From Nitrospinota bacterium (GTDB lineage: Bacteria; Nitrospinota; Nitrospinia; Nitrospinales; VA-1), in the NCBI GenBank assembly GCA_036339675.1, contig JAYZAN010000078.1:1-40559 (forward strand): a stretch of DNA of 40,559 nt. Reading direction: 5' to 3'. Both the position numbers and the translations under genes were made by a program. How positions within the stretch are numbered: the first letter of the stretch is position 1; each line of letters begins with the position of its first letter. Under the pieces are notes generated by a model. That model saw only the letters and a list, made by a program, of their open reading frames with translations, made no database searches and was not told the DNA's origin. Shown here in pieces: positions 1-40,559 of the stretch.

Positions 1-459
1 GTCCTTCATCGACTAGAAGCCCTTCTTCCACTGCCGTCTCCCTGGATCAAACTTGGACTGGCGAATATAATGACCTTGATCGCCTTGGTATTCCTAGGAG
101 TCCGGGAAGCGTTCATGGTCACGGTTTTAAGGATCGTTCTCGGGTCCTTTGTCGGAGGCACTTTTTTAAGCCCTACATTTTTTCTAAGCCTTATGGGAGG
201 GCTTTCAGCGACATGGATCATGGCACTGCTATACAGGGAAGGAAGGCCATTCAGTTTAGTGGGCATCAGCATAGCGGGGGCCTATGGCCATACCCTAGCG
301 ATCTTTATGATTGTATATCTGCTATTTATTCCACAAGCCATGTTTTTAAACCTTCTTCCCGTATTTTTTTTCATGGCTCTATTTTCCGGAACTCTCACCG
401 GGCTGGTGGCCAACACCCTGGCCCAACGGTTTGCAGGGCAAAGAATTTCCTTTAAATAA
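1..459 (+). CDS. Gx transporter family / heptaprenyl diphosphate synthase component I-like membrane protein (5'-truncated by window)
   Basis: Frame open from base 1: VLHRLEALLPLPSPWIKLGLANIMTL...; the P..KLGLAN motif plus several hydrophobic helices is typical of this family. Confidence 0.75.
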   Translation, partial: VLHRLEALLPLPSPWIKLGLANIMTLIALVFLGVREAFMVTVLRIVLGSFVGGTFLSPTFFLSLMGGLSATWIMALLYREGRPFSLVGISIAGAYGHTLAIFMIVYLLFIPQAMFLNLLPVFFFMALFSGTLTGLVANTLAQRFAGQRISFK

Positions 460-562
460 TTTATTCATCCTTTCCGAATTTAATATTTAATTTAGACATT
501 TTTCCAACTTTGTATTAAAATTCCTGTATTAAATTTCTAGATGATTTATCGAAGGACAATCC

Positions 563-742
563 ATGAACGACCAACCCGAACAAGACAACAAGCTTTCGAT
601 CCTTTCAGAATTCTGGGGCTTCCTCAAAACCCGGAAAAAATGGTGGCTGGGTCCTATCATATTCGTTTTACTTTTGATGAGCCTGTTGATCGTCCTGACC
701 GAAGGAAGTGCGGTGGCTCCCTTCATTTACACCCTCTTTTAA
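563..742 (+). CDS. Small membrane protein, DUF5989 (SxtK-like) family, 59 aa
   Basis: Not in ORF track; hand translation MNDQPEQDNKLSILSEFWGFLKTRKKWWLGPIIFVLLLMSLLIVLTEGSAVAPFIYTLF; signature RKKWWL.P...GSA.APFIYTLF; AAGGA upstream. Confidence 0.85.
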   Translation: MNDQPEQDNKLSILSEFWGFLKTRKKWWLGPIIFVLLLMSLLIVLTEGSAVAPFIYTLF

Positions 743-754
743 ACACCAATATTC

Positions 755-1438
755 TTGAAGCTTTCGATTGTAATACCAGTCTATAACGAGTTCGCAACCA
801 TTCGGGAAATCCTCAGGCTGGTTGAGAAAGCCACGTTTGAAAAAGAAATCATTCTGGTCGACGATTGTTCCACCGACGGGACCTTGGAAATTCTTAAGGA
901 ATACGAAACCCGGCCGGGGTACAAGGTTCTCTACCACTCCAGAAATAAAGGTAAAGGCGCCGCCTTGAGAACCGGGTTCGCTGAATCCCGCAATGACATC
1001 ATTGTGGTCCAGGACGCGGATCTGGAATACAGTCCCGCGGATTATCCCACACTGCTTGAACCCATCCTGGACGGCAGGGCCGATGTGGTTTACGGCTCAC
1101 GCTTTCTCGGCGGCCCGCATCGAGTAATGTTCTTCTGGCATTATATCGGCAATAAAGTATTGACCACCCTCTCGAACATATTTACCAATTTGAACCTTAC
1201 CGATATGGAAACCGGTTACAAGGTATTCAAAAGAAGCGTTCTGGATTCTATGAAATTCAAATGCAACCGTTTCGGTTTCGAACCGGAATTCACCAGCAAA
1301 ATCGCTAAGAAAAATTTCCGGGTTTATGAAGTGCCCATCTCATATAGCGGAAGGGATTATACAGAAGGAAAAAAAATAGGCTGGAAAGACGGTGTGGCCG
1401 CCCTCTGGTATATCCTCAAGTTCCGGTTCACAGACTGA
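755..1438 (+). CDS. GT2 family glycosyltransferase (DPM1/ArnC-like polyprenol-phosphate glycosyltransferase)
   Basis: [46 protein letters not shown] motifs; TTG start. Confidence 0.9.
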
Positions 1439-1551
1439 CTACAGCTTTGGGAAAATTTATGCCTCCGGTCAGTTCGAATTAAAGTTCCCGCCGCAAATTC
1501 CCTGTTGCCTGTTTTCCCCAAGCCAATGGAACCGCAAAAATGATCAACCTG

Positions 1552-1956
1552 TCAGGCGGAATTGAATTTTTCTCCGCAAAAATCACACTGATCGTCATTC
1601 ACCAGGGCCACATGGCCACAGGATGAGCAATGGTTGAACTGTTCATGTTCATCAAGCAGGCTCCGCGCTTTTACCAGATCATCTTTTCTTGCCCACAAGC
1701 GGACTTTGTTTAATTCCCCGACCGGCGCTGGCCCGGCATGGAATGAAATATTCTCCATGGCGCAGGGTATGTCCTCATTTTCAAGAAACCCCTGGATGAT
1801 GTAGGCATTTTCTTCCTGGTAAATGGTGCATAAGATGTCCAGTTCTTGCTCCCCGCCAAGCAGGGGATCCAACCGTTCCACCAATTCAACGTCGCAAGCC
1901 TGGCACATTTTGATATCCACCCTGAACTCGCCTCGGCACTCGGGACAAAACGGCAT
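1552..1956 (-). CDS. DUF2007-like putative signal-transducing protein with N- and C-terminal Cys zinc ribbons
   Basis: MPFCPEC...CQACDVELV, central A.IIQGFLENEDI, C-terminal CSSC..CDFC; ATG at 1956 preferred to ORF-track 1986. Confidence 0.7.
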   Translation of the reverse strand: MPFCPECRGEFRVDIKMCQACDVELVERLDPLLGGEQELDILCTIYQEENAYIIQGFLENEDIPCAMENISFHAGPAPVGELNKVRLWARKDDLVKARSLLDEHEQFNHCSSCGHVALVNDDQCDFCGEKFNSA

Positions 1957-2034
1957 CTTAGAACTTCCTCCCGGCTTCGGGTTCAAGAAAGTTGATGTTA
2001 TTCAACGATGAGATAATAGTTAATTCCCCGAACG

Positions 2035-2958
2035 TCAATCCACCGCCCTGACACGGACGGGCGCTTTTTTTTGAGATGTCCCTTCGACTACGGATTCTTC
2101 GCCGGTTTTCTTTTTATCTTCCGTTTTCTTCAACACTTCAGCTTCTTCCGTTTGGTCTTTTTCTTCTTTTTTTTGTTTCTTCTCTTCTTCCTGCTTGGCC
2201 AGGGTGACTGCCCGCTCTTTTCTTTCCTCGGCCTCTTCAATGCGTTTTTCCAATTCCTTTTTCAATGCCTGGATGAGTTGGTTCTTGGTATTCTCCTCTT
2301 CTTTTAACCGAGCTTTGGTGGCGGCGGTCCTTTTCGTCTCGTGGTTGCCCATCACGGTAACCTTCTCATCCACGGCAAGGCTTTTTTGAAGAAATCCGGT
2401 CACCTCGGCAAAAATATTATTATCAATTTCTGACAGTTTCTCCACCAGAGATTTCTTTTCCGAGATAGTTTTTATAACCGTATTATGTAAATTTTCAAAG
2501 GTCATGCGAAGGTTGTTGGGTCGGTCTTTAAAGGATTCATAGCGTTTAATATCCTGCTCGAGAAAAGCCGACGCCTCCTCGAATGCCTGTTTTTCAGCCG
2601 CCGGGAATTCACGCAACCTGTCCAATTCAGATTTCAAATCGGCTTCTCTTGCCTCCTTGAGGGCTTCCCCTTTATCATCCCTTCTAATGTTTTTGCTAGG
2701 AGATTTGGATTTAGAAACGGGTTTTGATAGAACCATCCCCCTCATTTCTTTTATCTTGGAAGGAAAACGGTATTGTGCGGGAATTTTACTTGGGTCATCC
2801 GTAAAATGGTTTTTGCCCTGATCGTCCTTCCATTTATAAACTCCCGCAAAAGAAGGCTGGGCATGAAAGAGGACGAAGGTAACGGCTATGACACCGAACA
2901 TAAAACAGCTGGGCAAACTCCTTATCTTTCCGGGAGTATTTTTATTCAAAGGATCCAT
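2035..2958 (-). CDS. Exported DUF4124-domain protein with charged coiled-coil C-terminus
   Basis: Signal-peptide-like segment ending SFA, followed by GVYKWKDDQGKNHFTDDP; E/K-rich helical tail. Confidence 0.75.
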   Translation of the reverse strand: MDPLNKNTPGKIRSLPSCFMFGVIAVTFVLFHAQPSFAGVYKWKDDQGKNHFTDDPSKIPAQYRFPSKIKEMRGMVLSKPVSKSKSPSKNIRRDDKGEALKEAREADLKSELDRLREFPAAEKQAFEEASAFLEQDIKRYESFKDRPNNLRMTFENLHNTVIKTISEKKSLVEKLSEIDNNIFAEVTGFLQKSLAVDEKVTVMGNHETKRTAATKARLKEEENTKNQLIQALKKELEKRIEEAEERKERAVTLAKQEEEKKQKKEEKDQTEEAEVLKKTEDKKKTGEESVVEGTSQKKAPVRVRAVD

Positions 2959-3105
2959 AAATCCAGTTGGCCTTAAAATAGTCTTTGTTTTCTTCCCGCT
3001 TATTATACAATGCGGGGAAGGCTCTGCTATAATTTATATAATCACCAGATGCAACCCTTTTGGCCGAAATCGGCGACTCATAAATAAAAAGGGCCGGAGA
3101 ATCCC

Positions 3106-3522
3106 ATGCCTTCGAGCCGGTTGCTTTATATTTCGGAAAACATCTTCAAACTTCCCAGGAAGGACAGGGTGGTGGGGTCCTTCCTGTATGACAAATACAA
3201 TGAAGCCATCGCCCGCGTGGACGGGCTTGTCGTGGAATCTCAAACTTTTCTAACCCGATATTTGATCATTAATTTTGGAGGATTCCTGAAAATCGGCGGA
3301 AAGAAAATCACCCTACCCGTCAAGGTCTGTGAATTTGCCGATCTGGGAAAGGTCAAAACGGAATGGACCAAAGAATCGATGAAAGACGCCCCCGCTCCCA
3401 ATGACATCGAAGATACAACCACGGATGAGGAGGAGTTAATTTTGAGTTACTTTGACCTTCAACCCAACTGGCCCGTCCATCCCCCCGATCCGAGAGATAA
3501 AAGCTCCAATCCCGAAACGTAA
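3106..3522 (+). CDS. PRC-barrel domain protein
   Basis: VVG..LYD...E.I..VDGLVV......RYLIINFGGFLKIGGK.I.LP pattern. Confidence 0.7.
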   Translation: MPSSRLLYISENIFKLPRKDRVVGSFLYDKYNEAIARVDGLVVESQTFLTRYLIINFGGFLKIGGKKITLPVKVCEFADLGKVKTEWTKESMKDAPAPNDIEDTTTDEEELILSYFDLQPNWPVHPPDPRDKSSNPET

Positions 3523-3624
3523 CATTAGAAGAGGATCTAACCGGTCAGGATTTTTAACTCATCCCTGAACGGCATCTGTCCTAATTTAATACCCCCGTCC
3601 CCCAGGAGAGGAGTTTTCCGCAAG

Positions 3625-4785
3625 TCAGAATTTTTTGATCAGTCTCTGAACGGCATCTGTCACATCTTTGATGCTGATGTCCTCCAGGCAAAAGGGTTTG
3701 TTATGCATGGAGGGTTTGCATTCCTTGAAAAATCTTTGCCTGCAGGGGGAACAGGGATAATTCTTGGTTACGATTTCTTTCTTTTCAGGCTCCAGGTAGG
3801 GCCCGGTCGTATCCCCACTGCCCGGACCGAATATTCCCACCAGGGGAGTACCCACCATGGCGGCAAGATGCATCATTCCACTGTCGTTTCCGATGAACAG
3901 ACGGCAGGTCTTAATCAGGGAGGAAATCTCCCTCAAATTCATTCTGGGAATAATGAAGGCGGTTTTGGGAGGGCAGAATTTTTCAATCTGCTCCAGCAGC
4001 CCAATTTCATCTGCATTGCCCACCAGGATGATCTTCGCCTCGTATTCCTTGACCAGTTTTTGGCAAAGCAGCCCAAACCGGTCGGGGTGCCAGCTGCGCT
4101 CAGGCTTGGAGGTACCGGGATGAATGGAAACGGTAAAATCATTTTTTTCGACTCCGATACTCTTTAAAAAATCCTGGACGGAAGGCATATCATCATCCTG
4201 GTTGAGAGCGGTGAATCCCGAATCCGGCGGATTCAGTTCCATAGAGGAAAGCAGGTTGTAAAAATAATCTACCCGATACTGGCTTTTTATCAACCGCGAA
4301 TTGACTTTAACGGGATGGGTCAACAATAAGGTCCGCCCATCCGTGTTGTAACCGATTCGGTATTTGGCGCCGGATAAAAACATCATGACGGCACTCCGCA
4401 GTGAGTTCGGGAAAGCCACTCCCAGATCAAAACCATATTTTTTTAAACCACGGGCGAACTGAATATGATGGAAAAAGCCATCGTCGGAATTCAGTGGAAT
4501 ACGGATGACAGAATCGAGATCGGGGTGATGGGATAAAAGTTCATCGGTAGGGGTGCTAACAATGGCAGTGATTCTCGCGGACGGAAACTTTTTTCTTAAA
4601 ACCTGTAATGATGGAAGAACAAGAACAGCATCTCCAATCCAGTTTGGCATCCAAAGGGAAATATGGTTGATCTCTTGGAGCGGTATTTTATCTGCATCAT
4701 CGGGAGATTCTGGCGAAGCCTTATGGTCAGTCCCTGCTTGTCGGAAATCCATTATTTCCTGTTTTTCGTCCGTGGATAGGGTCAT
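3625..4785 (-). CDS. waaF: GT9 lipopolysaccharide heptosyltransferase II-like
   Basis: PNWIGDAV, IGNDSGMMHLAA, PLVGIFGP, CSPC motifs. Confidence 0.8.
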   Translation of the reverse strand: MTLSTDEKQEIMDFRQAGTDHKASPESPDDADKIPLQEINHISLWMPNWIGDAVLVLPSLQVLRKKFPSARITAIVSTPTDELLSHHPDLDSVIRIPLNSDDGFFHHIQFARGLKKYGFDLGVAFPNSLRSAVMMFLSGAKYRIGYNTDGRTLLLTHPVKVNSRLIKSQYRVDYFYNLLSSMELNPPDSGFTALNQDDDMPSVQDFLKSIGVEKNDFTVSIHPGTSKPERSWHPDRFGLLCQKLVKEYEAKIILVGNADEIGLLEQIEKFCPPKTAFIIPRMNLREISSLIKTCRLFIGNDSGMMHLAAMVGTPLVGIFGPGSGDTTGPYLEPEKKEIVTKNYPCSPCRQRFFKECKPSMHNKPFCLEDISIKDVTDAVQRLIKKF

Positions 4786-6035
4786 TTTACTCTGCGAATT
4801 TTAGCTCCGAGTCCGGACAGCTTTTTTTCCATTTTCTCGTATCCCCGATCGATGTGATACACCCGCGAAATGACGGATTCCCCTTTTGCAGCCAGAGCCG
4901 CCAGTACCAGAGAAGCGCTCGCCCTAAGATCGGTGGCCATCAGGGGAGCTCCGCTTAACTGCTCCACCCCGCTGATGATGGCGCTGTGGCCGTCCACAGT
5001 GATGTCGGCCCCCATTCTTTTCAGTTCCGCCGCGTGCATGAACCGGTTCTCGAATACCGTTTCCATCATTATACTCTGCCCCTTGCCCAAGGTCATCAGC
5101 GCCATAAATTGCGCTTGCATATCGGTGGGAAATCCTGGAAAGGGCTGGGTTTTGATGTTGACGGCCCGAAGGTCTCCCGGACGGTTCACCCGGACCCGGT
5201 TTCCTGCCGTTTCGACCTGAATCCCTGCCTGCTGTAACTTATGGATCAGAGGTTCCACATGATTCGGGATACAGTTCTGGATTTCCACCTCTCCTCCCGT
5301 AATCGCTCCTGCGATCATATAGGTGGCGGTTTCGATCCGGTCGGGAAAAATCCGGCAATCAATGGGCTTCAGGGAGGTGACCCCTTGGATGGTCAGCATG
5401 TCGGTCCCCTGGCCCTCAATCTTGGCCCCGGCCCGGTTCAGGATGTCGGCCAGGAACACCACCTCGGGTTCTTTAGCAACATTTTCCAGGATGGTTTCAC
5501 CTTCCGCCAGAGTCGCCGCCATCATGACATTGGCCGTTCCGGTGACCGTGACGGTGTCGAAATAATAACGGGTCCCACGAAGTTTTTTAGCGGTTCCGAA
5601 AATGTATCCCTCTTCGAGCTGGATGTCCGCACCCAGGGCCTCCATGCCTTTTATGTGAAGGTCGATGGGCCGGGCACCGATGGCACAACCCCCTGGGAGC
5701 GATACCTTGGCTTTTCCCAACCGTGCCAAAAGAGGCCCCAGCACAAGACAGGACGCTCTCATGGTGGATACCAGATCATAAGGAGCTTCCGGGTTGTTGA
5801 CCATAGAACTGTCCAGTTCAATGCGGTCACCCTCGAAAGAGCCGATGTTCATTCCCAGTTCCTTGAGCAGGTTCGCCATTGTGGTGACATCACGAACCTG
5901 CGGAATACCGGAAATAATGTTTCCCCCGGAAGTCAGAATCGTGGCAGCCATGACAGGCAGCACGGCATTTTTCGCTCCGCTGATCTCCACCTTGCCCTGC
6001 AAGGGGGTATTACCTTCTATAATGATTTTGTCCAT
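4782..6035 (-). CDS. murA: UDP-N-acetylglucosamine 1-carboxyvinyltransferase
   Basis: SGAKNAVLP, LPGGCAIGARP, FPTDMQAQ, DLRASA, HIDRGYE. Confidence 0.98.
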   Translation of the reverse strand: MDKIIIEGNTPLQGKVEISGAKNAVLPVMAATILTSGGNIISGIPQVRDVTTMANLLKELGMNIGSFEGDRIELDSSMVNNPEAPYDLVSTMRASCLVLGPLLARLGKAKVSLPGGCAIGARPIDLHIKGMEALGADIQLEEGYIFGTAKKLRGTRYYFDTVTVTGTANVMMAATLAEGETILENVAKEPEVVFLADILNRAGAKIEGQGTDMLTIQGVTSLKPIDCRIFPDRIETATYMIAGAITGGEVEIQNCIPNHVEPLIHKLQQAGIQVETAGNRVRVNRPGDLRAVNIKTQPFPGFPTDMQAQFMALMTLGKGQSIMMETVFENRFMHAAELKRMGADITVDGHSAIISGVEQLSGAPLMATDLRASASLVLAALAAKGESVISRVYHIDRGYEKMEKKLSGLGAKIRRVK

Positions 6036-6140
6036 CTAATATTGATCCGCTAAAAAAATTTGTCCCGACCGTCATAAAAATGTGTGTGCGCTAAAATGAT
6101 CCCATTGTGGCCACTGCAGATTTTCAGCGGGCCAATTTAT

Positions 6141-6428
6141 GGAAACCTCTAATAAGTCTAAATTTTTGTGGAGAACCTCCGCTTGTAAAGGGTGACATTA
6201 TTAATTCGCGCTCAACGTTCATCGTCAACTCTAGAATCTATTAGCCAACTACCCCCGCGGTACGCCCACTATGTGGGAGGAAAAAGGATGAACCTTATTT
6301 TGCGCCCAACGATCATCGTAAGCTCAAAAGCTATTAGCCATCTGGCACCGCGCCGAGCGGACGGCCATGAACTTGCCCTTGAATTTAAAGGGCAAGTTCA
6401 TGGCCGATCACAATTTTTAGAGGTGCCC
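6141..6428. mobile_element. MITE-like element carrying two tandem repeat-family units and a long hairpin
   Basis: Imperfect terminal inverted repeats GGAAACCTCTAA / TTAGAGGTGCCC; TTAT direct repeat on both flanks (6137-6140, 6429-6432); units at 6206 and 6300; homologous to 40270-40412 and to dnaE insertions. Confidence 0.7.
6362..6406. repeat. Perfect 19-bp inverted repeat with 7-nt loop
   Basis: CGGCCATGAACTTGCCCTT (6362-6380) / AAGGGCAAGTTCATGGCCG (6388-6406). Confidence 0.95.
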
Positions 6429-6515
6429 TTATTTCTTCCCGCCAGCTTGGTGGAAATTTTTCTCTGAAATGACTCGGTCTCGGAAACAGTAATATATTTA
6501 TCCGCCATGAGATAT

Positions 6516-7394
6516 TTATCCATGTACCTGTAAAATTTTTTTCGCCGATATGATCCGGTCGCGGCCGCTGTAATCGGGAAACACCTCAACACCGGCAACC
6601 CCCCCATGAGCCCGGAAAATTTCAGAAACTCTTTGAGCCTGGTCTTCGCCGATCTCCATAAGAAGACTTCCCCCGTCTTTTAGAACTGTGAATGAACGGG
6701 GAATGATTCTTTTATAAAAATCAAGACCTCCCGGCCCGCCATCCAATGCCTGCCGGGGTTCATAAGCCCTCACATCGGTCATCAGGTGGTCCAGACGTCG
6801 GGTCTCTATGTAGGGAGGATTTGACAGAATAAAATCGTAAACTGGCCCGCAATCCTCATCCATTAAATCCGCGTGCACAAAACGAATGCGGTCCGACACC
6901 TGATGAGTTCGTGCATTTTCCCCGGCAATATCCAAGGCGTTTTTTGAGTTGTCCACAGCGGTTATCATCGCCCGGGACAATTCTTTAGCCACAGCGATGG
7001 CGATATTTCCGGTGCCGGTTCCAATATCCAGAATTTGAAACGGCCGATCCTTCTCCGATGCGGTTATCAGATCCAGAAACCGCTCAAGGAGAACCTCCGT
7101 TTCGGGCCTGGGCACCAGGACATCCGGGGTTACTTTAAAATCGAGGGACCAGAATTCCTTTTTCTTCAGGATATAAGAAACCGGCTCCCAGCGTGCCCGC
7201 CGTTCGACAAAATTTTTACAGATCTGATGTTCTTGTTCGGTCAATTCCCGGCGCGGAGCGATGAGTAAGTGTTCCCGGCTGGATTTCAGAACCTCCGCTA
7301 AAAGTACTTCGGAGTCCAGGCGGGGATTATCGACCCCGGCGCGGTCCAGACAGGACGAAGACCAATCGAGGAATCTCTGTGCCGTCCAGTTCAT
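6516..7394 (-). CDS. prmC: Release factor glutamine methyltransferase PrmC/HemK
   Basis: VLVPRPETE, LDIGTGTG, SNPPY, ALDGG..GLDFY; downstream of prfA; ORF extends to 7448 but ATG at 7394 fits family length. Confidence 0.95.
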   Translation of the reverse strand: MNWTAQRFLDWSSSCLDRAGVDNPRLDSEVLLAEVLKSSREHLLIAPRRELTEQEHQICKNFVERRARWEPVSYILKKKEFWSLDFKVTPDVLVPRPETEVLLERFLDLITASEKDRPFQILDIGTGTGNIAIAVAKELSRAMITAVDNSKNALDIAGENARTHQVSDRIRFVHADLMDEDCGPVYDFILSNPPYIETRRLDHLMTDVRAYEPRQALDGGPGGLDFYKRIIPRSFTVLKDGGSLLMEIGEDQAQRVSEIFRAHGGVAGVEVFPDYSGRDRIISAKKILQVHG

Positions 7395-7460
7395 CGTCCC
7401 ATCCCCTTTCACCCTTTGATTGAGAATTCCGTTCTGAGTGCGGTTCATTAATTTTAATGA

Positions 7461-8567
7461 TCATACCGAAAGTGTTCCGGCCTTTTCATTCTTTCCTTCG
7501 TCATCCCTTTGTTTGAGAGATTCCGTCTGAAAATGAATCGCTAGTTTTTCGACGATTTCATCCAGATCCCCCTCCATGACCTGGGAGAGTTTGTGAAGGG
7601 TCAACCCGATTCGATGATCGGTGATCCTCTCCTGCGGGAAATTATAGGTCCTGATCCGTTCGCTCCGGTCACCGGTTCCAACCTGCTGTTTCCGGTTACG
7701 GGCCAACTCGTCTTTTTGTTTTCTCTGCTGCTCATCGTACAACCTGGCACGAAGGACCTTCATGGCTTTATCCTTATTCTTGTGCTGGGATTTCTCGTCC
7801 TGACAGGTCACGACCAGCCCGGAAGGGACATGAGTGATTCTCACCGCCGAATCCGTGGTGTTGACGCTTTGTCCCCCAGGACCAGATGAACGAAATACAT
7901 CGATCTTTAATTCCGCGAGATTGATCTTGATATCTATATCTTCCGCTTCGGGCAGAATGGCCACGGTTACCGCCGAGGTGTGGATTCGCCCCTGGCTTTC
8001 GGTCTCAGGCACCCGCTGCACGCGGTGGGTACCGCTCTCAAACTTTAATTTACTGAATACTCCCTTCCCTTGAATACTCAAAATGACCTCTTTGAAACCA
8101 CCCTTTCCGGTCGGGTTCTGGCTCAAAATCTCCGTCTTCCATTTTTTGGTCTCTGCATAACGATTGTACATCCTGAACAAATCCGCAGAAAACAGGGAAG
8201 CCTCTTCTCCCCCTGTACCCGCGCGGATTTCCATGATGGCGTTTTTTTCATCCCGGGGATCCTTGGGAAGAAGCAGTACCTTCAACCGGTTTTCGGCCGC
8301 GGATTTTTCTTCCTCCAATCTTTGCAGGTCTTCCTGGGCCAGTTCGAGAAGTTCAGGGTCGTCTTCCTCACCCAGAAGTTTATTACTGTCCTCCAATTGC
8401 CGGTTGATCTTTTTCAATTGCCGGTATTCGGTCATGATTGGAGCGAGATCCGACTGCTCCTTGGCGTACTTCTGGTATTCGAATTGCCTAGAGATGATAT
8501 CCGGGTCACTGAGCAATTCGTTCAGGTCATTGTACCTTTTTTCAACTTCCTCAAGCCGGTCAAACAT
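7461..8567 (-). CDS. prfA: Peptide chain release factor 1
   Basis: GGQ motif ([10 protein letters not shown]), PET anticodon-like tripeptide, EIRAGTGG; start ATG 8567 (ORF to 8588). Confidence 0.97.
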
Positions 8568-8672
8568 GATTCTCTTTCCGAAACTCAAAAAATTGTGTGG
8601 CAGTTAACTTAAGGGATGTCGGGATTCGACGGAAATGGGTCTAGGGACAACGAGGGGGGTCGCGCCCGGAGG

Positions 8673-8773
8673 CCAGCGTGACGGTGGACCCAACAGGGTG
8701 AAGTTCTGATTGCGCTCAGTAATTATTGAGTATAAACCAGAGTTTCAGCCAGTTCCCCGCCCGCGTGGCGGGC
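8673..8773 (+). repeat. Diverged intergenic copy of the repeat family
   Basis: CCAGCGTGACGGTGGACCCAACA matches 11627-11649 at 20/23; then, at the same 16-nt spacing after CCCAA, TTGCGCTCAG-N28-GCCA (8710-8751). Confidence 0.6.
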
Positions 8774-8777
8774 CAGA

Positions 8778-9017
8778 CTATTCGGGGGCTGCAGTTTCCT
8801 GGGCGGCTTCTTTTTTCTGGGCTTTTCCGTATTTGCGGTTGAATTTTTCGATCCTGCCCGCGGTGTCGATCAACTTCTGTTTCCCAGTATAAAACGGATG
8901 GCATTGAGAACATATTTCCACATGCACATCCTTGACGGTGGCCCGGGTTTTGATCTCGTACCCACACGCGCATCGGAAGGTGGTTTCAAAATATTCAGGA
9001 TGGATCTCGACTTTCAT
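8778..9017 (-). CDS. rpmE: 50S ribosomal protein L31 (zinc-binding type)
   Basis: [24 protein letters not shown]. Confidence 0.97.
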
Positions 9018-9027
9018 ACCATCTTTC

Positions 9028-10278
9028 TTATGAGTTCATCGACGAGAGGAACTCAGAGTTAGTCTTGGTTTCCTTAATTTTTTGCAGGAGAAGGTCCATA
9101 GTATCATGAACCCCCATGGGTAATAAAACTTTTCTAAGAAGCCAGATGCGCTGCAAGTCTTCCGGCGGCAGAAGAAGCTCTTCTTTCCTGGTTCCCGACC
9201 GATGGATATCGATGGCGGGGAAGGTTCTCTTATCGGCCAGTTTCCGGTCGAGGACGATTTCCAGGTTACCGGTTCCCTTGAATTCCTCGAAAATCACGTC
9301 ATCCATCCTGCTACCCGTATCGATCAGGGCCGTGGCGATGATTGTCAGGCTGCCGCCTTCCTCCAGGTTCCGGGCAGCGCCGAAGAAACGTTTGGGACGC
9401 TGAAGGGCATTGGAATCAACACCTCCGGACAGCACTTTTCCGCTAGGCGGCACGATGGCGTTGTAGGCCCGGGCCAGCCTGGTGATACTGTCGAGAAGAA
9501 TCACCACATCCCGTTTGTGTTCGATCAGGCGCTTGGCCTTTTCGATGACCATTTCCGCCACCTGGACGTGACGCTGAGCCGGTTCGTCAAAGGTGGAACT
9601 GATAACCTCCCCTTTGACAGACCTCACCATATCCGTCACCTCTTCCGGCCTTTCGTCGATCAGGAGGACAATCAAAACGACTTCCGGGAAATTGGTGCTG
9701 ATGCTGTTGGCAATGGACTGCAACAACATGGTCTTCCCCGTCCGGGGCGGGGCCACGATTAATCCGCGCTGGCCTTTTCCTATCGGGGTCATCAAATCCA
9801 TGATACGAGCGCTGTAGTCATGCCCGTTCAGCGTTTCCAGCCTTATCCGCTCCTCGGGGTACAGCGGTGTCAGGTTGTCAAAAAGGATCTTGTCCTTGGT
9901 CTTGTCCGGATTCTCAAAGTTGATCGCTTCGACTTTCAACAGCGCGAAGTACCGCTCGCTCTCTTTTGGCGGCCGGATCTGTCCCGATATGGTGTCCCCG
10001 GTGCGCATGTCGAATTTCCGGATCTGCGACGGCGATACATAGATGTCATCCGGCCCCGGCAAATAGTTATAGGTCGGAGCACGGAGAAAACCGAACCCAT
10101 CCGGCAGAATTTCCAATACGCCCTGACCGAACATCAGGCCGTCCTTTTCCGTCCGCGCTTCTAATATCTTGAAGATCAGGTCCTGCTTGCGTAATCCGCT
10201 ATGACCTTGAATTTTAAGGTCCTTGGAAATATTTGTGAGTTCGGAGATAGTTTTAGATTTGAGTTCTTCAATATTCAT
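9028..10278 (-). CDS. rho: Transcription termination factor Rho
   Basis: [35 protein letters not shown]. Confidence 0.99.
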
Positions 10279-10504
10279 GGGATGCGACTTAGTTGAGGTG
10301 AGAGTTGAATTAGATTCCTGTTTTTGGCTAGTTTTTTGAATGGTGATTTGTCTGGTTTAAGGTTTGTGAAAAGGAATGAATGAGGGTAAGGTCCGGATTT
10401 CCAAAAAATTGTTTTCTGAATATATCGGCAAAGGTGCGTAGAAAGCTGAGCTGGATTGATTGGGTTATGGGGTTTTTTTAATAGGGGCGCTGGAGGTTTC
10501 TAAC

Positions 10505-10533
10505 AATGTATCCAGTTACATATTCTTTGTCAA
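10505..10533 (-). promoter_or_regulatory. Sigma70-type promoter for rho operon
   Basis: Minus strand TTGACA-N17-TACATT about 230 nt upstream of rho. Confidence 0.7.
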
Positions 10534-10566
10534 CAACTTTTTCCCTGATGTTATGGAAACTCCCGG

Positions 10567-10598
10567 GCCCCCACGGCGAGTGGCCGGGCGTGGCCCGG
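10567..10598 (+). repeat. Fragment (right arm plus small hairpin) of the repeat family
   Basis: GCCCCCACGGCGAG identical to 12327-12340, followed by TGGCCGGGCGTGGCCCGG, similar to 11722-11739. Confidence 0.7.
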
Positions 10599-10608
10599 AA
10601 ATTTTATC

Positions 10609-10638
10609 TTGACCCGGCGCTCCATCCCGATTTAAGAT
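10609..10638 (+). promoter_or_regulatory. Candidate sigma70-type promoter for dnaE2-like gene
   Basis: TTGACC-N18-TAAGAT about 70 nt before the ATG. Confidence 0.45.
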
Positions 10639-10707
10639 ACTTGATACCCAAACCATCGAAAACAAGGCATTTTTTTTGTCCCTTATTTTCGTTTTTTATT
10701 CGCTTTT

Positions 10708-13700
10708 ATGTTTGTACACCTAAACTGCCACAGCAACTATTCGCTCCTCGCGGGCACGAACCGGGTCGACGACCTGGTCCGGGCGGCCGCGGCCCAGGGA
10801 TGCCCGGCACTGGCTCTGACAGATACCAACGGTCTCTATGGGGCCATACCGTTCTATCAGGCGGCTCTCAAGGCCCATATACGCCCGATCCTGGGAACGG
10901 AGATAATAACAAACCGGCGTGCGACACTTCTGGCAAAGAATCTGCGGGGATTCGGGGAAATCTGCCGCATCATCACCCGCCGCCATCTGCAGCCCGGTTT
11001 CTCCCTAGAAAAATGCCTGGAGCAATGCAGCCATGACGTCATCATTCTGTGCCCGGATGAAAACCTCCTGGAAAACACGATCGCTGTCCGGGGAGGCGAA
11101 GACATCTACGCGGAACTGCTCGCCGCAGGGGCGGATGGCAAAAACCCAGACTGGCGACCTCAAGCGATTGGGCGCGAGACGGGGTCCGGCCTGTTCCCCC
11201 CGGGCGTAGGCCACCACACGGGGAGAAAAGTCGTTCCAGAAAATCCCGGTTTCGCCCAACGATCATCGTTTGGAGAACAAAGCATTAGCCAATTCCCTCC
11301 GAGCGTGACCCGGCGGCGAGCAGTGGCTACCAACCGGGTGTTTTTCATTCGTCCGGAGGACTGGCAGATCCACCGTCTCCTTACGGCAATACGCACCGGC
11401 ACGACCGTAGACGCATCGTCTGCACTGCATGAATCGAAAGAGTTATGGATGAAGCCGCCTGAGGAAATGGTCCGCCTGTTCCATGACATCCCGGAAGCCA
11501 TCCGGAACACTCTCGACATCGCCGAACAGTGCAATGTCGTCCTGCCCATCGGCGAGATACGGCTCCCGAACTTTCCGCTGCATGCGAGCGGGATACCTTC
11601 CTCCCGGCTGGTCGCCGCAGGGGCGCCCAGCGTGACGCTGGGCCCAATAAGTTCAACCTTATCTCGCGCTCAACGGTCAACGCAAGATCAAAAGTTGTTG
11701 GCCATTTGGCCCCGCGCCGAGCGGCCAGGCGTGGCCCGGCTTCGCAGACTTGCCCGGGAGGGAGCCGTAAAACTTTATGGTCACCCGCCGCCTTCCGATG
11801 TATCCGAGAGACTGCGTTACGAGCTTGAGGTCATCGACAACCTTGATTTTGCCTCCTATTTTCTGATCGTCTGGGACATCGTGCGTGAGGCGAAAGCCCG
11901 GGGCATCCCCACGGTGGGGCGCGGTTCCGCCGCCAACAGCCTGGTGTGTCGGGTCTTGGGAATCACCGAGGTGGACCCGATCGAACACAACCTGTATTTC
12001 GAGCGGTTCCTCAACCCGGAACGAACGGATTACCCCGATATCGACATCGATTTTCCCTGGAACCGGAGAGACGAAATGCTGGAATACGTGTTCAACAAAT
12101 ACGGACATGAGAACGTGGCGCTGATCTCCACCCATGTCCACTTCCGGGGCCGCTCGGCGCTCCGGGAGGTGGGCAAAGCCCTAGGGGTTCCCCTCCCAGA
12201 GATCGACGCCTTCGTCAAGAGGCTACCGCATTCTTTCGACGTGGCCGGGCCACGCCCAGGGGGAACAGGCCAGACCCCGTCTCGCACCCAATCGCTTGAG
12301 GTCGCCAGTCTGGGTTTTTGCCAACCGCCCCCACGGCGAGCCCACTACGTGGGAGAAAACGGGGGAAAATGGATTTCGCGCTCAACTGTCAATGCAAGTT
12401 CAAAAGCTGTTAGCCATTTGGCCCCGCGAGCGGCCGGACTGGAAGAGGTGAGGAAACTGGTGCCGGAATGCCGGGACCTGCCGCTGGAAGACGAACCTTA
12501 CCGGTCGATCATCGCGCTGAGCAAAAGGATCGACGGATTCCCCAGGCATCTGTCGATTCACTGCGGGGGCATCGTGATCAGTCCGTTTCCCATCACCGAC
12601 CGGATACCGCTTCAGAAAACACCCAAGGGATTCGTAGTGACGCAGTACGACATGTACCCCGTCGAGGACATGGGACTGCTGAAGATCGATCTTCTCGCGC
12701 AGAAAGGGCTAGCCGTGCTCGCGGACACGGTGCAAAACGTCAAAACCCTTTATGGAACAAAAATCGATTTCAGCCAGATCGATCCCACGCGCGATTCCAG
12801 GACCCGCCGGTTGATCCGGCAGGGAAAAACCATCGGTTGTTTCTACATCGAGTCTCCGGGCATGAGAAACCTTCTGCAGAAACTGGAGGTCGACAGTTTC
12901 GACATGCTGACGGCGGCCAGTTCCATCATACGTCCGGGCGTGGCGGACAGCGGCATGATGAAGGCGTTCATCGACCGCCACAACGGCAGGGAGAAAGTCC
13001 ACTATCTGCACCCGAAAATGGAAGAGATCCTGAAAGAAACTTTCGGCGTGATGATCTACCAGGAAGACGTGATCAAGGTCGCCCACGCGATCGCTGGAAT
13101 GAGCCTGGGAGAAGCGGACAGCCTCAGAAAATGCATGAGCAAAAAGAGAGACTGGGAGGACATCAACAACCACCGGGAACGTTTTTTTTCGGGAGCACGC
13201 GCGAACGGTATCGCGAAAAAAATCATCGAAGAAATCTGGAGGCAGATCGAAAGCTTTGCGGGATACGCGTTCTGCAAAGCCCACAGCGCTTCTTTCGCGC
13301 TGGTCTCCTACCAATGCGCCTACCTGAAGGCGCACTACCCCACCGAGTTCATGGCGGCGGTCCTGTCCAACCGGGGCGGGTTCTACGACGCCTGCGCCTA
13401 CACCGAGGAAGCGCGGCGTATGGGAATCAAGATACTAGCTCCACACGTCAATCACAGTGCCGAAGAATTCATGGCATGCGGAAAACGCGCCATGTATGTC
13501 GGGCTCGGACAAGTAAAAGGGCTGTCGCACCACACCATAAGCACTATTCTGAAACACCGCAAGGACGGTCCTTATGTATCGGTGGCGGATTTCCTGTCGC
13601 GTGTGGAGGCAAGCATTCCGGAAACCGAGGCCCTGATCCGCTGCGGCGCACTCGACGGGGCGAGAACTTCACGCCCGGAACTGTTGTGGCAGCTGAAGCT

Positions 13701-14217
13701 TTTAACTCGTGCGGAAAAAAACGGGCCCATGGCAAGTCTCCCGTTTACTTCTGTCCGGAGGACCAGGATTCTTAAACTCCCCGAGTACACCCTACGCGAA
13801 AAAGTGCTGGCGGAGCTGGAGCACCTGGATCTCGCGGTCTCAGCCCACCTGTTGTTGCTCTACGATGTGAACCAAGCGGGGTTGACACAGGCGCGGGACT
13901 TGGTCCAGTTTCCCGGATGCATCGTAACGCTGGCCGGATGGCTGGTGACCGCCAAAAGCACCTGGACCGTGCAGCACCAGTTGATGAAGTTTCTGATGCT
14001 GGAAGACGCCACGGCATCTTTCGAGGTCACATTGTTCCCGAAGGTTTACAGGCGGTTCGGGCCGCTCCTCTATGACCGCGGACCTTACATCGTCAAGGGC
14101 CGGGTGGAGTCGGAAGGCCGGTGCCATACCATCACGGCGCTCTGGCTGGGCCGCTGCTCACCCACTCGCCGTGGAGGCGGTTGGCAAAAACTCTGGATCG
14201 CGAACTCTAGTGATTGA
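10708..14217 (+). CDS. dnaE2: DNA polymerase III alpha subunit family, DnaE2-like (error-prone type), with repeat-derived in-frame insertions
   Basis: PHP-like N-terminus (HLNCHSNYS), GRGSAANSLV, FERFL, PDIDIDF, RHLSIHCGG, KIDLL, YAFCKAH, OB fold (FLMLED); ends just after the OB fold with no long tau-binding CTD. Confidence 0.85.
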   Translation: MFVHLNCHSNYSLLAGTNRVDDLVRAAAAQGCPALALTDTNGLYGAIPFYQAALKAHIRPILGTEIITNRRATLLAKNLRGFGEICRIITRRHLQPGFSLEKCLEQCSHDVIILCPDENLLENTIAVRGGEDIYAELLAAGADGKNPDWRPQAIGRETGSGLFPPGVGHHTGRKVVPENPGFAQRSSFGEQSISQFPPSVTRRRAVATNRVFFIRPEDWQIHRLLTAIRTGTTVDASSALHESKELWMKPPEEMVRLFHDIPEAIRNTLDIAEQCNVVLPIGEIRLPNFPLHASGIPSSRLVAAGAPSVTLGPISSTLSRAQRSTQDQKLLAIWPRAERPGVARLRRLAREGAVKLYGHPPPSDVSERLRYELEVIDNLDFASYFLIVWDIVREAKARGIPTVGRGSAANSLVCRVLGITEVDPIEHNLYFERFLNPERTDYPDIDIDFPWNRRDEMLEYVFNKYGHENVALISTHVHFRGRSALREVGKALGVPLPEIDAFVKRLPHSFDVAGPRPGGTGQTPSRTQSLEVASLGFCQPPPRRAHYVGENGGKWISRSTVNASSKAVSHLAPRAAGLEEVRKLVPECRDLPLEDEPYRSIIALSKRIDGFPRHLSIHCGGIVISPFPITDRIPLQKTPKGFVVTQYDMYPVEDMGLLKIDLLAQKGLAVLADTVQNVKTLYGTKIDFSQIDPTRDSRTRRLIRQGKTIGCFYIESPGMRNLLQKLEVDSFDMLTAASSIIRPGVADSGMMKAFIDRHNGREKVHYLHPKMEEILKETFGVMIYQEDVIKVAHAIAGMSLGEADSLRKCMSKKRDWEDINNHRERFFSGARANGIAKKIIEEIWRQIESFAGYAFCKAHSASFALVSYQCAYLKAHYPTEFMAAVLSNRGGFYDACAYTEEARRMGIKILAPHVNHSAEEFMACGKRAMYVGLGQVKGLSHHTISTILKHRKDGPYVSVADFLSRVEASIPETEALIRCGALDGARTSRPELLWQLKLLTRAEKNGPMASLPFTSVRRTRILKLPEYTLREKVLAELEHLDLAVSAHLLLLYDVNQAGLTQARDLVQFPGCIVTLAGWLVTAKSTWTVQHQLMKFLMLEDATASFEVTLFPKVYRRFGPLLYDRGPYIVKGRVESEGRCHTITALWLGRCSPTRRGGGWQKLWIANSSD
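11119..11320. repeat. dnaE insertion 1: two back-to-back repeat units (minus 11119-11177, plus 11250-11308)
   Basis: 11119-11207 is the reverse complement of 12252-12340 at 83/89; CGCCCAACGATCATCGT identical to 6303-6319; boundaries approximate. Confidence 0.85.
11581..11740 (+). repeat. dnaE insertion 2: hairpin plus one repeat unit
   Basis: 11655-11724 matches 6291-6360 at 58/70 ungapped; GCCCAGCGT-G-ACGCTGGGC palindrome; boundaries approximate. Confidence 0.85.
12241..12438 (+). repeat. dnaE insertion 3: two tandem repeat units (12282, 12376)
   Basis: 12320-12428 matches 6244-6352 at 81/109 ungapped; same 94-bp period as the 6206/6300 pair. Confidence 0.9.
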
Positions 14218-14259
14218 GCGCGAGACGGCGTCTGGTCTGTTTCCTCCGGGCGTGGCCCG
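14165..14259 (-). repeat. Repeat copy overlapping the dnaE stop codon
   Basis: 79/95 ungapped identity to the reverse complement of 12246-12340; same orientation as 11119-11207. Confidence 0.9.
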
Positions 14260-14370
14260 ACTGGACTTCTGAGCCAGACATTAATACTTTTTTATTTATA
14301 AAACACCGGTGTACACTGGGATGAATCTCTCTTAACACAGCACATCCATTGGCATCCGGGAACACTTCAA

Positions 14371-15351
14371 ATGAGTGAGCAAAAAGATTTCACCATCGAG
14401 TCCAAAGATTTTGAGCCAGCCTATATGAAGCTGTTCAGGACCGGGGAGCTGTACCGCCGGTCAAGGGAGGTGTTGCGCCTGTTGGAGAACTGCAAGGTAT
14501 GCCCCCGCGACTGCGAGGTGGACCGGCTGGCGGATGAAACGGCGGTCTGCAAAACTGGACGGCACGCGATCGTGTCGAGCGCCTTCCCGCATTTCGGCGA
14601 GGAAGACTGCTTACGGGGCTGGAACGGGAGCGGAACCATTTTCTTCTCCATGTGCAACCTGAAGTGCGTTTTCTGCCAGAACTACGACATCAGCCAGGAT
14701 GGCGAAGGCCAGGAAGCAGGGCCGGAACACTTGGCGTTCATGATGATGAATCTTCAGAACCGGGGGTGCCACAACATCAATTTCGTGACTCCCGAGCACG
14801 TCGTGCCGCAAATCCTGGAAGCCCTGCCGCTGGCCGTGCAACTGGGGCTGAGGCTGCCCCTGGTTTACAATACCGGAGCCTATGATTCCATGGACAGTAT
14901 GCGGGTGATGGACGGAATCGTAGATATCTATATGCCCGACTTCAAATACTGGAGTCCGGAACTTTCAAAAAAATACCTGAAGGCGAAGGATTACCCGGAA
15001 GCCGCACAACGGGTCATCCGGGAAATGCACCGGCAGGTGGGCGATCTGGTTGTGGATGAAAACGGTCTGGCCAAACGTGGGGTTCTGATCCGCCATTTGG
15101 TCATGCCGGACAGCGATTCGGATGCCAGGCAGATCATGCATTTTTTAAATCATGAAGTTTCTCCTCATACGTACGTCAACATCATGTCTCAATATCGCCC
15201 TGCGGGAAAGGTGAACGCGAACAAATACCCCGAACTCAACCGGAAAATCTTTTCAGAGGAAGTCGGCCGGGTTTATAAAATCGCCAGAGAGGAGGGACTG
15301 TACCGGTTCGATAAAAGGCGTCCCGTATCCGGCGCATTTGCAATTGTCTGA
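14371..15351 (+). CDS. PflX-like radical SAM protein
   Basis: C..CPR.C, HFGEE.CL.G..GSGTIFF, CNLKCVFC (CxxxCxxC), NINFVTP, DIYMPDFKY, RHLVMP. Confidence 0.9.
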   Translation: MSEQKDFTIESKDFEPAYMKLFRTGELYRRSREVLRLLENCKVCPRDCEVDRLADETAVCKTGRHAIVSSAFPHFGEEDCLRGWNGSGTIFFSMCNLKCVFCQNYDISQDGEGQEAGPEHLAFMMMNLQNRGCHNINFVTPEHVVPQILEALPLAVQLGLRLPLVYNTGAYDSMDSMRVMDGIVDIYMPDFKYWSPELSKKYLKAKDYPEAAQRVIREMHRQVGDLVVDENGLAKRGVLIRHLVMPDSDSDARQIMHFLNHEVSPHTYVNIMSQYRPAGKVNANKYPELNRKIFSEEVGRVYKIAREEGLYRFDKRRPVSGAFAIV

Positions 15352-15548
15352 CATGTGTAAATGGAGTTGGCATAGCATCTGGGAAATTCGGTCCTTCAGT
15401 TGACTTTGAAAAAATATATAGGCACAATGAAACCCCTGAATGACCCATGCAGGTTGGCTAAAACTGGGCCAAGCCCCTGGATATATTACTATCGACCCTT
15501 GAAAAAATCATTCAGAATGCCCAATCCGGTTGTCTGCAACCCTTTCAA

Positions 15549-15827
15549 ATGGATATTGGCAAGGTGGAGCAAGAATGGGGAGTCAGAGGATTCAGTTGCG
15601 CTCTATGGACCGATCCTCCGGGGCAGGTCTGGGGAAACTTCGTCCATGAGGTGGACGAACTGCTGATGGTCGTCCAGGGCAAGCTCGAAATGGAAATGGA
15701 GGGAAGCGTACTGCATCCCGGTATCGGGGAGGAGATATTCATCTCTGCGAATGTCCTTCACACCGTACGGAATGTGGGTGGCACCACGGCCCGCTGGCTC
15801 TACGGGTATAAAATACATCCCTCTTGA
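15549..15827 (+). CDS. Cupin domain protein
   Basis: W.DPPGQ.W..FVH..DEL, H.V.N.G...ARWLYGY. Confidence 0.85.
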   Translation: MDIGKVEQEWGVRGFSCALWTDPPGQVWGNFVHEVDELLMVVQGKLEMEMEGSVLHPGIGEEIFISANVLHTVRNVGGTTARWLYGYKIHPS

Positions 15828-15868
15828 TTATTGATGATCGGAACCATCACTACCTTGAGAAAAACCCC

Positions 15869-16288
15869 ATGAGTAAAAACGGAAGAGACGATACCAGCCA
15901 GTGTGAAAAATGCCTGCCGGCCTACTGTTGTAATTACTTCTCCTTCGAGATCGACGAGCCGGAAGACCGTAAGGATTACGAAAGCCTGTTGTGGAAAATC
16001 GCGCACGACAAGGTCTCGATATATATATACCGCAAGTGCTGGTATATCATGATCCACACACGGTGCAATTTCCTGAGTCCGCAGAACAAGTGCATGATCT
16101 ACGAACACCGTCCCTATCTTTGCCGGGAACACAGCACGCAAAACTGTGAATACACCGACGGCGATTTTGGGTTTACCGAGCATTTCAAGAGTTATGACGA
16201 ACTTCTGGAATACATAAAGGAAAACACCAATTACCGCTTCAATCAGCCACCGACGGGGGTGCGGCCCAATTGTGTTTCCGCGGATTGA
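15869..16288 (+). CDS. YkgJ family cysteine cluster protein (CxxCxxxCC)
   Basis: CEKCLPAYCC, C.FL....KC.IYE.RP..CR; ATG 15869 (ORF from 15824). Confidence 0.85.
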   Translation: MSKNGRDDTSQCEKCLPAYCCNYFSFEIDEPEDRKDYESLLWKIAHDKVSIYIYRKCWYIMIHTRCNFLSPQNKCMIYEHRPYLCREHSTQNCEYTDGDFGFTEHFKSYDELLEYIKENTNYRFNQPPTGVRPNCVSAD

Positions 16289-16311
16289 TTTACACGTAAG
16301 GCTATTTACCG

Positions 16312-16356
16312 GCGGAGATTCTCCGCAAAAATGCGGAATTATTAGAGATCTCCTTA
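16312..16356 (-). repeat. Solo MITE-like end with hairpin between convergent genes (possible terminator)
   Basis: Reverse complement matches 6138-6182 at 36/45 ungapped; GCGGAGA-T-TCTCCGC hairpin. Confidence 0.7.
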
Positions 16357-16414
16357 ATTATTATTTCGGATAGCTCGGTGACAAGAGTGGGGAAATTCGG
16401 GGAATAGTAGGAGG

Positions 16415-17041
16415 TTATTTCTTTTTACCTTTTCCTTTATCTTCGGTTTTGCCTTGATCCTTTTTCTTTGAAGCGGAGGTGGCTTTTTTGGCTTTTGAAG
16501 CCGCTTTTGCCGGTTTTTCTTCTTCTTTTTTCTTTGATTTTTTGGGAGCGGCCTTTTTTGCTTTGACCTTGGGTGCTTGTTTGGTTTCCTCTTTTTTCTT
16601 ATCCGGCTTTTTTTTAGGGGCCGCCTTCGTTTCCTTTTTGGGTTTAGCCTTGGTTTCCCCCGCCGATTCTTTCTGGGCTTCCCCATCACGGTCGACCAGT
16701 TCGATAAAAGCCATGGGTGCATCGTCACCCAGACGGTTTCCTATTTTGATGATCCTGGTATAACCTCCATTTCTGTTGGCATAGCGTTCTGCAAGGGGAC
16801 CAAAAAGTTTCTGGACCGATTTCTTCTCCGCCACCAACCTGAGGGCGAGCCTACGGGCGTGCACCGTTCCTTTTTTACCCAGAGTGATTGTTTTATCGAC
16901 CTTACCTCTTAACTCCTTGGCTTTGGCCAAGGTGGTACAAATCCGCTCCCGCTTGACCAACGCCGACACCATATTGCGGAACATGGCTTTCCGGTGAGCA
17001 GAGGTCCGACCGAACTTTCTACCTGACTTTAAATGGCGCAT
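16415..17041 (-). CDS. rplQ: 50S ribosomal protein L17 with long Lys/Ala/Glu-rich tail
   Basis: [26 protein letters not shown]; about 90 aa low-complexity extension. Confidence 0.97.
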
Positions 17042-17085
17042 AACTCAATGAATCCTCAATATGATGATTGAAAAAACGCAATCGG

Positions 17086-18114
17086 TCACGTTTCTATATC
17101 CATTTCAACGTCTTGTTTTTTCCTCGCCTGACCGATTTCCTTGAGATCTTCCTCTTCGATCTTCAACCCGAGGTGCAATCCCATATCCTCAAGGATCTCC
17201 TTGATCTCATTCAGCGATTTCCTCCCGAAATTGCGGGTTTTCAACATTTCGGAATCGGTCTTCTGAACCAGTTCCGCGATCGTCTGAATATTCGCATTCT
17301 TGAGGCAGTTGTAGGATCGAACAGACAATTCAAGTTCTTCAACGCTCTTCGAAAGGTTCGCCAGCATTTTCTGTTTCTTTTCGTCCACCTGCGGCTGAAC
17401 GGGTTCAGGTTCTTCATCAAAATTGATGAATATCTGCATATGGTCTTTAACGATTTTTGCCGCATGGGCCACCGCGTCTTCGGGTGAAATTCCCCCGTTG
17501 GTCCAGAGTTCCATGATCAAAGAGTCATAATCCGTCATTTGACCGACACGGGTATTTTCAACCTTGTAACACACCCTTTCGACTGGGGAAAACACTGCAT
17601 CCATGGGAATCATCTGGATCGACTCATCCTCCAGTTCCTGTTTATCCGCAGGAACATATCCCCGTCCTTTCTGGACGATCATTTCCATATTCAGGGACCC
17701 GTTCTGGTCGATGGTCGCAATGTAGTGATCCGGATTAAGAATTTTAACATCATCATCACAGGTGATGTCTTGTGCCAGAACTTTTCCCTTAGTGTCTTTC
17801 TTCAAATAAATGCGCTTGGCTGTTGCTTCTCCTGCCATCTGAAGATGAACTTGTTTCAGGTTGAGAATGATTTCGGTGACATCTTCAACAACTCCCGGAA
17901 TAGAGGAGAATTCATGATAGATTCCCTCGAACTGGACACCCACAATCGCGGCCCCCTCAATGGAAGAGAGCAGCATCCTCCTCAATGAATTTCCAATTGT
18001 GACCCCGTATCCGCGTTCGAAAGGTCCTGCGGTAAATACTCCGTATAAATGTGTTTTACTCTTTTTTTCGAATTCCAACCGTTTAGGTTTTACGATTCCC
18101 TGGGCACTGAACAT
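17086..18114 (-). CDS. rpoA: RNA polymerase alpha subunit
   Basis: [37 protein letters not shown]. Confidence 0.99.
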
Positions 18115-18198
18115 TAAAGCCTCCGACAGTTAAAACTTGTTTTAACCAATGAGCCTAATATGACGATGATTATTTAAAAATGGACAAAAGGAAGGACG

Positions 18199-18825
18199 TT
18201 ACCTTGAATAGAGCTCAACAATCAATTGCTCTTCAATCGGAATTGTAATGTCCTCTCTCGTGGGCAGGGCCTGGACCATACCCTGCTTACTCTCAGCATC
18301 GAAGGAGAGCCAATGCGGCTGAGTTTTATCCTTCATATTTTCCAGCGCAGATTTAACTGGCGCTTTATTCAATTTTCCCTGCGAGGGCGATATCACATCC
18401 CCCTGCTTCAATAAATAAGACGGGATGTTGACCTTGTGACCATTGACCATGAAATGGTTGTGCCGAACCAACTGTCGGGCGAAATTTCTGGAGGAGGCCA
18501 GGCCCATCCGATAAATCACATTATCGAACCTCAGTTCAAGGGTCTGCAAAAGGTTTTCGCCGGTGACCCCTTTCTTTCTATCCGCTCTTTGGAAGTAGGA
18601 CCTGAACTGCTTTTCCAGAACCCCGTATAACCGTTTCACTTTCTGTTTTTCCCTGAGCTGGCTCCCATATTCAGAAAATTTTTTCCTGCCCTGTCCATGC
18701 TGTCCGGGAGCGTATTCTCGGCGCTCGATGGCACATTTTGCAGTGATGCATCTTTCGCCCTTCAAAAAAAGTTTCATGCCCTCTCTGCGGCACAACCTGC
18801 AAACTGAACCTCTGTATCTTGCCAA
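18199..18825 (-). CDS. rpsD: 30S ribosomal protein S4
   Basis: [25 protein letters not shown]; TTG start. Confidence 0.99.
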
Positions 18826-18854
18826 ATTTATCTCCTGTCAGTAAATGGTTTTGA

Positions 18855-19250
18855 TTATACTCTTCGACGTTTTCTGGGCCTGCAACCGTTATGAGGAATA
18901 GGAGTTGTATCCCGAATCACCAGGATTTCCATGCCGGCGATTTGCAAGGAGCGGATAGCGGATTCTCTTCCCGACCCCGGTCCCTTAACATGAACCTCCA
19001 GTTTTTTCATCCCCATGTCCCTTGCTTTCTGCGCCGCTTTCTCCGCGGCCACCTGGGCAGCAAAAGGAGTGCTTTTCCGGGAACCCTTGAACCCCTGCGC
19101 CCCGGCACTCGACCAGGCAATCACATTACCGGACATATCGGTGATGGTCACGATGGTATTATTGAAGGTGGCCCGAACATGGGCCACACCCAATTCGGGG
19201 GCTATTTTCCCTTTCTTTTTACCCGGCTTTCCGGCTTTTCCTTTTTCCAT
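18855..19250 (-). CDS. rpsK: 30S ribosomal protein S11
   Basis: [23 protein letters not shown]. Confidence 0.99.
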
Positions 19251-19266
19251 GAATTTTCCCCTTGAA

Positions 19267-19641
19267 TTAACCTTTTGAGGCCCTGGCCCCTACTGTCTTC
19301 TTCGGTCCCTTTCGCGTTCTGGCATTGGTATGGGTCCTCTGTCCGCGAACGGGCAAACCTTTGCGATGACGAAGCCCCCGGTAGGCCCCGATATCCATCA
19401 ATCTTTTAACATGCATATTCGTGGCCCGGCGAAGATCCCCTTCCACCTCGTATTCCTTCTCTATGATGGTACGAATCCGGGTGATTTCATCCTCGGTCAA
19501 ATCCTTGATACGGACCTCTTCAGAGATGTTCGCTTTTGTTAAAATTTCATGAGAGGTGGATTTCCCTAACCCGAAAATATAAGTCAGCGCAATAGCGGCC
19601 CTTTTATCTTTCGGGATATCTACTCCTGCGATTCTCGCCAC
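19267..19641 (-). CDS. rpsM: 30S ribosomal protein S13
   Basis: [26 protein letters not shown]; GTG start. Confidence 0.99.
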
Positions 19642-19662
19642 AAACCCTCCTCAAAAATGCCG

Positions 19663-19776
19663 TCAACCCTGGCGCTGTTTATGTTTCGGGTTTTCACAGA
19701 TGACCCGAACCACTCCCCGCCTGCGGATGACCTTACACTTATTACAAATTGGTTTAACTGAAGATCTGACTTTCAT
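19663..19776 (-). CDS. rpmJ: 50S ribosomal protein L36
   Basis: Not in ORF track; hand translation [37 protein letters not shown]. Confidence 0.98.
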
Positions 19777-19794
19777 TAATGGATTCCCAGTTTC

Positions 19795-20013
19795 TTATTT
19801 ATACCGATAGGTGATGCGACCCCGGGTTAAATCGTAAGGCGACAATTGCACCTTAACTTTATCGCCGGAGAGGATTCGGATAAAGTGCATCCTCATTTTT
19901 CCGGAAATATGGGCCAGGATCTTGTGACCGTTCTCGAGTTCCACCCGAAACATCGCGTTGGGGAGAGGCTCCAAGACCGTACCTTCAACCTCAATCGAAT
20001 TTTCCTTTGTCAT
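19795..20013 (-). CDS. infA: Translation initiation factor IF-1
   Basis: [30 protein letters not shown]. Confidence 0.99.
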
Positions 20014-20014
20014 A

Positions 20015-20656
20015 TCAGGATACTAATGAACACACCCTCGAAAAAATTTCTTCTGCCGAACCACTGCCCTGTGCCGTTTTCAGGTTGCCCCTCTTCCGAT
20101 AAAATTCTTTTAGAGGTTCAGTCTCCTTTTTATACACTTCAAGCCGTTTAAGAATAGTCTTCTCATTGTCATCGGGCCGCTGATAGAGTTCACCGCCACA
20201 ACCATCACATTTACCCGCTTCTTTTGGAGGCCGGGACTTTTCATGATACATCGCCCCGCAACCTGCGCAGGTGCTACGCCCGGTCAACCGCCCGATAACT
20301 TCATCGGGTTCAACCACGATATCGATCACCGCATCGATATCGATTTGCATTGCGTTCAACGTTTCGCAAAGCATTTCCGCCTGAACTATCGTTCGCGGAA
20401 AACCGTCCAGGATGAAACCCTTCTGGCAATCCATTTCCCGGGTCCTTGCTTTGATCAGGCCGATCACAAGATCATCTGGCACCAGTTGCCCGGCATCCAT
20501 ATAAGTCTTTGCCTGTTTCCCAAGCTCGCTTTCTTCCTGCACCGCTTTTCGGAGAATATCTCCAGTCGAAATCTGGGGGATACCAAACTTCTCTTTAAGC
20601 ATTTTAGCCTGGGTACCTTTGCCCGCTCCTGGCGGACCTAAAAGGATTAACCTCAT
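20015..20656 (-). CDS. adk: Adenylate kinase (zinc-lid type)
   Basis: [26 protein letters not shown], CxxC...CxxC lid. Confidence 0.99.
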
Positions 20657-20658
20657 TG

Positions 20659-21975
20659 TTAACCCCGGCGGCCTTTAAGTCTTCCCTTTTTCACAAACCC
20701 GTCGTAATTCCTCATAACCAGATGAGATTCTATTTGCTGCATGGTATCCAAAGAAACCCCGACCACAATCAAAAGGCTTGTTCCACCGAAATAAAACGGT
20801 ATGTTGAAATATTTTATCAGATAATCCGGCAAAATACAGACCAAAGAAAGATACACCGCCCCGTAAAAAGTGATCTTCGATAAAATATCGTCTATATACT
20901 CGGAGGTTTTAACGCCAGGCCTGATGCCCGGAACATAACCTCCATACTTCTTCATATTGTCCGCGACATCCACGGGATTAAAGATAACCGCCGTGTAAAA
21001 GTAACAAAAAAAGAATATCGCTCCAACAAAAATAAGACTGTAAACAATCGTCCCCGGAGTGAGAAGGCCGGACACGGTCTGCATCCAGGGATGCTGGATA
21101 AATTGGGCAATCGTCGCCGGAAACATAATTATGGAGGAGGCGAATATAGGAGGTATCACTCCGGAAGTATTCACTTTCAGAGGTAAATGCGTGCTCTGCC
21201 CTCCATACATTTTCCGCCCCACCACACGCTTGGCGTATTGGATGGGTATCCTTCTCTGCCCTCCTTCGGTAAAAACAATAGCCCCGACCACCCCTGCCAT
21301 CATGACTAGAAGCATCAGCATGACCAGAACCGACATTTCACCGGTTCCCATCAGATCCATCGACTGAAAAATGGCCGCGGGGGTTCCAGCCACAATCCCT
21401 GAAAAAATGATCAGGGAAATCCCGTTTCCGATCCCCCGCTCGGTGATCTGCTCCCCCAGCCACATGAGGAAAGCGGTCCCCGCGGTCAAGGTCAGTACGG
21501 TCATCACCCTGAAAGACCACCCGGGCTCCGGAACGATGAGAGTGCCCACCGGGCTTTTCATCGCTTCGAGTCCCACCGCGATACCGGAACCCTGGATCAT
21601 GCTCAGTACTATCGTTCCGTAGCGCGTGTACTGGGTTATTTTCTTTTGTCCCTGCTCACCCTCTTTTTTCAGTCGAGCGAGATAGGGAGAAACGATCGTC
21701 ATCAACTGGAGGATGATCGAGGAGCTGATGTAGGGCATGATGCCAAGGGCGAAAATCGTCAGCCTCTGAAGAGCACCCCCGGAAAACATATTGAAAAACC
21801 CCAATATTGTTCCCGCCGCCCTCTCGAAAATCTCGGCCAATGCCATCGAATCGATCCCCGGCGTCGGGATATGGGCCCCGATCCGGTAGACAACGAGAAT
21901 ACCCAGCGTAAAGAAAATTCGTTTTTTAAGCTCGGGGATTTTAAAAATGTTGCCAAAAGATTCAGCGCCACTCAT
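20659..21975 (-). CDS. secY: Preprotein translocase subunit SecY
   Basis: [31 protein letters not shown]. Confidence 0.99.
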
Positions 21976-22413
21976 TTATACGATTACGGCCTTTCCTCCA
22001 GATTTTTCAATTTTACTCAGAGCAGTGCGGCTGAATTTCTGCGCATGAACGGTCGCGGTTCCCGACCACTCTCCGTTCCCGAGTATTTTCACAAGGTCTA
22101 GTTTCCGGATCAGCCCCTCTGCCTTCATCACTTCCGGTGTGATAGGATCGGTCCCCGAAATTCTAGCAAGCTGGTCGAGGTTGACGATCTGGTAATATTT
22201 TTTAAAAATATTGGTAAACCCGCGTTTGGGCAGCCGTCTTTGAAGCGGCATCTGCCCACCTTCGAACCAAGGATGAGGGCTGCCTCCAGACCGGGACTTC
22301 TGGCCTTTGTGACCTTTCCCGCTGGTTTTGCCGGTTCCCGATCCGATCCCGCGTCCGATCCTTTTTCTGTTTTTCCGTATGCCGGGGGCTGGTTTTAAGT
22401 TCGATAATTTCAT
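21976..22413 (-). CDS. rplO: 50S ribosomal protein L15
   Basis: GRGIGSG.GKT.GKGHKGQ, FEGGQMPL. Confidence 0.99.
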   Translation of the reverse strand: MKLSNLKPAPGIRKNRKRIGRGIGSGTGKTSGKGHKGQKSRSGGSPHPWFEGGQMPLQRRLPKRGFTNIFKKYYQIVNLDQLARISGTDPITPEVMKAEGLIRKLDLVKILGNGEWSGTATVHAQKFSRTALSKIEKSGGKAVIV

Positions 22414-22426
22414 AATTTTAAAAAAA

Positions 22427-22924
22427 TTAGGATGCCTTGGTCACCGTTTTGCCGCGCATTTGCCCGAACTGTTTTGCATCGCGAAGATCCGTCAAGCCGT
22501 GAATGGTGGCTTTCACGACATTATGCGGGTTATTGGTCCGCAAACATTTACTCAATACATCTCTAACACCAACCGCTTCCAGGACCGCACGAACAGCCCC
22601 TCCTGCGATGAGCCCCGTCCCTCTCGAAGCCGGCCGCAACAGCACGCGCCCCGACCCGTAACAACCGATCACTTCATGCGGAATCGTCAGCCCGTCGAGA
22701 CAGACTTCAACCATATTTTTTTTAGCTTTTTCAACGCCTTTCCGAATGGATTCAGGAACTTCGTTTGCTTTACCCAGGCCCCAACCCACTTTCCCTTCGC
22801 GGTTGCCCACAACCACAAGGGCGCTGAAGCTGAATCGGCGTCCACCCTTGACCACCTTGGCCACACGGTTGATTTTGACCACCTTGTCGATAAACTCCTG
22901 CTTGCTATCTTTGGGTTCTTGCAA
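22427..22924 (-). CDS. rpsE: 30S ribosomal protein S5
   Basis: [16 protein letters not shown]; TTG start. Confidence 0.99.
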
Positions 22925-22986
22925 TGTTACCTCCGAAAGTTCCGAGGTTCCGTTTCAGTCCGGAACCGGGACCAGAATCTAAAAGA

Positions 22987-23355
22987 TTAAAATTTAATTC
23001 CCTTTTCTCTAACCGCGTCGGCCAGAGCTTTGACCCTTCCGGCAAAAACGAAACCGTTTCTGTCATAACAAACTTCCTGGATTCCCTTTTCAAGGGCTTT
23101 CTCTCCCAGCCGGGTTCCTATAAAAATCGCGGCTTTGATGTTTCCACCATTTTTCATTTGCTCTTTAAAGGTTTTAGTAACGGTGGAATCGGAAACCAGG
23201 GTTTGCCCGCCCTGGTCATCGATGATCTGGGCATAGATATGTTTTGCGCTCTTGAACACGGTCAAACGGGGACGGTTGCCCGGTCTTTGCTTCAACTTAC
23301 TTTTAACCCGTTTTTTCCGGTTGTCCCGAAGTCTTTTACGCGTGGCAGTTTTCAT
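22987..23355 (-). CDS. rplR: 50S ribosomal protein L18
   Basis: RPRL.V..S.KHIYAQIIDD, GRVKALAD. Confidence 0.98.
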   Translation of the reverse strand: MKTATRKRLRDNRKKRVKSKLKQRPGNRPRLTVFKSAKHIYAQIIDDQGGQTLVSDSTVTKTFKEQMKNGGNIKAAIFIGTRLGEKALEKGIQEVCYDRNGFVFAGRVKALADAVREKGIKF

Positions 23356-23360
23356 ATTTT

Positions 23361-23918
23361 TTATGCTCCCTTGGCCACCGCCGCCGCGGCTTTCCCGGCT
23401 TTTCGCCGAATCCGCTCATCCGAGTACATGACACCCTTGCCTTTATAAGGCTCGGGCAGGCGGAATTCCCTGATTTCAGCGGCGGCCTGCCCCACTTTCT
23501 GCTTGTCAATGCCCTTGATTTCTATGGTATTGGCTTTACTGTCCACTTCGAAACTGATTCCTTCGGGCGCCGGGTAAGTGATGGGATGGGAATACCCCAG
23601 GTTCAGAAATAGGTCCTTTCCTTTCAATTCCACCTTGTAACCCACTCCTACAATGTTCAGCTTTTTGGAAAAACCCGCCGTAACCCCTACAACCATGTTA
23701 TTGACCAAAGTCCGAGTCAACCCATGGAGCGACCGATCCAGTCTACCGTCCGTAGGGCGAACCACGCGAATTTCCCCGCCGTCGATTTCAACCTTCATGT
23801 TGGGATGAAAATCTCTCTGCAACTGGCCCTTGGGCCCTTTGACGCGAAACGAAACCCCATCCATTTTGCACTCGACCCCTGAGGGAATCTTTACCGGTAA
23901 TTTTCCAATTCTAGACAT
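23361..23918 (-). CDS. rplF: 50S ribosomal protein L6
   Basis: MSRIGK.P, PEPYKGKG. Confidence 0.99.
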   Translation of the reverse strand: MSRIGKLPVKIPSGVECKMDGVSFRVKGPKGQLQRDFHPNMKVEIDGGEIRVVRPTDGRLDRSLHGLTRTLVNNMVVGVTAGFSKKLNIVGVGYKVELKGKDLFLNLGYSHPITYPAPEGISFEVDSKANTIEIKGIDKQKVGQAAAEIREFRLPEPYKGKGVMYSDERIRRKAGKAAAAVAKGA

Positions 23919-23927
23919 AGCCGCTCT

Positions 23928-24323
23928 CTACCAGATGTGACCCAGCACTTCTCCACCGATTCCTTTTTCTCGACAACCGCGGTCGGTGAACACCCCAGAG
24001 GAAGTGGTGATGATGGCCATTCCCAAACCATTGAGAACTTTCGGAATTTCCCTGGCACTCACATAGTTCCTGCGTCCGGGCCGGCTGATTCTTTTTATAC
24101 CCCGGATGACCGGCTCCTCATTCAAATACTTCAGATGGATTCTCAAAACCCCCTGCTTATTGTCCTTAGCCACCCGGAAATCTTTAATAAAACCTTCTTC
24201 TTTCAGGATCTCGGCAATTCGGGACTTTATTTTTGAGTTAGGAATCTCCACAGAATTATGCCTCGCCATTAAACTGTTGCGAATCCGCGTAAAAAAATCG
24301 GCTATGGGATCGGTCATTGCCAT
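23928..24323 (-). CDS. rpsH: 30S ribosomal protein S8
   Basis: TDPIAD..TRIRN, ISRPG, GGEVL. Confidence 0.99.
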
Positions 24324-24362
24324 AATTCAATAATTCTCCTTACAAACAAATTCCAAAAACTC

Positions 24363-24548
24363 TTACCAACTCGCTTTGGTAACTCCGGGAATTTCTCCGC
24401 TCAAAGCTCTTTCCCGGAAACAGATCCGGCACATGCCGAATTTCCTGAGAAACGCCCTGGGACGACCGCATACCTTGCAGCGGTTATATTCACGAACCGC
24501 GAATCTCGGTTTTCTTTCGGCCTTGGCTACTAAAGATTTTTTAGCCAT
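24363..24548 (-). CDS. rpsN: 30S ribosomal protein S14 (61-aa zinc-binding type Z)
   Basis: RCKVCGRPR...CRICFRE, SW end. Confidence 0.98.
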
Positions 24549-24599
24549 AAATTAATATCTTCTCCTCTAAACCCCTTGAATCCGATTCAAAAGTTTGTG

Positions 24600-25139
24600 C
24601 TAGTTCCTCAGAGGCAAACCCAGATGCCTCAACAGACACCGCGCCTGTTCATCGGTACGGGCGGTCGTACAAATAGTGATATTCATTCCCTTTATGTTTT
24701 CAATCTTGTCAAAATTGATTTCCGGGAAAATAAGCTGTTCTTTAAGTCCGATGGAGTAGTTGCCCCTGCCGTCGAATGCCTTCGGGGAAAGCCCCTTAAA
24801 GTCCCTCACCCTGGGAAGCGTGAAAGAAACAAGCCGTTCAAAGAATTCATACATCCTCTCCCCCCGTAAGGTAGCCTTGACGCCGATCGGAGATCCTTCT
24901 CTGAGCTTGAAGTTGGCGATGGACTTCTTGGCGCGTGTGACCACGGGCATCTGGCCGGTGATGACTTTCAATTGATCGACCCCCGATTCAATCAGTTTGG
25001 AATTCTGCAGGGCTTCTCCCAGCCCCATATTCACCACGATCTTTTCGAGCTTGGGGGTCTCCATCACGTTCTGCAAACCCAGCTCTTTATAAACCAGACC
25101 CTTCACCTTTTCGTTGTAGGCGATTTTCAGATTAGCCAT
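24600..25139 (-). CDS. rplE: 50S ribosomal protein L5
   Basis: KIVVNMG.G, LPRVRDF.G, FDGRGNY. Confidence 0.99.
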
Positions 25140-25140
25140 A

Positions 25141-25479
25141 TCAAACCTTATCCATCACTTCTTCACATTTCTGGCAAATGCGCACGCGTTTACCGTCTTC
25201 CAGCTTTTTCCTTTTAATCCGGACCCCTTTTCCGCATTTATCGCACCACAGCAAAACATTGGATATATGAATCGTGCCTTCTTTTTCCACGATACCGGCC
25301 TGGCGGGTTTTCCCGTCGCCCTTCAAGTGGCGTTTGACCATATTGAGTTTTTCAATTTTTACCCGCCACCGATCGGGGATGATGTCCAGCACCTTCCCTT
25401 TTTTCCCTTTTTCCTTACCCGAAACCACCTGGACAATATCGTCCTTTTTGAGATACACCTTGTAGGGACTGACCGACAT
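25141..25479 (-). CDS. rplX: 50S ribosomal protein L24
   Basis: [21 protein letters not shown]. Confidence 0.97.
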
Positions 25480-25847
25480 CACAGCACCTCCGGGGCGAGG
25501 GATAGAATTCTCATGAATCTCTTAGCCCTCAGTTCACGGGCGACCGGCCCAAAGATGCGGGTTCCAAGAGGTTCCTGGGTATCGCTGATCAGAACCGCAG
25601 CATTGTTGTCGAATTTAATGTAGCTCCCGTTTGAACGCCGGATTTCCTTTTTAGTGCGGACCACCACCGCCTTCTTGACCTCGCCTTTCTTGACGTTGCT
25701 ATGGGGCTCGGCCTCCTTAACCGCCACGACAATGATGTCACCGATCCTCGCATAACGGCGCCTGGAGCCGCCGAGCACCTTGATGCACTGCACGGTCTTT
25801 GCCCCGGAATTATCCGCAACTTCCAATACAGTTCTTAACTGGATCAC
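25479..25847 (-). CDS. rplN: 50S ribosomal protein L14
   Basis: GTG start at 25847 gives 122 aa; [27 protein letters not shown]. Confidence 0.98.
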
Positions 25848-26119
25848 TTCGCTTCCACCTGATCGGATATCGCCTTGGTGATGATCTCCCTCAGCCGCCA
25901 CCTTTTTTCCTTACTCAAAGGCCGCGTTTCACACAAGCTGATGAAATCACCCACTTGGCATTCATTTTTTTCATCATGGACCTTAAATTTATTGGTCCGT
26001 TTAACCACTTTTTTAAACTTTGGGTGTAGAAATTTCCGCTCCACCTCGACCACAATGGTTTTATCCATCTTGTTTTTCACCACTATCCCGGTCATTGTTT
26101 TTCTGGTAATTCTATTCAA
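25844..26119 (-). CDS. rpsQ: 30S ribosomal protein S17
   Basis: [18 protein letters not shown]. Confidence 0.98.
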
Positions 26120-26155
26120 AAGTTTCTCCTGATAACCGCAATTTGTTCAGTTCAA

Positions 26156-26395
26156 TTATTTTTTGGCTTCTTTGGATTCACCGGAATCCTGCTTGGCCTC
26201 AACCTTACCGTCCCCGGCTTCATTCTGAATGGTCTTGATTCGCGCCACATCCCTGCGGAGAAAGTTCAAGCGGCCCGGATTCTCAATTTTTCCGGTGGCC
26301 AACTGGAACTTCAGGTTGAAGTACTCCTGCCGCAGATCGGTTATTTTTTCTTTTCTCTCCTTAGACGAGAGTTCTCTGATTTCTTGGGCTTTCAT
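26156..26395 (-). CDS. rpmC: 50S ribosomal protein L29
   Basis: MKA.EIR, FNLKFQ.ATG, RRDVARIKT. Confidence 0.97.
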   Translation of the reverse strand: MKAQEIRELSSKERKEKITDLRQEYFNLKFQLATGKIENPGRLNFLRRDVARIKTIQNEAGDGKVEAKQDSGESKEAKK

Positions 26396-26430
26396 AATCT
26401 CTTTATACCCGATCCATCAAAACAGTTTTA

Positions 26431-26841
26431 TTATTCCGCCTTGGCCACGAAACGCGTTTTCACCGACAGTTTATGCGCGGCCAGCCTGAACGCCTCCTTG
26501 GCAATGTGTTCCGGGATTCCTGCCATTTCATATAACATCCGTCCCGGTTTAACCACCGCCACCCAGTATTCCGGATTTCCCTTCCCTTTTCCCATCCGGG
26601 TCTCGGCGGGTTTCTTGGAAATCGGTTTATCGGGAAAAATGCGCAACCAGATTTTTCCTCCGCGCTTGACATACCGGGTCATCGCAATACGGGCGGCTTC
26701 AATCTGCCGGTCGGTGATCCGGCCGCATTCCAAGGCCTGCAAGCCATAGGAACCAAAATCCAGATTGCCGCCCCGGTAAGCGACACCTCTCATTCGGCCT
26801 TTATGGCGTTTTCGATACTTTACTTTTTTGGGCATCAACAT
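26431..26841 (-). CDS. rplP: 50S ribosomal protein L16
   Basis: [24 protein letters not shown]. Confidence 0.99.
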
Positions 26842-26891
26842 GGTGCAGTTTCTCCCAATTATCCTTTATCTATCTATCAGGCCTTCGCGGC

Positions 26892-27563
26892 TTAACTGTC
26901 TTCTGTTTCCGGGCCTCCAGCCGCTTCGCCTTTCTCCGGCAGAATATCCCCCTTGTACACCCAGACTTTGACCCCGATCACCCCGAATGTGGTGTTGGAG
27001 CGGGCCGTCCCGTAATCGATATCGGCCCTGAGTGTGTGCAGGGGAACCCTGCCTTCCCGGTACCATTCGCTACGGGCAATTTCCGCCCCACCTAGCCTGC
27101 CCGATACCCGGATCTTGATCCCCTTGGCGCCGAACCTCAAAGAAGAGGTGACACTCTTTTTCATCGCACGCCGGAATGAAATCCGTTTTTCAAGCTGCAG
27201 GGCGATATTCTGAGCGATAAGCGCCGAATCCAGTTCCGCCCGCCGGATCTCCTTAATATTCAAACTGACCTGCTTGGAGGAAATTACTTTTTGTAGTTCC
27301 TCCTTCAGCCTGTCTACTTCCAATCCCTTTTTCCCGATGATGATGCCGGGACGCGCGGTGTGGATGTTGATGCGGACACGGTTCGCCGACCGCTCGATCT
27401 CCACCTTGGAAATGCCCGCGTGAGACAACGACTTGTTGATATGGTTCCTCAACTTGATGTCTTCCAGCAACAAGTGGGGAAACTCATTCCGGGCATACCA
27501 GTTCGAAGTCCATGTTTTGTTGATTCCCAACCGAAACCCATAAGGATGAACTTTTTGACCCAC
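26892..27563 (-). CDS. rpsC: 30S ribosomal protein S3
   Basis: [25 protein letters not shown]; GTG start. Confidence 0.99.
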
Positions 27564-27579
27564 GCGTATCCTCCAAAAA

Positions 27580-27915
27580 TTACTTTTCGTCTAACACTAA
27601 TGTTATATGGCTCGTCCGTTTGAGGATGGTATTGGCCGTACCGCGGGCCCGGGGCATGGTCCGTTTCCACGTCACCCCTCCGTCCACTCTGATTTGCTTG
27701 ACAAACAGGTCGTCCACATCCAGAACCTTGTGGTTCTCCTCCGCATTGGCCAAGGCCGATTTTAAAAGCTTCTGCAGGGTGTTCGCAGCCTTTTTGCGTG
27801 TGAACATCAGGATGTTCATGGCATCGTTGACGTTCTTCCCGCGGATCAGATCGGCCACCAACCTGGCTTTTCGCGGTGCCGTCCGGGTATGTCTCAAAAT
27901 TGCTCTAACTTCCAT
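27580..27915 (-). CDS. rplV: 50S ribosomal protein L22
   Basis: [26 protein letters not shown]. Confidence 0.99.
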
Positions 27916-27938
27916 AATTGCATCAGCCCTACCAAAAT

Positions 27939-28220
27939 CTATTTCGTGATAGCCTTCTTGGTCTTTCCCCCATGAGCCCTGAACGTGCGTGTGGGAGAAA
28001 ACTCACCCAACTTGTGTCCCACCATATTCTCCGTGACGAATATGGGGATGAACTTCCTGCCGTTGTGAACGGCAAGCGTATGACCGACAAAGTCCGGTAT
28101 GATCGTCGACCGCCGCGACCAGGTTTTGACTATTTTCCGGTCGTTGTGCCGGTTCATGATTTCGATCTTGCCGGCCAGCGACTCGTCTACGAAGGGACCT
28201 TTTTTTAATGACCTTGCCAT
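27939..28220 (-). CDS. rpsS: 30S ribosomal protein S19
   Basis: [23 protein letters not shown]. Confidence 0.99.
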
Positions 28221-28244
28221 AAAGAATTCTAATTCAAATAATGA

Positions 28245-29081
28245 TTATCTCGATTTTTTCGATTTCTTCCGGCTCAGGATGAACCTGGCTCCCTGTTTGC
28301 GTCTGCGGGTTTTCAGGCCCTTGGCGAATTGTCCCCAAGGACTGCACGGGTGGCGTCCGCCTGAGGACCGACCTTCGCCGCCCCCCATAGGATGATCCAC
28401 CGGATTCATGGCAACGGCACGGACCCTGGGACGCTTTCCCATCCACCGCACCCTTCCCGCTTTTCCTAAGGAAATATTCTCATGCTCCGTGTTGCCGACG
28501 GTGCCGATCGTAGCCCGGCATCCCCTTTCCACCAACCGCACCTCCCCGGAACCCAGCTTGATGGTGACATACTTACCCTCTTTCGCCATCAACTGGACCG
28601 AGGCCCCGGCGCTGCGCGCCAATTGCCCCCCTTTTCCTTTACGCAGTTCCACATTATGGATGAGGGTTCCCTCCGGAATCGATTCCAGGGGCAGGCAATT
28701 ACCGTTTTTGATCGCGGCACCGGTTCCGGACATCACCATTTCGCCCAATTTCAATCCGCTGGGCGAAAGGATGTATCGTTTTTCGCCATCCTTGTACACC
28801 AGAAGCGCAATATTCGCCGACCGGTTGGGATCGTACTCGATTCCTTCCACCCTGGCCTCAATACCATCTTTGATTCTTTTAAAATCGATCAACCGGTACT
28901 GCTTTCTGTGTCCCCCTCCCCGGCGCTTGGCGGTGATCCGCCCCCGGTTGTTCCGGCCGCCTTTCCGGCCCATGGACACCAGAAGACTTTTTTCCGGAGT
29001 CGTTTTGGTGACCTCGTCGAACCCGGATATCGTCTGGAATCTCACACCGGGGGATCGTGGACTTAACTTTCTAACGGGCAT
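28245..29081 (-). CDS. rplB: 50S ribosomal protein L2
   Basis: [31 protein letters not shown]. Confidence 0.99.
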
Positions 29082-29086
29082 TCCTA

Positions 29087-29377
29087 TTACGCTCCCTCAA
29101 ACATATCGATTTTGTCGCCTTCTTTCAATAAAAGCATGGCTTTTTTCCATCCCTTGGTCTGGCCGCGATGCGCTCCGAACCTGCGGAACTTTCCTTTTAC
29201 GCTGACCGTATTGATCGCGAGCACGGTCACGTTGAAAATTTTTTCAACCGCCTCTTTGATCTGGATCTTGTTGGCCTCCACCTTGACCCGAAACGACACC
29301 CAGTTGCCGTCCTGCGCCATCTGCGTGCTCTTTTCCGTGATCAGGGGTTTCTCGAGAATCTGGTATAAATGTTCCAT
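29087..29377 (-). CDS. rplW: 50S ribosomal protein L23
   Basis: PLITEKS, ANK.QIK.AVE.IF.V, WKKA. Confidence 0.98.
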
Positions 29378-30015
29378 CAGCTCAAGCGCTCCTCAATTTT
29401 CTTAAGGGCATCCTGCGTGCAAACGATTTTTTCGTGCATCAGAATATCGAAAACATTGAGCCCCTCAACCCGCAACACATTGGTTTGAGGAAGATTACGA
29501 ACCGCCAATTCCAGATTGGGGTTTTTATCCAATATCAAAAAAAGCGTCCTCTTCGGCAACCCAAAATCTTTAAGTAACTTCAACGCTTCCTTTGTTTTGG
29601 GTTCTCCCAGAGACAAATCGTCTAATACGGACAGATTTTGATTCTGTGTTCTTTCCGTGAGAACGGACCTCAAGGCGATCTTCTTATTTTTTTTTGACAT
29701 TTTAAAACTGAAATCCCTAGGAGTAGGACCGAACACGGTCATCCCGCCTCTCCAGATAGGAGAACGGGTATTCCCCGCACGTGCCCGTCCGGTTCCCTTT
29801 TGACGCCAGGGTTTTTTTCCGCTCCCGTGGAGGTCCCCCTTATTGCTCTTGGTTGATGCGGTACCACTGCGGCGACTTGCCAACTGCAGGGTCACATACT
29901 GCTGGACCAGATGCTCCTTGATTTTGACGTCAAACACGTCTGAGGAAACATCAACCGTTCCCACTTTTTTATTTTTCTGGTCTTTCAATTCGATTTTGGG
30001 CATCTGACTTGTCAT
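29377..30015 (-). CDS. rplD: 50S ribosomal protein L4
   Basis: KPWRQKGTGRARAG, FGP.PR. Confidence 0.98.
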   Translation of the reverse strand: MTSQMPKIELKDQKNKKVGTVDVSSDVFDVKIKEHLVQQYVTLQLASRRSGTASTKSNKGDLHGSGKKPWRQKGTGRARAGNTRSPIWRGGMTVFGPTPRDFSFKMSKKNKKIALRSVLTERTQNQNLSVLDDLSLGEPKTKEALKLLKDFGLPKRTLFLILDKNPNLELAVRNLPQTNVLRVEGLNVFDILMHEKIVCTQDALKKIEERLS

Positions 30016-30638
30016 TTTCCTGGTTTAATAATCCGAACCGCCCCCCCATTGGCTCCTGGAACGGCTCCCCGCAATAAAAGAATATTCTTTTCCTTGTCCA
30101 CCCGGACCACCCGTAGGTTTTTGATATGGATGGTTTCCTGACCCATATGCCCAGGCATTTCCTTGCCTTTGAATACGCGGCCCGGATAGGTGTGCATCCC
30201 GATCGACCCGCCGCCACGAAACGATTCATGCGTACCCCGCGAAGCCGGGGCTCCCGCAAACCCGAACCGCTTGACCACGCCCGCAAACCCCCGCCCCTTT
30301 GAAACGCCTATGACATTGACTGAATCCCCTTCCGCAAACATCTCCACGGTAAGCGGATTGCCCAACTCCTCGTCTTTGATTTCCTGGTCGCGGACTTCCG
30401 TTAGGATTCTTGCGGGTTCGATCTTGTGTTTACTGTAGAAACCCTGAAGAGGCCTGTTGGTGTGCTTGGCCTTTCGCTGTCCATAAGCGACCAAAACGGA
30501 ATTGTATCCGTCTTTTTCCTGAGTACGCCTGAGAACGGGTATACACCGGCCCACCTGGATCACGGTCACCGGGACACAATCCCCTTCCTTGGAAAAGACC
30601 TGAGTCATTCCAACTTTTTTTCCCAATAATGCCTGCAT
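30012..30638 (-). CDS. rplC: 50S ribosomal protein L3
   Basis: LGKKVGMTQ, SKGRGFAG, PGRVFKG..MPG.MG; ATG 30638 preferred. Confidence 0.98.
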   Translation of the reverse strand: MQALLGKKVGMTQVFSKEGDCVPVTVIQVGRCIPVLRRTQEKDGYNSVLVAYGQRKAKHTNRPLQGFYSKHKIEPARILTEVRDQEIKDEELGNPLTVEMFAEGDSVNVIGVSKGRGFAGVVKRFGFAGAPASRGTHESFRGGGSIGMHTYPGRVFKGKEMPGHMGQETIHIKNLRVVRVDKEKNILLLRGAVPGANGGAVRIIKPGK

Positions 30639-30751
30639 CACCAATTTCCACCGGGCACCCCCGGTCAAAGTCTTAAAGAGTTTGCTTTTAGCGTCGACGA
30701 CCCCTGATTAAAAATTCGATCCGTGTTTTCTTAAACGCCCGGTCCCTGCGA

Positions 30752-31060
30752 TCAAAGTTTGATTTCAATATCGACGCCCCCCGACAAGTCCAGCTTCATC
30801 AATGCGTCCACCGTTTGCGGGGTCGGCTCGTGGATCTCAAGGATCCGTTTATGGGTTCTAATCTCAAACTGCTCACGGGATTTTTTATCGACGTGAGGAG
30901 AACGGAGAACCGTCCATTTGTTTTTCGCTGTCGGTAGGGGAATCGGGCCAACCACCCTTGCCCCCGTGCGTTTGGTCGTTTCCACAATTTCGCCCACCGA
31001 CCAGTCCAGAAGTTTGTGGTCGTAGGCTTTCAGCTTAATCTTGATTTTCTGTTCGGTCAT
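30752..31060 (-). CDS. rpsJ: 30S ribosomal protein S10
   Basis: [26 protein letters not shown]. Confidence 0.99.
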
Positions 31061-32250
31061 TATTCTGTGATCTCACTGACGACACCCGCCCCGACGGTGC
31101 GCCCGCCTTCACGAATCGCGAAGCGGAGCTCCTTGGCCATGGCCACCGGAGTGATCAACGAAATTTCCATCGTCACATTATCTCCCGGCATGACCATTTA
31201 CACACCCGAGGGAAGGGTGCATATCCCCGTCACGTCCGTCGTTCTGAAATAAAACTGGGGACGATATCCGTTGAAGAAAGGAGTATGCCGGCCTCCCTCC
31301 TCTTTACTCAATACATAGACCTCGGCCTTGAATTTGGTGTGGGGAGTGATGCTTTTCGGCTTGGCCAGAACCTGACCGCGCTCAATTTCATCCCGCTTGG
31401 TGCCCCGGAGCAGGCAGCCGACGTTGTCCCCGGCTTGACCGTTGTCCAGCAATTTGCGGAACATCTCCACACCTGTCACCGTCGTCTTGGCGGTGGGACG
31501 GAAACCGACGATCTCCACCTCTTCACCCACTTTGATGACCCCTGTTTCCACACGGCCGGTGGCGACCGTGCCGCGCCCGGAAATACTGAAGATATCTTCG
31601 ATGGGCATCAGAAATGGCTTGTCGACGGGACGATCGGGAACGGGAAAATACTCGTCCAGGTTCTGCATCAATTCCCAGATGCATTTGGTTTTTTCCTCGT
31701 CTTCCGGATTTTCCAGAGCCTGAAGAGCGCTTCCACGAATGATAGGGATATCGTCGCCGGGGAATTCGTATTTACTGAGCAGCTCACGGACCTCCAGTTC
31801 CACGAGATCCAGAAGCTCAGGGTCATCGACCATGTCCACTTTATTCATAAAGACAATGATCTTGGGAACACCGACCTGGCGTGCCAGGAGGATGTGCTCA
31901 CGGGTTTGAGGCATCGGCCCGTCCGAAGCACTCAACACCACAACGGCCCCGTCCATCTGCGCTGCACCGGTGATCATATTCTTTACATAGTCCGCGTGAC
32001 CCGGACAATCCACATGCGCATAATGACGATTATCTGTCTTGTATTCCACATGCGCGATGGCGATGGTGATTCCGCGCTCTTTTTCCTCGGGCGCCTTGTC
32101 GATCTCTTCGAAAGCAATACTATCGGCCAACCCCTTTTTTGCAAGAACTTCCGTGATGGCTGCGGTTAGCGTGGTTTTTCCGTGGTCCACATGACCGATG
32201 GTCCCAACGTTCATGTGCGGTTTATCACGAACGAATTTTTCTTTTGCCAT
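31060..32250 (-). pseudogene. tuf: Elongation factor Tu with in-frame TAA at codon 351 (real nonsense mutation or sequence error)
   Basis: [18 protein letters not shown]; TAA at 31198-31200 is followed in the same frame by MVMPGDNV...[13 protein letters not shown]...TE-stop, giving 396 codons. Confidence 0.9.
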
Positions 32251-32309
32251 TCTGGTTCACTCCAAAAATAATTTTCAATATGTTGGTTAATGTATACGTT
32301 TATGTTTAA

Positions 32310-34421
<2,112 letters not shown>

Positions 34422-34530
34422 AATGCCTCTGCACTTAAAATTTTCATCGGGAATGGATATACGCCTTACCCGCTTCGGCCTTTTGATGAATATCTTCTTT
34501 ATTTTTATTCCTTGGCCCCGTTAGGCTTGA

Positions 34531-35001
34531 TCACCACCGATAGTGAGCGAACGCCTTATTGGCTTCGGCCATTCGATGAACGTCTTCTTTCTTTTTGATC
34601 GCTCCCCCGGCATTGTTGAACGCATCCAGAATTTCTCCCGTCAGCTTTTCCACCATGGACCGTCCTGAACGTTCCTTGGCAAACTGGATCATCCATCGGA
34701 TACTCAGAGCGATTCGCCGGCCCTCTTTAACCTCGACCGGAACCTGGTACGTGGCTCCGCCCACTCTCCTGGACCGGACCTCCAAAAGCGGAGCCGTGTT
34801 TTCCACAGCCTTGCGGAATACCTTGATCGGATCCTCTTTGGCCTTGACGGCCACGGCTTCCAGGGCGTCGTAAACGATCCCTTCGGCCACGCTTTTCTTT
34901 CCGCACCTCAGGATATTGTTGATGAACCGGCCCACCAGCACATCGTTGTATTTTGGATCCGGCGTAATTTCTCTTTTCTGCGCTTCTCGTCGTCTAGCCA
35001 T
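34531..35001 (-). CDS. rpsG: 30S ribosomal protein S7
   Basis: [24 protein letters not shown]. Confidence 0.99.
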
Positions 35002-35016
35002 TGTTTTTTAATTTTA

Positions 35017-35397
35017 TCACCGGTTTTTTTTAGGCCTTTTGGTCCCATACTTGGACCGGCTCTGCATACGATTTTCCACTCCAAGTGTATCCAGACTTCC
35101 GCGAACCACATGGTAGCGCACGCCGGGAAGATCCTTGACCCGGCCCCCACGAATCATCACGATGGAATGCTCCTGCAAGTTATGCCCCACTCCGGGAATA
35201 TAGGTCGTGACCTCCATCCCGTTGGTCAACCTGACACGCGCGACCTTCCTAAGGGCCGAATTAGGTTTCTTAGGCGTTGAGGTATATACCCGAACACACA
35301 CTCCGCGTTTCTGCGGACAGGATTTTAAGGCCTGGGATTTTGTTTTTTTGACAGGCCGCTCCCGCCCTCTTCTAACTAATTGATTTATTGTTGGCAA
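35017..35397 (-). CDS. rpsL: 30S ribosomal protein S12
   Basis: TTG start then PTINQLVR; [20 protein letters not shown]; G-rich RBS upstream. Confidence 0.98.
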
Positions 35398-35521
35398 AAC
35401 TAAACCCCCCGTCCTATGGCAAGTCATATTTCCGACTACCATAAGACCCAATTAAGGCTTTAAGACTAAAAACGGGATTAAAGACTTAAAATTTAGATAG
35501 TTATAGCGGAAAAAGGTTGTA

Positions 35522-35549
35522 ATTCTACCATTCTCCACGTGGGAGTCAA
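35522..35549 (-). promoter_or_regulatory. Sigma70-type promoter for str operon
   Basis: Minus strand TTGACT-N16-TAGAAT with extended -10 TG. Confidence 0.65.
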
Positions 35550-35577
35550 GATAAAAATACTTCCCTGATTTTTGCTC

Positions 35578-38500
35578 CTAATTTTCTATTGCCACCGGAA
35601 CTTCTTCCTCAGTTTTCTTGTCCTCATCCTCATATTCTGGTTCTTCTATGCGAATGCCGGTGTAGGCCCTGCAGCCGGTTCCGGCCGGAATTAATTTGCC
35701 CATAATGACATTCTCTTTCAACCCGATCAAGTCGTCCCTTTTCCCGCTGACGCTCACTTCGGTCAACACCCGCGTGGTTTCCTGGAAGGAGGCTGCGGAG
35801 ATGAAGCTCTCCGTGCTTAGTGAAGACTTAGTGATTCCCAGAAGAACGGGAATTCCCTTGGCGGGTTTCTTCTTGTTTTTGATCGCTTCCTGATTATGCT
35901 CGTTGAACACTTTTTTGGTGGCTTGCTCTCCCATCAAAAACTCGGTGTCTCCCGGGTCCTCAATGATCAGGTGCCGGAGCATCTGACGCACGATCACTTC
36001 AATATGCTTGTCATGAATGGCCACGCCCTGAAGCCGGTACACTTCCTGGACTTCATTAACGAGGTAATTTTGTAGTTCGTTTTCTCCAAGAACTCGGAGA
36101 ATATCGTGGGGGTTGGAAGCCCCGTCCATCAAAGGTTCGCCGGCGATCACATCGTCCCCTTCATGGACATTGATGTGTTTTCCGCGGGGGATGAGGTATT
36201 CACATTCCTCTCCCGATTCGCTTTCCACGATCACTGTTCTCATTCCCTTGACGAAACCGCCGAACTTGATTTTGCCGGAAATTTCGGTGATGGCGGCCTG
36301 CTCGTGGGGTTTGCGAGCTTCGAACAATTCCGCCACCCTGGGAAGACCTCCGGTAATGTCCTTGGTCTTGGCCGTCTCGCGGGGAATTTTTACGATCAGG
36401 TCACCCGCATTCATGCGGTCGCCTTCATTGACCGCGATATGGGCACCGGCGGGGAGAATATAGCGACGCAGGGTTTCCCCGTTATTGTCCTTGATCGAAA
36501 TGCGCGGTTGTTTCTTTTCGTCACGGTGACTAATGATGACCTTGGTGGACAGGCCGGTGATCTCATCGAAGTCCTCTTTCATGGTCACACCTTCAACAAT
36601 ATCCCCGAACGCAATAGTGCCGGCGACCTCGGTCAAAATGGAGTTGGTATACGGATCCCACTCGATCAGCGTCTGGTTCTTCTGGATTTCCTGCCCGTCG
36701 TTGACTTTGAGTTTCGCCGCGTACACGACCGAATACTTTTCTTTCTCGCGGCCGTTTTCGTCCTGAATCAGAAGAAAACCGTTCCGGTTCATCACGATAA
36801 CTTCACCGCGCTGGTTCTTGAGGGTCCTGAGGCCGGAATATTTTGCGATGCCTCCCTTTTTACTCTGCAGGGTTGTTTGTTCCACCACCCGGCTTGCAGT
36901 TCCCCCAATATGGAAGGTACGCATAGTCAACTGGGTTCCGGGTTCCCCAATGGATTGTGCCGCGATGACTCCCACCGGCTCCCCGATCTCCACCCAGTCC
37001 ATGGTGGTCATATTGCGACCATAACATTTGATGCACAACCCCTGCTTGGATTCGCAGGTGAGGCAGGAACGGATCACAACGGTTTCAATGCCCGCATTCT
37101 CGATCACTTCAATCGCTTTTTCATCGATTATGTCATTGGCCTTCAACAGCACCTCATCGGTGAAAGGATCCACAACGTCTTCCAGGGCCGTTCGCCCGAG
37201 GATTCGCTCGGAAAGTGGCTGGATGATTTCTCCCGCCTCGACCAGGGAGCAGGTACTGACGCCTTTCAGTGTTCCACAATCCTCCTCCTGGATGATGACA
37301 TCCTGGGCCACATCCACCAGGCGGCGGGTCAGATAACCGGAGTTCGCGGTCTTGAGTGCGGTATCGGCCAATCCCTTGCGCGCGCCGTGCGTGGAGATGA
37401 AATACTGGATCACCGAAAGCCCTTCCCGAAAATTGGCGGTGATGGGTGTTTCGATGATTTCGCCGGAAGGCTTGGCCATCAGACCCCGCATCCCCGCAAG
37501 CTGACGCAACTGCTGGGCGCTTCCCCTTGCCCCAGAGTCAGCCATGATGAATATTGAATTGAAATCATTTCTTTCTTGGCCTTTTACTACGCGCTCATCT
37601 TCATCTTCCAGTTGCCGGAACATCTCTTCGGACACCTTTTCTGTCACATGGGCCCAGATATCGATCACCTTGTTGTACCTCTCGCCGTTGGTGATGAGCC
37701 CGTCGCGGTACTGTTTGTACACCCGGAGAACCTCATCGCCCGTTTTTTCGACCAGGGAGTTTTTGGCATTGGGAATTTTCATTTGATCGATGGAGATTGT
37801 CAAACCCGCTTCGGTGGCATATTTAAAACCCAGAGCTTTGACGTCATCCAAAAGGACGACCGTTCTCTCCTGGCCCGCGATCAGGAATGATTTGGAGATC
37901 AGATCCGACAGGGCCTTTTTGTCCATCAGCCGGTTGACCAGCGAGAAAGGCAATTCCGGCGGCAGGACTGACCCGAGCAGAACGCGCCCGGTGGTCGTTT
38001 GTTGCAGCTTGCCATCAATTCGGACCATGACGCGTGCCTGCAAATCCAACTCCTCGGCATCGAAGGCGGAGATCGTTTCTTTGGCACCCGACAGAACCCT
38101 GCCCTCCCCTTTCACTCCGCCGTGGATCTTGGTCATGTAGTAACAACCCAAGACGATATCCTGCGAGGGAACGGCGATAGGTTTGCCGTTCGAGGGAGAG
38201 AGCACATTATTGGAAGCCAGCATCAACAACTTGGCCTCAACACGTGCCTCCATGGAAAGGGGCACATGCACGGCCATCTGATCCCCATCGAAATCCGCAT
38301 TGAAGGCGGTACACACCAGCGGATGCAGCTGTATGGCTTTGCCTTCTATCAGAATCGGCTCGAACGCCTGAATCCCGAGACGGTGCAGGGTCGGCGCTCG
38401 ATTCAATAATACCGGGTGCGATTTCACCACTTCTTCGAGAACCTCCCAGACCTCGGCTCGCTCCTGCTCCACCATTTTTTTAGCAGTTTTGATGGTGGCG

Positions 38501-39684
38501 GCATAACCTTTCTCTTCTAGACGATTAAAAATGAACGGCTTGAACAATTCCAGCGCCATTTTCTTGGGAAGACCGCATTGGTGGAATTTCAATTCGGGTC
38601 CGACGACAATTACGGAACGCCCGGAATAGTCCACGCGTTTTCCCAGGAGGTTCTGACGGAATCGTCCCTGCTTACCCTTAAGCATATCGCTCAATGATTT
38701 CAGAGGCCGCTTGTTGGTGCCCCTGAGGGTTCTTCCGCGGCGTCCGTTGTCAAACAGAGCCGACACCGCTTCCTGAAGCATCCGTTTCTCATTGCGGATG
38801 ATGATTTGCGGGGCCTTCAACTCCTGCAGTCTTTTGAGACGGTTGTTCCTGTTGATCACCCGGCGGTACAGATCATTGAGGTCCGAGGTGGCGAAACGTC
38901 CGCCATCCAGGGGAACCAGGGGACGCAGTTCCGGGGGAATCACCGGGATCACCTGAAGGATCATCCATTCCGGACGGTTCCCCGACTTGCGGAACGACTC
39001 GATGATCTTAAGCCGCTTGGCGAATTTTCTTTTATTCATGACCGACTTGGTGGTCACCATGCCTTCCCGGAGCTTCACTGCCACGGCGTCCAGGTCCAAA
39101 CCTTTCAACAGCTCAAAAACTCCTTCGGCCCCGATCATGGCCTTCAGGGTATCTGCGAATTCCAACTCCGCTTCACGGAATTCTTCTTCGGTCAGCAGTT
39201 GACCAGGTTTGAAATCAGAATCCCCCGGATCGATCACCACGTAGTTTTCAAAATAGATGATCCGCTCCAGGTCTTTAAGGCTGATATCGAGGATATGCCC
39301 GATCCGGCTGGGAAGCCCCTTGAAAAACCAGATGTGGGCGACCGGGCTGGCCAACTCGATATGCCCGAGCCGTTCTCGGCGAACCTTGGAAAGGATGACT
39401 TCCACGCCGCATTTTTCGCAGACAATTCCTTTATGCTTCATCCGCTTGTATTTTCCGCAATTACATTCCCAGTCCTTCACCGGACCAAATATTTTGGCGC
39501 AAAAAAGGCCGTCCCGCTCCGGTTTGAACGTCCTGTAATTGATGGTCTCCGGTTTCTTGACCTCCCCATACGACCACGAACGGATTTTTTCCGGCGATGC
39601 CAGGCGGACCCGGATCGCATCAAACAGAATAGGATTTTTAGGCTTATCAAAAAATGTCAAGCTATCCACCAGGAGTTTCTCCAA
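35578..39684 (-). CDS. rpoC: RNA polymerase beta' subunit
   Basis: NADFDGD, zinc-finger Cys, [22 protein letters not shown]; start is TTG 39684 or GTG 39669 (GGAG 9 nt upstream). Confidence 0.99.
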
Positions 39685-39731
39685 TTTGAGGGTTGAATAA
39701 CTTTGCTTATCTCTAAACTATAAATTTAGCT

Positions 39732-40262
39732 TCATGACTGTATAAGAAGCCGTTTTTTGATGATTTTTAATAGTAATTTATAAAGGTTTTCGCCTCGATG
39801 ATTGAACCTAATCTCACTTTCTTTAAGATGCAAATAACTTGGCCAATCTCATTTTAGCGATCCCCCGGAAGTTTTTGATTCCGTTGATATGGGACTTGCT
39901 GTTGGCAAATTCATCTCTGCCATGTTGAACCCGATGGTTTTCCCTCCGGCCCCACGGCCTCTTTTTCCTTTGACTCGTCGGGCTCCGAAAAAACTTTCGT
40001 CCACTTCGACTTCACCGGATAAAGGAGATTCGATCGCACATTCTTCAGCAATTCTTTCTCGGATATGGAGCAACTATCTGTTAACCGTATTACGATTTAA
40101 ACGGGTTAATGGTGTGATCTTGGTGGCCTCAATATCCAGTGAAAAACACTTTAAAATTTCCCGAAATTTCCTGGTGGAAATTCGGGAACGTTTCAAAACC
40201 GGGTAACTCTTTGTCAGGACTGGAGCTTAACCTGTTTTCGATGGCTTTAACTAGACATGGAC
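39732..40262 (-). mobile_element. Degraded IS1595-family (IS1016-like) element; transposase pseudogene
   Basis: KFREILKCFSLDIEAT...NRNTVNR*LLHIRERI...GEVEVDESFFG...GKRGRGAGGKT, then deletion or frameshift to NGIKNF and a degraded C-terminus; TAG at 40074-40076; weak terminal inverted repeats (39732-39745 / 40246-40259, 9/14). Confidence 0.85.
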
Positions 40263-40269
40263 CTTAACT

Positions 40270-40412
40270 AAATGGCAAGTTCATGCCGCTCGCCACGGAG
40301 GCAGATGGCTAATAGCTTTTAAGCTTACGATGACCGTTGGGCGCAAATCATAGACGGTGAATATTTCTTGCGGAGGTACTCCGCCTATGAGCAATTTTTA
40401 GAGATTCCCTTA
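40270..40412 (-). mobile_element. Partial MITE-like element with one repeat unit
   Basis: 40302-40347 reverse complement matches 6299-6344 at 44/46; end 40392-40415 matches 6411-6434 at 22/24; GCGGAG-GTA-CTCCGC hairpin at the same 23-nt distance from the core as in the 6.1 kb element. Confidence 0.8.
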
Positions 40413-40490
40413 TTTTTAAGTTTTCCTTCCCGGCGGAATGGTATACATTAAATCCATACCGACTTTAAAAATTTTCATTTAAAAATCATC

Positions 40491-40559
40491 ATGGGCGAAG
40501 AATTGCGCAGACGGTTTTCGCTGGACAAGGCGAATATAGACCCCAGTCTGAAAAACAGG
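40491..40559 (+). CDS. Possible start of a divergently oriented gene running off the window
   Basis: ATG followed by 23 open codons MGEELRRRFSLDKANIDPSLKNR; no family recognised. Confidence 0.25.
   Translation, partial: MGEELRRRFSLDKANIDPSLKNR

Follow-up and report, generated by a model that had tools for sequence, protein, structure and literature searches.

The window analysed here is the whole 40,559-nucleotide stretch of DNA from a Nitrospinota bacterium of the Nitrospinaceae, whose genome assembly is 1.80 Mb in size and 78% complete. It contains a putative L31 gene, prfA, a second DnaE-family (Pol III alpha) gene and ten units of an oriented repeat. A sequence-only reading of the window had described the repeat as two conserved arms that enclose a variable middle of 27 or 28 bases. 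All ten units are present at the positions and strands given there, a profile search likewise recovers 10/10, and the gap lengths were correct (28, 27, 28, 28, 27, 28 and 27 on the plus strand; 28, 28 and 27 on the minus strand). Exact matches to the strict repeat pattern number 7 in the window against 0.08 expected, and none of the shuffles (n=100) held more than one. The features are as follows, with scores in bits from the covariance model R1 unless stated otherwise.

6161..6256, plus strand: repeat unit 1 (core at 6206), seed member of R1, 51.9 bits; nhmmer 38.4 bits; gap 28
6257..6365, plus strand: repeat unit 2 (core at 6300), full length, abutting unit 1; seed member, 90.9 bits; gap 27
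8666..8776, plus strand: repeat unit 3 (core at 8710), between the putative L31 gene and prfA; 66.7 bits; gap 28
10567..10588, plus strand: 3'-hairpin fragment on its own, upstream of where the DnaE paralog starts; 15.7 bits, confined to model positions 90-111
10708..14217, plus strand: second DnaE-family (Pol III alpha) gene, 1169 codons, from its translation, Pfam domains and homolog alignment A1
11119..11322, plus strand: in-frame block 1, residues 138-205, with a minus unit at 11111-11221 (74 bits) and a plus unit at 11199-11316 (54 bits)
11605..11736, plus strand: in-frame block 2, 44 residues or 132 bases, containing the unit 11620-11729 (82.7 bits)
12238..12441, plus strand: in-frame block 3, about 63 residues, with tandem plus units at 12238-12332 (46.3 bits) and 12333-12441 (71.3 bits)
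12336..12425, plus strand: 90-base unit present or absent between natural strains, from a strain DNA contig and the protein homolog P0002
14157..14267, minus strand: unit at the 3' end of the DnaE paralog; 83.8 bits
40281..40391, minus strand: repeat unit 10 (core at 40346); 93.7 bits; gap 27

The previously described core is real but is not free-standing: it belongs to an oriented, roughly 110-base element, of which it forms the centre and the 3' portion. In the 5' to 3' direction, this element comprises a GC-rich hairpin with a 3-base loop, an A-rich linker of about 20 bases, the left arm, the 27/28-base middle, the right arm, and at the 3' end another GC-rich hairpin, this one with a loop of 5 bases. 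The 5' hairpin and the linker were absent from the earlier description, and the 3' hairpin corresponds to the part of its right arm that follows a four-base box. Both arms are conserved, the middle differs by subfamily, and the types of 5' hairpin, core class and 3' hairpin combine freely as a mosaic. Full-length R1 matches span 106-113 bases, a range that is held across genera. The two ends of the element look like imperfect inverted copies of each other; in a crude alignment test the terminal-inverted-repeat score barely exceeded that of the control (13.3 versus 12.0). Unit 3 also gives a weak R1 match on the minus strand (25.3 bits), and its recognition on both strands indicates dyad symmetry. 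In some subfamilies the whole element is predicted to be able to fold as one long hairpin. Unit 2 begins within the 3' hairpin of unit 1 and interrupts it, and unit 10 directly adjoins a decayed IS1595-like element.

Iterated nhmmer searches (E<0.01) found 139 copies in the genome, scattered over 161 contigs. Both arms are aligned in 103 of the 139 copies, and the gap between them is 27 bases in 54, 28 in 36, 26 in 9 and 29 in 2; one copy has a gap of 22 and another of 24. The claimed spacing of 27 or 28 bases therefore extends genome-wide to 90/103 two-armed copies, a count that leans on the profile penalising indels. A regular expression for the arms alone, which left the gap free, matched 38 right modules, and 12 of these have an exact left arm at most 82 bases upstream; the distances (n=13) are 27 (4), 28 (7) and 70 (2), so that 11/13 again equal 27 or 28, where chance would place about 0.01 left arms in such a stretch. 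The arms also exceed the middle in column information content, as had been noted. Left arm columns 1-10 mostly carry 1.0-2.0 bits and right arm columns 35-41 carry 0.7-1.9 bits, while most middle columns carry 0.0-0.7 bits, but middle columns 13-19 reach 0.6-1.5 bits. The proposed distinct classes of middles reappear on clustering of 138 copies (sizes 16, 14, 10, 10, 8, 5, 5, then smaller, with many singletons). The span from hairpin to hairpin is mostly 97-102 bases in 27 solitary copies. The copies are old, with a median nearest-neighbour identity of 0.69 and identities of at least 0.9 in only 6/138, and these six stem either from duplicated contig ends or from a larger duplication.

Pairing of the 3' stem is kept through compensatory changes. 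The pair 50-60 (105 copies) is C-G in 73, T-A in 17 and T-G in 8, and the pair 51-59 (115 copies) is G-C in 44 and A-T in 38. With RNAalifold, the 3' hairpin was the sole structure obtained from 30 full units, with compensatory changes at 2/3 pairs, and a MAFFT alignment of 113 extended copies with averaged pair probabilities was too gappy to give a consensus structure. Folding by class gave a long hairpin in one class (-26.3) and little in the others. The earlier suggestion of a structured substrate is thus borne out for the co-varying 3' stem but finds no support in the middles, which have no base-pairing register common to the classes; because of this, the idea that their length is held for a common fold is not supported. 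No match at gathering score was found in Rfam for the whole window, and a search of positions 6100-14400 with E allowed up to 1 returned two matches, both at chance level, which agrees with the earlier remark that the repeat was not recognised as a described family.

Hairpins with co-varying stems could also belong to small structured RNA genes or to integron attC-like recombination sites. The latter analogy had been drawn earlier and concerns the imperfect palindrome, the conserved ends and the variable middle. The attC sites are imperfect palindromes with conserved outer boxes and a variable middle, their function is presumed to proceed via the folded single strand, and their length varies widely. 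The Nitrospinales repeat shares the imperfect palindrome, the conserved outer boxes and the variable middle, but its length is fixed near 110 bases and its units lie scattered within core genes and in the gaps separating them (rho, prfA, prmC, ribosomal operons) without cassette arrays, a genomic setting that makes attC a poor comparison. In view of this setting, the lack of an Rfam match at gathering score or above chance level at E up to 1, the occurrence of both orientations relative to neighbouring genes and the copies within a coding frame, RNA genes or attC-like sites are highly improbable.

Most insertions are intergenic, with a preference for the 3' ends of genes. Based on crude ORF-based genes, the density per kb of intergenic DNA is 0.88 copies between convergent, 0.50 between tandem and 0.31 between divergent gene pairs. 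Neighbours of the copies include rho, prfA, prmC, an EPSP-synthase-family gene, a radical SAM gene and ribosomal genes. Where the genes on both sides point the same way, 23 copies share their orientation and 39 are reversed. An R1 match at most 1.5 kb from prfA was found in 0/29 related genomes and twice in this genome, and the units are regarded as insertions because they are missing at these orthologous sites. The elements insert at new sites, stack, and are gained or lost unit by unit. In stacks, a unit's 5' hairpin begins right behind the loop in the 3' hairpin of the unit before it, as at 12340 in the window and on contigs C35, C12 and C150. At the polymorphic 90-base unit in block 3, position 12335 is joined to 12426 in a DNA contig of run X2, which skips 90 bases with 6 shared letters and 34 letters on the shorter side, and the same 30 residues are missing from the homolog P0002. 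This unit is flanked by a 6-base direct repeat within hairpin loops. The best donor in the assembly is not close (identity 0.71), so one strain may have lost the unit by deletion between the 6-base repeats, with no fresh insertion involved. In addition, contigs in four public runs end at units.

The DnaE paralog has the Pfam domains PHP, DNA_pol3_alpha (2 stretches), finger and HHH_6. Its frame is open across the three internal repeat blocks and ends within a fourth, and the location of six of the ten units inside this frame had gone unmentioned in the sequence-only reading. The residues of block 1 are missing in 10/11 homologs of alignment A1, and block 2, the ends of which are ambiguous by a 7-base direct repeat, is missing from the 92%-identical homolog P0002. 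The unit at 14157..14267 provides about 20 last codons and the stop codon, and the resulting C-terminal tail is found in A1 only in P0001 and P0002. All six units are open and in frame; outside the gene, single frames are stop-free in only 5-23% of 132 copies. This contrast points to selection for open frames in the paralog. The paralog is also under purifying selection, with 22 synonymous and 12 non-synonymous SNPs outside the repeats. Ten units lie deep inside long open frames genome-wide, and 5/10 of these are in the DnaE paralog. Unusually, a DNA polymerase gene thus carries several in-frame copies without being broken. AlphaFold2 with a 12-row alignment gave a mean pLDDT of 44.3 and a pTM of 0.29, too poor to tell whether the inserts form surface loops. 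RNA-library contigs from one run cover 10996-11146 and 12142-12292 and extend from native sequence into blocks 1 and 3; DNA can occur in RNA libraries, and the contigs are therefore a weak hint against splicing-out of the inserts. The same gene appears to be likewise colonised in the distant genus g20. Among 29 ortholog loci R1 found no match at E 0.03, and with filters off it gave weak matches only in L070 and L071 (E 0.003-0.9), so the g20 inserts are assigned to the family by DNA reading and BLAST and not by a model match.

The simple arm pattern was tried as a detector in 40 relatives and was no commoner than its reversed control pattern; R1 was used instead because the pattern was too unspecific. 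R1 found the architecture in 58/120 Nitrospinota genomes. By family, the carriers are 36/69 in f1, 17/21 in f2 and 4/5 in f4, and 0/24 in six other families, which suggests that the repeat is specific to the order containing Nitrospina. Five single-contig genomes have 21-73 R1 matches each. A hairpin module of about 22 bases is found at 96-100% identity in genomes of two families.

The conserved architecture would fit a host function equally well, as it is kept across three families of the order. The units could be cis-acting structured sites of the REP/BIME type that are selected by the host for protein binding or for transcript protection or termination at gene 3' ends, with spread being slow and secondary. 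The constant length, the compensatory stem changes, the near-identical hairpin module in two families, the enrichment at convergent gene ends and the old, diverged copies agree with such sites, as do the complete carriers G037, G025 and G051, in which none of the transposase families checked in each exceeded its cut-off. Moreover, mispairs of the G-T type exceed those of the A-C type in the 3' stem (26 vs 13), a weak hint of one strand folding. However, no orthologous-site match was found in the 29 relatives, the same-strand bias expected of a transcript element is missing (23 same, 39 opposite), units lie within a coding frame, and no binding protein or transcript ends are known. Host-selected sites are possible but doubtful as the main explanation. 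They partly overlap with the reading preferred below.

The RAYT or HUH transposase that the earlier reading had proposed to look for beside the copies was not found in this genome or in the five single-contig carriers. Pfam Y1_Tnp has 0 matches in this genome (G000, 78% complete) and in 0/5 of the carriers, and the same search is positive in 6/14 control genomes. REPIN/REP elements mobilised by RAYT, a Y1 HUH transposase of the IS200/IS605 kind, would account for the terminal hairpins, the extragenic location and the absence of visible target duplication. They are nevertheless very unlikely, as Y1_Tnp is missing from genomes bearing 21-73 copies and as the element of about 110 bases has a long, oriented, non-palindromic core, whereas REP/REPIN is defined by a short (20-40 base) palindrome or a pair of these. 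In addition, the matches listed for G037 have no replichore orientation bias (10 plus/11 minus on one side of dnaA, 12 plus/14 minus on the other, counted by hand with the origin set at dnaA).

The seemingly inverted, imperfect ends, the copy that matches the model on both strands, and the small, numerous and mostly intergenic elements are also features of a classical MITE, an internally deleted IS mobilised by the DDE transposase of a resident parent IS. However, inspection by eye of 27 solitary copies revealed no target-site duplication around them, and the 6- and 7-base repeats that flank two polymorphic blocks lie within hairpin sequence. No parent IS with matching ends was found, and of the four families searched for this purpose, IS1595, DDE_Tnp_1, rve and IS110, none has a match in the complete carriers G037 and G025. 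In the five genomes tested, IS110 is above cut-off in 2/5, IS1595 in 3/5, DDE_Tnp_1 in 2/5 and rve in 0/5, and none of these four is common to all tested carriers. None of the five tested transposase families is above cut-off in the complete carriers G037, G025 and G051, with IS110 and IS1595 checked in G037 and G025, not G051. Young near-identical bursts are also missing, and a MITE origin is accordingly improbable.

Among known systems, REP/BIME was fairly proposed as a functional comparison. These elements of enterobacteria and pseudomonads, with REPINs and their RAYT, are extragenic GC-rich hairpins with compensatory stem changes and no target duplication, and their mosaic modules are stacked in both orientations and enriched at gene 3' ends, the REP unit being a palindrome of 20-40 bases. 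The Nitrospinales repeat is similar in its extragenic GC-rich hairpins, compensatory stem changes, lack of visible target duplication, and mosaic modules that are stacked in both orientations and enriched at gene 3' ends. In contrast, its unit has about 110 bases and a long oriented core, there is no sequence likeness, and no RAYT was found in six genomes searched. A MITE review describes ERIC/IRU as 127-base imperfect palindromes of Enterobacteriaceae and Vibrionaceae, with old diverged copies that occur throughout the clade in widely differing numbers and now and then inside genes, and for which no transposase is known (PMC10969869). Measured against that description, the Nitrospinales repeat resembles ERIC/IRU in size class (about 110-130 bases), imperfect dyad symmetry, old copies, clade-wide occurrence in widely differing numbers, the want of a known transposase and some copies inside genes. 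Unlike ERIC/IRU, its ends are discrete small hairpins and its subfamilies differ by a replaced fixed-length middle; sequence and host are unrelated. The same review divides Rickettsia palindromic elements (RPE), about 150 bases long, into ten families and counts 44 integrations in R. conorii, of which nearly half lie in ORFs (PMC10969869). By this description the likeness is one of behaviour only, namely small palindromic repeats in frame within protein genes that persist as extra peptide, and the six units in one 1169-codon frame are likewise in-frame insertions into an ORF that stays open. On the other hand, the in-frame Nitrospinales copies are concentrated in a single gene, apparently hit again in a distant genus, the host phylum is another, and sequence and end structure are probably unrelated to RPE. 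Literature searches found no description of Nitrospinota repeats, and in the MITE review 'Nitrospi' occurs 0 times (PMC10969869).

On balance, the repeat is probably an undescribed REP/ERIC/RPE-like family of small, non-autonomous, hairpin-ended interspersed repeats that insert at new sites. Such elements would be moved or copied in trans by an enzyme that reads the terminal hairpins, and the loop of a terminal hairpin already in place, or its immediate surroundings, would be a frequent landing site for new copies. The fixed length would then reflect a constraint on the whole element, the hairpin-to-hairpin distance, and not a fold of the middle. An insertion that falls in a permissive protein region and leaves the reading frame uninterrupted would persist as extra peptide, for example in the DnaE paralog. 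Against this family of inserting repeats stand the absence of a mobilising enzyme among the searches, the absence of visible target duplication, the terminal-inverted-repeat score close to its control, the age of the copies and the polymorphic unit that could be a deletion. A bolder and quite unlikely version dispenses with any classical transposase. It holds that a hairpin-directed enzyme, either of the host or of a new kind, copies units into the loops of existing hairpins, and that the DnaE paralog is a preferred functional target in which the repeat peptides are kept as working parts, in at least two lineages diverged at the family level.

In the ocean, nitrite is oxidised mainly by Nitrospinota. 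Short-read contigs break at the units, and MAG completeness and gene calls can consequently be biased. Complete genomes with dozens of copies and without the five tested transposase families are a good place to search for an unrecognised route of repeat mobilisation or maintenance. If the repeats are such an inserting family, they would join those of Rickettsia as a second, independent example of selfish repeats that survive as protein sequence, and the concentration of in-frame units in one polymerase gene would offer a direct test of the insertion tolerance of the Pol III alpha fold.

The window is an entire contig of an assembly of 1.80 Mb in 161 contigs (49% G+C, 78% complete). The names borne by homologs of its DnaE-like protein assign it to Nitrospinaceae, and the public runs in which it occurs come from marine or seawater metagenomes. 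All ten units proposed by the sequence-only reading are real, and their strands and 27/28-base gaps were reproduced when each site was read. The strict arm pattern matches the window exactly seven times, where shuffles give an expectation of 0.08. Iterated nhmmer searches seeded with the ten units converged over successive rounds (108, 137, and 139 hits) on 139 copies in the genome. The proposed fixed spacing holds, with a gap of 27 or 28 in 90 of 103 copies in which both arms aligned. Since a profile search disfavours indels, the spacing was retested with the arms only and a free gap; 38 right modules were found, an exact left arm lay upstream of 12, and the left-arm to right-module distances were 27 (4), 28 (7), and 70 (2). 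Conservation is higher in the arms than across most of the middle, and the middles of the copies fall into discrete classes, as had been described.

The unit described from sequence is a genuine core with its arms, but it is part of a larger element. Its right arm is conserved, but the far part of that arm is a separate GC-rich hairpin. When all copies are printed with their flanks, these parts appear in order:

First GC-rich hairpin: 3-base loop, 25-40 bases upstream of the left arm
A-rich linker: between the first GC-rich hairpin and the left arm
Core: left arm, middle, right arm
Second GC-rich hairpin: 5-base loop, after the right arm

Measured between outer edges, the two hairpins mostly span 97-102 bases (27 solitary copies), and full-length matches in other genera to R1, a covariance model of 30 full units (alignment A2), cover 106-113 bases. 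The 3' stem is kept through compensatory change: pair 50-60 (105 copies) is C-G in 73, T-A in 17, and T-G in 8, and pair 51-59 (115 copies) is G-C in 44 and A-T in 38. RNAalifold found the 3' hairpin independently, with compensatory changes in two of its three pairs. BIMEs have a mosaic make-up, and the present family is likewise mosaic, hairpin types and core classes being freely combined among copies. The two element ends resemble inverted copies of one another; their blunt inverted-repeat score is hardly above control. Single copies of some classes give a long single-hairpin fold of about -45 kcal/mol, and the consensus of one class folds as a long hairpin (-26.3). Because RNAalifold on the 30 full units found no pairing register of the middle common to the classes, the fixed gap would reflect a length constraint on the whole element and not a conserved fold of the middle.

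R1, with no more than 31 candidates from each genome scored, matches 58 of 120 Nitrospinota genomes, including 36 of 69 in family f1, 17 of 21 in family f2, and 4 of 5 in family f4; the six other families (24 genomes) have none. Five single-contig genomes carry 21-73 matches each. No R1 match lies within 1.5 kb of prfA in 29 relatives, versus two in the genome of the window. The units are insertions, and their positions are not orthologous. When genes are defined crudely from ORFs, co-directional genes flank 62 copies, convergent genes 30, and divergent genes 17, while 11 copies fall inside ORFs and 19 at the edges of contigs; on the same gene set, copies per kb of spacer are 0.88 (convergent), 0.50 (tandem), and 0.31 (divergent). 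Relative to co-directional neighbours, 23 have the same orientation and 39 the opposite.

In the complete f2 genomes G037, G051, and G025, matches cluster around dnaA. By hand count of the matches listed, which omit 97, 16 of 47 in G037 are no more than 50 kb from dnaA (at 1.72 Mb), many in G051 and G025 fall within 100-200 kb, and G084 and G018 show no such clustering. Within the window, a 23-kb core-gene block (16415-39684) is without repeat units; in it a long series of minus-strand ORFs ends in a 1368-residue rpoC-like frame (35578-39684), and its L17 was confirmed by Pfam.

The units of the window include six within one gene:

10708-14217, plus: gene of a Pol III alpha family protein (PHP, palm in two stretches, finger, HhH)
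11119-11322, in frame: block 1, residues 138-205
11605-11736, in frame: block 2, 44 residues
12238-12441, in frame: block 3, about 63 residues

This protein is a second paralog, an uninterrupted DnaE being present on contig C49. Its gene is an inherited core gene, because 34 of the 120 genomes have orthologs of about 1000-1070 residues, in several of them within roughly 3-10 kb of prfA on the same contig by comparison of coordinates. The name DnaE2 cannot be given with confidence, since neither imuA nor imuB was seen among the scanned neighbours. Compared with homologs, the protein has the three extra internal blocks and a C-terminal tail, all of them repeat units. The six units lie in both orientations, and every one is in frame and stop-free; outside this gene, any given frame is stop-free in just 5-23% of 132 copies. 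The chance of all six being open with three frame-preserving lengths is about one in a million or less, a rough figure for non-independent units. Just 10 of 139 units in the genome lie deep inside a long open frame, 5 of these in the DnaE paralog. The paralog is under purifying selection. Among the strain differences listed (39 of 80), 22 are synonymous versus 12 non-synonymous outside the repeats, and 2 versus 3 inside them. The conserved palm motif has acidic residues, presumed catalytic, that do not vary in the homolog alignment A1.

The same gene is occupied in the distant genus g20 (family f2), where several in-frame inserts particular to that lineage are present in the orthologs of G054 and G062. 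Read from the DNA on the opposite strand, these inserts contain the same 5' hairpin, linker, left arm, 27-base gap, and right arm; R1 scores such diverged copies weakly. In G054, two 96%-identical copies about 240 bases apart in the gene are read in two different frames, and one g20 insert site, in the PHP domain, is the block 1 site of the window. Such repeated occupation could be due either to loops that tolerate insertion in a dispensable polymerase or to a genuine preference for this target.

Judged by their divergence, the copies are old. Median nearest-neighbour identity is 0.69, and only 6 of 138 copies reach at least 0.9, all six belonging to duplicated contig ends or to a larger duplication. 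Signs of turnover can nonetheless be seen. A DNA contig of run X2, elsewhere about 99% identical, joins 12335 to 12426, a gap of exactly one 90-base unit with a 6-base repeat flanking it. P0002, a 92%-identical homolog, lacks the same 30 residues and the entire block 2. Loss through recombination between repeats and recent gain are equally probable accounts of the 90-base difference; no close donor was found in the assembly (best identity 0.71). In at least four places the loop of one unit's 3' hairpin is followed directly by the start of the next unit, a sign that new units may land preferentially in hairpin loops. At 12426, in the hairpin that ends the polymorphic unit, strain contigs of runs X6 and X1 have 3-base insertions of two different triplets; indels in this in-gene hairpin therefore preserve the frame.

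The RAYT/HUH transposase suggested as a possible neighbour was not detected: Y1_Tnp is absent from the genome of the window and five complete carriers, and positive controls matched. IS110 is present in 2, IS1595 in 3, and DDE_Tnp_1 in 2 of five genomes tested, and rve was above cut-off in none. The complete carriers G037 and G025 have none of these five families, and no mobilising enzyme was found among the families searched. No target duplication was seen around 27 solitary copies, and the matches listed for G037 show no replichore orientation bias by hand count, with dnaA taken as origin.

A decayed IS1595-family element lies at 39725-40270, with broken minus-strand transposase frames (39849-40226) matching DDE_Tnp_IS1595 below cut-off (24.9 bits). 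Nine other contigs have copies of it at 89-96% identity across as much as about 590 bases, and one end of the element in the window adjoins the 3' hairpin of unit 10 (40281-40391, minus) directly. Immediately after unit 2 (6257-6365, plus) stands a 45-base perfect-arm palindrome (6362-6406). The similarity of its arms to the terminal bases of the IS1595-like element (40258-40288) makes it a possible lone pair of IS ends. Sequences related to the palindrome are present on many contigs, and its sole Rfam match is a chance miRNA-like one (E 0.054). The 24 IS110-family transposase gene copies of G084 (2.7 Mb, single contig), many with identical scores, indicate that this IS multiplied recently, with no relation to the repeats.

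No Rfam family matches the repeat, and no paper was found that connects Nitrospina with REP, MITE, or palindromic interspersed repeats, in line with the view that the family is undescribed. It behaves like REP/BIME, ERIC, and RPE elements. It differs from REPINs, which are defined by a RAYT, and from classical MITEs, as neither a target duplication nor a parent IS was found. In-frame MITEs are already known, foremost the Rickettsia RPEs, as passages of PMC10969869 describe. What sets the present family apart is that complete genomes carry it without any recognisable transposase of the families searched, and that one polymerase gene has been colonised in frame repeatedly.

What the first reader, a model, noticed from the sequence alone, without database searches (positions are those of the whole stretch)
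11119..14259. DnaE2-like polymerase colonised at four sites by an intergenic repeat family with the reading frame preserved
Seen: three Pro/Gly/Arg/Ser-rich blocks of about 50-65 aa interrupt otherwise canonical DnaE sequence (about 11119-11320 inside the PHP domain, 11581-11740 at the PHP-palm linker, 12241-12438 after KRLP), and a fourth copy supplies the last 17 or so codons and the stop. Each aligns without gaps to non-coding or other copies: 11655-11724 vs 6291-6360 at 58/70, 12320-12428 vs 6244-6352 at 81/109, 14165-14259 vs revcomp 12246-12340 at 79/95. The 1169-codon ORF remains open with its catalytic aspartate motifs (PDIDIDF, KIDLL) intact. I saw no copy in any other CDS, including 23 kb of ribosomal and RNAP genes. 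Known precedent: Rickettsia palindromic elements insert in-frame into genes. Inference: this is an RPE-like coding-insertion element family concentrated in one mutagenic polymerase gene, either tolerated in surface loops, targeted there, or removed or used at DNA/RNA level.
Basis: partly seen in the sequence, partly recalled or inferred. Interest (0 to 1): 0.9.

Follow-up and report, generated by a model that had tools for sequence, protein, structure and literature searches.

The report
In-frame hairpin repeats in polymerase gene
A small hairpin-bearing repeat that normally sits between the genes of a marine Nitrospinaceae bacterium has landed several times, always in frame, inside one spare DNA-polymerase gene that still evolves like a working gene, and close strains differ in which copies they carry.

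Summary
ORF 10708-14217 (1169 aa, DnaE superfamily) carries three internal blocks and a 3' tail made of a repeat of about 105 nt. That repeat has 147 copies in this 1.8-Mb Nitrospinaceae assembly. None of 21 aligned orthologs has the blocks.

Block A is two units and replaces about 22 native residues. B is one unit plus a fragment, 132 nt. C is two units, 189 nt. D supplies the last 20 codons and the stop.

Independent metagenome contigs and a 98%-identical protein from another assembly confirm A, C1, C2 and D. They also show natural alleles lacking B exactly (a 7-nt direct repeat flanks it) or lacking C2. So units are gained or lost in multiples of three.

The native parts are under purifying selection (population SNPs 21 synonymous : 11 non-synonymous, pN/pS 0.17). 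The inserts are not (1:6).

No other gene in the genome holds an internal copy. Orthologs in other Nitrospinaceae lineages carry their own repeat-derived insertions at other sites (26 of 111 protein clusters, against 0 of 111 for the replicative DnaE1).

Best reading: translated, tolerated insertions of a MITE/REP-like element in a permissive, non-essential polymerase paralog, with spread inside the gene. The "DnaE2/mutagenic" label is not shown. Why this one gene is hit remains open.

The parts
10708..14217 (+). Second, shorter DnaE-superfamily polymerase gene (1169 aa with inserts; orthologs about 1000-1070 aa)
   Evidence: ORF and translation. Pfam PHP, DNA_pol3_alpha, finger and HHH_6. NCBIfam passes only TIGR00594. 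The replicative DnaE1 lies on contig C49.
11116..11212 (+). Insert A, unit A1 (+ orientation)
   Evidence: nhmmer and CM hits. 94% identical to C1 over 77 aligned positions. The left junction is seen in contigs of runs X2 and X7. Present in P0002.
11213..11324 (-). Insert A, unit A2 (- orientation, subtype with an extra hairpin). Together A1 and A2 replace about 22 native residues.
   Evidence: nhmmer hit 11250-11301. Sequence reading. Alignments to orthologs. The right junction lies in contigs of X1 and X2.
11603..11734 (-). Insert B: one (-) unit plus an inverted 5' module, 132 nt = 44 codons. Polymorphic.
   Evidence: Contigs of three runs from three studies join 11602 to 11735. P0002 lacks these 44 residues. 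CM hit 11614-11733.
11735..11741 (.). CCCGGCT, second copy of the 7-nt direct repeat that flanks insert B (first copy 11603-11609)
   Evidence: The joint table gives 'both = 7'. Sequence.
12244..12342 (-). Insert C, unit C1 (33 codons). Forms an inverted repeat with A1.
   Evidence: Present in P0002. The left junction lies in a contig of X1.
12343..12432 (-). Insert C, unit C2 (30 codons). Polymorphic. A 3-nt indel lies after 12426.
   Evidence: Absent from P0002. Present in contigs of X2, X1 and X7; CGC is put in after 12426 in X1 and X7. GGCCGG lies at both ends of C.
14158..14262 (+). Unit D at the 3' end: supplies the last 20 codons and the TGA stop (14215-14217)
   Evidence: The same C-terminal tail is in P0002. 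26 of 147 copies in the genome overlap a gene's 3' end in this way.
6156..6369 (-). Two tandem intergenic units, followed by a perfect palindrome at 6364-6404
8660..8780 (.). Intergenic unit between the RF1 and rho genes (matches the model on both strands)
40277..40396 (+). Intergenic unit
10600..10707 (+). Promoter-like region and a strongly conserved T-rich leader directly before the ATG, with no Shine-Dalgarno
   Evidence: Alignment of 14 orthologous upstream regions.
14371..15351 (+). Radical SAM gene, a conserved downstream neighbour of the polymerase paralog
   Evidence: Pfam. Radical SAM ORFs also lie beside the orthologs in L017 and L018, and about 0.9 kb away in L021.

Best explanation
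A non-autonomous, hairpin-bearing repeat family sits mainly behind genes in this genome. A unit is about 105 nt: a 5' stem-loop, a conserved core and a 3' stem-loop. It is MITE/REP-like.

Units of this family have inserted into a non-essential second DnaE-family polymerase gene. Selection has kept only copies whose length is a multiple of three and that are free of stops in the gene's frame. The inserts are therefore translated as extra, unconstrained Pro/Gly/Arg/Ser-rich segments, while the rest of the protein stays under purifying selection.

Units are still being gained or lost among close strains (B and C2). Part of the load arose by spread inside the gene (A1, C1, D).

Shown: repeat origin, insertion status, frame preservation, polymorphism, purifying selection on the native parts, and restriction to this one gene.

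Inferred: that the inserts are translated and tolerated in permissive loops, the insertion mechanism, and that tolerance plus local spread explains the concentration.
For: Origin and exclusivity:
- 147 copies. 102 are intergenic, 26 overlap a 3' gene end, 11 overlap a 5' end and 8 are 'inside' crude ORFs. Of those 8, 5 are in this gene and 3 are in doubtful 100-200-aa ORFs.
- With relaxed thresholds, only 2 of 66 weak hits lie inside other genes, at chance-level E of 2.9 and 9.2.
- In the complete relative G018, 0 of the 30 best copies lie in a gene.

Insertion status:
- The blocks are absent from 21 aligned orthologs.
- The empty-site allele for B is in contigs of 3 of 3 DNA runs laid (three studies) and in P0002. 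After removal of B the protein aligns to the orthologs without a gap.

Independent confirmation of A, C1, C2 and D.

Frame selection:
- B = 132 nt, C1 = 99, C2 = 90 and the indel = 3, all multiples of three.
- Genic units are open in 3-5 of 6 frames. The mean is 1.19 of 6 for 118 other copies, and 35 of those have no open frame.
- Units are read in at least two frames per orientation.

Selection:
- Of the 39 coding-region differences listed, the core has 21 S: 11 N (pN/pS 0.17; binomial P = 7e-7 against neutrality). The inserts have 1 S: 6 N (Fisher P = 0.03).
- Long-term pN is 0.18-0.23 against pS 0.59-0.82, as among insert-free orthologs.
- There are 4 private changes at 289 invariant columns (range among orthologs 1-15). 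The relative-rate count is 70 against 56, not significant.

Local spread: A1 and C1 are 94% identical and D's nearest relative is C1. Only 8 of 138 non-genic copies have their nearest relative within 5 kb.

Recurrence: 26 of 111 paralog clusters carry rare insertions of 15 aa or more, against 0 of 111 internal ones in DnaE1. Inserts of L014/L015/L017 and L024/L028 are repeats with the same architecture.
Against: - Insert B is seen only in this assembly. All 3 DNA runs laid and P0002 have the empty site, and P0001's cluster has one member on one contig.
- No structure model could be made, so 'permissive surface loops' is not shown. Insert A also removed about 22 native PHP-domain residues.
- Translation of the inserts is inferred, not observed.
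- No general target-site duplication is detectable at 52 single intergenic copies compared with permuted flanks.
- No Y1, TnpB or rve transposase was found, only DDE_Tnp_1 fragments, in a genome that is 78% complete. The way the element moves is therefore unknown.
- Tolerance alone does not explain why no other dispensable gene is hit.
- G037, whose ortholog is the closest found in genome contigs, has at least 112 copies of the family but none in the 768 residues of its ortholog that are assembled.
- The SNP table was truncated: 40 of 74 differences were shown.
Confidence: 0.75

Rival explanations
1. Targeting rather than tolerance. The gene, or its DNA or transcript state, is a preferred landing site for the repeat superfamily. 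Possible reasons are that it is unusually GC-rich and rich in CCCGG-like sequences that resemble the element's own hairpin stems, or that it is often single-stranded when induced. On this reading the concentration reflects insertion bias.
For: - All three internal insertion sites of the genome are in one 3.5-kb gene.
- Other lineages show independent insertions in the orthologous gene, including again the site-A region.
- The direct repeats at B (CCCGGCT) and C (GGCCGG) resemble the element's stem sequences.
- The gene's non-insert GC is 57.6%, with only 6 of 711 genes higher (mean 50.5, sd 3.1). CCCGG/CCGGG density is 8.2 per kb against 4.5 per kb in other coding sequence.
Against: - A 1.8-fold excess of such motifs is far too small to explain exclusivity.
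- G037 has at least 112 copies but an insert-free ortholog over the 768 residues assembled.
- 9 of 9 paralog orthologs among the 30 relatives have no rare insertion.
- Insertion sites differ between lineages.
- No recognisable common target motix was established.
Confidence: 0.2
2. The inserts are exapted. The extra segments, or the hairpins they put into the mRNA, tune the amount or the properties of the polymerase, and strain-level gain and loss is adaptive variation.
For: - Inserts A, C1 and D are shared by all alleles seen.
- The genic units keep good model scores of 64-91 bits, within the family's range of about 40-107.
- The phenomenon recurs in the same gene across lineages.
Against: - Units are read in different frames and orientations, so there is no common peptide.
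- Differences in the inserts are 1 S: 6 N.
- B and C2 are dispensable in nature.
- Single units do not fold better than shuffled sequence (z from -1.67 to +0.34).
- Insert sites and sequences differ between lineages.
Confidence: 0.1
3. The inserts are removed before or during translation, by RNA processing or by ribosomal bypass between the identical CGG codons that flank B, so the protein is ortholog-like.
For: Insert B is flanked in frame by the same ...CC CGG CT... on both sides. A hop between these would give exactly the empty-allele protein. Hairpins are present.
Against: - Removal would free the inserts from any need to be multiples of three or free of stops, yet all are.
- No stop follows the putative take-off codon.
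- Pfam finds no intein or intron-related domain in the protein, and Rfam finds no RNA family here.
Confidence: 0.03
4. The gene is a decaying pseudogene that happens to remain open.
For: - It has many insertions.
- About 22 PHP-domain residues are lost at site A.
- The Pfam PHP match covers only residues 4-116.
Against: - The frame is open for 1169 codons across seven units or unit fragments.
- Core pN/pS is 0.17 within the population that already carries A, C1 and D.
- There is no rate acceleration and no excess of changes at invariant columns.
- The catalytic motifs are intact.
Confidence: 0.03
5. The inserts are assembly artefacts of a metagenome-assembled genome.
For: The assembly has 161 contigs and is 78% complete. 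Insert B is found in no other data set examined.
Against: - Both junctions of A and of C lie inside contigs from other studies, and P0002 carries A, C1 and D.
- B is in frame and flanked by a 7-nt duplication. That is too short to misguide an assembler, and it is what a real insertion looks like.
Confidence: 0.02

Closest known systems
Rickettsia palindromic elements (RPE)
   Same: Short palindrome-bearing repeats that also occur between genes and are found inserted in frame in protein-coding genes without destroying them (passages of the review PMC10969869).
   Different: RPEs are spread over many unrelated genes: 44 insertions in R. conorii, nearly half of them in ORFs, each family with a conserved peptide (same passages). 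Here one gene holds all internal copies and the units are read in several frames and both orientations. The host is a free-living marine nitrite oxidiser relative. Sequence relatedness to RPEs was not tested.
QMITE2 of Coxiella burnetii
   Same: A small element (150-190 bp) with direct repeats of 7-11 nt. It lies mainly in 3' regions of genes and sometimes supplies C-terminal residues and the stop, or sits in frame inside ORFs (passages of PMC5896051). Compare D, and the 7-nt repeat at B.
   Different: In frame only in a few hypothetical proteins. No single-gene concentration is reported in the passages read. No sequence comparison was made.
REP/BIME elements with RAYT transposases
   Same: Extragenic hairpin repeats, often clustered in both orientations, placed behind genes with an orientation bias. 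Here 56 copies face the same way as the upstream gene and 26 the opposite way, and copies are enriched in convergent spacers. The stems covary.
   Different: The unit is about 105 nt with a long conserved core, not a 20-40-nt palindrome. No Y1 (RAYT) gene was found in the 78%-complete genome. REP size and features are taken from the abstract start of PMC3733652 (listing) and from recall.
Intragenic ERIC and other enterobacterial small mobile sequences (Delihas 2007)
   Same: Intergenic repeats occasionally found inside genes as in-frame fusions (cited in PMC10969869, passages).
   Different: Sporadic single cases. No recurrent host gene is reported. The original paper was not read.
Translational bypass elements (T4 gene 60; mitochondrial 'byps')
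   Same: Hairpin-containing inserts in coding sequence flanked by matching codons (recalled, not read here).
   Different: Those inserts are not translated and need not be in frame. Here the frame and the absence of stops are kept, which argues that the inserts are translated.

Membership tests
DnaE2 / ImuC error-prone polymerase | Scores above the curated cut-off of the NCBIfam error-prone polymerase model NF004225 | tested here: not met
   P0001 scores 633 bits and the insert-free orthologs 671-674 bits, against a cut-off of 939.
DnaE2 / ImuC error-prone polymerase | Lies in or near an imuA-imuB-dnaE2 cassette (feature recalled) | tested here: not met
   The neighbours are rho (opposite strand) and a radical SAM gene. 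The only IMS-domain gene of the assembly is on another contig, C109. Upstream ORFs of orthologs have no Pfam match.
Replicative DnaE (Pol III alpha) | Scores above the cut-off of NF004226 | tested here: not met
   793 bits (834-838 for insert-free orthologs) against a cut-off of 1002. The C49 gene scores 1527 and is the replicative copy.
DnaE/PolC superfamily (C-family polymerases) | TIGR00594 above its cut-off; PHP, palm (DNA_pol3_alpha), fingers and HhH domains; catalytic aspartate motifs | tested here: met
   741 bits against a cut-off of 434. Four Pfam domains. PDIDIDF and KIDLL are present and invariant among orthologs.
Rickettsia palindromic elements | In-frame insertions spread over many unrelated genes | tested here: not met
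   All 5 credible internal copies are in one gene.
Rickettsia palindromic elements | Each family encodes one conserved peptide (same frame) | tested here: not met
   (+) units A1 and D are read in different frames. (-) units B and C2 are also read in different frames.
Rickettsia palindromic elements | Sequence homology to RPE families | not tested
   No RPE sequence was at hand. Rfam has no match in 5900-14500.
MITE | Terminal inverted repeats | tested here: inconclusive
   Blocks A and B end in inverted copies of the 5' hairpin module. Single units have unlike ends: a 5' and a 3' hairpin of different sequence.
MITE | Target-site duplication | tested here: inconclusive
   A 7-nt direct repeat at B is proven by the empty site, and there is a 6-nt repeat at C. 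There is no excess of flanking direct repeats at 52 single intergenic copies against permuted flanks: 19% against 15% with 6 nt or more.
MITE | A related autonomous IS with a transposase | tested here: not met
   No Y1, TnpB-type or rve hits. Only broken DDE_Tnp_1 fragments at contig ends, none next to a repeat. The genome is 78% complete, so absence is not shown.
REP/BIME | Short (20-40 nt) extragenic palindrome with a cognate RAYT gene | tested here: not met
   The unit is about 105 nt with two small covarying hairpins. Helix 1 is 91% paired. Covariation is 0.347 against 0.056-0.119 for slid controls, and 0 of 500 shuffles reach it. There is no PF01797 hit.
Intein | Intein/Hint domains in the inserted segments | tested here: not met
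   Pfam finds only the four polymerase families in P0001. The inserts are copies of a non-coding repeat.

The most novel reading that the evidence does not exclude
The second DnaE-family polymerase gene of Nitrospinales is a specific, heritable landing pad for this hairpin-repeat superfamily. Some coupling between the element's insertion mechanism and this gene directs units into it again and again. Candidates are single-stranded or damaged DNA at a damage-induced locus, or the polymerase's own template switching. The resulting in-frame, strain-variable segments, and possibly inversion between the 95-nt inverted pair A1/C1 that brackets the catalytic palm, would act as a contingency-type tuner of the polymerase.
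Probability: 0.1. Interest if true: 0.8.

Novelty: new variant of a known kind. Interest (0 to 1): 0.55.

Why it matters
In-frame insertion of small repeats into genes is known, classically from Rickettsia. There it is scattered over many genes and usually seen as a frozen state.

Here a free-living marine lineage shows three further things:
- All internal copies of a 147-copy family sit in one gene.
- Alleles with and without single units coexist in nature, giving exact empty sites.
- The same gene has been hit independently, by related repeats, in several lineages, while its replicative paralog has never been hit.

That makes two questions testable: how proteins absorb mobile DNA as new loops, and whether insertion bias or selection shapes where repeats survive. 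It also warns annotators that low-complexity blocks in this polymerase family are mobile DNA, not family features.

Tried and rejected
- **Structure prediction.** Prediction of the protein from alignment A2 was not accepted three times. The one accepted job failed. No model exists, so the inserts were not mapped on a fold. Only a sequence alignment to Thermus Pol III alpha is available: site C falls between its residues 531 and 534, and site B falls in a stretch where that enzyme is itself longer.
- **RNAalifold** predicts no pairs on A3. On my own 60-copy alignment it predicts only the 3' hairpin. The two-hairpin structure is therefore my reading, supported by pair counts.
- **Single units** do not fold better than shuffles.
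- **Rfam:** only two chance-level hits.
- **A general target-site duplication** was sought and not found.
- **Transposase searches** gave nothing usable.
- **RNA run X19** has two 151-nt contigs, at 11741-11891 and 12107 back to 11957, neither touching an insert. This gives no evidence on whether inserts are in mRNA, and presence in an RNA library does not show transcription.
- **A second joint,** 11664 to 12328, in X2 and X7 has sides of only 28-36 nt and joins two repeat units. I treat it as a repeat-induced match.
- **Unit D in other runs** is not resolved by the contigs, though P0002 has the same tail.
- **The radical SAM neighbour** has no match to spore photoproduct lyase in PDB sequences or NCBIfam.
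- **One Pfam call** failed on a mis-set frame and was not repeated.
- **The open frame around a G018 copy** (L146) turned out to be the groEL-glgC spacer.
- **Literature.** Searches for a described Nitrospina repeat family (18 papers, 10 listed, titles only) and for repeats inside dnaE genes showed nothing relevant. This is a limited search, and supplements were not seen.

Full report
**What is there**

The window is contig C78 of a 1.8-Mb, 161-contig assembly that is 78% complete. Records holding the closest orthologs are Nitrospina and Nitrospinaceae MAGs. ORF 10708-14217 encodes 1169 residues with PHP, DNA_pol3_alpha, finger and HHH_6 domains and intact PDIDIDF and KIDLL motifs. A separate 1167-aa gene on C49 is the replicative DnaE: it scores 1527 bits against NF004226, whose cut-off is 1002.

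The window's protein and its insert-free orthologs stay below the cut-offs of both the DnaE and the error-prone DnaE2 models. They pass only the superfamily model. No imuA or imuB gene lies beside it, and the assembly's only IMS-domain gene is on another contig. I therefore call it a second, shorter DnaE-family paralog. 'DnaE2, mutagenic' is not shown. At least 14 of 30 related genomes have an ortholog.

The repeat finder reports the same pairs.

Aligned with 11 orthologs from relatives (two incomplete) and 10 further ones, the protein has three segments that none of them has:
- residues 138-204 (A), which replace about 22 native residues of the PHP domain;
- residues 299-342 (B);
- residues 513-575 (C).

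The tail after about residue 1149 (D) is also repeat-derived. The inserts are 45% P+G+R+S, against 24% elsewhere in the protein.

**The repeat family**

An iterated nhmmer search from 11118-11212 converged on 181 hits. These are 147 distinct copies on 67 of 161 contigs, in 115 clusters: 87 single, 25 double and 3 larger.

A unit is about 105 nt. It has a 4-bp 5' stem with a 5-nt loop, a conserved core and a 3' stem-loop that comes in several compensating variants. On 25 copies the two helices are 80.8% paired, against 34-45% for slid controls. The covariation score is 0.347 against 0.056-0.119, and 0 of 500 shuffles reach it. RNAalifold itself predicts nothing on that alignment, and whole units fold no better than shuffles. 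Rfam has no match.

Copies favour convergent spacers (35 of 111 against 186 of 1141, P = 2e-4). They mostly face the same way as the gene whose 3' end they follow (56 against 26, P = 0.001). 26 of the 147 overlap a gene's 3' end, so unit D is ordinary for the family.

A covariance model finds the family in 17 of 31 genomes of the order. Counts are lower bounds because only about 116-150 candidates were scored per genome:
- G000: at least 115;
- G010: 67;
- G018: 45-49;
- G030: 23;
- G024: 21;
- G027: 18.

**Anatomy inside the gene**

- A is a (+) unit followed by a (-) unit, so the block ends in inverted copies of the 5' module.
- B is a fragment of a (+) unit followed by a (-) unit.
- C is two (-) units in tandem.
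- D is a (+) unit that contains the stop.

Units of the same orientation are read in different frames, so there is no common peptide.

**Independent data**

18 DNA runs from 12 studies of marine or seawater metagenomes hold 0.38-0.53 of the sampled words of 10900-12600. I laid the contigs of three of them, from three studies, and found the following:
- Contigs cross the left junction of A (10825-11186; 10782-11132).
- Contigs cross the right junction of A (11169 and 11231 onward).
- A contig runs into C as far as 12290, and another covers C2 and its right junction (12327-12477).
- Every contig that crosses site B joins 11602 directly to 11735. It skips exactly 132 nt, and 7 nt (CCCGGCT) fit on either side.
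- CGC is put in after 12426, inside C2, in two runs.

Protein P0002 comes from another assembly: 1095 aa, with 1070 identical residues. It has A, C1 and the D tail but lacks B (44 aa) and C2 (30 aa). With B removed, the sequence aligns to the orthologs without a gap.

A, C1, C2 and D are therefore real. B and C2 are presence/absence polymorphisms. B itself is so far seen only in this assembly.

**The gene is kept working**

- All separately defined length changes are multiples of three: 132, 99, 90 and 3 nt.
- Genic units are open in 3-5 of 6 frames. The mean for 118 other copies is 1.19, and 35 of those have no open frame. Genic units are also more GC-rich, 57% against 47%.
- Of the 40 differences shown (34 more were not shown), I classed the 39 in the coding region. 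The native parts have 21 synonymous and 11 non-synonymous (pN/pS 0.17, P = 7e-7 against neutrality). The inserts have 1 and 6 (Fisher P = 0.03).
- Against orthologs, pN is 0.18-0.23 and pS is 0.59-0.82. This is saturated, so dN/dS of roughly 0.1-0.2 is only a bound, and it is the same as among insert-free orthologs.
- The protein has 4 private changes at 289 otherwise invariant columns (range among orthologs 1-15). A relative-rate test against L032 gives 70 against 56 (chi-square 1.6).

**Concentration in one gene**

Of the 147 copies, only the five internal units of this gene lie in a long open frame. With crude gene calls, 8 copies are 'inside' an ORF: 5 here and 3 in doubtful ORFs of 100-200 aa. 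At E up to 10, 2 of 66 weak hits lie in other genes, with E of 2.9 and 9.2. In the complete genome G018, 0 of the 30 best copies are in a gene. One apparent case is the groEL-glgC spacer.

The gene is GC-rich. Its non-insert GC is 57.6%, with only 6 of 711 genes higher. It has 1.8 times the usual density of CCCGG/CCGGG. That is too little to explain exclusivity.

Three of the six units (A1, C1, D) are each other's nearest relatives: 94% for A1-C1 and 82% for D-C1. Only 8 of 138 non-genic copies have their nearest relative within 5 kb. This points to spread or conversion inside the gene.

**Recurrence in other lineages**

- Orthologs L014, L015 and L017 carry 3-4 copies of their own repeat of about 100 nt at partly different sites. 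Two copies in L017 are 94% alike.
- That repeat has the same core and the same 3' hairpin. The weak hits of my HMM fall exactly on the inserts of L014, L015, L017, L024 and L028.
- Inserts of L024 and L028 have partial matches elsewhere in their genomes.
- Among 23 distinct orthologs, 7 have lineage-restricted insertions of 12 aa or more, against 0 of 29 DnaE1 genes from relatives. The insert-bearing orthologs other than G000 come from the wider collection. The 9 orthologs from the same 30 relatives have none.
- Among 111 database clusters of the paralog, 26 have rare insertions of 15 aa or more. They fall at recurrent places (about residues 95, 126-146, 689, 768, 925, 988 and 1013), and the same peptide motifs occur at different places.
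- Among 111 DnaE1 clusters there are none internally. The single hit is my choice of an upstream start codon (P = 6e-9). The paralog set is more diverged: mean identity 0.56 against 0.73.
- Against simple proportionality: G037, whose ortholog L032 is the closest found in genome contigs, has at least 112 copies of the family. Yet there is no insert in the 768 residues of that ortholog that are assembled.

**Mechanism**

Shown:
- repeat origin;
- insertion relative to the ancestral state;
- exact excision or empty-site boundaries for B;
- preservation of the frame;
- purifying selection on the native parts;
- relaxed evolution of the inserts;
- ongoing turnover.

Inferred: the inserts are translated and tolerated. 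The argument is that frame and stop-freedom would not matter otherwise.

How units move is open:
- B has a 7-nt and C a 6-nt flanking direct repeat. Both resemble the element's own stems.
- 52 single intergenic copies show no excess of flanking repeats.
- No Y1, TnpB-type or rve transposase was found, only broken DDE_Tnp_1 pieces.

Transposition with a short duplication and microhomology-guided template switching or recombination both fit these facts.

**Comparison with what is known**

In-frame repeat insertions are known. The examples I saw in passages of PMC10969869 and PMC5896051 are:
- RPEs, with 44 insertions in R. conorii, nearly half of them in ORFs of unrelated genes, each family with a conserved peptide;
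- intragenic ERIC elements;
- QMITE2, with 7-11-nt direct repeats and C-terminal extensions.

This case works like those. It differs in three ways: its restriction to one gene, its use of several frames, and its recurrence in orthologs of several lineages with live polymorphism.

I found no description of this family or of repeat-laden dnaE genes. These were limited full-text searches, and I saw only the listings.

SplB-like radical SAM enzymes are linked to SOS repair neighbourhoods in PMC3765255 (passages). However, the conserved radical SAM neighbour here has no detectable similarity to them.

**Verdict**

The feature is real, and it is a new variant of a known kind. It is interesting mainly for the single-gene concentration and the natural empty and filled alleles.

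Noticed in passing
window 10600-10707: All 14 aligned orthologous upstream regions share a TTGAC-type promoter. Directly before the ATG they share a nearly invariant T-rich leader with two TTCGC words 7 nt apart, and no Shine-Dalgarno sequence. This may be a regulator or translational operator site.
   Followed up: partly
window 14371-15351: A radical SAM gene directly follows the polymerase paralog. It also does so in L017 and L018, and lies about 0.9 kb away in L021. It has no NCBIfam or PDB-sequence match to spore photoproduct lyase or other named enzymes.
   Followed up: partly
window 11118-11212 and 12247-12341: Units A1 and C1 form a 95-nt inverted repeat (92%) bracketing 1034 nt that include the catalytic PDIDIDF motif. 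Recombination between them would invert that segment. Unitig data cannot show this.
   Followed up: no
G000 contig C109:6350-8393: The assembly's only Y-family (IMS) polymerase gene has family copies at both ends. One overlaps its 3' end by 28 nt.
   Followed up: no
window 6364-6404: A perfect palindrome of about 40 nt follows the two tandem intergenic units. Similar palindromes precede copies on C89 and C125. Its Rfam hit to a microRNA family is at chance level.
   Followed up: no
window 10708-15351: The polymerase paralog (57.6% GC without its inserts) and the radical SAM gene (54%) are GC-richer than the genome's genes (50.5 +/- 3.1%). The replicative dnaE is 50.5%.
   Followed up: partly
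proteins P0015, P0019, P0016, P0039, P0030, P0033, P0038, P0044: In other Nitrospinaceae orthologs the same insert peptides recur at different sites (about residues 689, 925 and 1013 in P0001 numbering). P0019 has one motif twice in tandem. These are further mobile in-frame repeats in this gene family.
   Followed up: partly
L012 (G028) and G023:C59, G025:C1: Some orthologs look broken or masked. L012 has a run of X and a garbled N-terminal part. The matches in G023 and G025 contain one TAA each.
   Followed up: no

What the first reader, a model, noticed from the sequence alone, without database searches (positions are those of the whole stretch)
11119..12340. 89-bp inverted repeat inside dnaE2 brackets the palm motif: possible intragenic inversion switch or mRNA duplex
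Seen: 11119-11207 and 12252-12340 are reverse complements at 83/89, including a 37-bp perfect run, which is closer than either is to the 14165 copy. They flank 1044 bp that encode GRGSAA and PDIDIDF. The reverse strand of that interval has no full-length ORF, so inversion would inactivate the gene. Inference: the pair could act as a reversible ON/OFF switch for an error-prone polymerase, or form a long-range helix in the transcript that affects translation, RNase III cleavage or processing. It may also just reflect two recent insertions.
Basis: partly seen in the sequence, partly recalled or inferred. Interest (0 to 1): 0.7.

Follow-up and report, generated by a model that had tools for sequence, protein, structure and literature searches.

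The report
Mobile repeats translated inside polymerase gene
The inverted repeat is two opposite copies of a small mobile DNA repeat that has landed several times, in frame, inside a spare DNA-polymerase gene of a marine nitrite-oxidising bacterium, a known kind of event and most likely not a switch.

Summary
Window 11119-11207 and 12252-12340 are reverse complements at 83/89 with a 37-nt perfect run. The arms extend to 95 nt at 92%.

They are not a dedicated switch. They are two oppositely oriented units of a ~100-nt dispersed repeat family with covarying terminal hairpins. This 1.8-Mb Nitrospinaceae MAG holds 161 units at 137 sites. 35 of 60 related genomes also hold the family.

The host gene (10708-14217, 1169 aa) is a second DnaE paralogue. 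It carries six units at four sites: five inside the ORF, all in frame and stop-free, and one supplying the C-terminal tail and stop. Orthologues lack these segments. AlphaFold places pLDDT<50 exactly on them.

One 132-nt insert (11603-11734) is missing from contigs of two other marine metagenomes.

No strand-changing junction appeared in the contigs of four runs, and no recombinase gene lies nearby. A simulated inversion would break the gene.

This is the only gene in the assembly with internal units. Orthologues in other Nitrospinaceae carry their own in-frame units at other positions.

Closest known: Rickettsia palindromic elements.

The parts
10708..14217 (+). Second DnaE-family polymerase gene (dnaE2-like), 1169 codons, intact ORF. 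It hosts all the units listed below.
   Evidence: ORF. Pfam PHP, DNA_pol3_alpha, finger and HHH_6 domains. TIGR00594 740.9 bits, but below the equivalog/subfamily cut-offs. The true dnaE1 lies on contig C49. Catalytic D444, D446 and D661 are invariant in 22 sequences.
11116..11211 (+). Unit 1a ('A1'), the left arm of the inverted repeat. Translated as part of residues 137-169.
   Evidence: (CM 72.6 bits).
11213..11322 (-). Unit 1b, abutting 1a. Units 1a and 1b together (207 nt, 69 codons) replace about 20-24 native residues of the PHP domain.
   Evidence: nhmmer model positions 2-96. Orthologue alignments. pLDDT<50 at residues 141-201.
11603..11734 (-). Insert 2: 132 nt (44 codons) holding one full unit (CM 11622-11724) plus a short hairpin piece. 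CCCGGCT is repeated at both edges. Polymorphic between strains.
   Evidence: Contigs X1 record 3 and X2 record 8 join 11602 to 11735, with 7 letters fitting either side. Sequence. CM hit. pLDDT<50 at 293-336.
12242..12340 (-). Unit 3a ('A2'), the right arm of the inverted repeat.
   Evidence: (76.4 bits).
12341..12432 (-). Unit 3b, head-to-tail with 3a on the minus strand. Insert 3 as a whole is 12244-12432, 189 nt (63 codons), with GCCGG at both edges.
   Evidence: (66.9 bits). pLDDT<50 at 515-575. An in-frame 3-nt indel at 12426 appears in three runs.
14162..14262 (+). Unit 4 ('A3'). It straddles the stop codon and supplies the last ~18 codons and the TGA.
   Evidence: 90.4 bits. Orthologues end earlier or differently. 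pLDDT<50 at 1154-1169.
10569..10598 (.). 30-nt mini-element made of the two terminal hairpin motifs only. It lies 110 nt upstream of the start codon, just before a promoter-like site.
   Evidence: Direct repeat D3 with 11710-11739. Hairpin 10584-10598 and promoter-like site 10609-10638 (not above the shuffle expectation).

Best explanation
The inverted repeat is a by-product of mobile-repeat insertions. It is two oppositely oriented units of a ~100-nt dispersed repeat family whose ends form small conserved hairpins. The family is MITE/REP-like and its mobilising enzyme is unknown.

The family has colonised this second DnaE paralogue at four sites with six units. Only insertions that kept the reading frame and carried no stop codon have survived. 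The units are therefore translated as about 45-70-residue unstructured loops in the PHP domain, in the PHP-palm linker and between the two halves of the palm, and as a new C-terminal tail. The polymerase core stays intact.

The two arms are unusually alike because they arose from each other inside the gene, by local re-insertion or gene conversion.

Shown here: family membership, absence from orthologues, frame preservation, strain polymorphism of one insert, and purifying selection on the native parts. Inferred: translation of the inserts, tolerance by the protein, and the mode of spread.
For: (1) Family. 222 nhmmer hits, reducing to 161 non-redundant units at 137 sites, with 0 hits in the shuffled genome. 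The alignment shows conserved ends and a variable middle. The terminal stems covary, e.g. pair 90-96 GC:36/AU:16 and pair 3-11 GC:25/AU:23 in 58 units. CM R1 finds the family in 35 of 60 other Nitrospinaceae genomes.

(2) Insertions. 9 orthologues, 14 and the 4 closest all lack residues ~141-204, 299-342 and 513-575.

(3) Frame. All five internal units are stop-free in the gene's frame, whereas only 18.6% of unit-by-frame combinations are open genome-wide. By my arithmetic 0.186^5 is about 2e-4, before also requiring three site lengths divisible by 3.

(4) Strain polymorphism. Contigs of X1 and X2 skip exactly 11603-11734 (132 nt), and a CAC/CGC 3-nt indel lies at 12426.

(5) The gene is alive. 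Of the 40 listed variant positions (of 113), 37 lie in native parts, with 22 synonymous and 15 non-synonymous. The catalytic residues are invariant.

(6) Structure. The AlphaFold2 model has mean pLDDT 77.6, and pLDDT<50 falls at 141-201, 293-336, 515-575 and 1154-1169, with one native linker (1006-1016) also low.

(7) Independent assemblies from other studies contain the units and their junctions: X6 record 24 covers 11078-11392, X2 record 8 covers 11169-12290, and X1 record 4 covers 12326-12851.

(8) A1 and A2 are mutual nearest neighbours at 93%, against a family median of 82%. Only 15 of 126 units have their nearest neighbour on the same contig.
Against: No transposase or other mobilising gene was found. 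Y1_Tnp is absent from this assembly (78% complete) and from 4 of 5 relatives checked, including two single-contig genomes rich in units.

Low pLDDT over the inserts is expected wherever the alignment has only gaps, so it does not prove disorder.

Translation of the inserts was not observed; no RNA or protein data were laid.

Tolerance alone does not explain why this is the only gene of the assembly with internal units, or why orthologues in other lineages are colonised too.

At site 1 the units replace native PHP-domain residues, which could mean partial loss of function.

The synonymous/non-synonymous count uses only the 40 variants shown of 113.
Confidence: 0.85

Rival explanations
1. Reversible ON/OFF inversion switch. 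Recombination between the two arms flips 11213-12246 and turns the polymerase gene off and on.
For: The arms are 95 nt at 92% with a 37-nt perfect run, long enough in principle for homologous recombination (general knowledge, recalled). Inversion would truncate the protein at residue 179. The pair is more alike than most family pairs.
Against: No strand-changing joint appeared in the contigs of 4 runs from 4 studies, and the left arm is bridged in the reference orientation. The flanking genes are rho and a radical-SAM gene, not a recombinase. The arms are ordinary members of a 161-unit family. Known invertible switches use short specific sites plus a dedicated recombinase (recalled). Contigs cannot show rare variants, so this is weak negative evidence.
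Confidence: 0.03
2. Long-range mRNA helix. The two arms pair in the transcript, closing a 1-kb loop, and the duplex lowers translation or is cut by RNase III, damping a potentially mutagenic polymerase.
For: The minimum-free-energy and centroid folds of 11100-12360 both contain the full arm-to-arm helix.
Against: Any 95-nt inverted repeat would give that fold. Both arms lie in translated sequence, where ribosomes would unwind them. Orthologues carry units in other arrangements, for example direct repeats at 96% in L020, so no conserved pairing exists. No RNA data could be laid.
Confidence: 0.07
3. Decaying gene. The paralogue is on its way to becoming a pseudogene, and the units accumulate because nothing selects against them.
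For: Six units sit in one gene. Units 1a and 1b replace about 20-24 native PHP-domain residues. The gene is present in only about half of the relatives. It is below the NCBIfam cut-offs.
Against: A 1169-codon frame is open through five units whose family is open in only 18.6% of frames. There is a synonymous excess in the native parts (22:15). The indels seen between strains are in frame (132 nt and 3 nt). The catalytic aspartates are invariant. Orthologues without inserts fall below the same cut-offs too, so the low scores are a trait of the paralogue and not a sign of decay.
Confidence: 0.07
4. Assembly artefact. The repeats were spliced into the gene by metagenome mis-assembly.
For: The genome is a 161-contig MAG and contigs tend to break at these repeats.
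Against: Contigs assembled independently from four other studies contain the same unit-to-gene junctions. All sites keep the frame.
Confidence: 0.01

Closest known systems
Rickettsia palindromic elements (RPEs; Ogata et al. 2000 Science and 2002, as summarised in passages of PMC10969869 read)
   Same: Both are small (~100-150 nt) dispersed repeats with hairpin potential that sit in frame inside protein-coding genes. They are read through as extra peptide segments compatible with the host fold, and they also occur between genes.
   Different: The sequence family and the phylum differ (a free-living marine Nitrospinaceae). Units are read in different frames and orientations, so there is no conserved inserted peptide: A1 and A3 are read in different frames. 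RPEs sit in many unrelated genes, whereas here all internal units of the assembly are in one gene.
REP/BIME elements with RAYT (Y1 HUH) transposases, and IS200/IS605-derived hairpin elements
   Same: The ends are short GC-rich hairpins whose stems covary. Units occur as doublets and head-to-tail arrays: 22 doublets and 1 triplet among 137 sites, and arrays at 99-nt spacing in G010.
   Different: No Y1_Tnp gene was found in this assembly or in 4 of 5 relatives, including two single-contig genomes with 38 and 51 or more units. The unit is ~100 nt with two different end hairpins and a variable middle, not a single ~35-nt palindrome.
MITEs in the strict sense (non-autonomous IS derivatives with terminal inverted repeats and target-site duplications; reviews PMC10969869, passages read, and PMC3184786, abstract in search listing only)
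   Same: Similar size, high copy number and no coding capacity. Direct repeats flank two sites: 7 nt at insert 2, confirmed by the empty allele, and 5 nt at insert 3.
   Different: There are no clear terminal inverted repeats and no parent IS was identified. The flanking repeats resemble the unit's own 3' end, so they may reflect target preference or microhomology and not a true duplication.
NTS/SRM hairpin repeats with Ssn GIY-YIG ssDNA nucleases (PMC11893778, passages read)
   Same: Both are hairpin repeats dispersed in hundreds of copies and sometimes intragenic.
   Different: The paper's degenerate SRM motif gives 5 matches in this genome against 9-15 in shuffles, and none overlaps a unit. 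The only GIY-YIG match lies in a 614-aa frame, not in a small single-domain Ssn-type gene.

Membership tests
RPE-like 'coding' repeats (behavioural class) | The repeat belongs to a dispersed multi-copy family | tested here: met
   161 units at 137 sites, and 0 hits in the shuffled genome.
RPE-like 'coding' repeats (behavioural class) | The repeat is inserted inside an ORF with the frame kept and no stop, and is absent from orthologues | tested here: met
RPE-like 'coding' repeats (behavioural class) | The inserted segment is compatible with the host fold (surface loop) | tested here: inconclusive
   The AlphaFold2 core is confident and the inserts have pLDDT<50, but low confidence is expected without homologues. 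Site 1 also deletes native residues.
RPE sequence families (Rickettsia RPE-1 to -10) | Sequence homology to RPE consensus sequences, and a conserved encoded peptide | not tested
   No RPE sequences were at hand. Units here are read in different frames, so no single encoded peptide exists.
REP/RAYT or IS200/IS605-derived elements | A Y1 HUH transposase gene in the genome, typically flanked by the repeats | tested here: not met
   PF01797 gives 0 matches in G000 (78% complete). It gives 1 match among 5 relatives, and none in the single-contig genomes G057 and G018.
REP/RAYT or IS200/IS605-derived elements | Conserved hairpins at the element ends | tested here: met
   Covarying stems at model positions 1-4/10-13 and 86-91/95-100.
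MITE (strict) | Terminal inverted repeats matching a parent IS | tested here: inconclusive
   The two ends carry different hairpins. Some loci hit the model on both strands. No parent IS was searched for beyond Y1.
MITE (strict) | Target-site duplication | tested here: inconclusive
   A 7-nt repeat flanks insert 2, with the empty allele seen, and a 5-nt repeat flanks insert 3. None is obvious at site 1.
NTS/SRM-Ssn | Repeats match the SRM motif and a small Ssn-type GIY-YIG gene is present | tested here: not met
Invertible-DNA phase switch (invertons) | Both orientations present in a population | tested here: not met
   No strand-changing joint appeared in the contigs of 4 runs. These were contigs only, so rare forms are not excluded.
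Invertible-DNA phase switch (invertons) | A dedicated recombinase encoded nearby | tested here: not met
   Eleven ORFs between 3625 and 18825 were scanned with Pfam, and no recombinase domain was found.
DnaE2/ImuC error-prone polymerase | Reaches the NCBIfam NF004225 subfamily cut-off | tested here: not met
   632.7 against 939 bits. Insert-free orthologues score 674-699 bits.
DnaE2/ImuC error-prone polymerase | Lies in an imuA-imuB-dnaE2 cassette | tested here: not met
   The neighbours are rho and a radical-SAM gene. The one Y-family (IMS) gene is on another contig, C109.
Rfam RNA families | A match to any curated covariance model | tested here: not met
   0 matches at gathering score over the whole window, and 0 at E<=1 over 11000-12500.

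The most novel reading that the evidence does not exclude
The DnaE paralogue is a preferred landing site, or a selected host, for this hairpin-repeat family, not merely a tolerant one. The evidence for this reading is as follows. It is the only gene of 1.8 Mb with internal units. It holds 4 of 137 sites where about 0.23 would be expected, P about 1e-4 by my Poisson arithmetic. At least two other Nitrospinaceae lineages have independently filled the same gene with their own in-frame units, which again are each other's closest relatives. One possibility is a mechanistic link between the repeats and this polymerase, for example ssDNA hairpin targeting during its own synthesis tracts. Another is that intragenic hairpins and inverted repeats tune the expression or stability of a mutagenic polymerase.
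Probability: 0.12. Interest if true: 0.7.

Novelty: new member of a known kind. Interest (0 to 1): 0.4.

Why it matters
If the reading is right, free-living marine nitrite oxidisers join Rickettsia and some ultra-small bacteria as lineages where selfish hairpin repeats are written into proteins.

It gives a natural experiment on how much foreign, probably disordered sequence a C-family polymerase tolerates. About 190 extra residues are spread over three internal sites, and part of the PHP domain is replaced.

The strain-level presence/absence of one 44-codon insert shows the process is ongoing in the ocean.

It also warns annotators and phase-variation scanners that long intragenic inverted repeats can simply be paired repeat insertions.

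The concentration on one gene in several lineages is the part that is not explained.

Tried and rejected
- **Rfam:** no match over the whole window at gathering score, and none over 11000-12500 at E<=1.
- **Y1/RAYT transposase:** not found in this assembly. Found in 1 of 5 relatives.
- **SRM/Ssn system**, a lead from earlier scan notes: the motif is under-represented and no small GIY-YIG gene is present.
- **nhmmer with this genome's unit profile on 42 orthologue loci:** only two weak overlapping hits, in L016. The covariance model with filters off did find 14 matches in L019, L020, L034 and L035. Nine of the 14 have E>0.01, so only five are solid.
- **The two 'goes back' joints, 14194/14195 to 11163:** rejected as rearrangements, because the contigs carry other letters between the sides and match another family copy.
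- **RNA runs X19-X23:** Nothing can be said about expression.
- **Raw reads:** none were available, since all 24 runs are kept as contigs.
- **Batch fold:** A single fold of 1261 nt was done instead.
- it included an irrelevant stretch by my mistake, and its result is not used.
- **Literature:** two searches for repeats or MITEs in Nitrospina returned 2 papers each, none about such elements judging by title and abstract in the listings. This is limited to the open-access library held.
- **Earlier scan notes on this genome:** none.
Full report
**Observation**

- Window 11119-11207 and the reverse complement of 12252-12340 agree at 83 of 89 positions, with a 37-nt perfect run.
- The repeat finder extends the arms to 11118-12212's counterpart: 11118-11212 and 12247-12341, 95 nt at 92% complementarity, with 1034 nt between them.
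- The third copy at 14165 is more distant: 71/89 and 73/89, or 79% and 83%.
- The interval encodes GRGSAA and PDIDIDF.
- Its minus strand has only ORFs of 99-154 aa.
- Inverting 11213-12246 in a script puts a stop at residue 179, with nine stops in all.

**The host gene**

- ORF 10708-14217 encodes 1169 aa with PHP, polymerase core, finger and HhH domains.
- It is a second DnaE paralogue. The genome's true dnaE1 lies on contig C49 and passes the equivalog cut-off (1463.8 against 1002 bits).
- The window gene and its insert-free orthologues pass only the superfamily model. They stay below the cut-offs for DnaE1 and for the error-prone subfamily (632.7-699 against 939 bits).
- Its neighbours are rho (divergent) and a radical-SAM gene. 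No imuA/imuB and no recombinase was found among 11 ORFs scanned between 3625 and 18825.
- The one Y-family polymerase gene is on another contig.
- Orthologue record titles place the organism in marine Nitrospinaceae. The sequencing runs that hold the stretch are seawater or marine metagenomes from 12 studies.

**What the arms are**

- blastn and nhmmer with the gene's odd segments hit dozens of places in the 1.8-Mb, 161-contig assembly.
- An iterated profile finds 222 hits, 162 of them covering at least 80 of 104 model positions. These reduce to 161 non-redundant units (15 kb) at 137 sites. A locally shuffled genome gives 0 hits.
- Units have conserved ends and a variable middle.
- Both ends are small hairpins whose stems covary among 58 near-full units:
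  - 3' stem pairs: 86-100 CG:33/GC:15, 89-97 GC:39/CG:10, 90-96 GC:36/AU:16, 91-95 CG:42/GC:9.
  - 5' stem pair: 3-11 GC:25/AU:23.
- Twenty-two sites are doublets and one is a triplet.
- A covariance model built from 27 units finds the family in 35 of 60 other genomes of the same family. Head-to-tail arrays at 99-nt spacing occur in G010.

**Anatomy in the gene**

Six units occupy four sites:

| Site | Unit | Coordinates | Strand |
|---|---|---|---|
| 1 | 1a = A1 | 11116-11211 | + |
| 1 | 1b | 11213-11322 | - |
| 2 | insert 2 (unit core 11622-11724) | 11603-11734 | - |
| 3 | 3a = A2 | 12242-12340 | - |
| 3 | 3b | 12341-12432 | - |
| 4 | A3 | 14162-14262 | + |

A3 runs across the stop codon.

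- Alignments with 9 orthologues, 14 and the 4 closest show that residues ~141-204, 299-342 and 513-575 are private to the window protein.
- At site 1 the two units (207 nt) occupy all the sequence between the conserved AEL and VATNR motifs. About 20-24 native PHP-domain residues have therefore been replaced. That stretch also varies in length among orthologues.
- All five internal units are free of stops in the gene's frame, although only 18.6% of unit-by-frame combinations are open genome-wide.
- A1 and A3 are read in different frames, so no fixed peptide is encoded.
- An AlphaFold2 model built on a 22-sequence alignment has mean pLDDT 77.6 and pTM 0.77. Its pLDDT<50 segments are 141-201, 293-336, 515-575 and 1154-1169, plus the native linker 1006-1016. 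Low confidence is expected where the alignment is gapped, so this fits disordered loops but does not prove them.
- By alignment to Thermus aquaticus pol III alpha, insert 3 falls between chain residues 531 and 534. Placing that in the thumb region rests on my recollection of the published domain boundaries.

**Population evidence**

Logan contigs of four runs from four studies were laid on 10400-14500.
- Two contigs (X1 record 3, 873 nt; X2 record 8, 990 nt) join 11602 directly to 11735. They skip exactly 132 nt (44 codons), and 7 letters (CCCGGCT) fit either side.
- The resulting empty allele reads like the orthologues at that point.
- Insert 2 is thus a presence/absence polymorphism: either a recent insertion or a precise loss.
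- Other contigs contain the units and their junctions at sites 1 and 3: X6 record 24 covers 11078-11392, X2 record 8 reaches 12290, and X1 record 4 starts at 12326. This rules out a mis-assembly peculiar to this MAG.
- Three runs carry an in-frame 3-nt insertion at 12426, inside unit 3b.
- Of 113 differing positions, 40 are listed. 37 of those lie in native parts, with 22 synonymous and 15 non-synonymous. The three in insert 1 are all non-synonymous.
- This indicates purifying selection on the polymerase, and the catalytic aspartates are invariant across 22 sequences.

**The switch hypothesis**

- The joint table lists three joints only: the 132-nt skip and two 'goes back' joints. The latter carry foreign letters between their sides and match another family copy. 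None changes strand.
- The left arm is bridged in the reference orientation in X6. The right arm is not bridged by any listed piece.
- Contigs drop rare variants and no raw reads were on offer, so this is weak negative evidence.
- Together with the missing recombinase and the arms being ordinary family members, it makes a designed switch unlikely.
- Occasional RecA-type inversion between 95-nt arms remains possible. It would simply inactivate the gene.

**The mRNA helix**

The fold of 11100-12360 pairs the arms completely in both the minimum-free-energy and centroid structures. Any such repeat would do so. Nothing else speaks for a function, and the arms lie in translated sequence.

**What is unusual**

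- *One gene only.* Among all 161 units, only those in this gene have at least 50 open codons on both sides in an ORF of at least 100 aa. The single exception is one unit in a 158-aa frame made largely of two units. All other ORF overlaps are at ORF edges. With 137 sites in 1.8 Mb, about 0.23 sites are expected in ~3 kb of native gene and four are seen. That gives a Poisson P of about 1e-4 by my arithmetic.
- *Intragenic units are each other's closest relatives.* A1 and A2 are 93% alike and A3's best match is A2, whereas the family median is 82% and only 15 of 126 units have their nearest neighbour on the same contig. This points to local re-insertion or gene conversion.
- *The pattern recurs in other lineages.*
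  - Orthologues L019/L020 and L034/L035 (other Nitrospinaceae MAGs) have their own private in-frame insertions at other positions.
  - L020 holds ~100-nt repeats inside the gene, including two direct copies at 96%, and shares the family's 3'-end motif.
  - With filters off, the covariance model gives 14 matches in those four loci (five at E<=0.01). All lie inside the orthologous ORFs and none in their flanks or in four other loci.
  - Full-length copies of L020's unit occur only inside that gene in its ~2-Mb genome, while the terminal hairpin part occurs at five other places.

Why this gene is favoured is not explained by my data.

**Comparison with known systems**

- The behaviour matches Rickettsia palindromic elements as summarised in PMC10969869 (passages read): dispersed hairpin repeats read through inside genes. 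It differs in three ways: there is no conserved peptide, the host is free-living, and the units concentrate in one gene.
- The hairpin ends and arrays recall REP/BIME or IS200/IS605-derived elements. However, Y1_Tnp is absent here (78% complete assembly) and in 4 of 5 relatives, including two single-contig unit-rich genomes.
- Strict MITE features are inconclusive.
- The SRM/Ssn system (PMC11893778, passages read) is excluded. Its motif gives 5 matches against 9-15 in shuffles, none in a unit, and no small GIY-YIG gene is present.
- Rfam has no match.
- Earlier notes of this scan describe in-frame hairpin repeats in dnaE or DnaE-like genes of other phyla. These are unchecked leads that prompted the SRM and RAYT tests. 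They suggest the kind of event is not rare.

**Verdict**

The feature is a pair of repeat insertions within a heavily colonised but still selected polymerase paralogue. It is a new repeat family showing a known behaviour, with an unexplained preference for this gene.

Noticed in passing
window 6170-6260, 6265-6360, 8661-8774, 40286-40387: Further units of the same repeat family lie between genes: a doublet between the EPSP-synthase-family gene and prmC, one between prfA and rho that hits the model on both strands, and one near the window's end that is 95% identical to a copy on contig C95.
   Followed up: partly
window 16415-17041 (-): Ribosomal protein L17 is 208 aa. The Pfam domain covers residues 20-116 and is followed by a ~90-residue Lys/Ala/Glu-rich tail. 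No repeat unit lies there.
   Followed up: partly
G000 contig C109:6337-6459 and 8281-8384, around 7142-7585: The genome's only Y-family (IMS) polymerase gene, in a 478-aa frame, is bracketed by two units of the same repeat family within about 1 kb on each side.
   Followed up: no
G010:C24:165736-166135; G057:C1:2089435-2089634: Relatives hold head-to-tail arrays of 2-4 units at 99-nt spacing, with neighbouring units overlapping by about 4 nt.
   Followed up: no
G000 contigs C109:31050-31151, C137:14359-14458, C12:2005-2313 and others: Several units lie at the 3' edge of ORFs of 120-200 aa and would supply C-terminal tails and stop codons, as A3 does for the polymerase gene. Whether these ORFs are real genes was not checked.
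   Followed up: no
window 10569-10598: A 30-nt piece made of only the two terminal hairpin motifs sits in the polymerase gene's upstream region, next to a promoter-like site at 10609-10638. The promoter count is not above the shuffle expectation.
   Followed up: partly
L030:3046-3135; L027:5788-5862: Other Nitrospinaceae orthologues have private in-frame segments of 25-30 aa that the unit model did not match. They may belong to other repeat families.
   Followed up: no
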